Shown in pieces: positions 1 through 64,000 of a stretch of 64,000 nt of DNA. The notes beneath the pieces are model-generated. The model was not told where the DNA came from and did no database searches. It saw nothing but the letters and a program-made list of their open reading frames with translations. How positions within the stretch are numbered: position 1 is the first letter of the stretch; every line of letters starts with the position of its first letter. The translations under genes and the position numbers were made by a program. The DNA comes from an uncultured delta proteobacterium. Its GTDB lineage: Bacteria > Myxococcota_A > Polyangia > Polyangiales > Polyangiaceae. Location of the stretch: positions 1,888,001-1,952,000 of the forward strand of contig CAWAIF010000003.1 of the NCBI GenBank assembly GCA_963782055.1. The letters are read 5' to 3'.

Positions 1-399
1 GGCCTGGACTCCACGTGGTCGCACGCCTTCACCGGGTACGTGGTGCAGTACCACGGCATGACCGTCTACTTCGCCGGCGACACCGCGTACTCCAGCAGCG
101 ACTTCGCCGCGACGCGGCGGCGCTTCGGGCACATCGATCTTGCGCTGTTGCCCATCGCGCCAATGCACCCACGCACCATCATGCACGCGCTGCACATGGA
201 TCCCGACGAGGCGCTCGACGCCTTCCGCGATCTGGGCGCCGCGCGCATGATCCCGATGCACTTCGACACCTTCGTCGACTCGCTCGACGAGCCCCACGAG
301 GCGCGCGACAGGCTGCAGGGACTCGTCGCGAGCCGCGACCTGGGCGATCGCGTCTCGGTGCTGGAGATCGGCCAGCAGGCGATTATCATCCCTCGGTGA
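1..399 (+). CDS. MBL-fold metallo-hydrolase (NAPE-PLD/RomA-like), 5' truncated by the window edge
   Basis: Frame open from base 1; motifs YFAGDTAY, DLALLPI, HMDPDEA and IPMHFDTF are typical of the C-terminal half of this family. Confidence 0.85.
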   Translation, partial: GLDSTWSHAFTGYVVQYHGMTVYFAGDTAYSSSDFAATRRRFGHIDLALLPIAPMHPRTIMHALHMDPDEALDAFRDLGAARMIPMHFDTFVDSLDEPHEARDRLQGLVASRDLGDRVSVLEIGQQAIIIPR

Positions 400-490
400 G
401 GCGCCTCGCCCGCCCGATGGGAGGGCCCCGACCCGGGCGCCTGGGCAAAGTTTGCGAGGAGCGGGGCCGGTCTGCGATATTGCGATTCCA

Positions 491-1795
491 ATGCCCAAGA
501 AGGGATCGGTCGCGCCGCCCAAGGCGACGAAGCAAGGAGCCAGCCAGGGGGGCATCTTCCGCGTCGGGGAGGTGCTCAGCGAGACCTTCGAGATCCGCGG
601 TCTGCTGGGCGAGGGCGGCAACGGGCAGGTCTTCGACGCGCAGGACCTCAAGCTCAACCGCCGCGTGGCGATCAAGGCCGCGTGGCCGTCGCTGGCGTCG
701 CTCGGCCCCTTGCTGCGCAAGGAGGCGCAGGCGCTGGCGGCGATCCGCCACCCCGCGCTCGTCACCGTCTACGCGATGGGCATGCACGACGGCATCGAGT
801 ACTTCGTCATGGAGCACGTGCCCGGCGTCACCCTGGAGGCGCACGTGGAGCGCCGCCGCGCCACGCGCGAGCCCATCACGCCGAAGGAGACGCTCGACAT
901 CCTCATCGCCATCGCCGAGGGCGTCGCCGCGGTGCACCGCGCGGGCATCGCCCACCGCGACATCAAGCCGTCCAACATCATGCTCGCCCCGCCCAACCGC
1001 GTCGTGCTCACCGACTTCGGCCTGGTGACTCCGGAGTTCGAGGCGGGCCGTCCGGAGCTGAGCGGCACCCCGCTGTACATGGCGCCGGAGGCCCTGCTGG
1101 GGAAGGTGAAGGCCGGGGCGGCCCACCTCGTCGACACCTACGCCCTCGGCGTCCTCGCCTTCGAGCTGGTGACGGGCAACCCGCCCTACGACGCGGAATC
1201 GCTGCGCGGGCTCACCAAGATGCACGTGGAGGCGCCCATCCCGGAGGTCGTCGGCGCCCCGCCGAAGCTGGCGGCCCTCGTCCGGGAGATGATGGCGAAG
1301 GACCCGGAGGCCCGCCCGCTGCAGCTCGAGAGCGTCGTCTGGCGTCTACGGACCATCCGGACCGGCCTCTCCGAGCGCTCCGGCTCGCGGCAGCTGGAGG
1401 TGGTCGTCGTCGACGACGACAAGGACATCGCCAAGCTCATCAAGATGTACATCCGCGCCGCCGTCCCCACGGCAGAGGTCTCCATCGCGACCGGCGCGCG
1501 GGAGGCGCTGGAGATCGTCCGCGCCAAGCCGCCGCACCTGATGATCACCGACCTCATGATGCCCGGGATGAACGGCATCGAGCTCTACATGTACCTGCGC
1601 GGCGAGAAGCTGGCGGAGCACTCCACGATCGTGGCGGTCAGCGCCGCCGCGCGCGACGCCGACGTGGAGCTGCTCTACGAGCTGGGCGTCACGCAGTTCA
1701 TCACCAAGGGGCCGGAGCTGCGCCCGCGCATCACGCAGATCGCCAGGGAGGTGAACGCGATGGTCACCGGCGAGGCGACGCCCGCCCCGCGCTGA
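491..1795 (+). CDS. Hanks-type Ser/Thr protein kinase with C-terminal receiver (REC) domain
   Basis: GEGGNGQV, VAIK, HRDIKPSN, DFG and APE motifs; C-terminal VVVVDDD...ITDLMMPGMNG...FITK receiver motifs. Confidence 0.92.
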   Translation: MPKKGSVAPPKATKQGASQGGIFRVGEVLSETFEIRGLLGEGGNGQVFDAQDLKLNRRVAIKAAWPSLASLGPLLRKEAQALAAIRHPALVTVYAMGMHDGIEYFVMEHVPGVTLEAHVERRRATREPITPKETLDILIAIAEGVAAVHRAGIAHRDIKPSNIMLAPPNRVVLTDFGLVTPEFEAGRPELSGTPLYMAPEALLGKVKAGAAHLVDTYALGVLAFELVTGNPPYDAESLRGLTKMHVEAPIPEVVGAPPKLAALVREMMAKDPEARPLQLESVVWRLRTIRTGLSERSGSRQLEVVVVDDDKDIAKLIKMYIRAAVPTAEVSIATGAREALEIVRAKPPHLMITDLMMPGMNGIELYMYLRGEKLAEHSTIVAVSAAARDADVELLYELGVTQFITKGPELRPRITQIAREVNAMVTGEATPAPR

Positions 1796-1903
1796 TCGCG
1801 CCGCTCGCGGCTCTTTGCTTCCTCCGCAAGAGGTCCACGCGAGCCTTGCAACGCCGTGCCGCGATGGTCATGTTTCCAGCGAGGGCGCGAGGGAGACATC
1901 CGC

Positions 1904-3790
1904 ATGAAAGGCAACGCTGAGGCGCTGGCCGACGCGCTCGACCGGATCACCGACGGCATCCTGGTCTACGACCCCGAGTGGCGCATCGCGTATCTCAATC
2001 GAAGCGCCGAGCGCTACTTCGACCGCTCGCGCGAGGAGCTGGTTGGCCGCCGCTTCGGCGAAGCGTTCCCGACCGCGGTGGGTACGCACACAGAGGCCAG
2101 GCTGCGGGAGGCCGCCGCGAGCCCTGCGCCCAGCGAGTTCGAGCTCTTCACCCCCGTCCGGCGCCGCTGGGTGGCCTTCCGCGCGTACCCTTCGGAGGCA
2201 GGCCTCACCGTCTACTTCCGCGACGTCACCGAGCAGAAGGTCGCCCAGGACACCCTCCGCGAGAGCGAGGCGCGGTACCGCGCGCTCTTCGAGCACAGCC
2301 TGAACGCCACGCTGCTCACCGCGCCGTCAGGCGACATCCTCGCCGCCAACCCCGCGGCGTGCCGCATGTTCGAGATGACGGAGCAGGAGATCCGCGCCGG
2401 CGGCCGCTCCCTGCTGGTGGACCTCTCCGACCCGCGCGGTGCCGCGTTCCTGGACGCGCGGCGGCGCGACGGCCACGCCCACGGCGAGGTGACGTGCCTG
2501 CGCAAGGGGCGGAGGCCCTTCCCGGCGGAGGTGTCGTCGGCCATCTTCCGTGACGCGACGGGTGCCGAGCGCACCAGCATGCTCATCCACGACCTGAGCA
2601 TCCGCAGGCGCGCGCAGGCGGCCGTCGCGTTGCTGGCGGACGCCGGCAAGCGCCTCGGCGCCTCGCTCGATCCGGAGGGCACCCTGCGCAGCCTGACCGG
2701 GCTGCTCGTGCCCCGCTTCGCCGACGCGTGTCTCGTGGACGTGATCGCCGGCGGCGTCGTGCGGCGCACCCTGCTGGCCTCCAGGGCGGCCGAGCTGCGG
2801 TCGCTCGAGGTCGACGCGACGTCGTGGAGGGAGGCCTTCGGGCGTGTGCTCGCCTCGCGCAGCGGCGAGCGGATGCCTTCGCCCGATGCGTCCTGGCTGC
2901 GCGCTGCGTCGCTGGATCCGTCGGCGCTGGGCGGCGGCCACGACAAGCCGTGCCGGCTGCTCGCCCTGCCGCTCGTCGCACGCGACCGGGTGATCGGCGT
3001 GCTCGTGCTGGCGCGGTGTCCCGAGCGGGAGGACTTCGACGCCGCCGACGTCACCCTCGGCGAGGGCATCGCCGATCGCGCGGCGATGGCCATCGAGAAC
3101 GCCGGCCTCTACGCCGCCGCCCTCGAGGCGCGGCGCGTGCGCGACGAGGTGCTGGGCATCGTCTCCCATGATCTGCGCAATCCGCTCAACGGCATCGCGC
3201 TGACCGCGCAGGTGCTCGGGCGGCGCAAGCCGGAGGACCCCGAGCCGCGCATCATCATGCGCGCCGTCGCCGTGGCCAACCAGCTCATCAACGACCTGCT
3301 GCTGGCCGCCAAGCTGGAGTCGGGCACGCTGGCGCTGAACCCCCGGCCCGAGTCGGTGCGGGCGATCCTCGACGAGGTGGTCGTTCTGGCGGGTCCGGCG
3401 GCCGAGGAGCGGTCCATCGCGCTGGACGTGTCGGTCGAGGGCGGCGTCGACGAGGCGAACCTCGACCGCCAGCGCGTGCGCCAGCTCCTCGGCAACCTGG
3501 TGTCCAACGCGCTGAAGTTCACGCCGGTGGATGGGCGCGTGGCGGTGCGGGCGCGCCGCGCCGGGGATCACCTCGAGCTCTCCGTTGCCGACACCGGTCC
3601 GGGGGTCCGCCCCGAGCAGCGCGCTCACCTCTTCGACCGCTTCTGGCAGGGCGCCCACGCGCACCGCGCGGACGCCGGTCTGGGCCTCTCCATCGCGAAG
3701 GGGATCGCCGAGGCACACGGCGGGAGCATCCGCGTCGAGAGCGAGCCGGGGCGGGGCGCCACCTTCATCGTTGCCCTCCCGATGAGCTGA
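1904..3790 (+). CDS. PAS-PAS-GAF sensor histidine kinase
   Basis: Two PAS-like repeats and a GAF region; H-box VSHDLRNPL, N-box NLVSNALKFT, DTGPG, FDRF and GLGLSIAK. Confidence 0.92.
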   Translation: MKGNAEALADALDRITDGILVYDPEWRIAYLNRSAERYFDRSREELVGRRFGEAFPTAVGTHTEARLREAAASPAPSEFELFTPVRRRWVAFRAYPSEAGLTVYFRDVTEQKVAQDTLRESEARYRALFEHSLNATLLTAPSGDILAANPAACRMFEMTEQEIRAGGRSLLVDLSDPRGAAFLDARRRDGHAHGEVTCLRKGRRPFPAEVSSAIFRDATGAERTSMLIHDLSIRRRAQAAVALLADAGKRLGASLDPEGTLRSLTGLLVPRFADACLVDVIAGGVVRRTLLASRAAELRSLEVDATSWREAFGRVLASRSGERMPSPDASWLRAASLDPSALGGGHDKPCRLLALPLVARDRVIGVLVLARCPEREDFDAADVTLGEGIADRAAMAIENAGLYAAALEARRVRDEVLGIVSHDLRNPLNGIALTAQVLGRRKPEDPEPRIIMRAVAVANQLINDLLLAAKLESGTLALNPRPESVRAILDEVVVLAGPAAEERSIALDVSVEGGVDEANLDRQRVRQLLGNLVSNALKFTPVDGRVAVRARRAGDHLELSVADTGPGVRPEQRAHLFDRFWQGAHAHRADAGLGLSIAKGIAEAHGGSIRVESEPGRGATFIVALPMS

Positions 3791-3793
3791 CGG

Positions 3794-4219
3794 TCAGTCC
3801 TCGCCGCCGCGCCGCGCCGCCTTGGTCTCGGACCGCCGCTTCTTGCCGGCCAGCCGCCGCTCCACGCTCCCGCGCGTCGGGCGCGTCGCGCGCCGGCGCT
3901 TCGGGCGGGGCAGGGCCGCCGCCACCAGGGCGCGCACCTTCCCCCGCGCGTCCTCCAGGTTCTGCCGCTGATCGCGCGTGCGCTGGCTCACCACGAGCAG
4001 GCGCCCCTCGGCGTCCAGGGACCCCGCGCACGCCGCGCGAAGCCGTGAGCGCGCCCCCTCATCCAGGCCGGTGATGCGCCCGAGGTCCACGCGCAGCTCG
4101 ACCTTGCTGGCCACCTTGTTGACGTTCTGCCCGCCCGGGCCGCTCGCCCGGACAGCGTGCACTGCCTGGGCGTCGGCGGGCACGACCACGCCTTCGCGGA
4201 CGACGATCGGCTCGGGCAT
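3794..4219 (-). CDS. arfB: Alternative ribosome-rescue peptidyl-tRNA hydrolase ArfB (YaeJ)
   Basis: [13 protein letters not shown] motif, RDQRQN and a basic C-terminal tail. Confidence 0.93.
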
Positions 4220-4264
4220 TTACGGCGTACCTTAGCACCGCCGGCTGGGCTACTCTGCGATGCG

Positions 4265-6022
4265 ATGTACGATCTGAAGATCCGAGGAGGCACGGTGGTG
4301 GACGGCACGGGCGCGCCGGGGGTGCGCGCCGACGTGGCCGTCAAGGATGGCCGCATCGTGGAGGTGGGCCGCTGCGACGGCGCCGCCACCCGCACCGTGG
4401 ACGCCGAGGGCGCGCTGGTGACGCCCGGCTTCGTGGACCTGCACTGCCACTACGACGGCCAGGTCTCCTGGGACGCCGATCTCCTGCCCTCGTCGGCGCA
4501 CGGCGTGACGACGGTGGTGCTCGGCAACTGCGGCGTCGGCTTCGCCCCGGTGCGCGAGGCCGACCGCGACGCCCTCGTCGCGCTGATGGAGGGCGTGGAG
4601 GACATCCCCGGGTCGGCGCTCGCGGAGGGCCTGACCTGGGACTGGGAATCCTTTGCACAATACATGGATGCGCTCGATCGCCGGCCGCACGCGATCGACT
4701 ACGCGCTGCAGGTCCCGCACGACGCGCTGCGCGTGTTCGTCATGGGCGGCCGCGCCATCGCGGGCGAGGCGGCGCGCGAGGACGACGTGGCGAAGATGCG
4801 CGCCCTGCTGCGCGAGGCGCTCGAGGCGGGCGCCGCGGGCTTCAGCACCGGGCGCACCGACAACCACCGCTCGGTCACCGGTGCGGCGACGCCCTCGTCG
4901 GAGGCGACGGCGGCGGAGCTCGCCGGCATCGCGAAGGCGTTCGAGGGGCTGGGGCACGGCGTCTTGCAGGCGGTGAGCGACTTCGACATGGCCGTCGGGC
5001 CGGAGCGCTTCGACGGCGAGTTCGACGTGCTGGAGGCGATGGCGGAGGCCGCGGGCCACCCCCTCTCCATCTCGGTCATGCAGCGTGACATGGAGCCCGG
5101 CCAGTGGAAGCGCATCCTGGAGCGCATCGAGAAGGCGGACGCGCGGGGCGTGACCATGCGCGCGCAGGTGGCGGTGCGCGCCATCGGGGTGCTGCTCGGC
5201 CTGGAGGCCACCTTCCACCCCTTCATGGGCTTTCCCACCTACAAGGCCGTGGCCGACCTGCCGCTGGAAGAGCGCGTTCGCAAGCTCCGCGAGCCGGAGG
5301 TTCGGGCGCGCCTGCTCGGGGAGACGTCCGACCCGGTGGCGGGGGACGGCAGCCCCATCCCGCCGCTCGCCGACCAGCTCCTCGCGCGGCTGGAGATGGT
5401 GTCGCTGCGCCTCTTCCGCCTGGGCGCGCGGCCGGACTACGAGCCCAAGCTGGACGCCTCCATCGGCGCGGAGGCCTACGCGCGCGGCGTCTCGCACCTG
5501 GGCGCGGTGCTCGACGCCCTGCTGGAGGACGGCGGGCGCGAGCTGCTCTACTTCCCGCTCTACAACTACACCGAGATGTCGCTCGACAACGTGCGCACCA
5601 TGATGGGCCACCCGCTCGCGCTGCTGGGCCTGAGCGACGGCGGCGCGCACGTGGCGACGGTGTGCGACGCCAGCTTCCCCACCTTCCTGCTCTCGCACTG
5701 GGTGCGCGACCGGGATCACGATCGGCTGGGCATGGAGCAGGCGGTGCGGATGATGACGCGCGATCCGGCGCGTTACCTCGGCCTCGCCGATCGCGGCGTC
5801 GTCGCGCCCGGCATGCGCGCCGACCTCAACGTGCTGGACCCCGCGCAGCTCGCCCTCTCGCGGCCGCGCCTGGTGCGCGATCTGCCGGCGGGCGGGCGGC
5901 GCTTCCTGCAGGACGCCACCGGCTACCGCGCCACGGTCGCCGGCGGACACGTCATCGCCGAGGGCGGCAAGCTGACCGGCGAGCGCCCCGGCCGGCTGGT
6001 GCGCCTCGGCGGCCGCGCGTGA
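4265..6022 (+). CDS. N-acyl-D-amino-acid deacylase-family amidohydrolase
   Basis: [35 protein letters not shown] and ADLNV motifs. Confidence 0.9.
4653..4664 (+). repeat. Dispersed motif TTGCANAATACA, copy 1 (TTGCACAATACA)
   Basis: Exact match inside the amidohydrolase CDS, read as TTT GCA CAA TAC, codons that are rare here. Confidence 0.8.
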
Positions 6023-6060
6023 GACTTGCACCCTGCACGGTTTCCCGTAACGATCCTCCC

Positions 6061-7026
6061 ATGAGGGCTTTCGTTGGCTGGGCAGTCGCGGCCGCGCTCG
6101 CGGTCTCGGCGTGCGGCGGCGCCACCGAGACCGATCTCTACACCCCGGGTGGCGGGGGCAGCGACGGCGGCGGCGGCGGGGGTGACGGCGGCGGCGGGGG
6201 AGACGGTGGCGGCGGGTGCGATCCCGCGCAGTGCAACCTGACCGCCCCGGCGGGCTTCACCCTGGTGGCCTACGCGCGCAACCGCGACAACGCCTGCCCG
6301 GCCGGCTGGACGACCACCAACCCGGTGTCCGACCCGACCGTCCAGGACGGCGCGTGCAGCTGCGCGTGCCAGGTGGGCGATCAGCCGGACTGCGGCACCG
6401 GGACGATCACCCGCCCGTACGACTACGGCGTCAGCGCCACGTGCGATCAGCAGGGCCTGTCGCTGACGGGCAACTCCGGCGGCTGCAGCACCACCGGCAA
6501 CTACTCCGTCGTGCTCGCCACCCACATCGAGGTGGACCCGCCGCCGCCCACCGGCGGCTCGTGCACCTTCGCCCCCACGCCCGATCTGAAGAAGGTCAGC
6601 GCCATGTCGGCGCGCCTCTGCCAGCCCGCGCCGAGCTGCTCGGGCGCGCTGTGCAAGCCGCCCGCGGGCTTCGCCGTCTGCGTCCAGGCCGACGGGGACG
6701 TGGACTGCCCCGCCGGGTTCCCCGCCAAGCACACGGTGGGCAGCGAGCCGCAGCTCGACTGCACCGGCTGCTCCTCCACCTGCGCCGTCACCGCCAAGTG
6801 CGAGGGGACGCTGAGCTTCTTCACCGACACCGCGTGCAACGACAACCAGGTGGACATGACGGCCGACGGAACCTGCGGCGCCAAGCCGTCCGGCGGCGTC
6901 TACCAGTACCGCTCGTACAGGTACACGGGCACCGCGCAGGGCGTGACGTGCGGCGGCGATCCCGGCGCCGCCAAGGCGGACGCCAGCCTCGCCAATCAGA
7001 AGACGGTCTGCTGCCGCGGGCAGTGA
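6061..7026 (+). CDS. Cys-rich secreted lipoprotein with Gly/Asp linker
   Basis: Signal peptide with lipobox (VSAC), GGGGSDGGGGGGDGG linker and more than 20 Cys. Confidence 0.8.
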   Translation: MRAFVGWAVAAALAVSACGGATETDLYTPGGGGSDGGGGGGDGGGGGDGGGGCDPAQCNLTAPAGFTLVAYARNRDNACPAGWTTTNPVSDPTVQDGACSCACQVGDQPDCGTGTITRPYDYGVSATCDQQGLSLTGNSGGCSTTGNYSVVLATHIEVDPPPPTGGSCTFAPTPDLKKVSAMSARLCQPAPSCSGALCKPPAGFAVCVQADGDVDCPAGFPAKHTVGSEPQLDCTGCSSTCAVTAKCEGTLSFFTDTACNDNQVDMTADGTCGAKPSGGVYQYRSYRYTGTAQGVTCGGDPGAAKADASLANQKTVCCRGQ

Positions 7027-7047
7027 GGGGTCGGCCGACGGCGCCGG

Positions 7048-8982
7048 TCAGCTCGGCGGCTTCTCAATCTCGTGGTTGCGGTAGGCCTGCACCAGCCGCT
7101 CCAGGCCAGCGACCTCCTCGCGCAGCTCCGCGCCGCGCGCCGTGTCCCCCACGCGGCGCGGCGGGTCGTTGCGGCGCAGCTCCTGCACCGTCGGCACGAT
7201 GTCCGCGCCGTGCTCGATGGCGAAGTCGATGGACTCGAAGTGGTGGTGTCGCGCCAGCGCGGTGCGCTCGGCGTCGATGATGAGGGTGTAGCCGTGGTCG
7301 CCGTAGGCCTCGGAGAAGGCGCCGTCGATGGTGACGGCCAGCCCGCTCCGCTTGAGCGGTGACTCGCCCTGCTCCACCTTCACCGGCACGTGCCCGTTGA
7401 CGATGAGCACCCGCTCGGGGTCCACGCCGAACTCGACGGCCATCCGCCGGCAGAACGCAGGGTCATGGATGAGGGAGAAGTAGGGGTTCTTCGTCTCCTT
7501 GTGGGTGGCCTTGTCCTCGACGAAGTACGTCTCGAAGGTGGCCATGCGGTCCTTGCCGAACATGGGGGAGCGCGCGCCGGCCCACAGGTAGTAGAGCAGG
7601 TCCACGTCGGCCTGGGCGCGATCGCGGAAGGCGCGCCGCACCGCGTTGTCGATGGCGTCGAAGAGCGCCCTGCCGCGCGCGGGCTCGCCATCCACCTGCA
7701 TGTCCAGCAAGCCGCCCTCGGCGTCGACCGGGACGCACCCGTGGAAGACCAGGTTCTCGTCGCGTGTCGTGTACGCGCACCCGCGCTCGAGCAGGTAGCG
7801 CATGTCGCGCCAGAGGGTGGGGCTGTCCAGGAAGGAGCGCTCCATCAGGCGGATGCACCGCTCCTCGGCCTCGGAGAGGCGGTAGGGGTCGCTCCAGTCT
7901 ACCGTCGGGAAGGCGCGGTCGAGCAGCGGGTAGGTGCGTCCCTCGATGGTCACGGTGCCCGCCTGCGGGTCGATCGCGCCGAGCAGGTTGCGGTGCTCCA
8001 TCGCGAAGTGGGGGTTGCGGAGGATCGTCTGGGCCTCCAGCTTGAACTGGAGGATCGCCGCGGCCTTCTGCATGCGGGCGAGGAGGAGCGGCGAGCGCAG
8101 ATCCTGCCCCTTCGAGCGGAAGCGCTCCGCCGGGTCGTCGGCGTAGGCCTCCCGCGCGAGCAGCTCCAGCGGCTCCACCGGCAGGCCGTAGCCCTCCTCG
8201 AGCTGCGCGATGCGCCCGTAGCGCAGCGAGATGCGTATCACCGTCGCGATGAGCGCCCGCTGCCCGAGGCACGCGCCCATCCACTCCACGTCGTGGTTGC
8301 CCCAGGTGACGGTGACGTTGCGCTGGTGACGGATGGCGTCGATCACGCGGTCCAGGCGGGGGCCGCGATCTCCCAGATCGCCCGCCACGATGAGCTCGTA
8401 GGACGCGAACGATCGCAGGGCGTGGGCGGCCGCGCGGAGCAGCTCCACGCCGCCGTCGTCCTCCACGTAGGGCAGCAGCAGGCCGTCGGCGTAGGCCGGG
8501 TCGCGCTCGACGTCGGGTGAGACGAGCAGCTCGGCGAAGAGCTCGGCGTAGGGCTCGGGGAAGACGCGCTGGGCGTGGCGCAGGCTGTAGCGCGCGAGCA
8601 GCACGCGCAGCAGCTCGAACTCCCGCAGCAGGGTGAGCTTCACGTACTCCTCACGCTCGGCCACGGAGCTCATGTTCGCCGAGAGCCGCTCCCACGCCTC
8701 GCGGGGGTAGTAGACGAGGTTGAGCAGCGTCGTGCGCGCGCGGTCGTCCAGCCTCCCGGCGAAGACGCGCTCCACCAGCGGCCGCAGGCTGCCCGAGCCG
8801 TTGCGCAGGATGTGCTCCAGCTTCTGGAACTCGCCGTGCACGTCGCTGACGACGTGGATGGTGCCGCGCGGGAGCGTGGCGACGGCGCGCAGGTGGGCGA
8901 TCTCCGCGAGCGCCGACTCCACCGTCGGGAAGCGGTAGCTCAGCGCGCGCAGGTATTGCGACGAAGACGCTTCGTGGTTCAT
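7048..8982 (-). CDS. fbp: Fructose-1,6-bisphosphatase class III
   Basis: LPRGTIHVVSDVHGE, GDLGDRGP, WGNHD, FHGCVP, FGKDRMATFE, NGHVPVK and IDGAFSEAY are class III FBPase motifs; 644 aa. Confidence 0.9.
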   Translation of the reverse strand: MNHEASSSQYLRALSYRFPTVESALAEIAHLRAVATLPRGTIHVVSDVHGEFQKLEHILRNGSGSLRPLVERVFAGRLDDRARTTLLNLVYYPREAWERLSANMSSVAEREEYVKLTLLREFELLRVLLARYSLRHAQRVFPEPYAELFAELLVSPDVERDPAYADGLLLPYVEDDGGVELLRAAAHALRSFASYELIVAGDLGDRGPRLDRVIDAIRHQRNVTVTWGNHDVEWMGACLGQRALIATVIRISLRYGRIAQLEEGYGLPVEPLELLAREAYADDPAERFRSKGQDLRSPLLLARMQKAAAILQFKLEAQTILRNPHFAMEHRNLLGAIDPQAGTVTIEGRTYPLLDRAFPTVDWSDPYRLSEAEERCIRLMERSFLDSPTLWRDMRYLLERGCAYTTRDENLVFHGCVPVDAEGGLLDMQVDGEPARGRALFDAIDNAVRRAFRDRAQADVDLLYYLWAGARSPMFGKDRMATFETYFVEDKATHKETKNPYFSLIHDPAFCRRMAVEFGVDPERVLIVNGHVPVKVEQGESPLKRSGLAVTIDGAFSEAYGDHGYTLIIDAERTALARHHHFESIDFAIEHGADIVPTVQELRRNDPPRRVGDTARGAELREEVAGLERLVQAYRNHEIEKPPS

Positions 8983-9025
8983 GTCGCGCCCAGGAGAAGC
9001 AACTTTCGTCCCGGACGCAAGGCTC

Positions 9026-10138
9026 TCACGCCGCCTTGCGCTCGTCCTCCACCTCCGCCCGCGTGCGCGGCAGGGCTCCCGGGTAGTTCTGCTGGACCCA
9101 GGCGATCATCTTCTCGCGCGCGTCGCATCGCAGGGTCCACTGGTCGCTGGAGTCCTTGGCGCTGACCAGCAGGCGGACCAGCATGGTGTGCTCGGTCGCG
9201 TCGGTCACGGTGACGCCGCCCGCCTTCTTGTCCCAGAGCTCGTGCGCCTCCAGGAAGCGCATGAACTCCTTGCGCATGACCTCGACAGGCACCGAGTAGT
9301 CCAGGTGCAGCTCCACGGTGCCGAGCAGCTCGTTCGCGCCGCGTGTCCAGTTCTGGAAGGGCTTGTCGATGAAGTAGTTCACCGGGACGATCAGCCGCCG
9401 CAGGTCCCAGATCTTGACCACCACGTAGGTGAGGGCGATCTCCTCGATGGTCCCCCACTCCCCCTCCACGATGACCACGTCGTCGACGCGGATGGGCTGC
9501 GCGACGGCGATCTGCACGCCCGCGAGGACTGTGGCGATGCTCCGCTGCGCGGCGAAGCCCAGGACGATGCCGGCGACGCCCGCCGAGGCGAGCAGGCCGG
9601 TCCCGATGTTGCGCACCGTCTGGAAGGTCATCAAGGCGAACGCCAACGTGACCAGGATGACGGCGAAGCCGCCGATGTTCCGCAGCCCGCGGAGCTGCGT
9701 GTAGACCGATCGCGCCTCCACCGTCTCCTCCCCGCCGGTGTCGTAGCGGCTGGTGACGTAGTCCTCGATGACGCGGAGCAGCCGCAGGCAGGTCCACCCC
9801 GCGGCGATGATGATGACCACCAGCACGGCGTGGTGGAGCGTATCGGTCTGCAGGGAGAGGAGCGGGACGACGAGCTCCACCGCGATCGCGGGCAGGAGCA
9901 GCCGCAGCGGCTTGGGCATGTGCTGGACGACCATGTCGTCCAGCACCGTCGTCGTCTTCTTGGCCCACCGCTGCGTCGCGCGCAGGATGATCCAGGCGAC
10001 GATGCGGCCGGCGACGAACGCGGCCAGCAGGAGGCCCACCGACCACGCCAGATCGCCGAGCTGGAGCCCGCGCACGGAGTGGACCGCGCCCTGAATCTTC
10101 TCGGGGACGGCCAGGGCCGCCATGGATCGCATCGTCAT
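9026..10138 (-). CDS. mscS: Small-conductance mechanosensitive channel (MscS family)
   Basis: TM helices, GLLASAGVAGIVLGFAAQ, PIRVDDVVIVEGEWGTIEEI and FQNWTR; AGGAGG RBS before the ATG at 10138. Confidence 0.9.
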   Translation of the reverse strand: MTMRSMAALAVPEKIQGAVHSVRGLQLGDLAWSVGLLLAAFVAGRIVAWIILRATQRWAKKTTTVLDDMVVQHMPKPLRLLLPAIAVELVVPLLSLQTDTLHHAVLVVIIIAAGWTCLRLLRVIEDYVTSRYDTGGEETVEARSVYTQLRGLRNIGGFAVILVTLAFALMTFQTVRNIGTGLLASAGVAGIVLGFAAQRSIATVLAGVQIAVAQPIRVDDVVIVEGEWGTIEEIALTYVVVKIWDLRRLIVPVNYFIDKPFQNWTRGANELLGTVELHLDYSVPVEVMRKEFMRFLEAHELWDKKAGGVTVTDATEHTMLVRLLVSAKDSSDQWTLRCDAREKMIAWVQQNYPGALPRTRAEVEDERKAA

Positions 10139-10165
10139 CGTGAGCCTCCTTCGGCATGCACCCTC

Positions 10166-10180
10166 GCAAACCGTGCACCG
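10166..10180 (-). promoter_or_regulatory. Possible sigma-54 (-24/-12) promoter for mscS-fbp
   Basis: Minus-strand CGGTGCACGGTTTGC has the GG-N10-GC spacing and lies just upstream of the RBS. Confidence 0.4.
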
Positions 10181-10271
10181 TGGCGCAAGCCAATCGCGGC
10201 CGCGGGTCGCGTGAGGCGCGCGCGAGACCGCCCCCGGCGAGGAGGTACGCGGAGTGCATCGTGTCGTCGCC

Positions 10272-12671
10272 ATGGAATGGATCCGCCCCTTCTCCACCCT
10301 CGGCATGGATGACGTCGCGCTGGTCGGCGGCAAGAACGCCTCGCTCGGCGAGCTGATCCGGGCGCTCGTCCCGAAGGGCATCCGCGTGCCCGACGGCTTC
10401 GCCGTGACGGCGCGCGCGTATCGCGAGTTCTTGAGGCGCGCGGACCTGGAGGGCGCGCTGCGTGACACGCTGGGCGGCGCGCACAAGGACGACACCGCCG
10501 ATCTGGCGAGGCGCAGCCAGCGGGCGCGCCAGCTCATCCTGCGCGCGCCCGTGCCGCGGGAGCTGGAGACGGCGATCGTGGAGCACTACCGCGCGCTCTC
10601 CTCCAGGTACGGCGAGGACGAGACCGACGTCGCCGTGCGCTCGTCCGCCACCGCCGAGGACCTGCCGGGCGCGAGCTTCGCCGGCGCGCAGGAGACCTTC
10701 CTCAACGTGCGTGGCGCCCCCTTCGTCGTCGACGCGGTCATCCGGGGCTTCGCCAGCCTCTTCACCGCGCGCGCCATCGCCTACCGGGAAGACATGGGCT
10801 TCGACCAGCTCGCCGTCGCGCTCTCGGTGGGCGTGCAGAAGATGGTGCGCTCCGATCTCGCGAGCTCCGGCGTCATCTTCACGCTCGACACCGAGACCGG
10901 GCACCGCGGGGTCATCCTGGTGACGTCGAGCTTCGGCCTGGGGGAGACCGTGGTGCAGGGGCGCGTGCTCCCCGACCAGTTCTGGGTGCACAAGCCCACC
11001 CTGCGCGAGGGCTACGCGTCGCTCATCCGCAAGAAGCTCGGCACCAAGGAGGTCAAGCTCGTCTACGACACCGAGGAGAACCGCCAGGTCAAGAACGTGC
11101 GCGTGTCGGACGACGACCGCGCGCGCTTCTCTTTGAGCGACGAGGACGCCCTCACCCTGGCGCGGTGGGCCGCCGCGATCGAGACGCACTACACCGAGCG
11201 GGCCGGCGCGGACACGCCGATGGACATCGAGTGGGCGAAGGACGGCCGCTCCGGCGAGCTCTTCGTCGTGCAGGCGCGCCCGGAGACGGTGCACTCGCGA
11301 CAGCGCGGCACGACGCTGAAGGTCTACTCGCTCCACGGCAAGGGCAAGCGCCTCACCGTGGGCCTGGCCATCGGGGAGGGGATCGCCAGCGGCAAGCCGC
11401 ACGTCATCGCGGAGGCGCGCAACATCGACCAGTTCCGCCCGGGGGAGGTCCTCGTCACGCGCAGCACCGACCCCGACTGGGAGCCCATCATGAAGGTGGC
11501 CTCCGCCATCGTGACCGATCAGGGCGGCCGGACCTCCCACGCCGCCATCGTCGCGCGCGAGCTCGGCATCCCGGCCCTCGTCGGGACGGCCGACGCCACG
11601 CGCGTGCTCCGCGGCGCGAAGCGCGTGACCGTCTCCTGCGCCGAGGGGGAGATGGGGAACGTCTACGAGGGCGAGCTGCCCTTCGAGGTGACCGAGATCG
11701 ACTCGTCGAAGCTCCCGCACACGCGCACCAAGGTGATGCTCAACGTCGGCAACCCGGAGCAGGCCTTCAAGCAGTCGCTGCTCCCCTCCGACGGCGTCGG
11801 GCTCGCACGCATGGAGTTCATCTTCGCGAGCTGGGTGGGCGTGCACCCGCTGGCGCTGACGCGCTACGACACCCTGGACGAGGCGGGGCGGGCGGAGGTG
11901 GACCGTGTGGTGGGCGACGGCATGGAGGACAGGAGCGCCTTCATGGTCGACGAGCTGGCCCAGGGCATCGGCACCATCGCCGCGGCCTTCTTCCCGCGCC
12001 CCGTCATCCTGCGCTTCAGCGACTTCAAGACCAACGAGTACGCGAAGCTCGCCGGCGGCGCGGCCTTCGAGCCGAAGGAGGACAACCCCATGCTCGGCTG
12101 GCGCGGCGCGAGCCGCTACTACCACCCCGACTACAAGGAGGGGTTCCTCCTGGAGTGCGCCGCCGTCAAGCGCGTGCGCGAGACCTTCGGCCTGACCAAC
12201 CTCAAGCTGATGATCCCCTTCTGCCGCACGCCGCAGGAGGGGCAGAAGGTGCTCGACACGATGGCGGAGGCGGGCCTGGTGCGCGGCGAGAAGGGGCTGG
12301 AGGTCTACGTGATGGCGGAGATCCCCTCCAACATCCTGCTCGCCGAGCGCTTCGCCGAGATCTTCGACGGCTTCTCCATCGGCTCCAACGACCTGACGCA
12401 GCTCACGCTCGGCGTCGACCGCGACTCGTCGACCATCGCGGCGCTGTTCGACGAGCGCAACGACGCGGTGAAGTGGTCGTGCGCGCACCTCATCGAGTGC
12501 GCGCACGCGGCGGGACGCAAGGTGGGCATCTGCGGGCAGGCGCCCTCCGATTACCCCGAGTTCGCCGAGTTCCTCGTCGAGCAGGGGATCGACTCGATCA
12601 GCCTGAGCGCAGACGCCGTGGTGCGCACGCTCGAGCGGGTGGCGAAGGCGGAGAAGAAGAAGCGGCGGTGA
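10272..12671 (+). CDS. ppsA: Phosphoenolpyruvate synthase (pyruvate, water dikinase)
   Basis: VGGKNASLGE, AVRSSATAEDL, DIEWAKDG, GGRTSHAAIVARELG (phospho-His), FSIGSNDLTQ and GICGQAPSD. Confidence 0.97.
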   Translation: MEWIRPFSTLGMDDVALVGGKNASLGELIRALVPKGIRVPDGFAVTARAYREFLRRADLEGALRDTLGGAHKDDTADLARRSQRARQLILRAPVPRELETAIVEHYRALSSRYGEDETDVAVRSSATAEDLPGASFAGAQETFLNVRGAPFVVDAVIRGFASLFTARAIAYREDMGFDQLAVALSVGVQKMVRSDLASSGVIFTLDTETGHRGVILVTSSFGLGETVVQGRVLPDQFWVHKPTLREGYASLIRKKLGTKEVKLVYDTEENRQVKNVRVSDDDRARFSLSDEDALTLARWAAAIETHYTERAGADTPMDIEWAKDGRSGELFVVQARPETVHSRQRGTTLKVYSLHGKGKRLTVGLAIGEGIASGKPHVIAEARNIDQFRPGEVLVTRSTDPDWEPIMKVASAIVTDQGGRTSHAAIVARELGIPALVGTADATRVLRGAKRVTVSCAEGEMGNVYEGELPFEVTEIDSSKLPHTRTKVMLNVGNPEQAFKQSLLPSDGVGLARMEFIFASWVGVHPLALTRYDTLDEAGRAEVDRVVGDGMEDRSAFMVDELAQGIGTIAAAFFPRPVILRFSDFKTNEYAKLAGGAAFEPKEDNPMLGWRGASRYYHPDYKEGFLLECAAVKRVRETFGLTNLKLMIPFCRTPQEGQKVLDTMAEAGLVRGEKGLEVYVMAEIPSNILLAERFAEIFDGFSIGSNDLTQLTLGVDRDSSTIAALFDERNDAVKWSCAHLIECAHAAGRKVGICGQAPSDYPEFAEFLVEQGIDSISLSADAVVRTLERVAKAEKKKRR

Positions 12672-12695
12672 GCCGGGCCCGCCCGTGGCCGGATC

Positions 12696-13400
12696 TCAGC
12701 GCACCAGGCCGAGCCGCATGAGCTGCTGGAGCAGGCGCAGCGCCTCCACGCGCGGCATGCCGGCGACGTCCAGGACGGACTCCAGCGTCAGCTGGCCGTC
12801 GATCTGCGCGAGCAGGAAGCCGGCGCGGTGGTCGAGCGTCGAGGGCAGGCGCATCAGCGCGTCCGGCGCGAGGGCCGGCACGCGCTCGACCGGGCCGATG
12901 GCCGCGAGGATGGATCCCTCGATCTCGCCGCGACAGGCGGACGCGCAGTCGTTGGCGAGAGCGTTCTGCGCGTCGGCGGCGAGCACCGCCTCGGCGAGGT
13001 CGAGCGCGCCGGCGAAGTCGCCGCCGGTGAAGCTGCGCCACATGCGGTCCACCAGCGTCGGTACGCTCGGCGGGATGGACGCGTCCAGGTCCTCCTCCGG
13101 CGGGATCGGGAGCGGCGCCGCGGTGCGCAGCCGCACCTCGCTGCCTTCCTCTTCCTCGTCGCCCAGCACCGGGATGAGGGAGAGCGGCCGCACCTGGCTG
13201 TCCTCCAGCTCCTCCAGCTCGTCCCGCTGCGGGCGCACGCCGCTCGACTCCGGCGGCGGACGCTGCGAGCGGCGCGCCTGCTGCCTGGCGAACGTCTCCA
13301 GGTCCATGGTGGGGGTGGTGCGATCGCCGTCGCTCTCCGTTCGCGTCCAGCCCGTGGACGGGGAGGGGGTCGTGCGTCGCTTCGGAGTGTCCGCCGCCAT
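12696..13400 (-). CDS. Hypothetical protein: acidic low-complexity N-terminus, helical/wHTH-like C-terminus
   Basis: AGGAG RBS and coding-like codon use; C-terminal LDHRAGFLLAQIDG...EALRLLQQL. Confidence 0.7.
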   Translation of the reverse strand: MAADTPKRRTTPSPSTGWTRTESDGDRTTPTMDLETFARQQARRSQRPPPESSGVRPQRDELEELEDSQVRPLSLIPVLGDEEEEGSEVRLRTAAPLPIPPEEDLDASIPPSVPTLVDRMWRSFTGGDFAGALDLAEAVLAADAQNALANDCASACRGEIEGSILAAIGPVERVPALAPDALMRLPSTLDHRAGFLLAQIDGQLTLESVLDVAGMPRVEALRLLQQLMRLGLVR

Positions 13401-13625
13401 GGCTCCTGTCTGCTCAACCCCCTGCTAGCCGGTGCACCTCACGTTGCACCAGGCTCAAGTGTGCACCGTCGTCACTCCCCTGCAAAGGCTTCGTCACCGC
13501 TGGCGGCGCGACCCACCGTCCGATTGAACGCCGTAAACCCGGGACGTCGCCGCATTCCTGGGCCTTTCGACGCGGGCGGCGGCTGGTGCCGGTGTGGGTC
13601 CTTACACCACAAATCGGTCATCGCC

Positions 13626-15893
13626 CTAGAAGCGAAGGCACGCCAGGATGTTCACGTAGTCGTCCGTCCACGGCCGGAGCGAGGAGGGCGGCAGGTCGCG
13701 CCAGTCCGGGCCCGTCGCCGCGCGCGCCTGCTGCTCGGTACGCGCGAGCAGGATCCACCGCGAGGGCGCCTTGCCGTCGCGTGCGAGCAGCTCGCGCGCG
13801 CGGTCGGTGCCACCCTCGTCCTGCCGCTCGACGGCGCGCCAGCCGTCGGCCTTCGCCACCGCCGCGACGACGCGACCCAGATCGAGGTAGCGGTTGGACA
13901 CGTTCATCAGGATGCTCGCGCCGGGCGTGAGCTTGCGCGCGTACATCGCGAACGCCTCGCGCGTGAGGAGGTGGGTCGGCACCACGTCGCTCGTGTACGC
14001 GTCGAGCACCAGGAGGTCGAAGGAGGCGTCGGGCGCCCGCGCCAGCTCCACGCGCGCGTCACCGAGCACCACCTTGATCGCCGCGCCCCGCGCGCGCGCG
14101 TCGCCCACGAAGGTGAAGAGGCTCGGATCCTCCGCGATGCGGCGCACGACAGGATCGATCTCGTAGAAGGTGAAGGACTGGCCGGCGTCCGCGTAGGTGG
14201 CGAGGGACGCCACGCCCAGGCCGATGAGCGCGGCGTGCCGGGGCGCGATGCGAGACAGCGCCTCGCCGCCGGGGCCCGTCGCGTGGTAGTAGGCGCCCGC
14301 CACGCGCCGCCGCGCCGGGTCGGTGGACTGCAGGCCGTGGATGGTGGTGCCCTGGACGTAAAGGTGACGCGCGTGAGCGCGGTCCTCCAGCACGCCGTGC
14401 GTGGCGAAGAAGCTGCGGCCGCGAAAGAGCACCGAGCTCCCGGCGCGACCGACGTCGGGCGCGGCGAGCACCAGGAGCACGACCCACGCGAAGCGCGCCA
14501 CCCGCGCGCGCATGCTCCACGCGACCACGCACGCGACCGTCACCGCCTGCGCGACGACGAAGAGGCGCAGCGTGTCGCTCCCGCCGCGCGTGGCGCGCAC
14601 GGCGACGGCCACCAGGCCGGCCAGGGCCAGCGGCAGAAGCACCCCCCTGGCGACGGCCCGCAGCCGGCGGCGCGCGGCGTGCGGGTCCGGCGCGCCCTCC
14701 ACCTCCCGCACCACCTCGGCGAAGTCGCGCGCGGGCGCGTGGCCGGCGGAGAAAGGCATCCACACGCGCACCGCGCACGCGAGCGCCACCACCAGCGGGT
14801 ACTCCCAGAGCGCCGGGAACACGAGCGGCGCGACGATGGCGTTGAAGACGCCGCCCAGCGCGCCGCCGAAGGACACCGCCAGGTAGAAGGCCGTCAGGTG
14901 CTCCGGCGGAGGCTTGCGGCGCGCCAGCTCGCCGTGGCACGCCAGGGCGACGACGAAGAACGCGCCGAAGTGGACGAGCGTCGCCAGCCAGAGCAGCCTG
15001 TCGGCGCCGACGGTCATGGTGAAGACGAGGGCGAGCACCGCGCCGGGCATCCAGGCCACCGCCCGCGCATGCGCGATGCGCGGCCGCGCGGAGAAGGGGA
15101 TGATGAAGGCGACGAGGTAGAGCGCGAGGGGCACCACCCAGAGCAGCGGGACGGGCGCGACGTCGGTCGTGACGAAGGTGGTGACGCCGAGCAGCAGGCT
15201 GGAGGGCACGAAGGCGAGGACGACCCACCGCGCGACGTCCCGCGCCGGGATGGGTGCCGCCATGGCCGAGGGCGCGCTCGCCGGCGAGGGCGAAGGTGAA
15301 GGCGCGCGCTGCCGGAGCAGCGGCCAGCCGCACAGGACAATCATGGCCGCCGCGGCGACGTAGGCCGCCGACCACCCGCGCGCCTGCGCGCGCAGCGTGG
15401 TGAGCGGCTCCACGAGCACCGGGTAGGCGAGGAGCGCGAGCAGGCTCCCGGCGTTGCTTGCAGAATACAAGGGATACGGGTCCGCGCGACCGTCGCTCGC
15501 CCGGTGGAGCCAGCGCCCGAGGAGCGGGCCGGTGGCCGACAGCGCGACGAAGGGCAGGGCGACCCGGCGGGCGAGGTGCAGCAGCAGCCAGCCCATCGGG
15601 AAGGCCTCGGCGGGCGGCGGCGACCCGACCGGGGGCCGCAGCGGCAGCGCGGCGAGCGCCAGCCCGAGCAGCGCGGCGTGCACCAGCGGCTGCGCGCGCG
15701 CCGGGACGCGCGTCGCGACGGCGTGGGCGTACGCGTACCCCACGAGCAGCGACACCTGGAAGAAGAGCAGGCAGGTGGCCCACACCTCCGGCGCCCCGCC
15801 GAGCACGGGAAGCAGCATCTTGCCCACCACCGGCTCGACGGCGAAGAGCAGCGCGGCGGAGAGAAAGGTGGTGAGCGCGAAGACGGCTCGCAC
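13626..15893 (-). CDS. Fused membrane / spermidine-synthase-like SAM-binding protein
   Basis: Many TM helices, DPYPLYSASNAGSL and CHGELA; C-terminal IGLGVASL, YEIDP, GDAR, DLLVLDAY, HLLTREA and WTDDY. Confidence 0.9.
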   Translation of the reverse strand: MRAVFALTTFLSAALLFAVEPVVGKMLLPVLGGAPEVWATCLLFFQVSLLVGYAYAHAVATRVPARAQPLVHAALLGLALAALPLRPPVGSPPPAEAFPMGWLLLHLARRVALPFVALSATGPLLGRWLHRASDGRADPYPLYSASNAGSLLALLAYPVLVEPLTTLRAQARGWSAAYVAAAAMIVLCGWPLLRQRAPSPSPSPASAPSAMAAPIPARDVARWVVLAFVPSSLLLGVTTFVTTDVAPVPLLWVVPLALYLVAFIIPFSARPRIAHARAVAWMPGAVLALVFTMTVGADRLLWLATLVHFGAFFVVALACHGELARRKPPPEHLTAFYLAVSFGGALGGVFNAIVAPLVFPALWEYPLVVALACAVRVWMPFSAGHAPARDFAEVVREVEGAPDPHAARRRLRAVARGVLLPLALAGLVAVAVRATRGGSDTLRLFVVAQAVTVACVVAWSMRARVARFAWVVLLVLAAPDVGRAGSSVLFRGRSFFATHGVLEDRAHARHLYVQGTTIHGLQSTDPARRRVAGAYYHATGPGGEALSRIAPRHAALIGLGVASLATYADAGQSFTFYEIDPVVRRIAEDPSLFTFVGDARARGAAIKVVLGDARVELARAPDASFDLLVLDAYTSDVVPTHLLTREAFAMYARKLTPGASILMNVSNRYLDLGRVVAAVAKADGWRAVERQDEGGTDRARELLARDGKAPSRWILLARTEQQARAATGPDWRDLPPSSLRPWTDDYVNILACLRF
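15458..15469 (+). repeat. Dispersed motif TTGCANAATACA, copy 2 (TTGCAGAATACA)
   Basis: Exact match, antisense to the host CDS (read TTG TAT TCT GCA AGC). Confidence 0.8.
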
Positions 15894-15899
15894 GTTGCG

Positions 15900-16934
15900 T
15901 CAGTCGTCCGACCCCTCGCGCGCCGACGGGATCGGAGCGGGCGGGGGCATCGTCGTCCCCGCGGCGCCGCGGGGCATCGCGCTCGCGCTCCTCAGCCAGC
16001 CCATCTGCCGGGCGCGGTCGCCGGGGAAGAGGTTCTCCAGGATGGGCGCGATGAGGCCGGACACGTCGTGCGCGGTCACCTGCCGGACGAAGGCGTGCAG
16101 GTCTCGCGCGAGCGCGGCGGCGTCGGGGTAGCGGTTGTCCCGGTTGCGCTGCAGCGCCTTGTCCACGATCTGCCAGAGCGCCGGCGGGTAGCCCGCCACC
16201 AGCTTGCGGGCGTCGGGGATGGGCCCGCCGCGCACGGCCTTCACCGTCTCCACGTCGTCCTCGCGCTTGAAGAGGCGGCGCATCGTCGTCATCTCCCAGA
16301 GCGTGGTGCCCAGCATGAAGATGTCGGCGCGGTGGTCGATCTCCAGCTGGAGGATCTGCTCCGGCGAGAGGTACGGCAGCTTGCCCTTCACGACGCCGGC
16401 CGAGCTCTGCGCGCGCCGGCCGAGCGACTTGGCGAGGCCGAAGTCGAAGAGCTTCACCTGGCCGTCGTAGGTGAGAAAGACGTTGCTCGGGTTGACGTCG
16501 CGGTGGATGACGCGCAGGGAGGCGCCGCGCTCGTCGGCCAGCGCGTGGGCGTGGGCGAGGCCCTCGGCGACGCGCGCGGCGATGTGCGCGCTGAGGTCCA
16601 GGCGGAGGGAGACGCCGCGCGCGACGCACGCGTCCCAGACGTCGACGAGCGTCCGCCCGAGCAGGAGCTCCATCGCGATGAAGTGGTGGCCGTCCTGCTC
16701 GCCGAAGTCGTAGGTGCGCGTGATGTTGTCGTGAGAGAGGCGGGAGAGGATCTTCGCCTCGTCCAGGAACATGTCGACGACGTGCGGGCTCTCGGCGAGC
16801 TCGTGGCGCAGCACCTTGATGGCGGCGACGTGATCGGGCGCGCGGCCGAGATAGATGGTGGCCATCCCGCCGCCGCCGATCTTGGCGACGACGTCGTATC
16901 GGCCGAGGCGCTTCGGACGGGGAGGGGGAGGCAT
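15900..16934 (-). CDS. Hanks-type Ser/Thr protein kinase
   Basis: LGRY...IGGGGMATIY, AAIK, HRDVNPSN, DFGLAK, KGKLPYLSPEQ and DHRADIF. Confidence 0.92.
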   Translation of the reverse strand: MPPPPRPKRLGRYDVVAKIGGGGMATIYLGRAPDHVAAIKVLRHELAESPHVVDMFLDEAKILSRLSHDNITRTYDFGEQDGHHFIAMELLLGRTLVDVWDACVARGVSLRLDLSAHIAARVAEGLAHAHALADERGASLRVIHRDVNPSNVFLTYDGQVKLFDFGLAKSLGRRAQSSAGVVKGKLPYLSPEQILQLEIDHRADIFMLGTTLWEMTTMRRLFKREDDVETVKAVRGGPIPDARKLVAGYPPALWQIVDKALQRNRDNRYPDAAALARDLHAFVRQVTAHDVSGLIAPILENLFPGDRARQMGWLRSASAMPRGAAGTTMPPPAPIPSAREGSDD

Positions 16935-17009
16935 TCCCGGGGGGATGATACAACAGGTCTCGACGAGGTTTCCGCGCGCCGGTCGACGTGGGATGATCCG
17001 GGGCTCGAC

Positions 17010-19500
17010 ATGGCGGCGCTCCGACGCAACCTCTACGGCACGATCGCCGTCCTCGCCCTGGGGGCTCTGCCGGGCGGGGCGTGCGGCTCCGGGCCGAGCC
17101 CGGTCGTGCTGTCGTCGAGCGACGCGACCGTGACGGTGTCGCTCGACCCCTTCTCCCTCACCATCGGCGACGGCTCGGGGAAGCCTGTGCTCGAGACGCT
17201 CTCCGGCGGCGGGGACGACGCGTACGGCGGCGTCGCGACCACCGTGGACGTGCCGACGTACTCCGCCCAGCTCCTCGAGGGCTGGGACGAGTACGCCGCG
17301 GGCGAGGGCCCCTTCCGCCACGCCACCCGCGCGACCGTCGCGAGTCGCACCGCCGGGTCGGTCACCCTGAGCCTCACCGGCGACGGCGATCTCGCGATGA
17401 AGCTCGTCGTGTCGCTGGACGGCGCGCGCGTGCACCTGTCGCTCGACGCGCCGCCCAACAAGACGACGATGTCCTTTCATTCCACCGCCGACGAGCACTT
17501 CTTCGGCATGGGCGAGCGCTTCGGGACGGTCGATCACCGCGGCTGGTCGCTCTACAGCTGGGCCGAGGAGGGCGGGCTCGGGCAAGGCGAGAACACGCCG
17601 GTGAGCGACACCAACCCGTACCCGCACGGCCCCTCCATGACGTACTTCCCGGTGCCCTTCTTCCTTTCGAGCCACGGCTACGGCGTGCACCTGGAGACCA
17701 CCTTTCGCACCGAGGTCCACTTCGCGAGCGAGCGCGACGACGCGTGGCGCTTCGCCGTCGAGGCGCCGGCGTGGGACGCGACGGTCTACGTGCACCATGA
17801 CCCGCTCGCGACCCTCGACGACTACACCGCCGACACCGGACGCCCGCTCGTGCCCGCGCCGTGGGTGTTCGGCGCGCGACGACGCGTCGGCGACAAGTCG
17901 ATGGTGAACGGCGTCCCGGAGTGGCAAGCGATGCGCCAGAACCACGTGCCCATCACCGGCATGGACGACTCCGTCCACTTCCTGCCCGCCCTCTCGCAGA
18001 CCGGCCGCGAGGCGGAGCTCCAGCAGTGGACGGCCACGGCGCACGCCGAAGGCTACAAGGTCATGGCGTACAACAACCCGTACGTCGCCGCGAACAACGC
18101 CAACGCGGCGGCGGACTACGCCTACGGGCTCGCGCACGGCTACTTCGTGAAGAACCCCGACGGCACGCCGGTCCTGAACAACTTCATCTCCGGCACGCTG
18201 CTCCAGGTCTCGCCGATCGATCTCACCAACCCCGACGCCGTGACGTGGTTCCAGAGCCTCCTGCAGCGCACGCTCGACCTCGGCTACGACGGGTGGATGC
18301 ACGACTTCGGCGAGTACACGCCGCACGACGCCGTGTTCTTCGACGGGCGCCGGGGCGACGAGATGCACGACGAGTACCCGGTGCTCTCGGCGAAGGCGGC
18401 GCACGACCTCCTCGTCGCCGAGCGGCCCAACGACTTTCTCTTCTTCGTGCGCTCCGGCTACGCGGGCACGCAGGCGTACGTGCCCGCGGTGTGGGGCGGC
18501 GACGCGGAGGCGACGTTCGACACCACGCAGGGCATCCCGTCGGTGGTGCGCGGCGGCGTGAACCTCTCCATGAGCGGCGTGCCCTACTGGGGCAGCGACG
18601 GGACGGGCTTCAAGTGCCTCACCAGCTTCCCGCACGACAAGGAGATGTTCTTGCGGTGGGTCGAGATCATGGCGGCGTCGCCGATGATGATGGAGGACAA
18701 CGCGTGCTCCAACCCCATCCAGGGCACCCAGCCGAAGTGGTCGCTCTGGAGCGACGCCGAGACGACCACGACGTACGCGCGCTGGGCGCGTCTCCACACC
18801 CGCCTCGCGCCGTACTTCTGGGCGCTCGCCGAGCGCGCGCACAGCGCCGGCACGCCCCTCACGATGCACCCGTTCTTGCTCTTTCCCGACGCGCCGCAGG
18901 CGTGGTCCATCGAGGACGCGTACTACCTCGGGCCGGCGCTCTACGTGTGGCCGGTCGTCGCGCGCGGCGGCACGGAGAAGCACGGCTGGATGCCGCCGGG
19001 CCGCTACGTCGACCTGAACGATTTCCGCGTCTACGCCGGCGGCGCCGAGGTGAGCGTGCCCGCGCCGCTCGACGACCTGCCGATCTTCCTCGTGGAAGGC
19101 CAGATCGTGCCGATGCTCGAATCCGTCGATCGACACGCTCGCGCCGGCCACCAATCCGGCCGTCGTCACGCCGGAGCGCGTCGCCGACCGGCTCGACGTC
19201 CAGGTCGCCCTCGCGCCGGGCGATCACGCGCACTTCACCATGACCGACGGCACCACCCTCGACGCCGAGCGCCTCACCGCCGACGCGGGCAACCCCGCCT
19301 CGCTCGCCGGCGTCCCGCCTGCCCAGATCGCCGACTGCGCGTCGTGCTTCGAGGAGGAGACGCCCGGCGACGTCGCGCGGCTCCGGGTGAACACGGCGCT
19401 CGCGGCGGGCTCGGACGTCACGCTGGAGGATGTGCACCTCGTCGTGACCGGCGGTCCGGCCCGGCGCGTGCGGTGGGACGTCCTTCGGCTGAAGCCGTGA
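17010..19500 (+). pseudogene. Glycoside hydrolase family 31 lipoprotein with a 1-bp frameshift (may be a sequencing error)
   Basis: GMGERFG, DLTNPDA, GYDGWMHDFGE, RSGYAG, WGGD and PYWGSDG; removing one A at 19120/19121 gives ...PMLDPSIDTLAPATNP... running to the stop at 19500. Confidence 0.85.
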
Positions 19501-19516
19501 CCGAGGAGCAGGCCGG

Positions 19517-19554
19517 GGGATGCCCCTCCGGGTGCACGGAGCGGACCTCGGCGA
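19517..19554 (+). repeat. Internally deleted mini-copy of the 23923-24114 repeat
   Basis: GGATGCCCCTCCGGG joined via 8 nt to GCGGACCTCGGCGA, i.e. both ends of the long repeat. Confidence 0.7.
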
Positions 19555-19617
19555 GGCCGGGTGAGCCAGCCGGTGGCGCATTCTTGTCTCCGGCCCGGAA
19601 CCGCGCTTCCATGGGCC

Positions 19618-20229
19618 ATGCTCACGGAGGTGAAGTGTCCGCGGTGTGGCGCTCCGCTGCCCGCCTCGAAGGCGCGCGACCGCACGTGTCCGTTCTGCGG
19701 TGCGGACGTGGTGGCGGAGGCCCCGGCGCCCGTCGTCGTGCGCGAGGTGATAGAGCGCGTGATCGTCGTCGACCAGGCCGGCAAGACGAGCATGCCGTGC
19801 CCGCGCTGCTCCAGCGCGCTCTTCGAGGGCAGGACGCAGGCGACCACCCTCCACGGGTGCGGCGAGTGCGGCGGCGTGTGGCTGGACAACGGCGGGACCC
19901 GGCGCGTGCTGTCGTTGCTCGACCCGGGGATCGTCACGCTGGCCGATCAGGCGTCGAGCCACGCGCGCCCCGTGCAGCCATCCCCGGGCGCTCCGATGCG
20001 CTGCCCCGTCGGCGGCGAGACGCTCTCCCCCGTCGCCGTCGGCGACGTCCAGGTGGACATCTGTAAGGATCACGGCACCTGGTTCGACAAGAACGAGGTG
20101 CACCGAGTGTGGGCGTGGCTCCAGGAGGCGCACCGCCCGGCCTACGACTACGGCCCCGCCGCCGCCGAGGCGATGGAGAACGAGCGCTTCGCGAAGGTGC
20201 TGTTCGGGGGCCTGGTGCGGGGGTTTTGA
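19618..20229 (+). CDS. Multi zinc-ribbon (zf-TFIIB-like) protein
   Basis: CPRC..CPFC, CPRC..CGECGGVWLD and CPV..CKDHGTWFD. Confidence 0.85.
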   Translation: MLTEVKCPRCGAPLPASKARDRTCPFCGADVVAEAPAPVVVREVIERVIVVDQAGKTSMPCPRCSSALFEGRTQATTLHGCGECGGVWLDNGGTRRVLSLLDPGIVTLADQASSHARPVQPSPGAPMRCPVGGETLSPVAVGDVQVDICKDHGTWFDKNEVHRVWAWLQEAHRPAYDYGPAAAEAMENERFAKVLFGGLVRGF

Positions 20230-20246
20230 CCCCTCCGGCGAGAACG

Positions 20247-20435
20247 TCAGGTCGTAGTGAGGGCGGGGTGCCCGCTCCACTCGGGGTCGACGTCGGCGAG
20301 GTCGACCTCGAGGAGGACGGCGCGTTCGTCGATGGTGACTCGCAGCGGTCCTGACCCCTGCGCCGTCCACTCGTGATCGATGGCGCGGCCCGCGAGCTTC
20401 GGCACCACCGACAGGGTGCTGACACGGGTCCCTTC
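20247..20435 (-). pseudogene. Possible 3' gene remnant
   Basis: Coding-like frame ...VVPKLAGRAIDHEWTAQGSGPLRVTIDERAVLLEVDLADVDPEWSG... bounded upstream by a stop, with no convincing start. Confidence 0.3.
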
Positions 20436-20491
20436 TCACGGGCATCCAGGGACTGGTCGAGCCGCTCCGGACCCTCGACGGGCGAGGGTGA

Positions 20492-21049
20492 CTACGCGGG
20501 AGCTGCCGGCAGCAACAAATCCTCGAGGAAGAACGCGGCGAGGTCGTGCCGCCCGGTGAGGCCTGCCTTCCTGTAGACGGCGCGCGCCTGCTGCCTCGCG
20601 GTCGCCTCGGTGATGGACCGCACCGCGGCAATCTCCTTGTGGCTGAGGCCTTTGAGGAGCAGCAGGGCCACCTCCTTCTCCGCGGGCGACAGCGCCCAGC
20701 GCTGGAACTGGCGATCGATCGCCGCCCCGAGGCCCTTCAGCAGCTCCTGCGCCTCCTCGCGCCAGTGGGTCGCCTCGCGCTCCGTCGCGTCCAGCCGCTC
20801 CGCGAGGGCCGCCGCCTGCCGTCGCGTCTCGCGCGCGTCGCGGACGCCGTGGATGAGCCGCCGTGCCATGACGACAGAGCCGGCGAGCCCCACGAGCACG
20901 ACGGCGCCCTCCGTGGCGACGTGTCCGACCGTCGTGCCCTCTCCGAGATCGGAGAGCAGGTCCACCGCCGCCAGGACGGCGACCCCGGCGAAGGCGGCCA
21001 GGATCATCGCCAGCAGGCCTCGCTCGGACGTGAGATCGCGGGCTTCCAA
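20492..21049 (-). CDS. Membrane-anchored LuxR-type HTH regulator (2 TM + coiled coil + HTH)
   Basis: Two hydrophobic helices, then LSPAEKEVALLLLKGLSHKEIA...TARQQARAVYRK; TTG start with AAGGAG RBS. Confidence 0.88.
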   Translation of the reverse strand: MEARDLTSERGLLAMILAAFAGVAVLAAVDLLSDLGEGTTVGHVATEGAVVLVGLAGSVVMARRLIHGVRDARETRRQAAALAERLDATEREATHWREEAQELLKGLGAAIDRQFQRWALSPAEKEVALLLLKGLSHKEIAAVRSITEATARQQARAVYRKAGLTGRHDLAAFFLEDLLLPAAPA

Positions 21050-21144
21050 CTGCGCGCAGCTCCTTGGATATCACGGATGGCGGATGGTGCAGGGCCCCTC
21101 CCGCCACCACGCTGACCCCGTCATCGAACCCGGAGGTCTTTATC

Positions 21145-21663
21145 ATGGACGCGCTGCTCTTTCACCCCAAGCTGGTTCACGTTCCCATCGCCCTCGCGGT
21201 GCTCATGCCGCTCGTCGCGGGCGGGCTGCTCGTCGCCTGGTGGCGGCGGTGGTTGCCGTGGCGCGGCTGGATGGTCGCGGTCGGACTGCAGACCCTGCTC
21301 GTCGGCTCGGGCATCCTCGCCCTCCGCACCGGCGACGCCCAGGGGGAGCGCGTCGAGAAGGTCGTGCCGGAGGCGGCGATCGAGCGCCACGAGGACGCCG
21401 CGGAGGCCTTCGTGTGGGCCAGCGGCGGCGTGCTCGGCCTGATGCTCGTGGCGAGCGGACTCGGCTCGCGGCGCGCAGGGCTCCCCCTGGCGGCGGCCGC
21501 CACCCTCGGGACGCTCGTCGTGACCGGCCTCGGTTACCGCACGGGCGAGGCCGGTGGGCGCCTCGTCTACCAGTACGGCGCGGCGCAGGCGTACGTCACC
21601 GGCGTCGCCGGCGGGGGCGCGACGCCCAGCAGCGTGGCGCCTGCCGCGCGCGACAACGACTGA
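21145..21663 (+). CDS. DUF2231-like His-containing membrane protein
   Basis: HPKLVHVPIAL, ERHEDAA and GGRLVY; 4 TM helices; GGAGG RBS. Confidence 0.8.
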   Translation: MDALLFHPKLVHVPIALAVLMPLVAGGLLVAWWRRWLPWRGWMVAVGLQTLLVGSGILALRTGDAQGERVEKVVPEAAIERHEDAAEAFVWASGGVLGLMLVASGLGSRRAGLPLAAAATLGTLVVTGLGYRTGEAGGRLVYQYGAAQAYVTGVAGGGATPSSVAPAARDND

Positions 21664-21687
21664 TCAACCATCGCCCGGAGCATCATC

Positions 21688-22032
21688 ATGACCACAGAAG
21701 ACAGGTCCTCCCGCCGTGCCATGTTTCCCGTCGTCGCCGCCACCACCGCGATCACGCTCGCCGTCGGCGTCACGGTGGCCTCGCTCTCCGGCTACCTCGG
21801 CCCGCGCTCCACGCCGGCGATCTCCGGCGCGCTCCCGTCCGCCGCGGCCTCGGGTCCAGAGGCGCCGGTGGTGCTGGTTCCCGTCACCCGCAGCGCCGCG
21901 GAACCCCCGCCGGCGGCGCTGTCGCCGCGACGCGATCCGGAGCCGGTGTTCGCCGCGTGGGTCGAGCACGACGACGAAGAGGGCGAGCCCCGGACCCGCC
22001 ACGACCAGCGAGCGCGTCATGAAGACGACTGA
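21688..22032 (+). CDS. Small single-TM protein with His/acidic tail
   Basis: TM helix, Pro/Ala linker and EHDDEEGE...HEDD tail; inside the operon. Confidence 0.6.
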   Translation: MTTEDRSSRRAMFPVVAATTAITLAVGVTVASLSGYLGPRSTPAISGALPSAAASGPEAPVVLVPVTRSAAEPPPAALSPRRDPEPVFAAWVEHDDEEGEPRTRHDQRARHEDD

Positions 22033-22378
22033 AGGGGAGCGCCCCGCGCGCAGCCGCCCCGTGCTCGCGGGGGATCTCCGTCCGTCCGTGCTCGCGCTCC
22101 TGGCGACCGGCTACCTGATCGTCTTCTGGGCCCTCGCCGTGCGCGCGCCCCGCGCCGCCGCGTCGCCGGGGCTCTCGATGTCGCCGGCGCCCGTCGAGCC
22201 GGGGCGCACCACGGTCTGGTACGCGGACCTGCCGCCGCGTGAGCGCCCCGCGCTACGACTGCCGCCGGGCTGGAGCGTCGCAACAGCCAGCGACGCGGCG
22301 GCGGCGAGCGACGCGCGGCCGCGCATGGTGCGTGTCTCCCCCGCGCGCGCCGGGCGCGTGCGCACCCGGAGCTCGTGA
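22019..22378 (+). CDS. Small single-TM protein ending RTRSS
   Basis: TM helix, Pro/Ala linker and C-terminal RVRTRSS; TGATG overlap with apbE. Confidence 0.65.
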   Translation: MKTTEGERPARSRPVLAGDLRPSVLALLATGYLIVFWALAVRAPRAAASPGLSMSPAPVEPGRTTVWYADLPPRERPALRLPPGWSVATASDAAAASDARPRMVRVSPARAGRVRTRSS

Positions 22379-23277
22379 TGTTCGCGTTTCGCGCCATGGG
22401 CACCGAGGTCACCGTGACCGCGCCGGGGCCGGAGGAGGCGGTCGTCGCCGCGCGGGTTCTCGGTACCTTCGAGGAGGCCGAGCGCCGCTTCAGCCGGTTC
22501 CGCGACGACAGCGAGCTTGCAGCGCTCAACCGTGAGAGCGGGCCGTTCGTCGCGTCCGAGCCGCTGTTCCGGGCGCTGACGCGCGCTCGCGTCTACGTCC
22601 GGATGACGGGTGGCATCTTCAATCCGGGCGTGGGTGGAGCGCTCGTCGCGCTGGGCTACGACCGGAGCTGCGCGCCGGGCGCGCTCGACCGCGCGAGCGA
22701 GCCGTCGCGCCCGCGCGAGGCGAGCCTGCTGGAGGTGACGCTCGAGCCGGCGACGCGCACCGTGCGCTGCCCCCCGCACGTGCAGCTCGACCTCGGCGGG
22801 ATGATCAAGGGCGCCACCGTGGACGCCGCCGCCGTGCATCTGCCGGGCGACGGCGCGATCGACGCGGGCGGCGATGCCGTGCTTCGAGGGCGTGGCCCGA
22901 CGGGAGAGCCGTGGTGGGTGGACGTCGAGGACCCCACCGACGCCTCGCGCACCCTCGCGACGCTGGCGGTGACCGACCGCGCCGTGGCGACGAGCGCGGC
23001 CAACCGGAGGCGCTGGCGTGCCGGGCCGCGGGTGGCCCATCACCTCATCGATCCCCGCACCGGCGCCTCCGCGGAGACGGACCTGCTGCAGGTGACGGTG
23101 CTCGCGCCGCACGCGGAGGTGGCCGACGTGCTGGCCAAGACCGCCTTCGTGCTCGGCGAGGAGAGGGGCCGGCGCTTCCTCGAGCGGTGGCCGGCCGTCG
23201 GAGCGGTGCTCGTGCTCCGAGACCGTGCGTTGCGCCTGGTCGGCGACGTGGACGTGCGGGAGGCTCGCCGTGGGTAG
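22378..23277 (+). CDS. apbE: FAD:protein FMN transferase ApbE (no signal peptide)
   Basis: FRAMGT, FSRFRDDSEL, DLGGMIKG, DAGGD, AVATS and HHLIDPRTG. Confidence 0.92.
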   Translation: MFAFRAMGTEVTVTAPGPEEAVVAARVLGTFEEAERRFSRFRDDSELAALNRESGPFVASEPLFRALTRARVYVRMTGGIFNPGVGGALVALGYDRSCAPGALDRASEPSRPREASLLEVTLEPATRTVRCPPHVQLDLGGMIKGATVDAAAVHLPGDGAIDAGGDAVLRGRGPTGEPWWVDVEDPTDASRTLATLAVTDRAVATSAANRRRWRAGPRVAHHLIDPRTGASAETDLLQVTVLAPHAEVADVLAKTAFVLGEERGRRFLERWPAVGAVLVLRDRALRLVGDVDVREARRG

Positions 23278-23923
23278 ACGCGTGCTCCTGGGCGTCTTGT
23301 GCGGCGCGGGACTGCTCCTCGTCCTGGACGCGATCGCCACACGCGCGGGGCTCGCTCCGGGCGCCATCCCGGAGCTGGGCGCGCCGGCGTGGATCACGTC
23401 CCGGGCGGCCGGCGTCACCGCCTTCCTCGCCCTCACGCTGGACGTCGTCTTCGGATTGTTCGTGTCGACGGGCGCCGCAGACCGATGGGTCGCCCGCGCT
23501 CGCAGCGTGGAGCTGCACCGCTGGCTGTCCGGCGCGTCGCTCGCGCTCGTCGGGGTGCACGCGCTCGCGCTGACCGCCGACAGGTTCGTGCGCCTGGACG
23601 TGCTCGACGCGGTCGTGCCATTCCTCTCCCCCTACAGACGCTTCGCGGTGGCCCTCGGGCTGCTCGCGGCGTACGCCGCCCTCCTCGTCCACCTCAGCTT
23701 CGGGTGGCGCCGCCGCCTCGGCGCGCGGGCGTGGCGCCGGCTCCACTACCTCTCCTTCCTCGTGTTCGCGGGGGCGCTCGCGCACGGCGTGCTCGCGGGC
23801 AGCGACTCGGGCCGTGACGGGATGCGCGCCGTCTACGTCGTGGCAGCGACCTTCGTGGCGGCGCTGGCTGGTTACAGGGTCGCGCGCGCCAGGCGCCCGA
23901 TGCATCGTGGCACGCGCGCGTAG
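23270..23923 (+). CDS. Ferric-reductase-like (MsrQ-like) heme-b transmembrane protein
   Basis: WITSRAAG, ELHRWL...VH and AWRRLHYLSF...AHGVLAGSD (four heme His). Confidence 0.88.
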   Translation: MGRRVLLGVLCGAGLLLVLDAIATRAGLAPGAIPELGAPAWITSRAAGVTAFLALTLDVVFGLFVSTGAADRWVARARSVELHRWLSGASLALVGVHALALTADRFVRLDVLDAVVPFLSPYRRFAVALGLLAAYAALLVHLSFGWRRRLGARAWRRLHYLSFLVFAGALAHGVLAGSDSGRDGMRAVYVVAATFVAALAGYRVARARRPMHRGTRA

Positions 23924-24272
23924 GATGCCCCTCCGGGCGCCATGCTCGGGCGCGTGCTCGCTCTCGCGCGTGCCGCCCGTGTGTGCATGATGCAAGGACT
24001 CCGGCACGCACGAGAGCTTGCGCGCGCGCCCTGCGCGTGGCGCCCCTCCCCCGGATGTCGCGCTCCGCGCGCCATCGGGGAGGCTGGTGCGCCGCACGCG
24101 GCGGACCTCGGCGACGCCCTCCGGCTGTCGGACTGGACGGGCCGCGGTGCTGCTCATTTCCGGCGGTGAGCGCTGCACCTCGGCCCGGGGATGCGCGCGA
24201 GCGCCCGGGGCTAGGGTAGGGGAGGTGTCACCATCGCAGCCGGCGTCGGCCAGGTTCCCCAACGTGGTCGCT

Positions 24273-24714
24273 TCACCGCCCGAGCGCCGCGCGCACCCGG
24301 GCGAGCGCGGCGCCCACGTCTCGCTCGACGAGCTCCGCCGCCACCCGCACCACCCGGTACCCTAGCTTCTCCAGCACCCGCTGCCGCGCCGCATCCGCCG
24401 CCGCCCGCTCCGGCTCCCGGTGCACCCCCCCGTCCACCTCCACAATCAGCCGCTCGCTCAGCGCCACGAAGTCCACGATGTAGCTGCCCCCCAGCACGTG
24501 CTGCCGCCTGAATTCGAGGCTGAGCCCTCGGCTCGGCCGAAGAACGAGACCGACCGAGGCCGCAGGCCGAGGGAAGGTCATGCAACTTCACCCCGCAAAG
24601 CCGCCGCCCCTTGAGCGCCCGCCACATCATCTCTTCCGACCGCGTCGGCTCCCGGCGCATCGAGCGCGCGTACGTGTGAAGGAGAAAGAGCGAGGGGGCT
24701 TCGTGCGGTGCCAT
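24273..24714 (-). pseudogene. DUF559 (Vsr-like PD-(D/E)XK) endonuclease interrupted by a 73 bp insertion
   Basis: ARSMRREPTRSEEMMWRALKGRRLCGVK | FRRQHVLGGSYIVDFVALSERLIVEVDGGVH...; removing 24511-24583 restores AAG TTC AGG (K-F-R). Confidence 0.85.
24511..24583. repeat. 73 bp palindromic REP/MITE-like insertion
   Basis: Minus-strand CCCTCGGC...GCCGAGGG arms, internal GGCC-TGC-GGCC hairpin and a TT/AA dinucleotide repeated at the junctions. Confidence 0.7.
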
Positions 24715-24830
24715 GCCCTCCCATGGCGGAAGAAGCATGACGGCCGCAGTGCCGCATCCCCCGAGCCCACCCTGAAGGCCGGCGGGCTTCTTCCGCCCGC
24801 CCGGCGTGGCACCGCACGAAGCCCCCTCGC
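24690..24830. promoter_or_regulatory. 28 bp inverted repeat covering the DUF559 start codon
   Basis: 24690-24717 GCGAGGGGGCTTCGTGCGGTGCCATGCC versus the reverse complement of 24803-24830: 27/28 match. Confidence 0.7.
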
Positions 24831-25094
24831 GCGACGCCACCCACGCTCCTCGAATCGGAGGGAGGGCCTGTCCCCCTCGTCCCCCACGCCGAGGTCCGCC
24901 CCGCGCAGCCGACCAGCCTCCCCAAATGGCGCGCTCTGCGCGCCATTTGAGGGGAGGGGCGCCACGCGCAGGGCTCGCGCGCAAGCCCGCGTGCAGGCCC
25001 ACCGCGCTGCCCCCGCTCCTCACCGTGGGCCTGCGCGCGGGCGAGCACGAGCCCGAGCATGGCGCCCGGAGGGGCATCCCCCCTCTTCTCCCCC

Positions 25095-27881
25095 TCACTC
25101 CCCCCAGTCCCGCGCCTCCAGCCGCTCCTCCATCTTCTCCCGCGTCCTCGGCCCGAGCACATCCAGCTGCTGCCCCCGCAGCGCGCGCGTCACCTGCGCG
25201 TCCAGCCCCGGCTGCTCGTCCTCGTGCGAGAAGTCCCACGACCGGCTCAGCTCCAGCTCCCCCTGCTTCGCCCCGCCGCACGTCAGCGGCCAGGTGCGCG
25301 GCGTGTACGTGTACGGCGTGTAGTCGGGCGTGGAGGTGAACATGTCGAACGGGATGGACGCGTTCGCCACGACGGCGTTCTGGTACGGCTTGCCGAGCAG
25401 GTGGGCGAAGGTCTTGTGCAGCCCCGCCATGTCGAAGTGCGTCTTGGAGACGTAGCCGCGCTTGACCCACGGAGACACGACGACGAAGGGCGTGCGGTGG
25501 CTGTCGATGTGCTCGCCGCCCTGCGAGGGATCGTCCTCGGTGATGAAGGCGACCGACGACTGCCAGATGGGGCTGTGGCTGAGCGCGTCGATGAACATGC
25601 CCGTCGCGTCGTCGTTGACCGCGATGTAGGTCTCCGGCGTCGTCTTGTTGTCGCTGAGGCCGAAGGTGTGGTCGTTGGGCAGCGTCATGTAGACGAAGGT
25701 GCCGAGGTTGCACGTCACGCGCAGTCGCGCGGCGACGTGGCAGGCCTTCTCGTCGTCGTTGTAGCCGATGTTCTGGAAGGGCCCGCCCGGGTAGAGGATG
25801 TCGATGGGCGGGTGGTCCGCCGGCGGGTTGGTCGGCGTGCCGACGATCTCCCCGAGCAGGTCGTAGGGGACGCCGTTGGCGCCCAGCCAGTCGAAGAGCG
25901 AGCCCTCGATGGGGCGGCTCACGTCGAAGAGGCCGCCGCCGGGGACCGTGCGCGCGCTGTGGCCCGCGCCGGAGATGGCCCAGGTGCGCTCGTTGAAGTC
26001 GTTGCTGCGGCCGTAGGTCGCCCAGACGTGACCCTGCGTCGAGTAGATCGCGTCGGTGTAGTAGTTGTCGCTCATCGTGAAGGTGCGCGCGAGGGCGCGC
26101 ATGTTGTGCCAGAGCGTGTCCATGAGCCCGGGGTCCTGCTTGAGGGTGTAGGCCGGGTCGCCCTCGACGCCGGGCATGTCCCCGAAGACGCCGTCGAAGC
26201 CCTTGTTCTCCCGCACCACCAGGAAGACGTGCTGGATGACCTTGGAGGGACCTTGCGTGTTGGTCGCCGGGACGGGGAAGTCGTCGGCGCCGCCCGGGCA
26301 CTGCACCGTCGGGTGCCCGGCGAGGTCGCCCACGTCCGCGAAGGTGCGGACGTCCTGCTCGCCGGTCGTCAGGTCCTGCGCGGTCGGCGGGGGGACGCGC
26401 TGGATGGAGCCGCGCATGCGGTCGCCGATGTCGCTGTCGCCCAGGTCGAAGTACAGCGGGCGCGGGCCGGTGCCGCGGCCGCGCATGTTGGCGACGACGA
26501 CCGAGCCGTCCGCCATGGCCACCACGCCCGACGGCCAGAAGCCCGCCGGGAGCATGCCCGCGGGGGTGAGGGTGGGCGGCGTGGTGCCGAGGTCCACGTC
26601 GAAGGCGCGCACCGCGTTGAGGCCGGAGAGGGTGGTGTAGAGGCGCTTGGCGGTCGGGTCGTAGGCGAGGGTGGTCGGCTCGCTGCCGTAGAGGGTGGCC
26701 GCGGCGTCCACCGGCACGCGCGTGGTGGCGCCGGAGGTGCGGTCCACCAGGGTCAGCGCGTCGCCCAGATCGCCGGCGACGATCATCCAGCGCGCGTCGA
26801 GGAAGGCGACGCCCTCCGGCGCCTTCTCGGTGTCGAAGGAGCGCTTCACGCTGGGCTGCGCGGGGTTGGACACGTCCACCTCGGCCACGCGCTTCTGGTC
26901 CCACATGGAGACGTAGGCGGTGGAGCTGGTGGCGTCGCTCGGGTCGAACCAGACGCCGAAGGTCTCCGCGCCCCCGAGGTCCGCCTGGCCGAGGAGCTGG
27001 CCGAAGGTCTGCGAGCCGGACGCGACGTCGTAGACGAGGAGCTGGTGATCGTTGACGCCGGTGACGACGAGGCGCTTGCCGTCGGCGGAGGCGGCGAGGC
27101 CGGCGACGTACCAGGTGCGCGGGTTGCCGTTGCCGTCGACGCTGCCCGGCAGGGCGATGCTGCGCGCGTCGTCGCGGGTGACCGCGCCGGTCTGCGTGTC
27201 CAGGGTGATGGCCTGCACCACGCCGTCGTCGGTCGCGACGTAGAGCAGGTCCGGCGGGACGAAGGCGACGGCGCTGTTGAGGGTCTCCTTGATGTCGAAC
27301 TTGACGTAGCCGAGCACCGGATCGCCCTGGCCGATCTTCGCCGGGTCGACGACGCGCACGGCGTGGGGGCCGTAGCCGGTGTCCACCGTCGCCACCCACG
27401 AGGTGCCCGGGATGGCCGCCAGCGCGGAGGTGAGGCCGCCGGTGAGGTCCGTCTCGGAGAAGACCCAGTCCGCGCCCGCGGGGTGGAGGCGCCGGCCGTC
27501 GGGGAGGATGGTGGTGCCGTTCTGGCCCTGCCCCGCGTAGAGGATCGCGTCCCCGCCCGGCGTCGTCGCGGTGCACTGTCCCGCGACCGGCGTCGGGTAG
27601 GTACCGTCCCAGTCGGGCGGGCAGGTGTCGTCGTGGGGGAGGGACTTCCACGCGCCCAGGCTGGGGCACGAGTACGGCGTGACCGACTCCGGGCAGTCGG
27701 TGATCGGGCAGGTGTACGCGCAGGACTTCGGTGGCCTGAGGAAGTCGCTGGGATCGCCGAGGTCCGGCGGCGGGGGCTGCTCCGGCGTGGAGCCGCATGA
27801 CGCGAGGACGGCGATCGTCAGCAGGGCGGCGGGGAGGGCGGCGAGGGCCCGGCCCGCCCGGACCGTGAGGGCGCGGCGCAT
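25095..27881 (-). CDS. YncE-like beta-propeller + phosphoesterase (alkaline phosphatase superfamily) lipoprotein
   Basis: Lipobox LASC, LPDGRRLHPAG, HVFLVVRENKGFD, DNYY, LPNDHT, EDDPSQGGEHIDSHR and VSPWVKRG. Confidence 0.88.
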   Translation of the reverse strand: MRRALTVRAGRALAALPAALLTIAVLASCGSTPEQPPPPDLGDPSDFLRPPKSCAYTCPITDCPESVTPYSCPSLGAWKSLPHDDTCPPDWDGTYPTPVAGQCTATTPGGDAILYAGQGQNGTTILPDGRRLHPAGADWVFSETDLTGGLTSALAAIPGTSWVATVDTGYGPHAVRVVDPAKIGQGDPVLGYVKFDIKETLNSAVAFVPPDLLYVATDDGVVQAITLDTQTGAVTRDDARSIALPGSVDGNGNPRTWYVAGLAASADGKRLVVTGVNDHQLLVYDVASGSQTFGQLLGQADLGGAETFGVWFDPSDATSSTAYVSMWDQKRVAEVDVSNPAQPSVKRSFDTEKAPEGVAFLDARWMIVAGDLGDALTLVDRTSGATTRVPVDAAATLYGSEPTTLAYDPTAKRLYTTLSGLNAVRAFDVDLGTTPPTLTPAGMLPAGFWPSGVVAMADGSVVVANMRGRGTGPRPLYFDLGDSDIGDRMRGSIQRVPPPTAQDLTTGEQDVRTFADVGDLAGHPTVQCPGGADDFPVPATNTQGPSKVIQHVFLVVRENKGFDGVFGDMPGVEGDPAYTLKQDPGLMDTLWHNMRALARTFTMSDNYYTDAIYSTQGHVWATYGRSNDFNERTWAISGAGHSARTVPGGGLFDVSRPIEGSLFDWLGANGVPYDLLGEIVGTPTNPPADHPPIDILYPGGPFQNIGYNDDEKACHVAARLRVTCNLGTFVYMTLPNDHTFGLSDNKTTPETYIAVNDDATGMFIDALSHSPIWQSSVAFITEDDPSQGGEHIDSHRTPFVVVSPWVKRGYVSKTHFDMAGLHKTFAHLLGKPYQNAVVANASIPFDMFTSTPDYTPYTYTPRTWPLTCGGAKQGELELSRSWDFSHEDEQPGLDAQVTRALRGQQLDVLGPRTREKMEERLEARDWGE

Positions 27882-27978
27882 CACAAGACGCTACGAAGGT
27901 GCCGCACCGGCGGCAAGCGGCGGCTACCATGGGGGCGATGGAAGACACACGCCCGACACGCCGGACGGGGGACAGCCG

Positions 27979-29073
27979 ATGACGCTCGCGCGCGGGGACC
28001 GGGTGGCCCTGCTCACCTCTGGCGGCGACGCGCCCGGCATGAACGCGGCGCTTCGCGGCGCGGCGCGGGTGGGCGCGGAGCTGGGCCTGGAGGTGGTGGG
28101 GGTGGAGGACGGCTACGTGGGGCTGATGGAAGGGCGCCTCGTGCCGCTGGACCTCCACCCGCTGGACGACGCCGCCCGTCGCGGCGGCACGGTCCTCGGC
28201 ACGGCGCGCAGCAAGGTCTTCCCCACGCCGGAGGGGCGCGCCCGCGCCTGCGAGGTGATCGCGCGGGAGCGGCTGCGCGCCCTCGTCGTGGTGGGCGGCA
28301 ACGGATCGCTCGCCGGCGCGCGCACGCTGCTCGACGCGAAGACCCACGAGGGCGGCGCGCTGGCGGTGGCGGGGCTGCCGGCGTCCATCGACAACGACCT
28401 CGCGTGCACCTCGATGGCCATCGGCGTGGACACCGCGATGAACACCATCGTGGAGGCGTGCGATCGCATCCTGGACACCGCGAGCGCGCACCGCCGCACC
28501 TTCTTCGTGGAGGTGATGGGGCGGGACATGGGCTACCTGGCGATGACCGCCGGCATCGCCGCGGGGGCCGATGCGGTGCTGGTGCGCGAGACGGACGAGG
28601 AGGAGGGGGCGCTGGTCGACCGGGTCGTGCGCTCGATGCAGCGGGCGTATGCCGGGCCGTCGCCGCGGCGGCACCTGCTGGTCCTCAAGGCGGAGGGCGT
28701 GAAGATGGATGTGGCGCGACTCAAGGCGCTGGTGGACGCGCGCATCGCGAGCTCCCTCCCGGACGTGGACACGCGCGTGACGGTGCTCGGCCACGTGGTG
28801 CGCGGCGGGACACCCACCGCCTTCGACCGGCTGCTGGGCGCGCGCCTCGCCAACGTGGCGGTGCGCGAGCTCGCCCGCGGCAACAGCGGCTTCATGACCG
28901 GGTGGGTCGGCCCCGGCGTGGGCGGCGCGGCGAGCGAGGACGATCCCTACGTGGTGACCAGCCCCATCGGCGAGGTGCTCGCCGAGACGGAGCGCATGCA
29001 CCGCGGGGAGTCGCCCCTCTCGGCGTGGCGCAAGCGGATCTACGCCGAGGTGGAGACGATCCTGGATCGTTGA
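27979..29073 (+). CDS. pfkA: 6-phosphofructokinase (PfkA family)
   Basis: LTSGGDAPGMNAA, GGTVLGTAR, GGNGS, PASIDND, EVMGR and LGHVVRGG. Confidence 0.93.
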   Translation: MTLARGDRVALLTSGGDAPGMNAALRGAARVGAELGLEVVGVEDGYVGLMEGRLVPLDLHPLDDAARRGGTVLGTARSKVFPTPEGRARACEVIARERLRALVVVGGNGSLAGARTLLDAKTHEGGALAVAGLPASIDNDLACTSMAIGVDTAMNTIVEACDRILDTASAHRRTFFVEVMGRDMGYLAMTAGIAAGADAVLVRETDEEEGALVDRVVRSMQRAYAGPSPRRHLLVLKAEGVKMDVARLKALVDARIASSLPDVDTRVTVLGHVVRGGTPTAFDRLLGARLANVAVRELARGNSGFMTGWVGPGVGGAASEDDPYVVTSPIGEVLAETERMHRGESPLSAWRKRIYAEVETILDR

Positions 29074-29077
29074 CGGG

Positions 29078-30139
29078 TCAAGCGAATACGCGCTGGAAGA
29101 ACCACGCCATGCCGGCGATGACCAGCGCCAGGCTGGCGATCTTGGTGCCGGTGGTGCGCGCCCACGCGTTCTTGCGGGCGCGGTAGATGAGCGGGAGCAT
29201 CGCCGCGACCACCAGGAGCTGCCCGATCTCCACGCCGGAGTTGAAGGCGAAGAGGGCCGCGGGGATCTGGGGGCGCGGCAGGTGCAGGTCGACCAGGCCG
29301 CCGGCGAAGCCGAAGCCGTGGACGAGGCCGAAGGGGAAGGTGATGCGCCAGCGCCTGTCCGGGGCGAGATCGAAGACGTCCTCCACGCCCACGTAGACGA
29401 TGGACAGCGCGATGAGGGGCTCGACGATGCCCGAGCGGACGGAGAAGATGCCGAGCACCGCCACGCCCAGGCTGATGGAGTGGGCGATGGTGAAGGCGGT
29501 GATGGTGGCGACGAGATCCCGCAGGCGCCCGCCGAGGAGCAGGACGCCGAAGAGGAAGGCGAGGTGGTCGTAGCCGGTGAGGATGTGCAGCACGCCGGTG
29601 CGGATCATCCCCAGGAAGGAGGCGCTCGCGGTGACGTTGCCCGCGGTGGCGACGTGGTTGCCGAGGGTCGCGAGGAAGGTGTGGTCCTTGCCGTCCGCGC
29701 CGGTGATGGTGGCGAGGTGGCGGTGGCCCGCGGGGAAGCGGGAGACGAAGGCGAAGTCGAAGGAGAGGCCGCCCGCCGGACCGTCGCACGCGTAGTCGGC
29801 GTCGACGGTGACGGCGTCGCCCTGGCCGAGCTTCGCGTCGCGCAGCGCGCCCTCGCACGCCTTGCCCGCGGCGCGGACGTGGACGCCGTCCACCAGCTCG
29901 CGCCCGAGGACGTCGTGGTCGGCGTCGAGCTCGGCCTGCGAGAGGCGCCCGTCGTGGTCGGCGTCCAGGTCGGGCATCGCGGTGGCGAGCGCGGCCTCGG
30001 CGAAGACGAGGGAGGCGTGGACGGTGGCGCCCTCCACGCGGTACGTCCCCTGCGAGAGGTCCACCTGGTGCGCGCTCGCGACGCGCGCGAGGGAGAGCAC
30101 GAGGAGGGTGACGAGGAAGGGGAGGAGAACGCGCTTCAC
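29078..30139 (-). CDS. HupE/UreJ-family membrane protein with N-terminal extracytoplasmic domain
   Basis: Signal ending ASAH, EF-hand-like DADHDGRLSQAE, HILTGYDHLAFL, TAFTIAHSI, FGLVHGFGFA and FNSGVEIGQ. Confidence 0.9.
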   Translation of the reverse strand: MKRVLLPFLVTLLVLSLARVASAHQVDLSQGTYRVEGATVHASLVFAEAALATAMPDLDADHDGRLSQAELDADHDVLGRELVDGVHVRAAGKACEGALRDAKLGQGDAVTVDADYACDGPAGGLSFDFAFVSRFPAGHRHLATITGADGKDHTFLATLGNHVATAGNVTASASFLGMIRTGVLHILTGYDHLAFLFGVLLLGGRLRDLVATITAFTIAHSISLGVAVLGIFSVRSGIVEPLIALSIVYVGVEDVFDLAPDRRWRITFPFGLVHGFGFAGGLVDLHLPRPQIPAALFAFNSGVEIGQLLVVAAMLPLIYRARKNAWARTTGTKIASLALVIAGMAWFFQRVFA

Positions 30140-31410
30140 GTTCCGGCGTCGGGGCAGCCGGCGAGGGTCGTCTTCAGCTCGGTGCGGAAGGCGTCCGTCG
30201 CATACTTCAGCGTGTGCCCGTCTCGCGCCGCGGCGCAAGCCTCATCGTGATCGCCGGCGGCCAGGGCGGCGCTCAGCTCCAGCTCGAGCGCCGTCTCGGT
30301 GTGGCGCACCTTGGCGTTCTGCTTCGCCAGCACGAGCGCGCGCTTCGCGTCGGCGCCGACGCCGAGGTAGAACGCCGCGGCGTGGTTGGCGAACGCGGCA
30401 GGGTGCTTCACCAGCAGCTCTTCGTAGCGGGCGCGCGCGCGGTCGATGGCGGTCTTCGCCTCCGCCGTTCGCCCGACGCGACGCAGGGCGTCGCCGTACG
30501 CCGCGTCCACCTCCGGATCATCGGTCTTGCCGACCAGCGGCTGGAGCAGGGTCACCGCGTCCTGCGCCGTGTCCATCATGGCGAGGTGGACGGCGGCGTG
30601 CGGGAAGCCCGGCAGCGCGTGGTGGGCCTCCTCGTAGTAGAGCTTGGCGCGGACGCGGTCGCCGTGGCGCTCCAGGAGGTAGCCGCGCTGGAAGTCCATC
30701 CACGCCAGCGCGAAGGGGGAGGGATCGCGCTGGTGGGCGCGGGCGAGCTCGAAGAGGCGGTCGGACTCGGCGGCCTTGCCCATCTCGCCGGCGAGCATGG
30801 CGGCGCCGACGAAGCCGGCGGGCTTGAGGACGGCCTCGTCCTTCCAGACACCGGTCGCCTCCGCCTCGTCGTAGCGGCCGGTGGCGAGGTAGGCGGTCGC
30901 GCGGACCGTCGCGACCGACGACGGGTCGGCGCCGAGCTTCTGCGCGAGGTCGAGCTCGGCCAGCTCCGCGTCGAACTGGTGAAAGGTGCCGAGGGTGCCG
31001 GCGCGCGCCAGGTGGGCGTCGCCCTCCTTGGGCATGCGCTTCACCAGGTCGTCGGCGAGGGCGGCGGCGTGCTCGTAGTCGGCGATGCTGCCGACGAACT
31101 GCCCGCGGGAGAGGACGAAGTCGATGAGGGTCTTCTGGACCTTGACGTCCCCCGGGTGGTCCTTCGCGAGGCCCTCCCGCACCCGGATCTGGCCGTTCAG
31201 GTTGCCCAGGGCGATGCCCGGGTCGGTCGTGTGGGGGGTGTGGAGGGCCGAGGGCGCGGACGTCGGATCGCCAGCAAGCTTGCGGTCCGACGCCGACGCC
31301 GCGGAAGAGGAGCCCGCGGGCGCCTGCGAGGGGTCAGGCGCCTGGCGGGAGCAGGCTGCGAGCGCGACGATGGCCGCCGCGCCCGCGAGTCCTGCGAGTC
31401 GCGCACGCAT
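30136..31410 (-). CDS. TPR-like helical lipoprotein
   Basis: Lipobox LAAC and Ala-rich helical repeats; overlaps both neighbours. Confidence 0.8.
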   Translation of the reverse strand: MRARLAGLAGAAAIVALAACSRQAPDPSQAPAGSSSAASASDRKLAGDPTSAPSALHTPHTTDPGIALGNLNGQIRVREGLAKDHPGDVKVQKTLIDFVLSRGQFVGSIADYEHAAALADDLVKRMPKEGDAHLARAGTLGTFHQFDAELAELDLAQKLGADPSSVATVRATAYLATGRYDEAEATGVWKDEAVLKPAGFVGAAMLAGEMGKAAESDRLFELARAHQRDPSPFALAWMDFQRGYLLERHGDRVRAKLYYEEAHHALPGFPHAAVHLAMMDTAQDAVTLLQPLVGKTDDPEVDAAYGDALRRVGRTAEAKTAIDRARARYEELLVKHPAAFANHAAAFYLGVGADAKRALVLAKQNAKVRHTETALELELSAALAAGDHDEACAAARDGHTLKYATDAFRTELKTTLAGCPDAGT

Positions 31411-32102
31411 CACTGCGGCGCGGCGAGGTACGGGAAGGTCGTCCCCTTGGTCTTGGCGGGGGCGTCGATGGTGTCACCGAAGCCCGTCGGCGCACCCAGC
31501 GCGGTCGCCGAGTACGTCGTGTCGATGACGTCGTAGTCCAGCTTGCGACCGCCGCAGTCGGTGTTGGTGATGCCCAGCGCGTTGAGCTCCACCGCCAGGT
31601 ACTCGGTGCAGGTGGTGGAGTCGGTGTTGATCCACATGCGGTCGTCGGCGAGAACGCCGGCGAGCGGCAGGTAACGGCCGGCGCCCGCGTCCTTGTCGGC
31701 GAGGAGCTGGTTGCCGCAGTTGGAGTCGAGGGCGTCCAGGATGGCGAGGTTCTTGGCCAGCTCCGGCGCCCACTTGGTGGCCCATCCGCTGGAGTTGTTG
31801 TCGGCGTTGTAGGAGTCCTTCGAGGCGCCGGCCTCCGCGGAGTTGGGGTCGAAGGTGTGGTTGAGCGCGGTGTTGACCGCAGGCCGGCCGAAGCGGTCGA
31901 TCTGGGTGCCCAGGGTGGGCGGGGTGATCCCGCCGTCGCCGCCGCCGTCGCTGCTGACGACGTCCGGACCGGAGTCGGTCGCGGTGACGTCGGGGCCGGC
32001 GTCGCTGGCGTTGTTGTTGTCGTCGCCGCTGCAGCCGACGAGGACGGAGCCGCCGAAGGCGGCGGTGAGGGCGAAGAGAGCCAGTGCGTGGGTGGTCTTC
32101 AT
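31410..32102 (-). CDS. DUF4331-family lipoprotein (C-terminal half of the family motifs)
   Basis: Lipobox LVGC; QIDRFGRPAVN, GGRKLDYDVID and FPYLAAP. Confidence 0.8.
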   Translation of the reverse strand: MKTTHALALFALTAAFGGSVLVGCSGDDNNNASDAGPDVTATDSGPDVVSSDGGGDGGITPPTLGTQIDRFGRPAVNTALNHTFDPNSAEAGASKDSYNADNNSSGWATKWAPELAKNLAILDALDSNCGNQLLADKDAGAGRYLPLAGVLADDRMWINTDSTTCTEYLAVELNALGITNTDCGGRKLDYDVIDTTYSATALGAPTGFGDTIDAPAKTKGTTFPYLAAPQ

Positions 32103-32116
32103 GGTGGGCCTCCTCG

Positions 32117-32833
32117 TCACGGCTTGTTGTAGGTGGCGGCCCAGGCGGCGACCGCGCTGCCGCCCTTGGTGACGAGCGACTTGTCGACCGACACCACGAT
32201 GGCGAGCGAGTTGAGGTTGGCGAAGAAGTCGGCGGGGGCGCCGCCGTCGCTCGCGTGCTGGAGCTGATCGCGCAGCGCCTTGGAGGTGCCGGCGTTGAGG
32301 GTGGGGCACCCCGCGGTGTCGAAGGTGAGGCTCCCGGCTGCGCCCTCCACCGCCTTCACCGTGGCCTGGAAGCCGTCCAGGTTGAAGAAGAAGGGATCCG
32401 CCCGGACGCCGGCGAAGACCTTGACCTTGCCGTCGGTGCTGGAGAGGCCCGTCGTCGCGCTGGCGTCGCCCGTGACCATCTCGTCGGTGCCGACCCAGCA
32501 GGAGATCTTCTGCGCCACATCGAAGGTGCAGATGATGTCCTCGTCGGCGGTCGTCGCACCGAACTTCTTGCCGCTGCTGGTGTGAAAGACGTACTGCACG
32601 CTGTCGGAGAACTTGGCCGAGGTCTTGTCCGCAGCGGGCAGGACGGTCATCGCGAGGACGAGGTTGCTGCCGTCCATCCACGCGTACATGTCGTTGATGT
32701 CCGCGGTGGGCTCGTTGACGACGGCCGGCGAGTCGAGGTGGTCGGCGGACTGCGCCATGCGCGAGAAGCCGAGCACCGAGGCGATGCAAGCGGCGCCGGC
32801 GGCCGCCGCCCATCCGAAGGTCTTACGTTTCAT
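32117..32833 (-). CDS. DUF4331-family secreted protein (N-terminal half of the family motifs)
   Basis: Signal peptide, then ADHLDSP, DINDMYAW and VFAGVRADPFFFNL. Confidence 0.85.
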   Translation of the reverse strand: MKRKTFGWAAAAGAACIASVLGFSRMAQSADHLDSPAVVNEPTADINDMYAWMDGSNLVLAMTVLPAADKTSAKFSDSVQYVFHTSSGKKFGATTADEDIICTFDVAQKISCWVGTDEMVTGDASATTGLSSTDGKVKVFAGVRADPFFFNLDGFQATVKAVEGAAGSLTFDTAGCPTLNAGTSKALRDQLQHASDGGAPADFFANLNSLAIVVSVDKSLVTKGGSAVAAWAATYNKP

Positions 32834-32917
32834 GAAGAGGCCCTTCCCCGTAGCTGCCGGAGGCACTACGCCGCCGGTCGTGCGGGACTACGCGCCGGGG
32901 GGGCCACCGGATCGCCG

Positions 32918-33658
32918 CTAGGGGTTGCCTTCTCGTCGCCAGGCCGGCGTTTCTTCGTCGCGGGGGCGGCCGATGAGGAGCTCGTGGGGCGAAAAGCCCG
33001 CCTTGTAGTGGAGGGAGGGGCAATCGAGTACGCGGTAGCCGAGGTAGACGTGGGGCTGCCCGCCCGCGCGCGCTTCGTCGAGGAGCGTGAGCACGTTGGC
33101 GATGCCGAGCGACTCGTGGCGGAGGGCGGGGTCGTAGAAGAAGTAGGCTGCGCTGAGGGAGCGCGGGGTCTCGTCGAAGAGGCCCACGCCGACCAGTCGT
33201 CCACCGTCGGCGTCGTCGTAGAAGGCGGCCTCGCGCGCGCACGGATGAGGGAAGGCGAAGTCCAGCGCGTAGCGCTCGCCGTCGATGGGGCTCGGCTCCC
33301 AGCCGCGGCCGGCCTCGCGCGAGGCGTGCCAGCGCTGGTAGAGGTTCATCCGCTCGCGGTCGACCTGCGGGCGCGAGACGACGCGGCGAAGTCGCGCCGC
33401 CCGACGCCCGGCGCGCCGCTGGCTGCGGGTGGGGGTGAAGCTCGCCACCGGCACGCGCAGGGTGACGCACTCCCCGCACGGCGCGCACACCGGCCGGAAG
33501 TAGCACGGACCGAAGCGCCTCCAGCCGCGCTCGAGCATGGCGTCGAGCTCGCCGGCGGTGACGTCGAGCATGATGCGCACCTCGAGCGAGGACTGCCGGT
33601 CCGGCAGGTACGCGCACGCATGCGGCTTCTCGATGATGCGCTGGAGCAGGCGCGCCAC
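32918..33658 (-). CDS. ate: Arginyl-tRNA-protein transferase-like (Ate/Bpt family)
   Basis: HACAYLP, GWRRFG...FRPVC..C.EC, SAAYFFYDP and HVYLGY...YKA; start may instead be at 33676. Confidence 0.9.
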   Translation of the reverse strand: MARLLQRIIEKPHACAYLPDRQSSLEVRIMLDVTAGELDAMLERGWRRFGPCYFRPVCAPCGECVTLRVPVASFTPTRSQRRAGRRAARLRRVVSRPQVDRERMNLYQRWHASREAGRGWEPSPIDGERYALDFAFPHPCAREAAFYDDADGGRLVGVGLFDETPRSLSAAYFFYDPALRHESLGIANVLTLLDEARAGGQPHVYLGYRVLDCPSLHYKAGFSPHELLIGRPRDEETPAWRREGNP

Positions 33659-33720
33659 CCCCCCATCACGACCCATTTCTCCCCCGCGCGCAACCCGCGC
33701 GCACATGTTACAGCACGGGG

Positions 33721-35280
33721 ATGCGGCTCGGACGGCGCGCGGTGCTCCAGTCGGCCGTCGGCGCGGCTCTCGCCGGCTGCGCCGGCAGGCCGTCGCGAGT
33801 CGCCCCACCGCGGGCGCCGGAGGTGCCTTTCGGGGTGCAAACGGGGGAGGTGACCCCCGGCCGGGCGGTGGTGTGGAGCCGCGCGGACCGCGACGCGCGG
33901 ATGGTGGTGGAGTGGTCGCTGCGCGAAGATTTTGCCAATCCGCGGCGTGTCGAGGGGCTGCGCGTCACCGCCGACACCGACTTCACCGGGCACCTGCTCC
34001 TGGAGGGCCTCCCCGACGCAGCGCGCATCCACTACCGCGTCGTGTTCGACGACGCCGGCCGGCAGAGCGAGCGCGTCGTCGGCAGCTTCCGCAGCGCCCC
34101 GCGCGCGGGCGAGACGGTCACCTTCGCGTGGAGCGCCGACACGTGCGGTCAAGGCTTCGGGATCGACCGCGCCCGTGGCGGCTTCCGCATCTACGACACC
34201 ATCCTGCGGCAGGAGCCCGACTTCTTCGTTCACGCCGGAGACCTGATCTACGCCGACTCCCCCGTCCTGCCGGAGATGAAGCTGGACGACGGCACGGTGC
34301 TGCGGCACGTGGTCACGCCCGCGAAGTCCAAGGTGGCGGAGACGCAGGACGAGTTTCGCGGGCAGTTCCAGTACAACCTGCTGGACGACAACGTGCGCCG
34401 GATGAACGCGCGGGTCGCGCAGCTCGTGATGTGGGACGACCACGAGACGCACAACAACTGGTTCCCCGGCCAGCTCCTGGACGACGCCCGCTACACGGAG
34501 AAGCGCGCCAGCGTGCTCGCCGCGCGCGCGAGGCGGGCGATGTTCGAGTACACCCCCATCGTCTCGGCCTCGCCCGCCGAGCGCGAGCGCGTCTACCGGC
34601 ACATCCCCTACGGCCCGCGCCTGGACGTCTTCCTGCTCGACGAGCGGAGCTACCGCGGCAAGAACACGCGAGGCCTGGAGGACGCTGGCGATCCCGACGC
34701 CGCCTTCCTCGGGCGCACGCAGCTCGCGTGGCTGAAGGAGGCGCTCGTGGCCTCGCGCACCACCTGGAAGGTCGTCGTGACCGACATGCCCCTCGCGCTC
34801 GTCGTGACCGACGCTCGCAAGGACGCCCCTCACGCGATGGAGGCGTGGGCCAACGGCGACGACGGCCCGCCACGCGGCCGCGAGCACGAGCTGGCCGACC
34901 TCCTCGCGCACCTCAAGGCGCACGGCGTCCGCGGCGTCGTCTTCCTCACGGCGGACGTCCACTACTGCGCCGCCCACCGTTTCGACCCCTCGCGCGCCGT
35001 GTTCAAGGACTTCGACGCCTTCCACGAGTTCGTCGCCGGCCCGATGCAGGCGGGTACCTTCGGCCCCAACGATCTGGACCCCACCTTCGGCCCGGAGGTC
35101 CTCTTCCAGAAGGCGCCGCCGAAGGGCAAGGCGAACCTCGCCCCCATTTTAGGCATGCAGTTCTTCGGCACCGTCCGCATCGACGGCATCACCGGCACGA
35201 TGACCGTCGCCCTCTGGGACGTCGCAGGCACCAAGCTCTACGAGATCGAGCTCGAGGCGCCGCGCCAGAACCCGGCTTGA
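33721..35280 (+). CDS. phoD: Alkaline phosphatase D
   Basis: Twin-Arg signal (GRRAVL), GVQTGEV, HAGDLIYAD, WDDHE, LDERSYR and LTADVHY. Confidence 0.93.
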   Translation: MRLGRRAVLQSAVGAALAGCAGRPSRVAPPRAPEVPFGVQTGEVTPGRAVVWSRADRDARMVVEWSLREDFANPRRVEGLRVTADTDFTGHLLLEGLPDAARIHYRVVFDDAGRQSERVVGSFRSAPRAGETVTFAWSADTCGQGFGIDRARGGFRIYDTILRQEPDFFVHAGDLIYADSPVLPEMKLDDGTVLRHVVTPAKSKVAETQDEFRGQFQYNLLDDNVRRMNARVAQLVMWDDHETHNNWFPGQLLDDARYTEKRASVLAARARRAMFEYTPIVSASPAERERVYRHIPYGPRLDVFLLDERSYRGKNTRGLEDAGDPDAAFLGRTQLAWLKEALVASRTTWKVVVTDMPLALVVTDARKDAPHAMEAWANGDDGPPRGREHELADLLAHLKAHGVRGVVFLTADVHYCAAHRFDPSRAVFKDFDAFHEFVAGPMQAGTFGPNDLDPTFGPEVLFQKAPPKGKANLAPILGMQFFGTVRIDGITGTMTVALWDVAGTKLYEIELEAPRQNPA

Positions 35281-35350
35281 CGGCCTGACTCGGGTCGTAG
35301 ATGCTGGCTGGCTCGGCCCGCCGTGTCGCGCGGGCCCTCTTGCACAGGGG

Positions 35351-36604
35351 ATGACCATCATGAAGATCGAGCACAACGGGCCCAAGGCACTCGGCGCGGG
35401 CGTCGCGCTGGCCCTCGCCACCTGGCTCGCCACGAGCCTCGGCGCCTGCAGCAGCGACACCCCGGCCGCGACGGTGGACTCCGGGCCGAGCTGCGGCTCG
35501 GGGAGCCAGCTCTGCGGGGAGTCGTGCACTCCCGTGGCGCGCGACCCCGAGAACTGCGGCGCCTGCGGGAAGGCGTGCGCGGCCGGCGAGGTGTGCTCGC
35601 AGGGGACCTGCGCGCTCGGCTGCGGCGGCGGGACGACCGAGTGCGGTGGCGTCTGCGCCGACACCAACAGCGACCCGACCAACTGCGGCGCCTGTGGCAC
35701 CAAGTGCAAAGGCGGGGAGGTGTGCTCGCAGGGTCAGTGCACAGCGACGTGCGCCGACACCGAACAGGCGTGCGGCCAGTCTTGTGTGGACACCCAGACG
35801 GATCGCACAAACTGCGGCGGCTGCGGCGCCATGTGCGGCGATGGTGAGATCTGCGTCGCCGGCAAGTGCGCGCTCTCCTGCCAGCAGGGGCTCACGCTCT
35901 GCTCCGCCCAGGTCGGCGACGGCGGCGTGAACGACGCCTCGGTGGACGCGGCCGACGCGTCGAGCGACGGCGGCCTCGGCGTCCCCTACTGCGCCAACCT
36001 CCAGACGGACAACGCCAACTGCGGCGGCTGCGGCGTCGCGTGCGGCCCCGGCGAGACGTGCTCCGCCGGCGCGTGCACCACGACGTGCCAGCCCAACGAG
36101 ACGCTTTGCACGCCCGACGGCGGCGCCCCGTACTGTGCCACCACCGACAGCGACAACAAGAACTGCGGCGGCTGCGGCAACACCTGCCCCGCAGGGCAGA
36201 CGTGCTCCTCCGGCACGTGCGTGACCGGTAGCTGCGCGGTGGCCAACGGCATGACCTGGTGCTTCAACCCCGCCGCGTGCGGCCAGGCCTGTGACGCCGT
36301 GTGCAAGTCCCTCGGGCTGACGCTGGAGAGCGACACGACCGCCTGGTTCAACGCGCAGAACACCCAGCAGCTCTGCAAGAACATCTCGGAGGCGCTGGGC
36401 CTGGGGAGCGCGGTGAACTTCAGCGGGTACAGCTATGCCTGCCTCGAGGACTCCTACGGCACCCACGCGCAGGGTGGCGGCCTGAACGGGACAATCTACT
36501 GCTCGAGCTCGACCACGTGCCCCGCCGCCCACGTGAACGTCATGGATCAGGGGGGCGTGGCTTGCGGTACCACCTCGCGGCGATCCGTCTGTCCCTGCAA
36601 GTAG
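35351..36604 (+). CDS. Cys-rich repeat lipoprotein (Stig1/MXAN_6577-like repeats)
   Basis: Lipobox LGAC; five D..NCG.CG..C..G..C..G.C repeats. Confidence 0.85.
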   Translation: MTIMKIEHNGPKALGAGVALALATWLATSLGACSSDTPAATVDSGPSCGSGSQLCGESCTPVARDPENCGACGKACAAGEVCSQGTCALGCGGGTTECGGVCADTNSDPTNCGACGTKCKGGEVCSQGQCTATCADTEQACGQSCVDTQTDRTNCGGCGAMCGDGEICVAGKCALSCQQGLTLCSAQVGDGGVNDASVDAADASSDGGLGVPYCANLQTDNANCGGCGVACGPGETCSAGACTTTCQPNETLCTPDGGAPYCATTDSDNKNCGGCGNTCPAGQTCSSGTCVTGSCAVANGMTWCFNPAACGQACDAVCKSLGLTLESDTTAWFNAQNTQQLCKNISEALGLGSAVNFSGYSYACLEDSYGTHAQGGGLNGTIYCSSSTTCPAAHVNVMDQGGVACGTTSRRSVCPCK

Positions 36605-36616
36605 CTTGTTCGTGGC

Positions 36617-36647
36617 GAGGGCGGCCTCCCTTCGCGGGGCCGCCCTC
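36617..36647. terminator. Hairpin between convergent genes
   Basis: GAGGGCGGCC...GGCCGCCCTC stem. Confidence 0.45.
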
Positions 36648-36667
36648 CGCCGGGTTCCGCGCCTCGC

Positions 36668-37119
36668 TCAGTTGGAGAGCGCGCAGACGCCGGCGTCCCC
36701 GCAGACGGCCGTCTTGCCTGCGCACGGGTCGTTCAGGCAGGTGACCTGCTGGCCGTTGCACGTTGGGTCGGGATCGCTCGCGCCGAGGGCGTAGCACGTG
36801 CACGGCTCGAGCAGCTTGTCGCTGCAGTAGCTGGAGAAGGTGCGGCAGCCGCCGCCGTCACCGCAAGCGGAGGGCGGCAGCGAGGCGTCGCCCGCGGCGT
36901 CGTCCGCCGCGTCGGCGACCCCCGCGTCCTGCGAGGCGTCGGCCCCCGCGTCCGACGCCGCCTCGGCCGCGCCGTCGGACGGCTCAGACACATCCCCGGC
37001 CGTGGCGTCCTGGGCGCGTCCGGCCCGTACGTGATGTCGTCCCCCGTGCAAGCGACGAGGAGCAGGGAAGACCCGACAGCAATGAGGCCAGCGCCGGGAC
37101 GAACTGCGCGCGATAGCAT
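36668..37119 (-). pseudogene. Small Cys-rich lipoprotein with an apparent 1-bp frameshift
   Basis: Lipobox LVAC-TGDDITYGPDA in one frame continues as QDATAGD...DAG-rich linker + Cys domain in another frame near 37013. Confidence 0.65.
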
Positions 37120-37194
37120 GGCTCGAGCGTACCCCGACCGGCACCCGCCGTCCTGCCCTGCTCGCGCCCGGGCGGCGTGCTACATACGACCCCG

Positions 37195-38355
37195 ATGCGC
37201 CGCACCCTCGTCGTCGGGGACCTGCACCTGAGCGCGCACACGCCCCGCGCCGTCGCCGCGGACTTCGCCGCGCTGCTCCGAGCCAGCGCGGGGGCCCGCG
37301 TCGTCATCGCCGGCGACTTCTTCGACCTCTCCGCCGAGACGCCCCGCGTCTCCGCCGACCGCGCCATCGAGACCGGCTTCGGCGCCCACGGAGAGCTCCG
37401 CCGCGCCCTCGCCGAGCACGTGGACGCCGGAGGCGAGCTCGCCTGGCTCGCGGGCAACCACGATCCGGAGATGGGCGGCCGCGGCGCCAGCGAGCGGCTG
37501 CGTGGCGCGCTCGGCCTCGGCGAGGAGACCGCGTCCCGGCTGACCTCGTCGCCCTGGTTCTTGCGCGAGGGAGACCTGCACGTCGAGCACGGCCACCTCT
37601 ACGATCCGGACAACGCCCCCGAGCACCCGCTCGTGCCGCCGCGCGCCAGCCTGGGCGTCCACTTCGTGGAGGACTTCATCGCGCCCACCGGCGCCTACAG
37701 CTACCTCAACGCCAACGACGATACCCCCCTGCGCCTCCTCGTCCACGCCTTCCGCGCCTACGGCCCCCGCGGGCCGGAGGTCGTCGCGCGCTACTTCATG
37801 ACCGCCGCGCGCGCCCTCGCGCGGAGCGGCCCGCGCTTCGCCGGCGAGGGCGAGTGGGAGGCCGGCGAGGCCGAGCTCGACGCCTTCGTCGCGGGGGCCG
37901 GCGTCGACGCCGGCGTCGCCCGCGCGCTCCTGGACGAGCGCGCCACGCCCACCATGCGAAGCTTGCATAATACAATCGCCCGCCTCTACCTCGATCGCGT
38001 GGCGGGCACCGTCACCATCCTCGCCGGCCTGGCGACGCTCGCCGCCGGCCGCCGCCGCGCGGGCGCCGCCCTGGTGGGCCTCGGCGCCGTCGGCCTCGCC
38101 GCGAGCTGGTCGCGCGGACACGATCGCTACGGCGGCACCGTCGCCGCCCGGCTGGAGGACGGCGCGCTCCGCGTCGGTCGTGCGAGCGGCGCGTCCCTCG
38201 TGGTGATGGGCCACGCCCACGTCGCGACCCAGCGCGACGGCTACGCCAACACCGGCAGCTTCGCCTTCCCGCGCGGGGCCCCGGGGCGCCCCTACCTGGA
38301 AATCGAGGGCCCGCCGGAGCGCCCTCGCGCCGCCCGTCGCTTCTGGAGCGCGTAG
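37195..38355 (+). CDS. Calcineurin-like metallophosphoesterase with C-terminal TM hairpin
   Basis: GDLH, GDFFD, GNHD, EHGH, GHAH and NTGS. Confidence 0.88.
   Translation: MRRTLVVGDLHLSAHTPRAVAADFAALLRASAGARVVIAGDFFDLSAETPRVSADRAIETGFGAHGELRRALAEHVDAGGELAWLAGNHDPEMGGRGASERLRGALGLGEETASRLTSSPWFLREGDLHVEHGHLYDPDNAPEHPLVPPRASLGVHFVEDFIAPTGAYSYLNANDDTPLRLLVHAFRAYGPRGPEVVARYFMTAARALARSGPRFAGEGEWEAGEAELDAFVAGAGVDAGVARALLDERATPTMRSLHNTIARLYLDRVAGTVTILAGLATLAAGRRRAGAALVGLGAVGLAASWSRGHDRYGGTVAARLEDGALRVGRASGASLVVMGHAHVATQRDGYANTGSFAFPRGAPGRPYLEIEGPPERPRAARRFWSA
37963..37974 (+). repeat. Dispersed motif TTGCANAATACA, copy 3 (TTGCATAATACA)
   Basis: Exact match, read as TTG CAT AAT ACA (a different frame from copies 1, 4 and 5). 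Confidence 0.8.
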
Positions 38356-38373
38356 CGCGCGCGCGGGAGCCCG

Positions 38374-39300
38374 TCACGAGCTGCGCGGGTAGATCAGCAC
38401 GTACTCGTGCGGCCGAGGCCGGAACAGCACCGCCTTCCCGCCCAGCTTCGCGCCGTCGTAGTGGGCGTACCACTCCATCTTCTTCCACGAGTCCGTCGGC
38501 TCGATGAACTCCGGCACGTACGTGTCCAGCTCGGCGTACCGGCCGTGCGTGTATTCTGCAAGCTTCGGCCCGAAGGCCCAGGCGGCGCGCTCCGGCGGCG
38601 GGGCGAGGTCGTTGTGCAGCGCCCCGCCGTAGGTCACCACCACCTTGCCCGCGCCCGACGCCGCCGCGCGGTCGCGCGCGACCATCGCCTCGCTCTGCGT
38701 CGCCGTGAGCCGGGCGATGAGCGAGAGCGACGCGACGATGGCGTCCGCCCCCGCGTCGTTCACCGCGTCCATGTCCGCGCACGTCGGCCGGAGCAGGTCC
38801 GGGACGATCCCCAGCGCGTGCGCCGCGTTCCCCATCTGCACGTACTCATTCTGGTCCTGCGGCGCCTGCTTCGACGTGACCACCTTCTGCTTCTGCCGCA
38901 CCGCCTGCGTCTTCGCCTTGCATCCCTTCGGAGGCATCATCAGCTCGACCAGGAGGTCCGAGGCGCGCCCGTGAAGCAGGGGCAGCAGCGTCGTGGTGAA
39001 GCGCCTGGCCGACGACGCCACCTTCGCGCCCTTCTGCGCATGAGCTTCCCCCACCGACAGCACCTCCGGCTGCTCGTCCAGCACGGTCAGCAGCGCGTCC
39101 TGGGGCTTGTCGAACGCCAGGCAGCCGAGCTCCCCGCACGGAACGCCGCCGTGGGGGCCGGGCGCCGCCACGGCGGCGGACGACGCGGCCGGGCCGGCGG
39201 AGGCCGAGGCGCTCACCGTCGCCGGCGACGCCGCCCCGTCCTTCTTCCCGCACGAGAGCGCCAGCGCGACCGCGACCAGACCGACCGACCATCCCCGCAT
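38374..39300 (-). CDS. Lipoprotein, possibly ChaN/EreA/TIKI-like fold
   Basis: Lipobox ALSC; VGEAH, LLVE and YGGALH motifs. Confidence 0.65.
   Translation of the reverse strand: MRGWSVGLVAVALALSCGKKDGAASPATVSASASAGPAASSAAVAAPGPHGGVPCGELGCLAFDKPQDALLTVLDEQPEVLSVGEAHAQKGAKVASSARRFTTTLLPLLHGRASDLLVELMMPPKGCKAKTQAVRQKQKVVTSKQAPQDQNEYVQMGNAAHALGIVPDLLRPTCADMDAVNDAGADAIVASLSLIARLTATQSEAMVARDRAAASGAGKVVVTYGGALHNDLAPPPERAAWAFGPKLAEYTHGRYAELDTYVPEFIEPTDSWKKMEWYAHYDGAKLGGKAVLFRPRPHEYVLIYPRSS
38550..38561 (-). repeat. Dispersed motif TTGCANAATACA, copy 4 (minus strand TTGCAGAATACA)
   Basis: Plus strand reads TGTATTCTGCAA; read CTT GCA GAA TAC in the host gene. Confidence 0.8.
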
Positions 39301-39393
39301 CGTCACGCGAGGGTAGCACCTCGGCCCCGCGCTCACAGCCCCGCAAGCGAACCCATCGCGCCGGCCCCGGGCTCTCACCGTGTGGAGGTAGCA

Positions 39394-39810
39394 ATGAGTA
39401 CCGTGGCCGTCACCCAAGAGAGCTTCGTGTCCCTCGTGGAGAAGGAAGGGATCCTCGTCATCGACTGGTGGGCGGCCTGGTGCGGTCCGTGCCGCGCCTT
39501 CGCCCCCGTCTTCGAGAAGGCGTCCGCCAGGCACCCCGACGTCACCTGGGGCAAGGTCGACACCGAGGCCGAGCCGGAGATCGCCGGGGCGATGGGCATC
39601 CGCGCCATCCCCACCCTGAGCATCTTCCGCGACGGCATCCTGGTCTTCCACAACCCCGGGATGCTGCCGCCCGCCGCGCTGGAGGACGTCCTCGCCAAGG
39701 TCCGCGCGCTGGACATGGACAAGGTCCGCGAGGACATCGCCGAGCAGGAGAAGGCGCGTGAGGTCGCGCCGGAGGTCGCGCCCCAGGCGGCGGCCGCCAC
39801 GACCGCCTGA
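39394..39810 (+). CDS. trxA: Thioredoxin
   Basis: WAAWCGPC and IRAIPTL; GGAGG RBS. Confidence 0.92.
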   Translation: MSTVAVTQESFVSLVEKEGILVIDWWAAWCGPCRAFAPVFEKASARHPDVTWGKVDTEAEPEIAGAMGIRAIPTLSIFRDGILVFHNPGMLPPAALEDVLAKVRALDMDKVREDIAEQEKAREVAPEVAPQAAAATTA

Positions 39811-39821
39811 GCCGAGCGCGT

Positions 39822-39944
39822 GCCCGCGCGCGCGTGAACGTGCACGACCCCGTCTCCCGGACGGCGCAACCTTCCGTTCCCGGGGCCCGGCAGCACCTCC
39901 CTCTTCCGGGTGCGGGGTTCGTGCACGTCCACGCGCGCGCGGGC
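39822..39944. repeat. ~30 bp inverted-repeat doublet (REP-like) between convergent genes
   Basis: GCCCGCGCGCGCGTGAACGTGCACGACCCCG versus CGGGGTTCGTGCACGTCCACGCGCGCGCGGGC. Confidence 0.7.
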
Positions 39945-39958
39945 CGCGGCCGTCGCCG

Positions 39959-41074
<1,116 letters not shown>

Positions 41075-41076
41075 GG

Positions 41077-42645
41077 TCACCCCCCGAAGAACTCGCGCAC
41101 GCGCTTCATGCGCTTGCGAAGCAGGAGCGGGATCTTCCACGCCCCCAGCACGCGGCCGATCTGCGCGTCCGCGAGCGCCTCGCCCAGCTTGCCGAGGTCG
41201 CTGTCGAAGGGCATCCAGAAGATCTCCGGGGCCGTCGCCTCGTCCACCACGAAGGCGCGCGGCCGGGCGAAGGTGGTGAGCGACCAGCCGCTGTTGGCGA
41301 CGCCGAAGCCGGTGGCGCGCGTCCCGGTCCACGGCAGGGCGGGCACCGCTCCGGTGAAGGCGTGGTTGTTCACGTCCACGATGCCGACCTCCAGCCGCTC
41401 GGCCAGGCGCTCCGCGCGGGCCACGTCGCGCGTCCAGATGGACGCGCCCAGGCCGTACTTGCCCGCGTTGATGCGGCGCACCGCCTCGTCGGCGCCGTGG
41501 ATGCGCACGACGGCGAGCACCGGGCCGAAGGTCTCCTCCCGCACCACGTCCATCGCGTCGGTGCAGCCGTCCAGCAGCGTGGGCTCGTAGCCGAAGCCGG
41601 CGCCCGTCCGCTTGCCGCCGCACACCACGCGCGCGCCCTTGGCGACGGCGTCGCGCACCTGCGACTCGACGATCTCCAGCTGCCTGGCGTTGGCCATGGG
41701 CGAGACCTCCACGTCGGGCTCGCCGGGGCCGGTGCGCAGCCGCCGCCACGCGCTCTCCAGCCGGGCGACGAGCTCGTCGGCGATGCGGTCCTCGACGTAG
41801 ACGATCTCGATCGCCCCGCAGGCCTGCCCGCTGTTGGAGAGCGCCCAGTGGGTGATGGCGGCGGTGGTGCGCCACAGATCGCAGTCGGCCAGCACGATGG
41901 CGGCGTCCTTGCCGCCCATCTCGACGCTGGAGGGGATGCCCAGCTCCGCGCAGCGCACCCGCACCGCCTTGCCGGCGCGCACCGAGCCGGTGAAGACGCA
42001 CGCGTCGATGCCGGCGTCGACGAGCGCCGCGCCCACCGTGCCGTCGCCCTGGATCACCTGCGCGACGCCGAAGGGCAGCTCCCTCGCCAGGTGCTCGACG
42101 AACCATGCGCTGGTGCGCGGCGTGTACTCCGACGGCTTGAGCAGCACCGCGTTGCCGAGCAAGAGCGCGGGGATCACCGACCGGTAGAGTCCCGCCACCG
42201 GGAAGTTCCACGGCGCGATGACGCCGATGACCCCGCGGGGCACCAGGTCGATGCGCGCGCGCTTCTTGGGGAAGTTGATCGGGTTGAGGCGCACCGCCTC
42301 CCGCGCGTGCCGCTCCACGATCTTCTTCCACGAGGTGACGGCGTCCAGGTGGCCGAGGCCCTCCGTGAAGAGGCCCTCCACCTCGTGCTTGCCCATCTCC
42401 TCCTTCGCGAGGGCGACGACGCGATCGCGATCGCGGAGCATGGCCTTCGCAGCGCGGGTCAGCGCCGCCGCCCGCGCCTCGAGTGTCCGCCCCGCCCACT
42501 CCGGCTGCGCGACCCGCGCCGCCTCGACGGCGCGCCGCAGCTCGTCGCGCGTGGCCATCGGCAGCGGCTGCAGCTCCGATCCGTCGAGGGGGGAGACGCG
42601 GTGGATCGCGGGAGAATGGGGCGTCGTGCCGTTCTGGTGGAGCAT
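41077..42645 (-). CDS. Aldehyde dehydrogenase
   Basis: IAPWNFP, LKPSE, FTGS, EMGGKD, NSGQAC and EETFGP. Confidence 0.93.
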   Translation of the reverse strand: MLHQNGTTPHSPAIHRVSPLDGSELQPLPMATRDELRRAVEAARVAQPEWAGRTLEARAAALTRAAKAMLRDRDRVVALAKEEMGKHEVEGLFTEGLGHLDAVTSWKKIVERHAREAVRLNPINFPKKRARIDLVPRGVIGVIAPWNFPVAGLYRSVIPALLLGNAVLLKPSEYTPRTSAWFVEHLARELPFGVAQVIQGDGTVGAALVDAGIDACVFTGSVRAGKAVRVRCAELGIPSSVEMGGKDAAIVLADCDLWRTTAAITHWALSNSGQACGAIEIVYVEDRIADELVARLESAWRRLRTGPGEPDVEVSPMANARQLEIVESQVRDAVAKGARVVCGGKRTGAGFGYEPTLLDGCTDAMDVVREETFGPVLAVVRIHGADEAVRRINAGKYGLGASIWTRDVARAERLAERLEVGIVDVNNHAFTGAVPALPWTGTRATGFGVANSGWSLTTFARPRAFVVDEATAPEIFWMPFDSDLGKLGEALADAQIGRVLGAWKIPLLLRKRMKRVREFFGG

Positions 42646-42758
42646 CGCCGGGGTGCCATAGCACGACCGCGAAGGGGTCGCCGAGAGGCAAGCCGGGGCG
42701 GCGCGGGGCCCGGGCTCAGCTTGTCCGCCCCCCCGCGCCGGTGTACAGACCCCGGGCC

Positions 42759-44669
42759 GTGCTGTCGCATCTCGACGTCCCCACCGCCTCCCCCGACCTC
42801 GGCAAGGCTCAGCTCCGGTCCGCCCTCGCCTTCGCCGAGGCCATCATCCCCGGCTCCGCGCAGACCCCCGCCGCCGACGAGACCACCATCGCCCGCGTCC
42901 AGCAGGTGCTCGGCAAGCTCTCCCCGCAGGTCGTCCGCGGGTGGACGGGCGCGCTCCAGCTCCTGGACCAGGCAGTCCGCCTGCAGGCGGGCAAGCCCTT
43001 CCACGCGCTGACGCGCGCCAAGCAGGAGGCCATCCTCGCGGGCTGGGAGAAGAGCCCGGTCCTGCGCGGCCCGCTCCATGCCCTCTCCTACGTCTTCAAG
43101 ATCGCCCACTTCGATCAGCCGCGCACCTACGAGGCGCTCGGCGGCCACCTGCGCGTCCTGTCCAACGTGGAGGTCGCCCGGTGGGAGCAGCAGATCCACC
43201 GCGCCCAGGACTGGCAGGAAGACCGCGACGTGGAGTGCGACGTCGTCGTCGTCGGCACCGGCGCCGGCGGCGCGGTCGTCGGCCGCGAGCTCGCCGACCG
43301 CGGCTTCGCGGTCGTCTTCGTGGAAGAGGGCGGGCGCTTCCGCCGCGACGCCTTCATCGGCAGCTTCCTGCACGCGCACTCGACCTACTACCGCAACTCC
43401 ATCACGCTCGGGAACGCGCCCATCACATTGCTCATGGGCAAGCTCGTCGGCGGCTCCACCGCGGTCAACGGCGGGACCTGCCTGCGGCCGCCGCCGTGGG
43501 TGCTGGAGGAGTGGGCGGAGCGTCTGGACTGCGACGACTTCTCCGCCGAGGGCATGGGCCCGCTGCTCGATCGTGTCGAGGGCGTGCTGCAGGTCTCCAC
43601 GCCGGAGCGCAAGTACATCGGCCCCATCGCCGACGTGATGGACCGCGGCGCCTCCGCCTTCGGCTGGCACACCGCGCCCATCCCGCGCAACGCCGTGGGG
43701 TGCGAGGGCGAGGGCTTCTGTGACTACGGGTGCGCCTCCGGCGCGCGCCGCAGCGTGGACATCTCGTACCTGCCCGGGGCGCTGGAGAAGGGCTCCATCG
43801 TCCTCACCGAGCTGCGCGCCGAGCGCGTCCTCACCGAGGCCGGGCGCGCCGTCGGCGTCGAGGGCCACGACGGCACCGGCCGCCGCTTCCGCGTGCGCGG
43901 CAAGGCGGTGATCCTTGCGGGCGGCGCCATCCCCACCCCGATGCTGCTGCTGCGGCAGGGCCTCGCCAACTCCAGCGGGGAGGTGGGCAAGAACCTCAGC
44001 CTGCACCCGAGCGCGGGCTTCGGCGCCTACGTCGACGACGTGCTCGACCCGGAGCGCTACATCCCGCAGGGCTACATGGTCGACGAGTTCCTGCGCGAGG
44101 GCATGCTGCTGCTCGCCGCGCAGCCGGACGTGAACATCGCCCACATGATGTTCCCCTTCACCGGCCGCCGGCTGATGCGCGCCATCGACTCGCTGCCGCA
44201 CCTCGCCCTCTTCGGCACGATGATCCGCGACAGGAGCCGCGGGCGGGTCTGGTTCGACGTCGGGGGCAACCCGGCGATGACGTACAACCTCCTGCCCGAG
44301 GACATCGACCTCATGCACAAGGCGATGATCAAGACCGGGGAGATGTGCTGGGCCGCCGGCGCGCGCCGCATCTACACCGGCCTCATCGGTGCCGACTCGG
44401 TCGAGAGCCGCGCCGACTGGGAGCGCTTCAAGAGCTACACCATCACCCCCGCGGAGCTGGCCCTCATCAGCTACCACCCGCTGGGCACCTGCCGCATGGG
44501 GCGTGACCCGCGGACCAGCGTCGTCGACCTGGACCACCAGGTGCACGACGTCCCGGGCCTCTTCGTGGTGGACGGCAGCACCGTGCCCGGCCCGCCCGGC
44601 GTCAACCCGCAGGTGATCATCATGGCGATGGCCACCCGCGCCGCCGCTCGCATCGCCGCCCGCCTCTGA
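42759..44669 (+). CDS. GMC-family oxidoreductase with N-terminal helical (gluconate-DH subunit 3-like) domain
   Basis: VVGTGAGG, GGSTAVNGG, C...G.C.YGC, VGKNLSLHP, YHPLGTCRMG, VVDGS and GVNPQ. Confidence 0.9.
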   Translation: MLSHLDVPTASPDLGKAQLRSALAFAEAIIPGSAQTPAADETTIARVQQVLGKLSPQVVRGWTGALQLLDQAVRLQAGKPFHALTRAKQEAILAGWEKSPVLRGPLHALSYVFKIAHFDQPRTYEALGGHLRVLSNVEVARWEQQIHRAQDWQEDRDVECDVVVVGTGAGGAVVGRELADRGFAVVFVEEGGRFRRDAFIGSFLHAHSTYYRNSITLGNAPITLLMGKLVGGSTAVNGGTCLRPPPWVLEEWAERLDCDDFSAEGMGPLLDRVEGVLQVSTPERKYIGPIADVMDRGASAFGWHTAPIPRNAVGCEGEGFCDYGCASGARRSVDISYLPGALEKGSIVLTELRAERVLTEAGRAVGVEGHDGTGRRFRVRGKAVILAGGAIPTPMLLLRQGLANSSGEVGKNLSLHPSAGFGAYVDDVLDPERYIPQGYMVDEFLREGMLLLAAQPDVNIAHMMFPFTGRRLMRAIDSLPHLALFGTMIRDRSRGRVWFDVGGNPAMTYNLLPEDIDLMHKAMIKTGEMCWAAGARRIYTGLIGADSVESRADWERFKSYTITPAELALISYHPLGTCRMGRDPRTSVVDLDHQVHDVPGLFVVDGSTVPGPPGVNPQVIIMAMATRAAARIAARL

Positions 44670-44676
44670 CGTTCTT

Positions 44677-44720
44677 CGCTCCCCCTCTGCGCGGGGAGCG
44701 GGGGCTGGGGGGGTGAGGGC
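44677..44720 (+). repeat. REP-like hairpin plus G-rich tail
   Basis: CGCTCCCC-CTCTGCGC-GGGGAGCG stem-loop followed by GGGGCTGGGGGGGTGAGGGC. Confidence 0.5.
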
Positions 44721-44777
44721 TGCGCAGAACGGTACGCAGTAGCGCGGCGTCGCAGGGCGCGGTATAGGCGCCGGCGC

Positions 44778-46397
44778 ATGCTTCAGGAGGATGTCGTGAG
44801 TAGCGCGCCCGTGCCGCGCGAGCGTGCTGCGGCGGACGCGCCGCGCGAGCTCCGCCACACGCCGTTCCCGCGCGTGGTCGGCAAGGCGATGCTCGTCGCC
44901 GCGCACGCGCAGGTCCGCCGCTGGGACAAGGCGCTCACCCGCGTGCGCGAGGAGCAGGAGGAGATCCTGCTCTCCATCGTGAAGCACGCCGCGCAGACCG
45001 AGTACGGCCGCGCCCACGACTTCGCGGGCATCCGCGGCTACGAGGACTTTCGCGCGCGCGTCCCGGTCGGCGACTACGACGCCTTCTCCCCGTACATCGA
45101 CCGCATGCGCAAGGGCGAGCGTGACCTGCTCGTGCCCGAGTTCATTCGCTACTTCGGCAACTCGTCGGGCAGCTCCACCCAGGGCAAGCCCAAGTTCCTG
45201 CCCATCGCCGAGCGGCAAATCGGCATCCAGCGCCGGGCCGGCACCGACGGCCTGATGCGCACGCTCGTGCACCTGCACGAGGACCAGTTCACTCGCGGCT
45301 TCACCCTCGGCCTCTTCCCGCCCACCACCATGCGCGAAGAGGGCCCGGTGCTCATCACGAGCAACCCGGCGCTGATGGTGACCAAGCTGCCGCTCGTCTC
45401 CCGCCCGGCGTACCTCCCGGACGAGGAGTGCAAGCGCATCTCCGACTACGACACCAAGCTCTCGCTCATCGCGCACAAGTACATCGACCACGACGTGCGC
45501 GCCCTCGCCGGCACCACGTGCTGGTTCTCGCTGATGTTCGAGAAGCTCATCGCGGAGGCGAAGCGGCGCGGCCGCGGCGCCCGCTCCGTCCACGAGATCT
45601 GGCCGAACCTGCGCATCCTGCTGGGCGGCGGCGTCTCGGCGGACCCGTACATGCCCGTCATCCGCGAGCTGATGGGCCGCGACGACGTGCTCCTCGTCGA
45701 CAGCTACAACGCGACCGAGGGCGGCATCTACGCCGCGAGCGATCACACCGGCCGTCCGGGCATGCTCCTTCTCCCGCACCGCGGCACCTTCTTCGAGTTC
45801 GTCGCGCTGGAGGAGCACGACAAGCCCGACGCGAAGCGCGTCCCGCTCTGGGAGGTCGAGCTCGGGAAGAGCTACGCGATCGTCGTCACGACGGTCAGCG
45901 GCCTGTACGCCTACAAGCTCGGCGACATCGTCCGCTTCCCGGAGGAGAACCGTATGGAGTTCGTCGGGAGGCTCTCCGGGTGCCTCTCGGTGACCCAGGA
46001 GCTGACGACGCACGTAGAAATCGAACGGGCCGTTGCGCACGCTCTTTCGCAGGTCCCGGCGGTCACCGTGGACTTCGGGGCGTCCGCCAAGATCGGCGCC
46101 AAGTCCCGCTACGTTCTCTTCGCGGAGTTCGCCCCGGGCAAGCGCCCGGCCGACATGGAAGCCTTCGCGAAGGCCTTCGATGAGGGCCTTTGCAGGGAAA
46201 ATCGCGTGTATAGGGAGCACCGGCATGACGACGTGGCCATCCTCCCCCCGGTGATCACCCCCCTGCGCGCGGGTGGGGCCAGGGGGTACCTGGAGGAGGT
46301 CACCCGGGGCAACGTGCAGGGGAAGTTCCCCCGCATCATCGACCCCTCCCGCCTGTCGCAGGTAATGGCTTACGCAGAAGGCGGCCCCTCCGCCTGA
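44778..46397 (+). CDS. GH3-family acyl-adenylate-forming amide synthetase
   Basis: Adenylation motifs SSGSSTQGKPKFLP, YNATEG and LYAYKLGD; C-terminal QGKFPR; alternative GTG start at 44796. Confidence 0.88.
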   Translation: MLQEDVVSSAPVPRERAAADAPRELRHTPFPRVVGKAMLVAAHAQVRRWDKALTRVREEQEEILLSIVKHAAQTEYGRAHDFAGIRGYEDFRARVPVGDYDAFSPYIDRMRKGERDLLVPEFIRYFGNSSGSSTQGKPKFLPIAERQIGIQRRAGTDGLMRTLVHLHEDQFTRGFTLGLFPPTTMREEGPVLITSNPALMVTKLPLVSRPAYLPDEECKRISDYDTKLSLIAHKYIDHDVRALAGTTCWFSLMFEKLIAEAKRRGRGARSVHEIWPNLRILLGGGVSADPYMPVIRELMGRDDVLLVDSYNATEGGIYAASDHTGRPGMLLLPHRGTFFEFVALEEHDKPDAKRVPLWEVELGKSYAIVVTTVSGLYAYKLGDIVRFPEENRMEFVGRLSGCLSVTQELTTHVEIERAVAHALSQVPAVTVDFGASAKIGAKSRYVLFAEFAPGKRPADMEAFAKAFDEGLCRENRVYREHRHDDVAILPPVITPLRAGGARGYLEEVTRGNVQGKFPRIIDPSRLSQVMAYAEGGPSA

Positions 46398-46517
46398 CCA
46401 ATTGACTATTCCACTCGCGGCCCGGCCCCGCCAAAACACGATCGGCCGGAAAAGGCCGCCAGGATGTCCGCCCCGGTTCGGCGGGCGCCCTCGACGGCGC
46501 AGCAGCAGGAGAGAGCC

Positions 46518-47726
46518 TTGAAGAAGCTGGGAGTCCTCATCGTTGGTGTTCACGGTGCAGTCGCCACGACGCTCGTCGCGGGCGTGGAGATGATGGTCAA
46601 GGGCCTGACGCCGCGCTTTGGCATGGTGACCGAGAAGGGCGAGGCCAACATCGCCGAGGCGCTGACCCAGTGGCTCGACTTCGCCCCGCTCGAGGGCATG
46701 GTCTTCGGCGGCTGGGACCCGCGCTTCGACAACGCGTACGAGGCGGCGCTGCACCACAAGGTGCTGCCGACCGACGCGCTCCGTCCGGTCCGCGAGAAGA
46801 TGGAGACGACGAAGGCCTGGCCGGCCATCTTCGCCAAGAACGGCAAGACGCCCGAGGGCAACGTCGCCATCGTGAAGAACATCCGCGAGGAGATCGCGGC
46901 CATCCAGAAGAACATCACCGACTTCAAGAAGCAGCACGGCGTCGATGACGTGGTGATGGTGAACCTCCTCTCCACCGAGCCGTACCTGGAGGAGGCCGAC
47001 ATCCACAAGTCGCTCGCCGCCTTCGAGAAGGCGCTCGACAGCGACGACCGCCGCATCAACGTCTCGATGCGGTACTTCTACGCCGCGAACGCGCTGGGCG
47101 TGCCGTACTGCAACTTCACCCCGAGCCTCACCAACGTGCCCGCCCTGGTGGAGCACGCCGAGAAGAACAACAACCCCTTCTGCGGCATGGACGGCAAGAC
47201 GGGGCAGACGCTCATCAAGACCGCGCTCGCCTCGGTCTTCCGCGCGCGCCGCCTGCACATCGAGGGCTGGTACTCCACCAACATCCTCGGCAACAACGAC
47301 GGCTTCGTGCTGGCGGACCCCGAGTCCAACAAGACCAAGGTCATGTCCAAGCAGAGCGTGCTGGACTCGATCGTCGGCTACAAGGTGGAAAACCACCAGG
47401 TCCACATCCACTACTACAAGCCCCGCGGCGACTCGAAGGAGGCCTGGGACAACATCGACCTCGTCGGCTTCGCCGGCGTGCCGATGCAGATGAAGGTGGA
47501 CTTCCTCTGCCAGGACTCCGCCCTCGCGGCGCCGCTCGTGGTCGACCTCGTCCGCCTGCTGCAGATCGCCAAGGAGAACGGCGAGAAGGGCATCCAGCGG
47601 CAGATGTCGATGTTCTTCAAGTCGCCCTACGCCAGCCCCGGCGAGACGCCCGTGCACGACTTCTTCAAGCAGGAGAAGCTGCTGGTCGACTGGGCGCAGC
47701 ACATCGCCAAGCGCACCAGCCGCTGA
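46518..47726 (+). CDS. ino1: myo-inositol-1(3)-phosphate synthase
   Basis: GAVATT, FGGWD, NFTP, GMDGKTGQTLIKT, NILGNNDG, KEAWDNI and DSALAAP; TTG start with AGGAG RBS. Confidence 0.95.
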   Translation: MKKLGVLIVGVHGAVATTLVAGVEMMVKGLTPRFGMVTEKGEANIAEALTQWLDFAPLEGMVFGGWDPRFDNAYEAALHHKVLPTDALRPVREKMETTKAWPAIFAKNGKTPEGNVAIVKNIREEIAAIQKNITDFKKQHGVDDVVMVNLLSTEPYLEEADIHKSLAAFEKALDSDDRRINVSMRYFYAANALGVPYCNFTPSLTNVPALVEHAEKNNNPFCGMDGKTGQTLIKTALASVFRARRLHIEGWYSTNILGNNDGFVLADPESNKTKVMSKQSVLDSIVGYKVENHQVHIHYYKPRGDSKEAWDNIDLVGFAGVPMQMKVDFLCQDSALAAPLVVDLVRLLQIAKENGEKGIQRQMSMFFKSPYASPGETPVHDFFKQEKLLVDWAQHIAKRTSR

Positions 47727-47769
47727 GCGGCAGGCCGGATGCTCGTTTTTCGCGAGAAGATCCGATCGC

Positions 47770-49101
47770 ATGCCGGCGATGACCGACACCCCCGCGGTCC
47801 TGGGCGGTAGCCCGCTCCTCCAGAAGAGCGAGCACCGCCCGTGGCCGCTGGTCACGGAGGAGGAGCGGCGCGCGGTGATGCGCGTGCTCGACCGCGGCGT
47901 CCTCTCCGGCTCCTACGCGCCCGAGGCGCTGGCGCTGCAGGAGGAGCTCGCCTCCTTCGTCGGCGCCAAGCACTGCCTGCTCACCCACTGCGGCACGAGC
48001 GCGCTGCAGCTCGCCCTCTGCGCCGCCGGGGTGGGCCAGGGCGACGAGGTCGTGGTCCCCGCCTACAGCTTCGTCGCCACGCCGCTCGCCGTCGCGCTCC
48101 AGGGCGCGGTCCCGGTCTTCGCCGACGTCGACGCGGTCACCGGGGAGCTGGACGTGGCCCTGGCGGAGGCGGCGATCACCCCGCGCACGAAGGCGATCAT
48201 GCCCGTGCACATCCACGGCGCGGCGTGCGACATGGACGCCTGGCTGGCCCTCGGCGAGCGGCGCCACGTCGCCATCGTGGAGGACGCAGCCCAGGCCCAC
48301 GGCGCGCGGTGCGGCGACAGGCCGGTCGGCGCGCTGGGCGTGGCCGGCGGCTTCTCCATGCAGTCGAGCAAGAACCTCCCGGGAGGGGAGGGCGGCTTCT
48401 TCGTCACCAACGACGACGCCGCGGCCGAGCTCGGCAACCGGCTGCGCAACTTCGGCCAGGACCTGCACCTGGCGGACGCCGCCGGCTTCGACCTCGCCCG
48501 CGCGCTGGATGGCACGCGCGCCCTCGACTCGCAGTTTCTCGGGTCGATGTACCGCGGCAACGAGATGATGGCCGCCTTCGCCCGCGCGCAGCTCCGCCGC
48601 CTGCCGGAGCTCACCGCCCGCGCCCAGCAGACCGGCGCGCGCCTCGCCGCGAAGCTGGCCGAGCTGCCCGGCGTCACGCCGCCCGTGGCCCGCCCCGGCC
48701 GCACCTCGGTGCACCACAAGTTCCGCGTCCACATGGACCCCGCCGCCGCCGGCCTCTCCTGCTCGCCGAAGACCCTGCGCGACGCCATGAAGGCCGCGCT
48801 CGCCGCGGAGGGCTGCGAGGTCGTCTTCTGGCAGTCGGCCCCGCTCCCGGCGCAGGCCGTCTTCCAGCAGCGCGCCGGCTTCCCCTTCGGTGGCCTCGAG
48901 GGAGGCACCGATCTGGCGCACAACTACGAGACCGCGCGCTACCCCGCGACGTCGAAGCTGCTCGACGGCTCGCTCGTCCTCTTCTCGCAGTCGCACCCGT
49001 TCATCGCCCAGGATCCCGACGTGGCCCTCCGGTACGCCGACGCCTTCGCGCGGGTGTGGCGCCACCGCGAGGACGTCGTCGCCGCGCACGCGCGCGGCTG
49101 A
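47770..49101 (+). CDS. DegT/DnrJ/EryC1/StrS PLP aminotransferase, aminocyclitol (StsC/BtrR-like) type
   Basis: GTSAL, GDEVVVP, PVHIHG, EDAAQAHG and FSMQSSKNLPGGEGG (PLP Lys). Confidence 0.9.
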   Translation: MPAMTDTPAVLGGSPLLQKSEHRPWPLVTEEERRAVMRVLDRGVLSGSYAPEALALQEELASFVGAKHCLLTHCGTSALQLALCAAGVGQGDEVVVPAYSFVATPLAVALQGAVPVFADVDAVTGELDVALAEAAITPRTKAIMPVHIHGAACDMDAWLALGERRHVAIVEDAAQAHGARCGDRPVGALGVAGGFSMQSSKNLPGGEGGFFVTNDDAAAELGNRLRNFGQDLHLADAAGFDLARALDGTRALDSQFLGSMYRGNEMMAAFARAQLRRLPELTARAQQTGARLAAKLAELPGVTPPVARPGRTSVHHKFRVHMDPAAAGLSCSPKTLRDAMKAALAAEGCEVVFWQSAPLPAQAVFQQRAGFPFGGLEGGTDLAHNYETARYPATSKLLDGSLVLFSQSHPFIAQDPDVALRYADAFARVWRHREDVVAAHARG

Positions 49102-49106
49102 CGGCC

Positions 49107-50105
49107 ATGGCGGCGACGACCCGGCGCTGGGAGCGTATCAAGGGCGTGATGCGCCTCGCCCTGCTCGGCGGCGGGCTGGCGCTGATCGTCTACCTGGTGC
49201 ACTCCGCCGGCCCGGCGAAGGTGTGGGCCGCGCTCACCGCCGCCGGCCCGTGGATCCCGCTCATCGTCCTGCTGGAGGCCGCCATCCTGGCCACCGACAC
49301 CGCGGCGTTCGCCACCATCCTCGGGCCGAGGCGCGGCAGCGTCTCCCTGAAGGGGTGGCTGCGCTCCAGCGCCATCTCGTACGTCGGGCTGGTGCTCCTG
49401 CCGGCGGGGCGCACGGCGAGCGAGGTGGGCCGCGCGACGGTGATTGCACAATACACGGGTTCGCTCAAGTCGGCCACGGCCGGCGCGCAGCTCCAGGCCG
49501 CCGCGCTCATCGCCGACGGCGCCATCTCCGGCGTCGTCGCGCTGGGCATCTACCTCATGATGGGCGACAAGCAGCACCTGCCCGCCATCCTCGCCGGCAA
49601 CTTCGTACTGGCCGCCGGCCTCGGGATGGGCCTGGAGCTGCTCCTTCACAACAAGCGCCTGGCGTCCTGGGTGCGCAAGAAGCTCCCGCGCCTCGCCAAG
49701 GGCGCGGCCGAGGGCGACGAGCACCCGCACGCGCTCGGCGTCGCGCCGACAGCGTGGAGCATGGTCGGACGCCTCTTGCAGGTGCTGCAGTACGGCATCG
49801 CGGTCAAGGCCGTGGGCGGGAGCTTCGGCCTGGCGGGCGCGCTCGTCGCCCACGGCGTGCACATGGTGGGCGCCACCGCGGGCATGGCGGTGCCCAACCA
49901 GGTGGGCGTGGCCGACGGCGCCTACGTCGCCTTCGCCGACGTGCTTGGCTTCGGCGACGCGCCGGCGCGCGCGCTCTCCATCGCGCTCGTCCTGCGCGCC
50001 GCGCAGCTCGCCTTCGCCGCGGCCTGCCTGCTCCTGGCGGCGCTCACCCGGGAGGCCGTCGCCAAGGCCGTGCCGGCGACCGCCCAGCAGACCGACGGCG
50101 CGTGA
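49107..50105 (+). CDS. Lysylphosphatidylglycerol-synthase TM / flippase-like membrane protein
   Basis: About 8 TM helices; LLPAGRTASEVGR and VPNQVGVADG. Confidence 0.8.
   Translation: MAATTRRWERIKGVMRLALLGGGLALIVYLVHSAGPAKVWAALTAAGPWIPLIVLLEAAILATDTAAFATILGPRRGSVSLKGWLRSSAISYVGLVLLPAGRTASEVGRATVIAQYTGSLKSATAGAQLQAAALIADGAISGVVALGIYLMMGDKQHLPAILAGNFVLAAGLGMGLELLLHNKRLASWVRKKLPRLAKGAAEGDEHPHALGVAPTAWSMVGRLLQVLQYGIAVKAVGGSFGLAGALVAHGVHMVGATAGMAVPNQVGVADGAYVAFADVLGFGDAPARALSIALVLRAAQLAFAAACLLLAALTREAVAKAVPATAQQTDGA
49444..49455 (+). repeat. Dispersed motif TTGCANAATACA, copy 5 (TTGCACAATACA)
   Basis: Exact match, read as ATT GCA CAA TAC. Confidence 0.8.
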
Positions 50106-50126
50106 GAGGACGGGCGGCGCGCGCGG

Positions 50127-50810
50127 TCAGCAGCCGCCGCAGCTCTCGCCGCAGAAGACCTGGGCCTCCTGCACGCACGTGGAGTCCCACGTGGTGGTGC
50201 AGCACCCCGTGTCTCCCAGGAAGTCGCAGATGAGGAAGGTGCAGGCGTCCGGGTCGCACGTGTCGGAGAGCGCGCCGCCGGTGACGCACGGCGAGTGCGT
50301 GCAGGTCCCCAGGTCCACCGTGCACGTCGTCGCGCAGGAGCCGCCGGTGCAGGTGCCGCTGCAGAAGGTGCCGCAACCCCCGCAGTTGTTGGGGTCGTTG
50401 CCCAGGACATCGGTGCAGGCGGAGTTGCAGCACTGATCGCTGCCGGTGCACGCGTTGCCGCACGTGCCGCAGTTGCTGGAGTCCGCGCTCGTGTCGATGC
50501 ACGAGCCGTTGCAGCACGCGCCGGAGGTACACTGCGTGTTGCAGTCGCCGCAGTGGTCCATGTCGGTCTGCAGGTCGACGCAGGTGTTGCCTCCGCACAT
50601 CTCGCAGCCGCCGCCGGAGTCGGTGGTGGTGCCGGAGTCCTTCTTGTTGCCGCCGGAGTCGAGCGTGCCCCCGCCGTCGACCTTGCCCCCGCCGTCGACC
50701 TTGCCGCCGTCGCCCGTGCCCGGGTCGTCGATCAGCACGCCTGTCGCGCACGCCGGCGCGCCCAGGAGCGCGACCAGCGCCAGCCCACCTGCCAGTCGAA
50801 AGACCTTCAT
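50127..50810 (-). CDS. Cys-rich repeat lipoprotein
   Basis: Signal with APAC, DGG/DSG linker repeats and three D..(N/H)CG.C repeats. Confidence 0.8.
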   Translation of the reverse strand: MKVFRLAGGLALVALLGAPACATGVLIDDPGTGDGGKVDGGGKVDGGGTLDSGGNKKDSGTTTDSGGGCEMCGGNTCVDLQTDMDHCGDCNTQCTSGACCNGSCIDTSADSSNCGTCGNACTGSDQCCNSACTDVLGNDPNNCGGCGTFCSGTCTGGSCATTCTVDLGTCTHSPCVTGGALSDTCDPDACTFLICDFLGDTGCCTTTWDSTCVQEAQVFCGESCGGC

Positions 50811-50887
50811 CGCCGCACCGCCTATCCCCATCGTGATGCTAGCGCAGACGGGGGGCAGGGGCAGGGCAATCTTTCCCAATCGGGCGG

Positions 50888-51775
50888 TCAGCGGAGGCCG
50901 AGCGCGCTCCAGTCCAGCTTGCCGTCGCGGACGGGGGGGCACCAGTAGTAGCCGCCGCTCACCGCGCGGGTGAAGCCAAGCAGGGCGTCCACCACGCCGT
51001 CGTCCAGGCCGGCCATGCGGCGGAGCACGCGCTCGTAGCGATCCGGCGAATCGCCGTAGGCGACGAACATCAGCCCCTGCTCCGCGACGCCGCCCCACGG
51101 CATCGAGCGGCGAACCATGAAGGCGGGGGGATCGAAGCCCTCCTGCTCGGTGCGCTTGACGTGCGCCGTCGGCGGGGCGTCGTCCATCTCCGCGTTGTCG
51201 CGGTTGCGGCGGCCGATCACCTGGTCGCGCGCCCCCGGGTCGAGCGCGGCGAGGCGCGCGAGGTCGTGCACGTAGCGCTGCACCCCGACGAAGGTGGAGC
51301 CGTCCAGACCCGGGCCCTCGTCCAGGACGATGGCCGCCTCGATCGCGGCCTCGCCCTCGGGGTTCGCGGTGCCGTCCAGGTAGCCGGACAGATCGCGCCC
51401 CTCGCGGTAGCGGAAGGTGGCCGTGTCCTCGCGGAGGCGGAAGCCCTCGCCGAGCGTGCTCGCCAGCGCCGTGGCGCGGTCGTAGACCTCGCCCGGCTGC
51501 TCGCCGCCGAGCAGGGCGACGAGCCCGCCCTGCGTGGAGGGGAAGGCGATGCCGGGGCCGCTCACCGCGGGAAAGGCGCGCAGGCCGGGCACCGTCGCGT
51601 CCATCCGTGCCACCAGGGGCAGCCCCACGCCCAGCACGCCGCGCGCCGGGTCGAACTCGTCACGGAGGCGCGCGAGCGCCGGTCGCGGGTCGATGTGCGT
51701 GTCGGTGTCGAAGACGAGCACGCGCCCCACTGCGGGGACGGGCCGCAGGACGGCGGCTTGCCAGAGGTGAGTCAT
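50888..51775 (-). CDS. DyP-type peroxidase
   Basis: RDLSGYLDGTANP (GxxDG), IGRR, AHVKR, RRSMPW and SGGYYWCPP. Confidence 0.92.
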   Translation of the reverse strand: MTHLWQAAVLRPVPAVGRVLVFDTDTHIDPRPALARLRDEFDPARGVLGVGLPLVARMDATVPGLRAFPAVSGPGIAFPSTQGGLVALLGGEQPGEVYDRATALASTLGEGFRLREDTATFRYREGRDLSGYLDGTANPEGEAAIEAAIVLDEGPGLDGSTFVGVQRYVHDLARLAALDPGARDQVIGRRNRDNAEMDDAPPTAHVKRTEQEGFDPPAFMVRRSMPWGGVAEQGLMFVAYGDSPDRYERVLRRMAGLDDGVVDALLGFTRAVSGGYYWCPPVRDGKLDWSALGLR

Positions 51776-51787
51776 GGCGCTGTCCTC

Positions 51788-53158
51788 TCAGGGCTTGGGG
51801 CCGATGACCTTTCGCATCGAGGCGGGAACCGCCGGCAGCGTCGCGGTGGGCAGGCGCGGCTTGGTCGGCGCCGGCGCCGGGACGGAGTCCTCGTCCTCGC
51901 GTCGCGGATCGCGCATCAGCGAGACGTAGCGGCCGATGGAGACCGACACGTCGCTCGGGGCGTCGACCAGCTCCAGGCCGATCGCCCACGCGCCCCACTG
52001 CTTGTCCGGGCGGGCGGCCTTCGCCCATCGCACCGTCGCCTGGCAGCTCGCGATGTGGCCCTCGATCGGCAGCGCGAAGCGCACGGTCACCTTCTCCCCG
52101 GCCGTCAGCGCCGTGGGCGCGAGCATCAGGATGCCGCCCTCCGAGATGTCCTCCGAGCGGCCGTCCACCGTGATGCCCGACGCGGTCACCACCCGCAGCG
52201 GCGTGAGGTAAGGCGCACGGGGGTGCTTGCGCACGTCCTGGGCCTGGGCAGGCCCCTCCAGGAGCTGCGTGCCGCGGCCGACGGCCGCCGGGATCGCGGC
52301 CCGAAGCTCGCGCCCGAGGGCGGCGGCGTCCGCCGGACGCTCCTCGCTGCGCTTGGAGATGGCCCGCTGCACGATGCCCGCGAGCGCAGGATCCACGCCG
52401 GGCACCAGCTCGCGCAGCGAGGGAGGCGGAACGTCCGGCGCGCACAGCGCGCGCACGATCTCGGCGTAGTTGCCCTCGTAGACGACGTGCCCGGTCAGGC
52501 ACTCGAAGAGGATGGCGCCGAGGGCGTAGACGTCCGCGCGGGCGTCCACGTCGCCGCCGGCGAACTGCTCCGGCGACATGTACGCCGGCGTCCCCACGAT
52601 CGCCCCGACCGCGGTGAGCTTGACCTCGCCGTCGGCGAGGGGCTGCTTGGACGTGCCGAAGTCGAGGAGCTTGATGCGCTCGTTGCCGGCCCCGTCGCGG
52701 TAGACCACCACGTTGCTCGGCTTGACGTCGCGGTGCACCACGCCTGCTACGTGGGCGACCGCGAGCGCGTCGCACAGGCCGAGCCCGAGCGCCACGGCGT
52801 CGACCGCGGGGAGCCTGCCTCGCGCCGCGAGCAGGCCCTCCAGCGTGCGGCCCTCCAGCAGCTCCAGCGCGACGTAGGGCCGGCCGTTGACCATGCCCGC
52901 GTCGAGCACCGAGACGATGCCCGGGTGCCGGAGGCGCGCGAGCACCCGGGCCTCGCGCAGCAGCCGCTCGCTCTGGGTCTCGAGGGCGAGCGGGTCCACG
53001 TTCGGTGCGACGATCTTGAGCGCGACCCGCTGCCGCAGGAGCACGTGCTGCGCCTCGTAGACCACGGCCTCCGTCCCGCGTCCGAGCATCCGCCGCAGCT
53101 CGTAACGGCCGTCGATGATGTCGCCGAGCTCGAGGGGCTTGGAGCTGGGTTCGCTCAT
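51788..53158 (-). CDS. Hanks-type Ser/Thr kinase with C-terminal PilZ domain
   Basis: VALK, HRDVKPSN, LLDFG and GTPAYMSPEQ; PilZ motifs RKHPR and DISEGG. Confidence 0.9.
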   Translation of the reverse strand: MSEPSSKPLELGDIIDGRYELRRMLGRGTEAVVYEAQHVLLRQRVALKIVAPNVDPLALETQSERLLREARVLARLRHPGIVSVLDAGMVNGRPYVALELLEGRTLEGLLAARGRLPAVDAVALGLGLCDALAVAHVAGVVHRDVKPSNVVVYRDGAGNERIKLLDFGTSKQPLADGEVKLTAVGAIVGTPAYMSPEQFAGGDVDARADVYALGAILFECLTGHVVYEGNYAEIVRALCAPDVPPPSLRELVPGVDPALAGIVQRAISKRSEERPADAAALGRELRAAIPAAVGRGTQLLEGPAQAQDVRKHPRAPYLTPLRVVTASGITVDGRSEDISEGGILMLAPTALTAGEKVTVRFALPIEGHIASCQATVRWAKAARPDKQWGAWAIGLELVDAPSDVSVSIGRYVSLMRDPRREDEDSVPAPAPTKPRLPTATLPAVPASMRKVIGPKP

Positions 53159-53169
53159 TTCGACACTCC

Positions 53170-54399
53170 TTACACTAACGCGGGAAAGGGCGGGCCCGGC
53201 CTGGCGAGGAGGTACCCCTGGATCCAGTCGCACCCTGCGCCGAGCAGAAAATCCAGCTCCTCGGTGGTCTCGACCCCCTCCGCCACCACCCGGACTCCCA
53301 GATCGTGACAGAGCTGGACGACGATGCCGACGAGCTTCTGCTTGGTCTTCTTCAGGTGTACGTCGCGAATGAGGCCCATGTCGAGCTTCACGACGTCTGG
53401 CTCCAGCGTCGCGAAGCAGGTGAGGCCCGCGTAGCCCGCCCCCAGGTCGTCCAGCGCGACGGCGTAGCCCAGGCCGCGGAGCCGCGCGACGCGCTCCATC
53501 ACGTCGGGGATGGCCTCGATCGACGCACGCTCGGTCAGCTCCAGCACGATGCGCCGCGCGTGCGGGGCGAACCCCTCGGTCCGCGAGTAGAGATCCTCGT
53601 CCAGCAGATCGTGCGGGTGGAGGTTCACGAAGACGAGCGCGTCCTCCGGCGCGCGCGCGAGGTCCTCGGCAATCCGCCGGCGGATGGCGCGTCCCAGCAC
53701 GTGCGTCGCCTGCAGCCGCTCAGCCGCGGCGAGCAGCGCGGGGGGAGTCGGGAGCGCCGGCTCGCGGCTGCGCAGCAGCGCCTCGAAGCCGACGATGCGC
53801 CTCTCGCGAGCGTCCACGATGGGCTGGTAGGCCATGTGGAACGTCTGCAGGGCAGACTGGAACACCCGATACGCCTCCCCGCGGCCCGAGGCCACCTTCT
53901 CCACGCCGCCGACCAGGGCGAGCGCCTCGCGCTTGGCGCGCGCCTCCCGCCCGCTCTTCACCGCCTCGTCCAGCGCGCCGACGAAGGTGAGGCCGTCGAT
54001 GGGCTTGACCAGACAGCGTCGCGCGCCGAGCTCCATCGCCCGCATCGCCGAGGCGAGGCTGGGGTCTCCCGCCATGATGATCACCGGCAGATCCTCCAGC
54101 TCGCGGCGCACGTGCTCGAGCAGGGTGAGGCCGTCGGTGCCCGGCATCGACAGGTCGGTGGACATCGCGTCGAACGTCTGCTCGCGCAGGGCGATCATCG
54201 CGCTCTCGGCGTCGAGGGCGGTCACCACCTCGAAGCCCTTGATCTCCAGCAGCCGGCGGAAGCTCTTGAGCACCGGCTCGTCGTCGTCGACGAGGAGGAT
54301 CCGCGGCCGCGAGGCGGGCTCGCTGGCGGCGTCCACCGGGCGGCTCCTCACGAAGGAGTCGGAGAGGGGGTTTGAAGACAGCTCCTTGGCGGCGATCAC
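53170..54399 (-). CDS. REC-EAL c-di-GMP phosphodiesterase
   Basis: ILLVDDD, TDLSMP; YQPIV, FEALLR, FVNL, LELTE, ALDDLGAGY, VKLD, AEGVET and IQGY. Confidence 0.93.
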   Translation of the reverse strand: MIAAKELSSNPLSDSFVRSRPVDAASEPASRPRILLVDDDEPVLKSFRRLLEIKGFEVVTALDAESAMIALREQTFDAMSTDLSMPGTDGLTLLEHVRRELEDLPVIIMAGDPSLASAMRAMELGARRCLVKPIDGLTFVGALDEAVKSGREARAKREALALVGGVEKVASGRGEAYRVFQSALQTFHMAYQPIVDARERRIVGFEALLRSREPALPTPPALLAAAERLQATHVLGRAIRRRIAEDLARAPEDALVFVNLHPHDLLDEDLYSRTEGFAPHARRIVLELTERASIEAIPDVMERVARLRGLGYAVALDDLGAGYAGLTCFATLEPDVVKLDMGLIRDVHLKKTKQKLVGIVVQLCHDLGVRVVAEGVETTEELDFLLGAGCDWIQGYLLARPGPPFPALV

Positions 54400-54521
54400 G
54401 TGCGGCTCCCATTTCCGGCCGGCAGCTCCGAAGCCACCGGCCTCATGGACATACGACCCGCCAGCGTGGCCGCCTTAGCGGCCCCCCCGTCATTTTGTAA
54501 AGACGAAGGATCTCGCGGGCT

Positions 54522-55343
54522 TCAGGGGACGCTTTCAGACCGGATCGCCGCCATCAGGGCCGCGTGCAGGCCCGGGCTGGAGGCGGTCACCACCTCCGAG
54601 CGGCTCACCGCGTCCGGCCCGCCCGCGTAGTCGGTCACGACGCCCCCCACCTCCTGCACCAGGACGATGCCCGCGGCCATGTCCCAGGGCTGCAGGCCGC
54701 GCTCGAAGAAGGCCTCCCCGCGCCCCGCCGCGACGTAGGCGAAGTCCAGCGCGGCCGCGCCGAGCCGCCGGATGCCGGCGACGCGCTTCATCACGCCGGC
54801 CAGCTCCCGCAGGTAGCGCTCGTGACCATCGCGGCCGAGGTGCGGGACGCCGGTGTGGACGACGGCGTGCTCCAGATCGCCGATGGTGGTGCCGGCGAGG
54901 CGCCTGTCGACCTGGCTGGAGCCCGGCGTCACCCGCCGCACCCACGCCCCCTGCCCGCGCTCGCCCCAGAAGAGCTCGCCCTTGACCGGGTCCAGGATGA
55001 CGCCCGCGGCGGGCCCGGCGTCGTCCCAGAAGGCAATCGAAATCGCCCAGTGCGGGATGCCGTGGAGGAAGTTGGTGGTTCCGTCCAGCGGGTCGATGAC
55101 GAAGCGGGCTCCTGTCGAGATGCGCCCCTCGCTCGTCTCCTCCGCCTGGAAGGGCACCCCCGGGTGGGCGTGGCCGAGCCGCTCCTTGATCACCGCCTCG
55201 GACCCCACGTCGGCCTGCGAGACGAAGTCGGACGGCCCCTTCTCGGAGACCGTGAGCGAGCCCAGCCGGGAGAAGCCGTCGAGCAGCACCGACGAGCCGG
55301 CGAGGGCCGCCTCGATCATGGAACGGATGAGGGAGGAGGGCAT
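54522..55343 (-). CDS. suhB: Inositol monophosphatase (SuhB family)
   Basis: DFVSQAD, AEE, IDPLDGTTNFLHG, RRLGAAALD and WDMAAG. Confidence 0.92.
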   Translation of the reverse strand: MPSSLIRSMIEAALAGSSVLLDGFSRLGSLTVSEKGPSDFVSQADVGSEAVIKERLGHAHPGVPFQAEETSEGRISTGARFVIDPLDGTTNFLHGIPHWAISIAFWDDAGPAAGVILDPVKGELFWGERGQGAWVRRVTPGSSQVDRRLAGTTIGDLEHAVVHTGVPHLGRDGHERYLRELAGVMKRVAGIRRLGAAALDFAYVAAGRGEAFFERGLQPWDMAAGIVLVQEVGGVVTDYAGGPDAVSRSEVVTASSPGLHAALMAAIRSESVP

Positions 55344-55451
55344 GGGGCGAGGACTTTACTGCGAAAACCGCCAGGCTGTATGCTCCCCCGCCTTGCCCGC
55401 CGTCCCGCCCCCTCGAGCCCGCCGTCCTGCCTGCCCCGCGAGGGAGCCACG

Positions 55452-57986
55452 ATGATCACCCCCGGGCAGCGCGGACCCGGCGAGGGGACGCGGGCGTTCG
55501 TCACCTTCGTGGTGCGCTGGGGGAAGGTGATCTGGGCGCTCGCCCTGATCCTGGCCATCCCCGCCACCTGGCGCACCGTCGAGCTGTACGCCAACCTCAA
55601 GAGCGACCTGGAGGAGCTGCTGCCGCGCGACTCGCCCAGCGTGCTCGCCCTGGACGAGATGCGCGCCCGCAACCCGGGCCTGCAGTACCTGGGCGTGGTC
55701 GTCGACACCGGGACGCCGGACAACCTCGCCGCGGGCGACAAGTTCCTGGACGACCTGGCCGCGCGCATCCGCACCTACCCGCCGGACATGGTGCGCGAGG
55801 TGCGCGTGGGCACGTCGGTGGAGCACGCCTTCATCGACGAGCACGCGCCGCTGTACGTCGACCTTCCCGACCTGAAGATCATCCGCAAGCGCATCGAGGC
55901 GCGCCGCGACTACGAGGTGTCCAACGCGACCGGGGTGTCGCTCGACGACGACGAGCCGCCGCCGAGCATCGACATGTCGGACATCGAGAAGAAGTACGAC
56001 GCGCGCATCGCCCGGCGAGGGCAGGGGGCCGAGGGGGACCGCTTCGCCAGCAAGGACAAGCACCTGACGATGCTCTTCGTCGAGGCGGGCGGCTTCTCCT
56101 CCGGCGCGGACAAGGCGCGTGCCCTGCTCGACCGCGTCAAGGGAGACGTCAACGCCCTCGGGGGCCCCGCCCACTACGCGCCCGGAATGCGCGTCGGCTA
56201 CGCGTCGGACGTCGCCATCTCGGTGGAGGAGCTGGAGGCGCTTCAGGCGGACCTCTCGCTCTCGTCCATCCTCGTCGTCTTCGCGGTGATGGCGGTGATC
56301 GTCATCTACTACCGGTGGTGGAAGGCCATCCCGGTGCTCATCCCGCCGCTCTTGCTCGCGGCGGTCTACGCCTTCGGGCTCGCCTCGCTGCCACCCTTCG
56401 GGGTCACCGAGCTCAACTCCAACACGGCGTTCCTGGGGTCGATCATCGTCGGCAACGGGATCAATTTCGGGCTCATCCTGCTCGCGCGCTACAAGGAAGA
56501 GCGGCGCAAGGGCAAGAGCGTGGACGAGGCGCTGGTCTGGGGCGTCTGGGGCGCGCGCGCGGGCACCCTGGCGGCGGCGCTGGCGGCGGGCGCGTCGTAC
56601 GCCTCGCTCATCATCACCGAGTTCCGCGGCTTCCGGCAGTTCGGCTTCATCGGCGGCCTCGGGATGGTCACCGCGTGGATGACGGCGTTCGTCCTGGTGC
56701 CCCCGCTGCTCAAGTGGATGGACAAGGAGCCGGACGCCGTCGTCGAGACGGGCCCCGACTCCACCCGCTCCGGCGGCAAGCGGCGCTTCAGCGTGATGCG
56801 CTACTTCGTGCACCTGGTGGAGAGCGCGCCGGGCGTGATCGTCGCGGTGACCATCGTGCTGACCGCGCTGTCGGCCTACAAGGTGTCGCGCTTCGACTCG
56901 TCGTACCTGGAGTACGACTTCAACAAGCTGCGCCGCTACGACACCTGGACCAACGGCGAGGGCTACTGGGGCCGCAAGATGGACAACTTGCTCGGCCACT
57001 ACCTCACGCCCACCATCCTGATGTTCGACACCCCCGAGCAGGCGACGGCCGCGGAGAAGCGCATCCGCGACTCCTTCCAGAAGGGGCGGCTCGGCCACTT
57101 CGTCGCCTCGGTCCGGGCGATGGACGATGTGCTGCCGCAGGACCAGGACGCCAAGATCAAGGAGGTGCGCGCCATCCGCGACGCGCTGACGCCGCGTGTG
57201 CGCGCGGCCATCCCCGACGACAAGCGCGCCCGGCTGGACGAGCTGCTGGGCGACGCGCACCTGACCAAGGTCGGGGTGGGGGACCTGCCCTCCACCTTCC
57301 TCACCGGCCTGCGCGAGCGCGACGGCACGGTGGGCCGGCAGGTGCTCGTCTACCCGCGGCCGAGCGAGGAGCTCTGGCACGCCGACGCCATGCACGAGTT
57401 CGTCGGCCTGCTGCGCGATCTCGCCAAGCAGGATGGCGGCAAGGCGGGGCGCGTGGCGGGATCCATCCCGCTGACCTCGGACATCGTGAAGTCCATCGCG
57501 CGCGACGCGCCGATCGCCAGCTTCGCCTCCTTCGCGGGGGTGGTGCTGGTGGTGCTGCTGGTGCTGCGCGCCAACAAGGCCTCGGCGTACGTCATCGGCT
57601 CGCTGGTGGTGGGCGTGCTGTGGATGGCGGCGGCGACGATGGCGCTCGGAGTGCGCGTCAACTTCGCCAACTTCATCGCCTTCCCCATCACCTTCGGGAT
57701 CGGCGTGGACTACGCCGTGAACGTGATGGCGCGCTATGTCCAGGACGGCGGGGGCGACGTGCGCGGCGCGATCCGCTCGACGGGCGGCGCGGTGGCGCTG
57801 TGCTCCACGACCACGATCATCGGCTACTCGTCGCTGCTGCTCGCGAAGACCAGGGCGCTGTTCTACTTCGGACTCGTCGCGGTGATGGGGGAGCTGGCGT
57901 GCATCACGACCGCGGTGATCGCGCTGCCGGCGCTGCTGCTGCTCGTGTCCAGGCTGAGGGGGCAGAAGGCGCAGCCGGAGGCGTGA
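55452..57986 (+). CDS. MMPL/RND-family lipid exporter
   Basis: Two TM+periplasmic halves with GNGINFGLILLARYKEE and FGIGVDYAVN. Confidence 0.9.
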   Translation: MITPGQRGPGEGTRAFVTFVVRWGKVIWALALILAIPATWRTVELYANLKSDLEELLPRDSPSVLALDEMRARNPGLQYLGVVVDTGTPDNLAAGDKFLDDLAARIRTYPPDMVREVRVGTSVEHAFIDEHAPLYVDLPDLKIIRKRIEARRDYEVSNATGVSLDDDEPPPSIDMSDIEKKYDARIARRGQGAEGDRFASKDKHLTMLFVEAGGFSSGADKARALLDRVKGDVNALGGPAHYAPGMRVGYASDVAISVEELEALQADLSLSSILVVFAVMAVIVIYYRWWKAIPVLIPPLLLAAVYAFGLASLPPFGVTELNSNTAFLGSIIVGNGINFGLILLARYKEERRKGKSVDEALVWGVWGARAGTLAAALAAGASYASLIITEFRGFRQFGFIGGLGMVTAWMTAFVLVPPLLKWMDKEPDAVVETGPDSTRSGGKRRFSVMRYFVHLVESAPGVIVAVTIVLTALSAYKVSRFDSSYLEYDFNKLRRYDTWTNGEGYWGRKMDNLLGHYLTPTILMFDTPEQATAAEKRIRDSFQKGRLGHFVASVRAMDDVLPQDQDAKIKEVRAIRDALTPRVRAAIPDDKRARLDELLGDAHLTKVGVGDLPSTFLTGLRERDGTVGRQVLVYPRPSEELWHADAMHEFVGLLRDLAKQDGGKAGRVAGSIPLTSDIVKSIARDAPIASFASFAGVVLVVLLVLRANKASAYVIGSLVVGVLWMAAATMALGVRVNFANFIAFPITFGIGVDYAVNVMARYVQDGGGDVRGAIRSTGGAVALCSTTTIIGYSSLLLAKTRALFYFGLVAVMGELACITTAVIALPALLLLVSRLRGQKAQPEA

Positions 57987-58023
57987 AGGGCGGGCGCACC
58001 GAGAAGACCCGCTGAAGGCGTGG

Positions 58024-58309
58024 ATGTGCGTGAGTGCCGCCTCGCAGGGCGCCGGCACGGGTCACCTTGCCTACCGGTTGTCGGTCCGCGGACTGGAAGA
58101 CTTCCGCTCCCTGTCGGCGGCGCCCCCGGGCGCGGACGTGGCCTATGACATCACGCTGGGGAAGCAGATCGCCGGCCTTCGCCTCGTGGGCGGCTCCCTG
58201 GAGCTGCTCGATGCCACCCCGCCCGGCGCGGGAGTGTGCACGGTGCACGTGACGTGGGACAATCAGGGCGTGGCCTTCGTGGACACGAGCAACCACGCCC
58301 ACTGCCTCG
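58024..58309 (+). pseudogene. Fragment of an unknown gene
   Basis: Coding-like frame (...AYRLSVRGLEDF...YDITLGKQIAGL...) that runs abruptly into an unrelated fragment. Confidence 0.35.
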
Positions 58310-58780
58310 CGGGCCGGCACGACGACGGCCTTCTACTCCGGCGACATCACGGCTTCCGGCGACTGGGAGGATTGCATCAAGGATGACGCCCTCATCCAGA
58401 TCGGGTGGTATTGCTACAACTCAAGCGGGACACTCCACGAGGTGGGGTTGCTCAGGGCAAATGATTGGGGTCTGTACGACATGCTCGGTAACTCGATCGA
58501 GTGGGTGCAAGATGGCTACCACGACCTGCCGGCCGACCCCGTAACCGACCCATACACGCCACAGCCTGGGTACGAGGCGACCAGTCGAGGTGGGGCATAC
58601 ACGCTTTGGGCGAGCAGGGAACGCGCGGCGAGTCGGAGCTTGGCGCCGCCGTTTGCACTTTCCGGCTTCCGTCTCGCGCGAACCCTCGCGTCCGGTGAAG
58701 ACGCCGGACCTGACCCGTTCCCCGACGCCGGCTACGACTGGGAGGCGGGGGCGAGTGCGCTGGACGCATCGCCGGAATGA
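58310..58780 (+). pseudogene. C-terminal fragment of a formylglycine-generating-enzyme (SUMF1/FGE-sulfatase) family protein
   Basis: RAGTTTAFYSG, GWYCYN, ANDWGLYDMLGN..EW, RGG and GFRLART; no N-terminus or start; lower GC. Confidence 0.75.
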
Positions 58781-58832
58781 CCGCCCGTGACGGCCTTGGA
58801 GCGTCTGGTCGCCACCCGGCCCCGGCGACCCC

Positions 58833-60152
<1,320 letters not shown>

Positions 60153-60189
60153 GCCGGGCGCCCGGACGAGAATACGTCCTTCGCGGGCG

Positions 60190-61272
60190 TCAGCGGCAAT
60201 CGTAGCGCTGGTAGACGACGCCGTTGTCGGTCATCTCGGCGTGGAGCACGCCCCCGCCGTCCAGCACCACGATCTCCTTGAACGTCTCCTCCGGCATGGT
60301 GTTGGCGGCGAACTGCACGTTGCCCAGCGGGTGCCCGTCGGACTCGGCGAGGCAGTAGAGCAGCACCATGGGGTTCTGGTCGCCGGGGGCGATCTCGCTG
60401 GCGAAGTAGATGACGCCCTGCCTGTCGGAGTCGAGGGCGAGCAGGTTGGCGACGTGCACGCCGAGCAAGAGCTCCCGGGTGAAGAGCGCGTCGCCGGTGG
60501 CGCGGGTGATGGCGCTGACCCACACGCGGCCCGCGGCGGCGTCGGTGATCCCCGCCGAGAGATACAGCTTGCCGTCGCGCGAGGGGCGCCCGGGGATCTC
60601 GCTGCGGTCGCCCGCGTTGCCGCTGGTGTCGCCCAGCTTCACCAGCGGGCCGTGCTCGCGCTCGGCGTAGACGTCGTCGCCGTCGGTGAAGAGGCCGGTG
60701 ACCGCGCCGCCCTCGTCGATGCCCTTGCCTTCGAGCGTCAGCGTCCCGCGGTCCTTGCCGTGCGGGCCGTAGAGGCGGACCTGCCTGTCGCCCAGCCGGT
60801 CCAGCACGGCGACGGTGCCGTCCTTGGCCACCGCGACGTCCTGCGCGCCGTCCAGATCGATGTCGGTGCTGCCCTCCACCGTCCCGTCCGGGCCGACGTG
60901 CACGATGCGGTGGTTGACCTGATCGAGGATGTCCACGCCGCCCTTGCCGTCGGCGGCGAGGCTCATCGGACCCTCCGGGTTGGCCTCCTTCGGGCGCTTG
61001 TGCCCCAGCTCGCCCTTGCCCGATCCCCAGCCGAAGGTGGCGAACTTGCCGCTCGTCGGTGACGGGGAGGTGTCGGCGTCGGCCATCGCCGCCAGCGCGC
61101 TCGTCCCCGTCGCCGGCGTCGAAGGTCGTCCGGCGGGTGGGAGATCGCGCGTGCTTGCGACGGTGCTCGCGACAGGTCGCGAGTCGCGATGAGCCGCCGT
61201 GGATCGCCAGATCCACACGATCACCGCGAGGAGGATCACCGCGGCCACGACGGCGACGACGCGCTTGGGCAT
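60190..61272 (-). CDS. Membrane-anchored beta-propeller (NHL/SGL-like) protein
   Basis: N-terminal TM helix; EGPMSLAAD...ILDQVNHRI and QDVAVAKDGTVAVLD blade repeats. Confidence 0.75.
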   Translation of the reverse strand: MPKRVVAVVAAVILLAVIVWIWRSTAAHRDSRPVASTVASTRDLPPAGRPSTPATGTSALAAMADADTSPSPTSGKFATFGWGSGKGELGHKRPKEANPEGPMSLAADGKGGVDILDQVNHRIVHVGPDGTVEGSTDIDLDGAQDVAVAKDGTVAVLDRLGDRQVRLYGPHGKDRGTLTLEGKGIDEGGAVTGLFTDGDDVYAEREHGPLVKLGDTSGNAGDRSEIPGRPSRDGKLYLSAGITDAAAGRVWVSAITRATGDALFTRELLLGVHVANLLALDSDRQGVIYFASEIAPGDQNPMVLLYCLAESDGHPLGNVQFAANTMPEETFKEIVVLDGGGVLHAEMTDNGVVYQRYDCR

Positions 61273-61352
61273 GGGCGTCACGGTGAGCACAAAGCGGACC
61301 GCCACGCCACACGGAGTTTCGGGGCCAGCTCGTCGGGCGCGCGGCGATCTAG

Positions 61353-61364
61353 TTGCAGAATACA
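61353..61364 (+). repeat. Dispersed motif TTGCANAATACA, copy 6 (intergenic, extended dyad TAGTTGCAGAATACAACTA)
   Basis: Exact match between divergent genes; TAGTTG/CAACTA arms at 61350-61368. Confidence 0.8.
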
Positions 61365-61438
61365 ACTATGATGGCGGTGTGCTCGCCTGTCAGGCGCCTG
61401 CACACATGGCGGTACACCTGCTTCCATGGGATTTTCGC

Positions 61439-61454
61439 TGGCACGAACCTCGCT
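61439..61454 (+). promoter_or_regulatory. Possible sigma-54 promoter
   Basis: TGGCACGAACCTCGCT versus consensus TGGCACG-N4-TTGCW; would give a very short leader before the ATG at 61468. Confidence 0.5.
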
Positions 61455-61467
61455 CTAAGAGGTGGCC

Positions 61468-62358
61468 ATGACCTCTCCGCTCCGCCTCGTCGCCGGCGCC
61501 GTCGCCCTCTCGCTGAGCGCCCTGTTCGCGCTGCAGGGTTGTAGCTCGTCGACCGAGTCGTCCGATGGCGGCAACCTGGTGGGCGCGATGGAGTCCGACC
61601 TGGGAGGGTCGGTGAGCTACCCGATCGGGACCACGCTGCAGACCACGGCGAACCTCAACTTTCGCACCGGTCCGTCGACGGGCTACAAGATCCTGCGCGT
61701 CATCCCGCTGGGCGGGCAGGTGGTGACGGTCAACCAGACCTCGTCGAACAACGGCTTCCTCAACGTCAAGTACAGCGGCAGCACCGGCTGGGCGTACGCG
61801 GCGTACCTGCAGCCGGTGAACAACGGCGGTGGTGGTGACGACGCCGGCGGCGGGGGTGGCGACGCCGGCGGCGGCAACACGTCGGGGGCTTCGGGCGCGA
61901 TCGCCCGCGCCAAGGAGGGCGTCGGCTTCTCCTACTGGTGGGGTCACGGCCGCTTCCTCTCCAGCGGGCCGACCTCGTCGAACAAGGGAGCGTGCAGCGG
62001 GAGCTGCCCGAGCTGCTCGCACTCCGGGAGCTACGGCGCGGACTGCTCGGGGTACGTCGCGAAGGCGTGGCAGGTGCCCTCGAGCAACAGCAGCGTCTCC
62101 GTCGATTCGCACCCGTACTCGACGTACAACTTCTACAACCAGACGACGTCGTGGAAGACGGTGTCGCGCGGGTCAATGAAGGCGGCGGACGCGCTGGTGT
62201 ACCGGTCGGGGAGCTCCGGGCACATCCTGATGTACGAGTCGGGCGACGCCTGGGGGAGCCTCTGGAGCTACGAGGCGCGCGGCTGCTCGTACGGCATCGT
62301 CCACAACCTCCGGACCGCCTCGAGCGCGTACAAGGCGATCCGCCGCGACGGGTACTGA
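61468..62358 (+). CDS. SH3b + NlpC/P60-like peptidoglycan hydrolase lipoprotein
   Basis: Lipobox LQGC; SH3b NLNFRTGPSTGY...GWAYAAYL; catalytic ADCSGY and GHI. Confidence 0.85.
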   Translation: MTSPLRLVAGAVALSLSALFALQGCSSSTESSDGGNLVGAMESDLGGSVSYPIGTTLQTTANLNFRTGPSTGYKILRVIPLGGQVVTVNQTSSNNGFLNVKYSGSTGWAYAAYLQPVNNGGGGDDAGGGGGDAGGGNTSGASGAIARAKEGVGFSYWWGHGRFLSSGPTSSNKGACSGSCPSCSHSGSYGADCSGYVAKAWQVPSSNSSVSVDSHPYSTYNFYNQTTSWKTVSRGSMKAADALVYRSGSSGHILMYESGDAWGSLWSYEARGCSYGIVHNLRTASSAYKAIRRDGY

Positions 62359-62368
62359 CGGTTCAGGT

Positions 62369-64000
62369 TCACGGGCGGAGGCTCGCAGCGAGGGTCCGGG
62401 CCTGGCGGCCCAGGGCGTCCGGATCGCCCACCCCGAGGCTGATGCTCAGTTGCCCGCCGGCGATGCGGGATCGCACGACGGGCGCCACCATCACCTGGCC
62501 GTCGAGGAGGATGGCCATGCGCCGGTCGATCCAGTCCCCGGTCGCCTGCTCGAAGCGGTCGGCGGCCGCCGGGGAGAGGGTGACGAGCACCGAGGCTGAG
62601 CCCCCCGCGTCGAGGGGAGCGACGGCGTCCTGGACGTCCGCCGTGGTGATCAGGGGCTTGCCCGTCAGCAAGTAGCTGCGCCAGCCTGTCATCGTCTCCC
62701 GGCCCTGCGGCGTCGTCTCGCTCGTCCGTGCGACGCCGAACCGGTGGCCGGCGGGGATCGGGACCTCTGCTAGCCAGCGCTCGAGGCGCGCGCGCGCCGC
62801 CGCCTCGTCCTCGCCCGCACGCCGGTCGACCGTGGCGTAGGCGACGATGCGGGTGGCGCCGTCGTCCCCCGGCAACGATTCGTGCAGCAGCTCCACGCCG
62901 TCGCTCGGGCGCGCGTCGGAGAGGACGTTGGTGTCGTCGTCGATGCGCACGATCTCCAGCGCGGCGCGGCGCGCGTGCCCGCCCGGCGAGTAGCCGGCGA
63001 CGCCCGCCACGAAGAGCGCGGCGGCCGCGCAGACCGCGAGGGGGATCACGACGGGCCGCGGGCGCGTGGCTCGCGGCGCGCGGAGCTCCTCCGGGCTCGC
63101 CGGCTCCTTCAGCCGCGCTCCTCCCGGCAGGAGGCGCCCGAGCAGATTCATCGCGGCGTCGTGCTCCGCGGCGGGCACCACGATGCGCGCGGGCGCGAAG
63201 GGCGCGAACGCCTGAAGCAGGGAGAGCACGCCCATTCCCTCGGCGCGCGCGTCAATCCCCTGACACTCCAGGACGGCGCGGATGGCGTGCGCCGCGGTGA
63301 CGCGGCGGTCCTCCCAGACGGTCACCCACGCCGCCCCGCCGCGGCGCAGCCGCGCGCTCCGCGTCAGGTCGAGCGTCGCGGCGACGAGGAAGGGCACGAA
63401 CACCAGGCTGCTGCCCGTGGCGAGGTACAGCGCCCGGCTGGCCAGCGCGAGCACGACGAAGAAGAGCACCGAGGGCAGGTACGTCCTGCGGACCGCCGCG
63501 CGCGCCTCCTCGCCCGGCTGCGCGGCGAGCCGGCGCGCCAGCCGGCGAAACTCGGCGGGCCTGTGCATCGCCCAGCCGAAGGCGACGTTGAGCGCGGAGG
63601 CGAGCACGACGACGACCGCGAGCCGCGCGACCAATCCCGCGGGCAGGGGCGGCGCCGGGATGTCCAGCACGCGGAGCGACGACCACGCGCCCGCGAGGGC
63701 GAGCGCCGCGGAGTAGGCGACGATGGACCCGGTGGGCACCGGGACCACGGGGCGCGCGAGCAGGCTGCGCGCGCCGCGGTAGGGGCTGCCGTCGTCGGTC
63801 ACCGCCACGGGCGGGGCCTCCGCCGCGGCGATCGCGCGCAGGGTCGCGTAGGCGACCACGCCGATCGCGAGCGCGGCGACGACCCACTGCCGCCCGTCCG
63901 CGGGCGCGTGCGCGACGCCGCCGACGAGGACCCGGAGGGCCTGGGCGGCGGCGAGCATCACCAGGCCGTTGGCGAGCCCCTGCGCGGTGATGGCCCGCGC
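62369..64000 (-). CDS. SecY-like membrane region + DUF2007-like domain + SecD P1-head-like domain fusion, 5' truncated by the window edge
   Basis: ARAITAQGLANGLVML resembles SecY ITxxGIGNGxS; AHAIRAVLECQGI...IVVP (DUF2007-like); ITTADVQDA...RFEQAT...RMAILLDGQVMVAPVVRSRIAGG (SecD head). Confidence 0.7.
   Translation of the reverse strand, partial: ARAITAQGLANGLVMLAAAQALRVLVGGVAHAPADGRQWVVAALAIGVVAYATLRAIAAAEAPPVAVTDDGSPYRGARSLLARPVVPVPTGSIVAYSAALALAGAWSSLRVLDIPAPPLPAGLVARLAVVVVLASALNVAFGWAMHRPAEFRRLARRLAAQPGEEARAAVRRTYLPSVLFFVVLALASRALYLATGSSLVFVPFLVAATLDLTRSARLRRGGAAWVTVWEDRRVTAAHAIRAVLECQGIDARAEGMGVLSLLQAFAPFAPARIVVPAAEHDAAMNLLGRLLPGGARLKEPASPEELRAPRATRPRPVVIPLAVCAAAALFVAGVAGYSPGGHARRAALEIVRIDDDTNVLSDARPSDGVELLHESLPGDDGATRIVAYATVDRRAGEDEAAARARLERWLAEVPIPAGHRFGVARTSETTPQGRETMTGWRSYLLTGKPLITTADVQDAVAPLDAGGSASVLVTLSPAAADRFEQATGDWIDRRMAILLDGQVMVAPVVRSRIAGGQLSISLGVGDPDALGRQARTLAASLRP

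Follow-up and report, generated by a model that had tools for sequence, protein, structure and literature searches.

A dispersed 23-bp palindrome in a Polyangiaceae genome and a MarR-type protein as its candidate binder

Dyad sites in the window

The window, i.e. the whole 64-kb stretch of DNA analysed, contains eight sites of a 23-bp dyad that reach the PWM cut-off of 16 used for site counts, and one weak site below it (58231..58253, PWM 15.6). Five of the eight lie inside genes: 4648..4670 (PWM 21.6) in an amidohydrolase gene (4157-6022, plus strand, Pfam Amidohydro_3), 15453..15475 (PWM 26.2) in a membrane-protein gene (13626-15893, minus strand), 37958..37980 (PWM 24.4) in a gene assigned by Pfam to the metallophosphoesterases (37195-38355, plus strand), 38544..38566 (PWM 25.4) in the gene at 38374-39300 (minus strand) and 49439..49461 (PWM 22.0) in the gene at 49107-50105 (plus strand). 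Their reading frames are, respectively, F-A-Q-Y, L-Y-S-A (antisense), L-H-N-T, L-A-E-Y and I-A-Q-Y. The other three are intergenic: 6021..6043 (TGCA-CCC-TGCA, PWM 18.3) between two co-directional genes, 23978..24000 (TGCA-TGA-TGCA, PWM 21.1) between convergent genes, and 61348..61370 (PWM 23.7) between the divergent genes 60190-61305 (minus) and 61468-62358 (plus, SH3 domain). A second, unrelated dyad, core TTGAC-NN-GTCAA, is present in one copy (29065..29086), where two convergent genes take their TGA stop codons from it. No Rfam match was found within the window.

An earlier, sequence-only reading of this stretch had reported six exact copies of a 12-mer, five of them intragenic. All six are present at the positions and on the strands that it gave (0 matches in 100 dinucleotide shuffles), the five frames are those that it read, and the copy at 61353 is indeed intergenic; the sites at 6021..6043 and 23978..24000 are additional to these six. 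Beyond the exact copies there were no 12-mer copies with one mismatch. The dyad is real, and the 12-mer is only one sub-variant of a palindrome that spans 23 bp around a TGYA-N3-TRCA core. When labels were shuffled, only 1 of 300 trials placed as many as six copies of a single sub-variant in one 64-kb window.

Congener alignments, which left out the sites 4648..4670 and 15453..15475, gave different histories for the remaining intragenic sites. The site at 49439..49461 is old and conserved: 4/4 aligned congeners (59-64% protein identity) have it in the same place, together with its rare codons. The other two are species-specific: 37958..37980 is missing at that position in 5/5 aligned congeners, four of which have another site elsewhere in the gene, and 38544..38566 is missing in 4/4. 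Conservation in relatives, a point raised by the earlier reading, therefore holds for some sites, kept together with their rare codons, and not for others, since sites turn over between congeners.

The dyad across the genome

We defined the palindrome as RATNSK-TGYA-NNN-TRCA-MSNATY, in which the TGYA half-sites are 3 bp apart and A/T is specified 4-5 bp further out; the six 12-mer repeats are a subset of it. In the genome containing the window (G000, whose contigs are referred to as C2 and C3) there are 450 TGYA-N3-TRCA cores and 427 strong sites (PWM ≥ 16), 322 of the latter inside genes, against 5, 11 and 7 in three codon shuffles, so that protein sequence does not explain the motif, as had been claimed. 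The 12-mer itself occurs 23 times genome-wide, 11 on the plus and 12 on the minus strand; the plus-strand bias seen earlier is thus not a property of the genome and, the site being symmetric, a replichore-polarised factor finds no support.

Strong enrichment is limited to the 3-bp spacer (67 occurrences of TGTA-N3-TACA against 0-13 with other spacers), and cores with one mismatch are scarce (40, against 249 perfect ones; 16-17 in shuffles). By sequence analysis, the genome maintains the dyad at about 430 places in spite of a strong codon bias towards GC. The sites are mostly in ORFs, with a reading-frame bias that follows codon use; their density is lower both in atypical genes (15-19 vs about 57 per Mb) and in the most strongly codon-biased ones (22 vs 57 per Mb). 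We rejected a general A/T shielding by bound protein because the choice at four-fold codon positions is base-specific and confined to the 23 bp, background composition resuming beyond. Local templated spread was discarded as well, neighbouring sites being no more alike than random pairs, and so was a REP/MITE-type insertion, since a site stands where orthologues have codons, with no gap over the 23 bp (scoring was limited to ungapped windows). That the dyad is a protein-type site, and that coding does not explain it, is supported. The earlier reading had not recognised the motif as a known site, and likewise no description of it was found among the titles listed in our search of the accessible literature.

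Distribution on the chromosome

The chromosome-level spread that had been proposed is supported: sites cover the chromosome on both strands, terminus included, and are present in every 200-kb bin of C3 and C2. In the enriched genomes forward and reverse counts are about equal. Around the skew maximum and dif-like site (C3:3.2-3.9 Mb) 46 sites were observed vs 39.4 expected, and in G400, a second complete chromosome, sites occur all round, parS cluster included, which does not support an occlusion or macrodomain role. Nor is a conventional promoter regulon supported for most copies, given that intragenic sites are placed mid-gene and intergenic classes are in proportion to length. It is because the sites are chromosome-wide, on both strands, at the terminus too and not at promoters that readings modelled on Noc, SlmA or matS, or on polarity, fail. 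Two copies of what we take to be canonical parS lie on C2, separate from the dyad.

A spacing of about 11 kb, noted in the window, does not extend to the genome, as the gaps on C3 fit an exponential with a mean of 17 kb (KS p = 0.41). Short gaps were considered in four genomes (G000, G005, G045 and G074). They are deficient in G074 (16 gaps under 1 kb vs 36.6 expected over 740 kb, in both halves) and in G000 (6 gaps under 500 bp vs 13.1 expected); there is no deficit in G045 (24 vs 21.9) or G005 (8 vs 10.4). In C2 and the ends of C3, around the likely origin of G000, 27 sites stand against 54 expected (a post hoc comparison); we do not consider this scarcity a general property, since it is not seen in the complete chromosome of G400.

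Range and turnover of the sites

Taking as enriched any genome in which matches numbered 50 or more and reached 3x the reversed control, a cut-off chosen after the counts were seen, enrichment is limited to 64 of 251 genomes of the family, in the Labilithrix branch of Polyangiaceae, and to none of 140 other Myxococcota. The enriched genomes belong to about 24 genera and hold from 57 to 1378 matches; relatives are denser than G000, up to 530 per Mb in G045. Match count is unrelated to genome size (Spearman -0.09, 26 genomes), and GC content was rejected as the driver of density (rho -0.17, from rough 3.4-kb GC estimates). The cultured Labilithrix luteola DSM 27648 has both the dyad sites and the MarR gene described below, the latter at 8,996,190-8,996,606 of NZ_CP012333.1 (minus strand). 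Between G000 and G005, 4 of 12 G000 sites are shared, and G005 has 46 in the same 266-272 kb alignment. At non-shared sites residue identity is 55% inside vs 68% outside.

A MarR gene with the core before its own start

The candidate binder is encoded by marR (G000:C3:3,529,426-3,529,845, minus strand), a single-copy gene outside the window. Its product, a single winged-helix domain of about 140 aa, scores 47.9-50.2 bits against PF01047 in two orthologues (cut-off 24.6) and its profile matches solved MarR proteins at E 4e-14, with no named NCBIfam MarR subfamily reaching its cut-off. Of 29 aligned members, 27 have no cysteine, which speaks against a thiol switch. MarR was found in 61/64 enriched genomes and in 13/187 others, and the three misses are genomes 83-89% complete; as MarR and motif mark the same clade, we count this co-occurrence as one evolutionary event and not as 61. 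The gene is single-copy even in assemblies of 2.8-3.5 Mb.

In G000 the core lies just before the marR start codon, and in 27/27 enriched genomes read it is 12-19 bp before the ATG (26 perfect, one with one mismatch), marR being the only gene found with a core at a fixed position in all of them. The self-operator core is perfect in 68/78 usable GTDB marR loci and stands 14-15 bp after a conserved TTGAC hexamer. Its median score is 15.6 vs 22.1 for the G000 cores, in a ranking whose matrix was trained on G000's own dispersed sites. Nine of the 13 MarR-positive, non-enriched genomes lack the self-operator as well; G031 and G205 have MarR and a perfect self-operator without dispersed sites, so that the two together do not suffice for dispersal, and genus g72 has an unchanged recognition helix, yet neither operator nor dispersed sites. 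The codon bias of marR is average (45th percentile) and its TTGAC-to-TAnnnT spacer (14-15 bp) is short for a sigma-70 promoter, neither of which suggests an abundant protein. A divergent neighbour, presumably a fatty-acid hydroxylase/sterol desaturase-type gene, is present in 24/30 loci. What appears to be new here is this putative pairing of a MarR gene, with the core before its own start, and a dispersed dyad.

Imperfect copies of the dyad, often in tandem, also precede two small conserved genes in enriched genomes. We considered several other genes as binders. An 84-aa ORF (C3:6,417,899; 21/25 enriched genomes vs 2/25 others) was judged a target, and so was a small winged-helix ORF (C3:4,539,433), which went undetected in about a dozen enriched genomes and whose subfamily has upstream sites in 13/16 genes of enriched genomes and in 0/7 of others; for the model of the latter, Foldseek gave no match at E ≤ 0.001 and the Atlas only unnamed clusters under 0.9. 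A 58-copy MarR-like cassette (12/25 enriched, 0/40 other genomes) was not found in the densest genomes, has no sites at its ends and was rejected as binder. ParB is single-copy in 5/5 genomes, rich and poor, hence no Noc-like paralogue was found. The lexA promoters (5 loci) have no match scoring at least 11 and share GTTCAGTA instead. The MarR evidence points to a probable repressor that also regulates a few promoters.

Discussion

In the accessible text of PMC5487221, MarR dimers are described as reading palindromes with their recognition helices and flanking minor grooves with their wings, the sites being often palindromes in marR promoters. Judging by sequence, a single autoregulated protein of the MarR type most likely docks at the 23-bp palindrome. 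We further propose, with a confidence that is evenly balanced, that selection may have raised the operator of this MarR to hundreds or thousands of copies outside promoters, its protein having become a sequence-specific nucleoid protein. A clade-specific, single-copy MarR-family dimer would bind the dispersed dyads and would repress its own gene through an operator of lower score; with such a weaker operator, MarR would build up to the point where the dispersed sites, which score better, are occupied, and its level would follow the number of sites. Because dispersed sites are non-promoter and interchangeable in position, selection would act on chromosome-wide occupancy, an ordinary repressor thus being recruited as a nucleoid-associated protein with sequence specificity. 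Selection could be weak, as an excess of 40- to 260-fold would imply, for each site, a scaled advantage close to ln(excess), or roughly 4-6. Occupancy may provide local structuring, a domain barrier or a landing pad for a partner; local structuring is our first guess, since near-neighbour sites are under-represented in two genomes. Overall, the interpretation given by the sequence-only reading is partly supported.

The same MarR may instead serve a selected decoy pool, a buffer or DNA-content sensor that would set the level of free repressor and the switching of a few real targets with no structural role, a reading that we consider unlikely. It would agree with positions that turn over while the site family persists, with a self-operator scoring below most dispersed sites and with match counts independent of genome size, and decoys do tune autoregulated factors in E. 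coli, according to the accessible part of PMC8599769. Under pure titration the spacing of sites should not matter, yet G074 and G000 have fewer close pairs than expected; moreover, counts vary widely among enriched genomes and the codon and amino-acid cost at hundreds of loci, visible in the lower residue identity, would be a costly way to set the level of one repressor. We hold it improbable, too, that the binder is another clade-specific protein, with marR merely its most conserved target and the facts about the sites standing. Two further genes resembled cognate binders and proved to be targets, so marR could be a third, and genus g72 retains the recognition helix without operator or sites. 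Against this are the fixed-position core found at marR alone, its single copy in small assemblies and the ParB and lexA results reported above, as well as self-binding, typical of the MarR family in the text available from PMC5487221.

We see little chance that the sites spread by a molecular drive like that of uptake sequences, site-bearing DNA being preferentially taken up, protected or recombined with no benefit of its own. Density in G045, other lineages carrying their own dyads and even spacing would fit, and comEC is in 5/5 enriched genomes tested, a count that is uninformative since comEC is also in 10/14 control genomes. Known uptake sequences lack symmetry, are short and are recognised at the cell surface, whereas here a symmetric operator is fixed at the promoter of a cytoplasmic repressor, with tandem copies at two more promoters. 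The proteome signature is shared (ORFs, frame bias after codon use, scarcity in atypical genes), as far as the accessible text of PMC2817400 goes, but one-off sites are far rarer here than its 765 against 1,471, if those figures are for the one-mismatch class. It is still harder to believe that intragenic sites act locally, as stoperator-like roadblocks or by silencing cryptic or antisense starts, in a very large regulon. Such a role would be consistent with the 325 site strands that bear a TAnnnT hexamer (in genes, 166 antisense and 115 sense), with the scarcity of sites in genes of highest codon bias and with a gene in which the position of the site varies from species to species; a MarR for which ChIP gave over 300 sites is on record (PMC8070244). 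The hexamers have no -35 partner, TTGAC lying upstream of 15/325 vs 20 at a control offset, the neighbours of the sites have no functional theme, and orthologues without a site are GC-rich there, so that it is the site itself that creates the cryptic -10. We give almost no credence to a position-coded system (nucleoid occlusion, ter macrodomain, replichore polarity), a methyltransferase enrichment or neutral noise. The post hoc origin scarcity in G000 would speak for position, and PMC9934606 describes the intragenic sites of ordinary factors as frequent and inert; the terminus, however, is neither depleted nor concentrated, a second, complete chromosome has no origin depletion, the site is symmetric with no strand bias, and noise sites are neither 40-fold enriched nor conserved. 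Nor would one expect a methyltransferase site to be degenerate over 23 bp, base-specific at its outer positions and repeated in tandem at promoters.

Comparison with known systems, as far as the accessible parts of the cited papers allow, places the dyad beside several of them. It resembles autoregulated MarR repressors in the MarR domain above the Pfam cut-off and the palindrome at its own gene, and differs in the hundreds of better-scoring copies inside genes (PMC5487221). With SlmA/SBS, Noc/NBS and MatP/matS it shares a regulator-type family and a palindrome at many sites, largely in coding DNA whose genes are not regulated, binding here being predicted; those systems have 23-70 sites, excluded from or confined to ter, against 427 in this genome and up to 530 per Mb in relatives, chromosome-wide and with a clear self-operator (PMC4726725, PMC3116907). 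Uptake sequences of Pasteurellaceae and Neisseriaceae are also present in hundreds of copies, mostly in ORFs, frame-biased, lineage-specific and scarce in atypical genes, unlike the dyad in that the latter is symmetric over 23 bp and tied to a cytoplasmic repressor's promoter (PMC2817400). For E. coli PhoB and P. aeruginosa MarR PA3458 (the MarR with over 300 ChIP sites) most sites are likewise away from regulated promoters (PMC9934606, PMC8070244), although intragenic PhoB sites are described as non-conserved noise (PMC9934606), whereas the dyad is 40-fold over codon shuffles, near-consensus and partly conserved. The candidate here is a MarR, as opposed to a TetR (SlmA), a ParB (Noc) or MatP; KOPS/Chi-type motifs are asymmetric and replichore-skewed, and the dyad is palindromic with balanced strands.

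If our preferred reading of an operator turned nucleoid site is true, an ordinary gene repressor would be a chromosome-wide DNA-coating factor. A force that has altered protein-coding DNA in about 24 genera would then have a named candidate protein and an exact site. The known chromosome factors with sequence specificity combine a positional code with tens of sites, whereas the dyad has hundreds or more and no such code. Whether intragenic transcription-factor sites are selected or noise, and how regulators become nucleoid-associated proteins, are made testable, with natural controls in genomes that have protein and operator only and in those lacking operator and sites together. More tentatively, and against our own expectation, Polyangiaceae may repeatedly convert repressors to chromosome-wide nucleoid proteins: a MarR would recode hundreds to thousands of codons and tile the chromosome every 2-17 kb, with the self-operator matching supply to sites, and other dyads would behave likewise. 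This would be a recurring route of origin for nucleoid proteins, living genomes showing it in an ancestral state (G031, with the operator only), in full and after loss (g72).

A parallel phenomenon with a different motif is the second dispersed dyad of this genome, TTGAC-N2-GTCAA, for which no cognate protein is evident. Together with it, GTCAG-N5-CTGAC and TTCCG-N2-CGGAA are the other dyads observed in this genome or in other lineages.

Definition and enrichment of the dyad

Genes of the source genome (G000; 7.58 Mb, 71.7% GC, three contigs) were called with a custom dicodon model, which gave 6,305 genes, and all genic and intergenic tallies inherit the uncertainty of this set. The sequence-only reading had reported six exact copies of one 12-mer in the window (C3:1,888,001-1,952,000); all were found where it placed them, 100 dinucleotide shuffles gave no copy, and a search of the window allowing one mismatch added none. 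Its plus-strand preference did not hold genome-wide, where the 23 copies divide into 11 plus and 12 minus. The variants of the 12-mer reveal a palindrome whose core, TGYA-N3-TRCA, has 450 copies in G000; with the preferred outer bases it forms a 23-bp dyad, RATNSK-TGYA-NNN-TRCA-MSNATY. The spacer is specific: 67 copies of TGTA-Nk-TACA have k = 3, and every other k up to 12 gives 0-13.

A matrix scan of G000 (score >=16) returned 427 sites, 322 of them genic; the codon-preserving comparison that the earlier reading had proposed gave 5, 11 and 7 genic sites in three synonymous-codon shuffles. Four-fold degenerate positions are base-specific within the dyad (A in 206/214 at core position 3 and in 50/96 at position -5), and beyond it A/T returns to a background of about 5%. 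One-mismatch cores with good flanks numbered 40, against 16-17 after shuffling, and perfect cores 249.

Only one label shuffle in 300 equalled the six copies of a single sub-variant at 4653-61364 of the 64-kb window; despite this cluster, neighbouring sites are generally no more alike than random pairs.

Phylogenetic range and turnover

Dyad abundance in 251 genomes of the family is bimodal by genus. We considered as enriched any genome with 50 matches and three times the reversed control, a cut-off set after the counts were seen; 64 genomes qualified, and none did among 140 Myxococcota outside the family. The cultured Labilithrix luteola has 201 matches against 32 in the control.

G000 and its congener G005 share 68% protein identity over 266-272 kb of orthologous coding alignment, which contains 12 sites in G000 and 46 in G005; 4 of them coincide. 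The conservation in relatives raised by the sequence-only reading was seen for window copy 49444, retained in 4/4 congeners, and not for copies 37963 (0/5 congeners, four having another site in the same gene) and 38550 (0/4); this congener alignment left out copies 4653 and 15458. In ungapped windows, site gains are clustered substitutions, in many cases synonymous, and residue identity is 55% (304/553) within non-shared sites and 68% (2,716/4,004) in their flanks.

Distribution along the chromosome

Gaps between sites on contig C3 fit an exponential with a mean of 17 kb (KS p = 0.41), so the spacing of about 11 kb noted in the window does not hold along the contig. The GC-skew maximum of G000 coincides with what we take to be a dif-like site, and this region holds 46 sites against 39 expected. 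The origin side holds 27 against 54 (a post hoc comparison); as a general rule, origin depletion is contradicted by a second genome, a complete 9.9-Mb chromosome, in which the 67 sampled sites lie all round the circle, four of them within 90 kb of parS. The sites lie on both strands and extend through the terminus, so the replichore-polarity and occlusion readings proposed earlier fail, as does a matS-like macrodomain.

Genic sites lie mid-gene, the 105 intergenic sites divide among divergent, tandem and convergent regions in proportion to class length, and no functional theme is shared by their neighbours in G000. A TTGAC-like word stands at promoter distance on 15 of 325 TAnnnT-bearing site strands and on 20 at a control offset. 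Therefore most dyad sites are not promoters, are not polarised and form no macrodomain code. Site density in G000 is 15-19 per Mb in genes of atypical codon usage, 22 in the most codon-biased genes and about 57 in the rest.

Close pairs are scarce in G000 (6 gaps <500 bp, 13.1 expected) and in the related G074 (16 gaps <1 kb, 36.6 expected; P = 0.01 for this deficit in a replicate half, where the overall CV was not significant), with no short-gap deficit in G045 or G005. Two stretches of G000 are site-free, C3:1.55-1.76 Mb (208 kb, of normal GC content) and C3:2.23-2.40 Mb (176 kb). Some insertion elements carry the site, because identical dyad copies accompany repeated transposase-like genes at fixed distances (C3:2,227,422; 6,178,123; 6,770,335; 892,888; 4,424,992).

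Promoter targets and candidate binder

The search for a binder traced promoter-proximal sites. An 84-aa ORF has three tandem imperfect dyads upstream, and one or two precede it in many enriched relatives; in a small winged-helix subfamily, upstream sites occur in 13/16 genes from enriched genomes and 0/7 from others. Both were rejected as binders and considered targets, because neither was found in several of the enriched genomes searched. The two targets show that some protein uses the dyad as an operator. A conserved GCACTT-N4-AAGTGC-like palindrome also lies upstream of the winged-helix gene in several genomes (G000 C3:4,539,150-4,539,300; L106-L115).

A single-copy MarR gene (C3:3,529,426-3,529,845, minus strand) has a dyad core directly upstream of its ATG. 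Its orthologue is present in 26/27 enriched and 3/26 other genomes of a hand-picked panel, and in 61/64 and 13/187 of the unselected 251-genome draw; the three enriched genomes in which it was not found are assemblies 83-89% complete. In each of the 27 enriched genomes read, this self-operator core lies 12-19 bp upstream of the start, with a mismatch in one of them. Of 107 GTDB relatives, the best 80 gave 78 usable loci, and the core is perfect at 68 of these; it stands 14-15 bp downstream of TTGAC. Among the 13 MarR-positive genomes below the cut-off, nine lack the self-operator (seven of genus g72, G100 and G044), two combine a one-off operator with borderline enrichment, and G031 and G205 have the protein and a perfect self-operator without dispersal, for which protein and operator are therefore insufficient. 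The protein exceeds the Pfam MarR cut-offs, matches no named NCBIfam subfamily, and is annotated no more specifically than MarR family in the sources listed.

Interpretation

According to PMC5487221, a MarR homodimer recognises a palindrome through consecutive major grooves, its wings entering the minor grooves next to them, and such sites commonly lie in marR promoters. The dyad layout, a core with outer A/T, fits this, and we consider it probable, from the sequence comparisons, that the candidate MarR binds the dyad; that another protein does so seems rather unlikely. Because MarR and motif mark one clade, their co-occurrence profile is a single event, and the co-loss of self-operator and dispersed sites in g72, where the recognition helix is unchanged, is the only partly independent support.

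Scored with a matrix that the dispersed sites had trained, the self-operator falls below most of them (median 15.6 against 22.1), so negative feedback on marR would close only once the chromosome is loaded. The dispersed sites carry a cost, can replace one another and do not serve as promoters, from which we infer selection on occupancy itself. For the dispersed sites we favour, at about an even chance, a nucleoid-structuring role. Average marR codon bias, short promoter spacing and even site spacing in only two of four genomes count against it. A decoy pool would be a comparatively improbable use of them. Uptake-like drive is a weaker candidate again; uptake sequences have a proteome footprint in common with the dyad (PMC2817400). 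Local transcription control is less probable still, and positional, methylation or noise readings are very improbable.

In working, the dyad system most resembles SlmA, Noc and MatP. According to PMC4726725 and PMC3116907, these proteins have 23-70 palindromic sites, situated for the most part within coding sequence, and leave those genes unregulated; the dyad system lacks the terminus bias that defines them. Intragenic PhoB sites are described as inert in PMC9934606, whereas dyad sites are enriched and partly conserved. As the sequence-only reading supposed, the motif matched no system described in the literature searched, most subscription journals being outside its coverage. The dyad system is real, clade-wide and apparently undescribed, with MarR as a strong candidate protein and a function that we infer.

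Other dispersed dyads and further observations

An unbiased scan of G000 found a second dyad, TTGA-N4-TCAA (56 genic against none in shuffles; 76 in all), whose full form is a 22-bp palindrome, AAYSC-TTGAY-NN-RTCAA-GSRTT, with 76 cores in G000 and one copy in the window (29065-29086). Where two genes converge, several copies provide the stop codons of both. G000 (68) and G079 (41) are enriched for this second dyad, a few other genomes weakly so, and six congeners stand near background. No cognate regulator was found. The first motif is absent from the relative G072, where 140 kb contain 32 TCAG-N5-CTGA and 13 TTCC-N4-GGAA, dense there in the fuller forms GTCAG-N5-CTGAC and TTCCG-N2-CGGAA (L028-L034, G072:C1:400,001-540,000). 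In G063 and G083, 120-140 kb were sampled and showed no dispersed dyad.

A multi-copy MarR-like gene occupies about 58 G000 loci (e.g. C3:2,924,344 and C2:429,901), some copies being 98-99% identical, each after a conserved leader of CCTGTCCCC repeats, a palindrome of about 38 bp and a promoter that we take to be sigma-54-like. The unit resembles a mobile cassette; the roughly 1.2 kb read contained no transposase. It was found in 12/65 genomes, all motif-rich. About 2.7 kb at G000:C2:430,900-433,800 (L325) has no called gene, no Rfam match at E<=0.5, an AT-rich start, two DnaA-type boxes and one second-dyad copy; it is possibly an origin region or a long non-coding RNA. A basic Ala/Lys/Arg-rich 153-aa protein of very high codon bias (C3:5,807,917 and four paralogues), with no Pfam match, is possibly histone-like.

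Replication genes of G000 are scattered (C2:78-91 kb, C2:449 kb, C3:3.345 Mb): parS adjoins genes resembling dnaN-recF-gyrB, dnaA is 360 kb off and parB is close to the dif-like site. All five lexA promoters (L074-L078) share TTGAC followed by GTTCAGTA, likely the SOS box of the family judging from these promoters, and a gene paralogous to the small winged-helix target likewise has GTTCAG words upstream.
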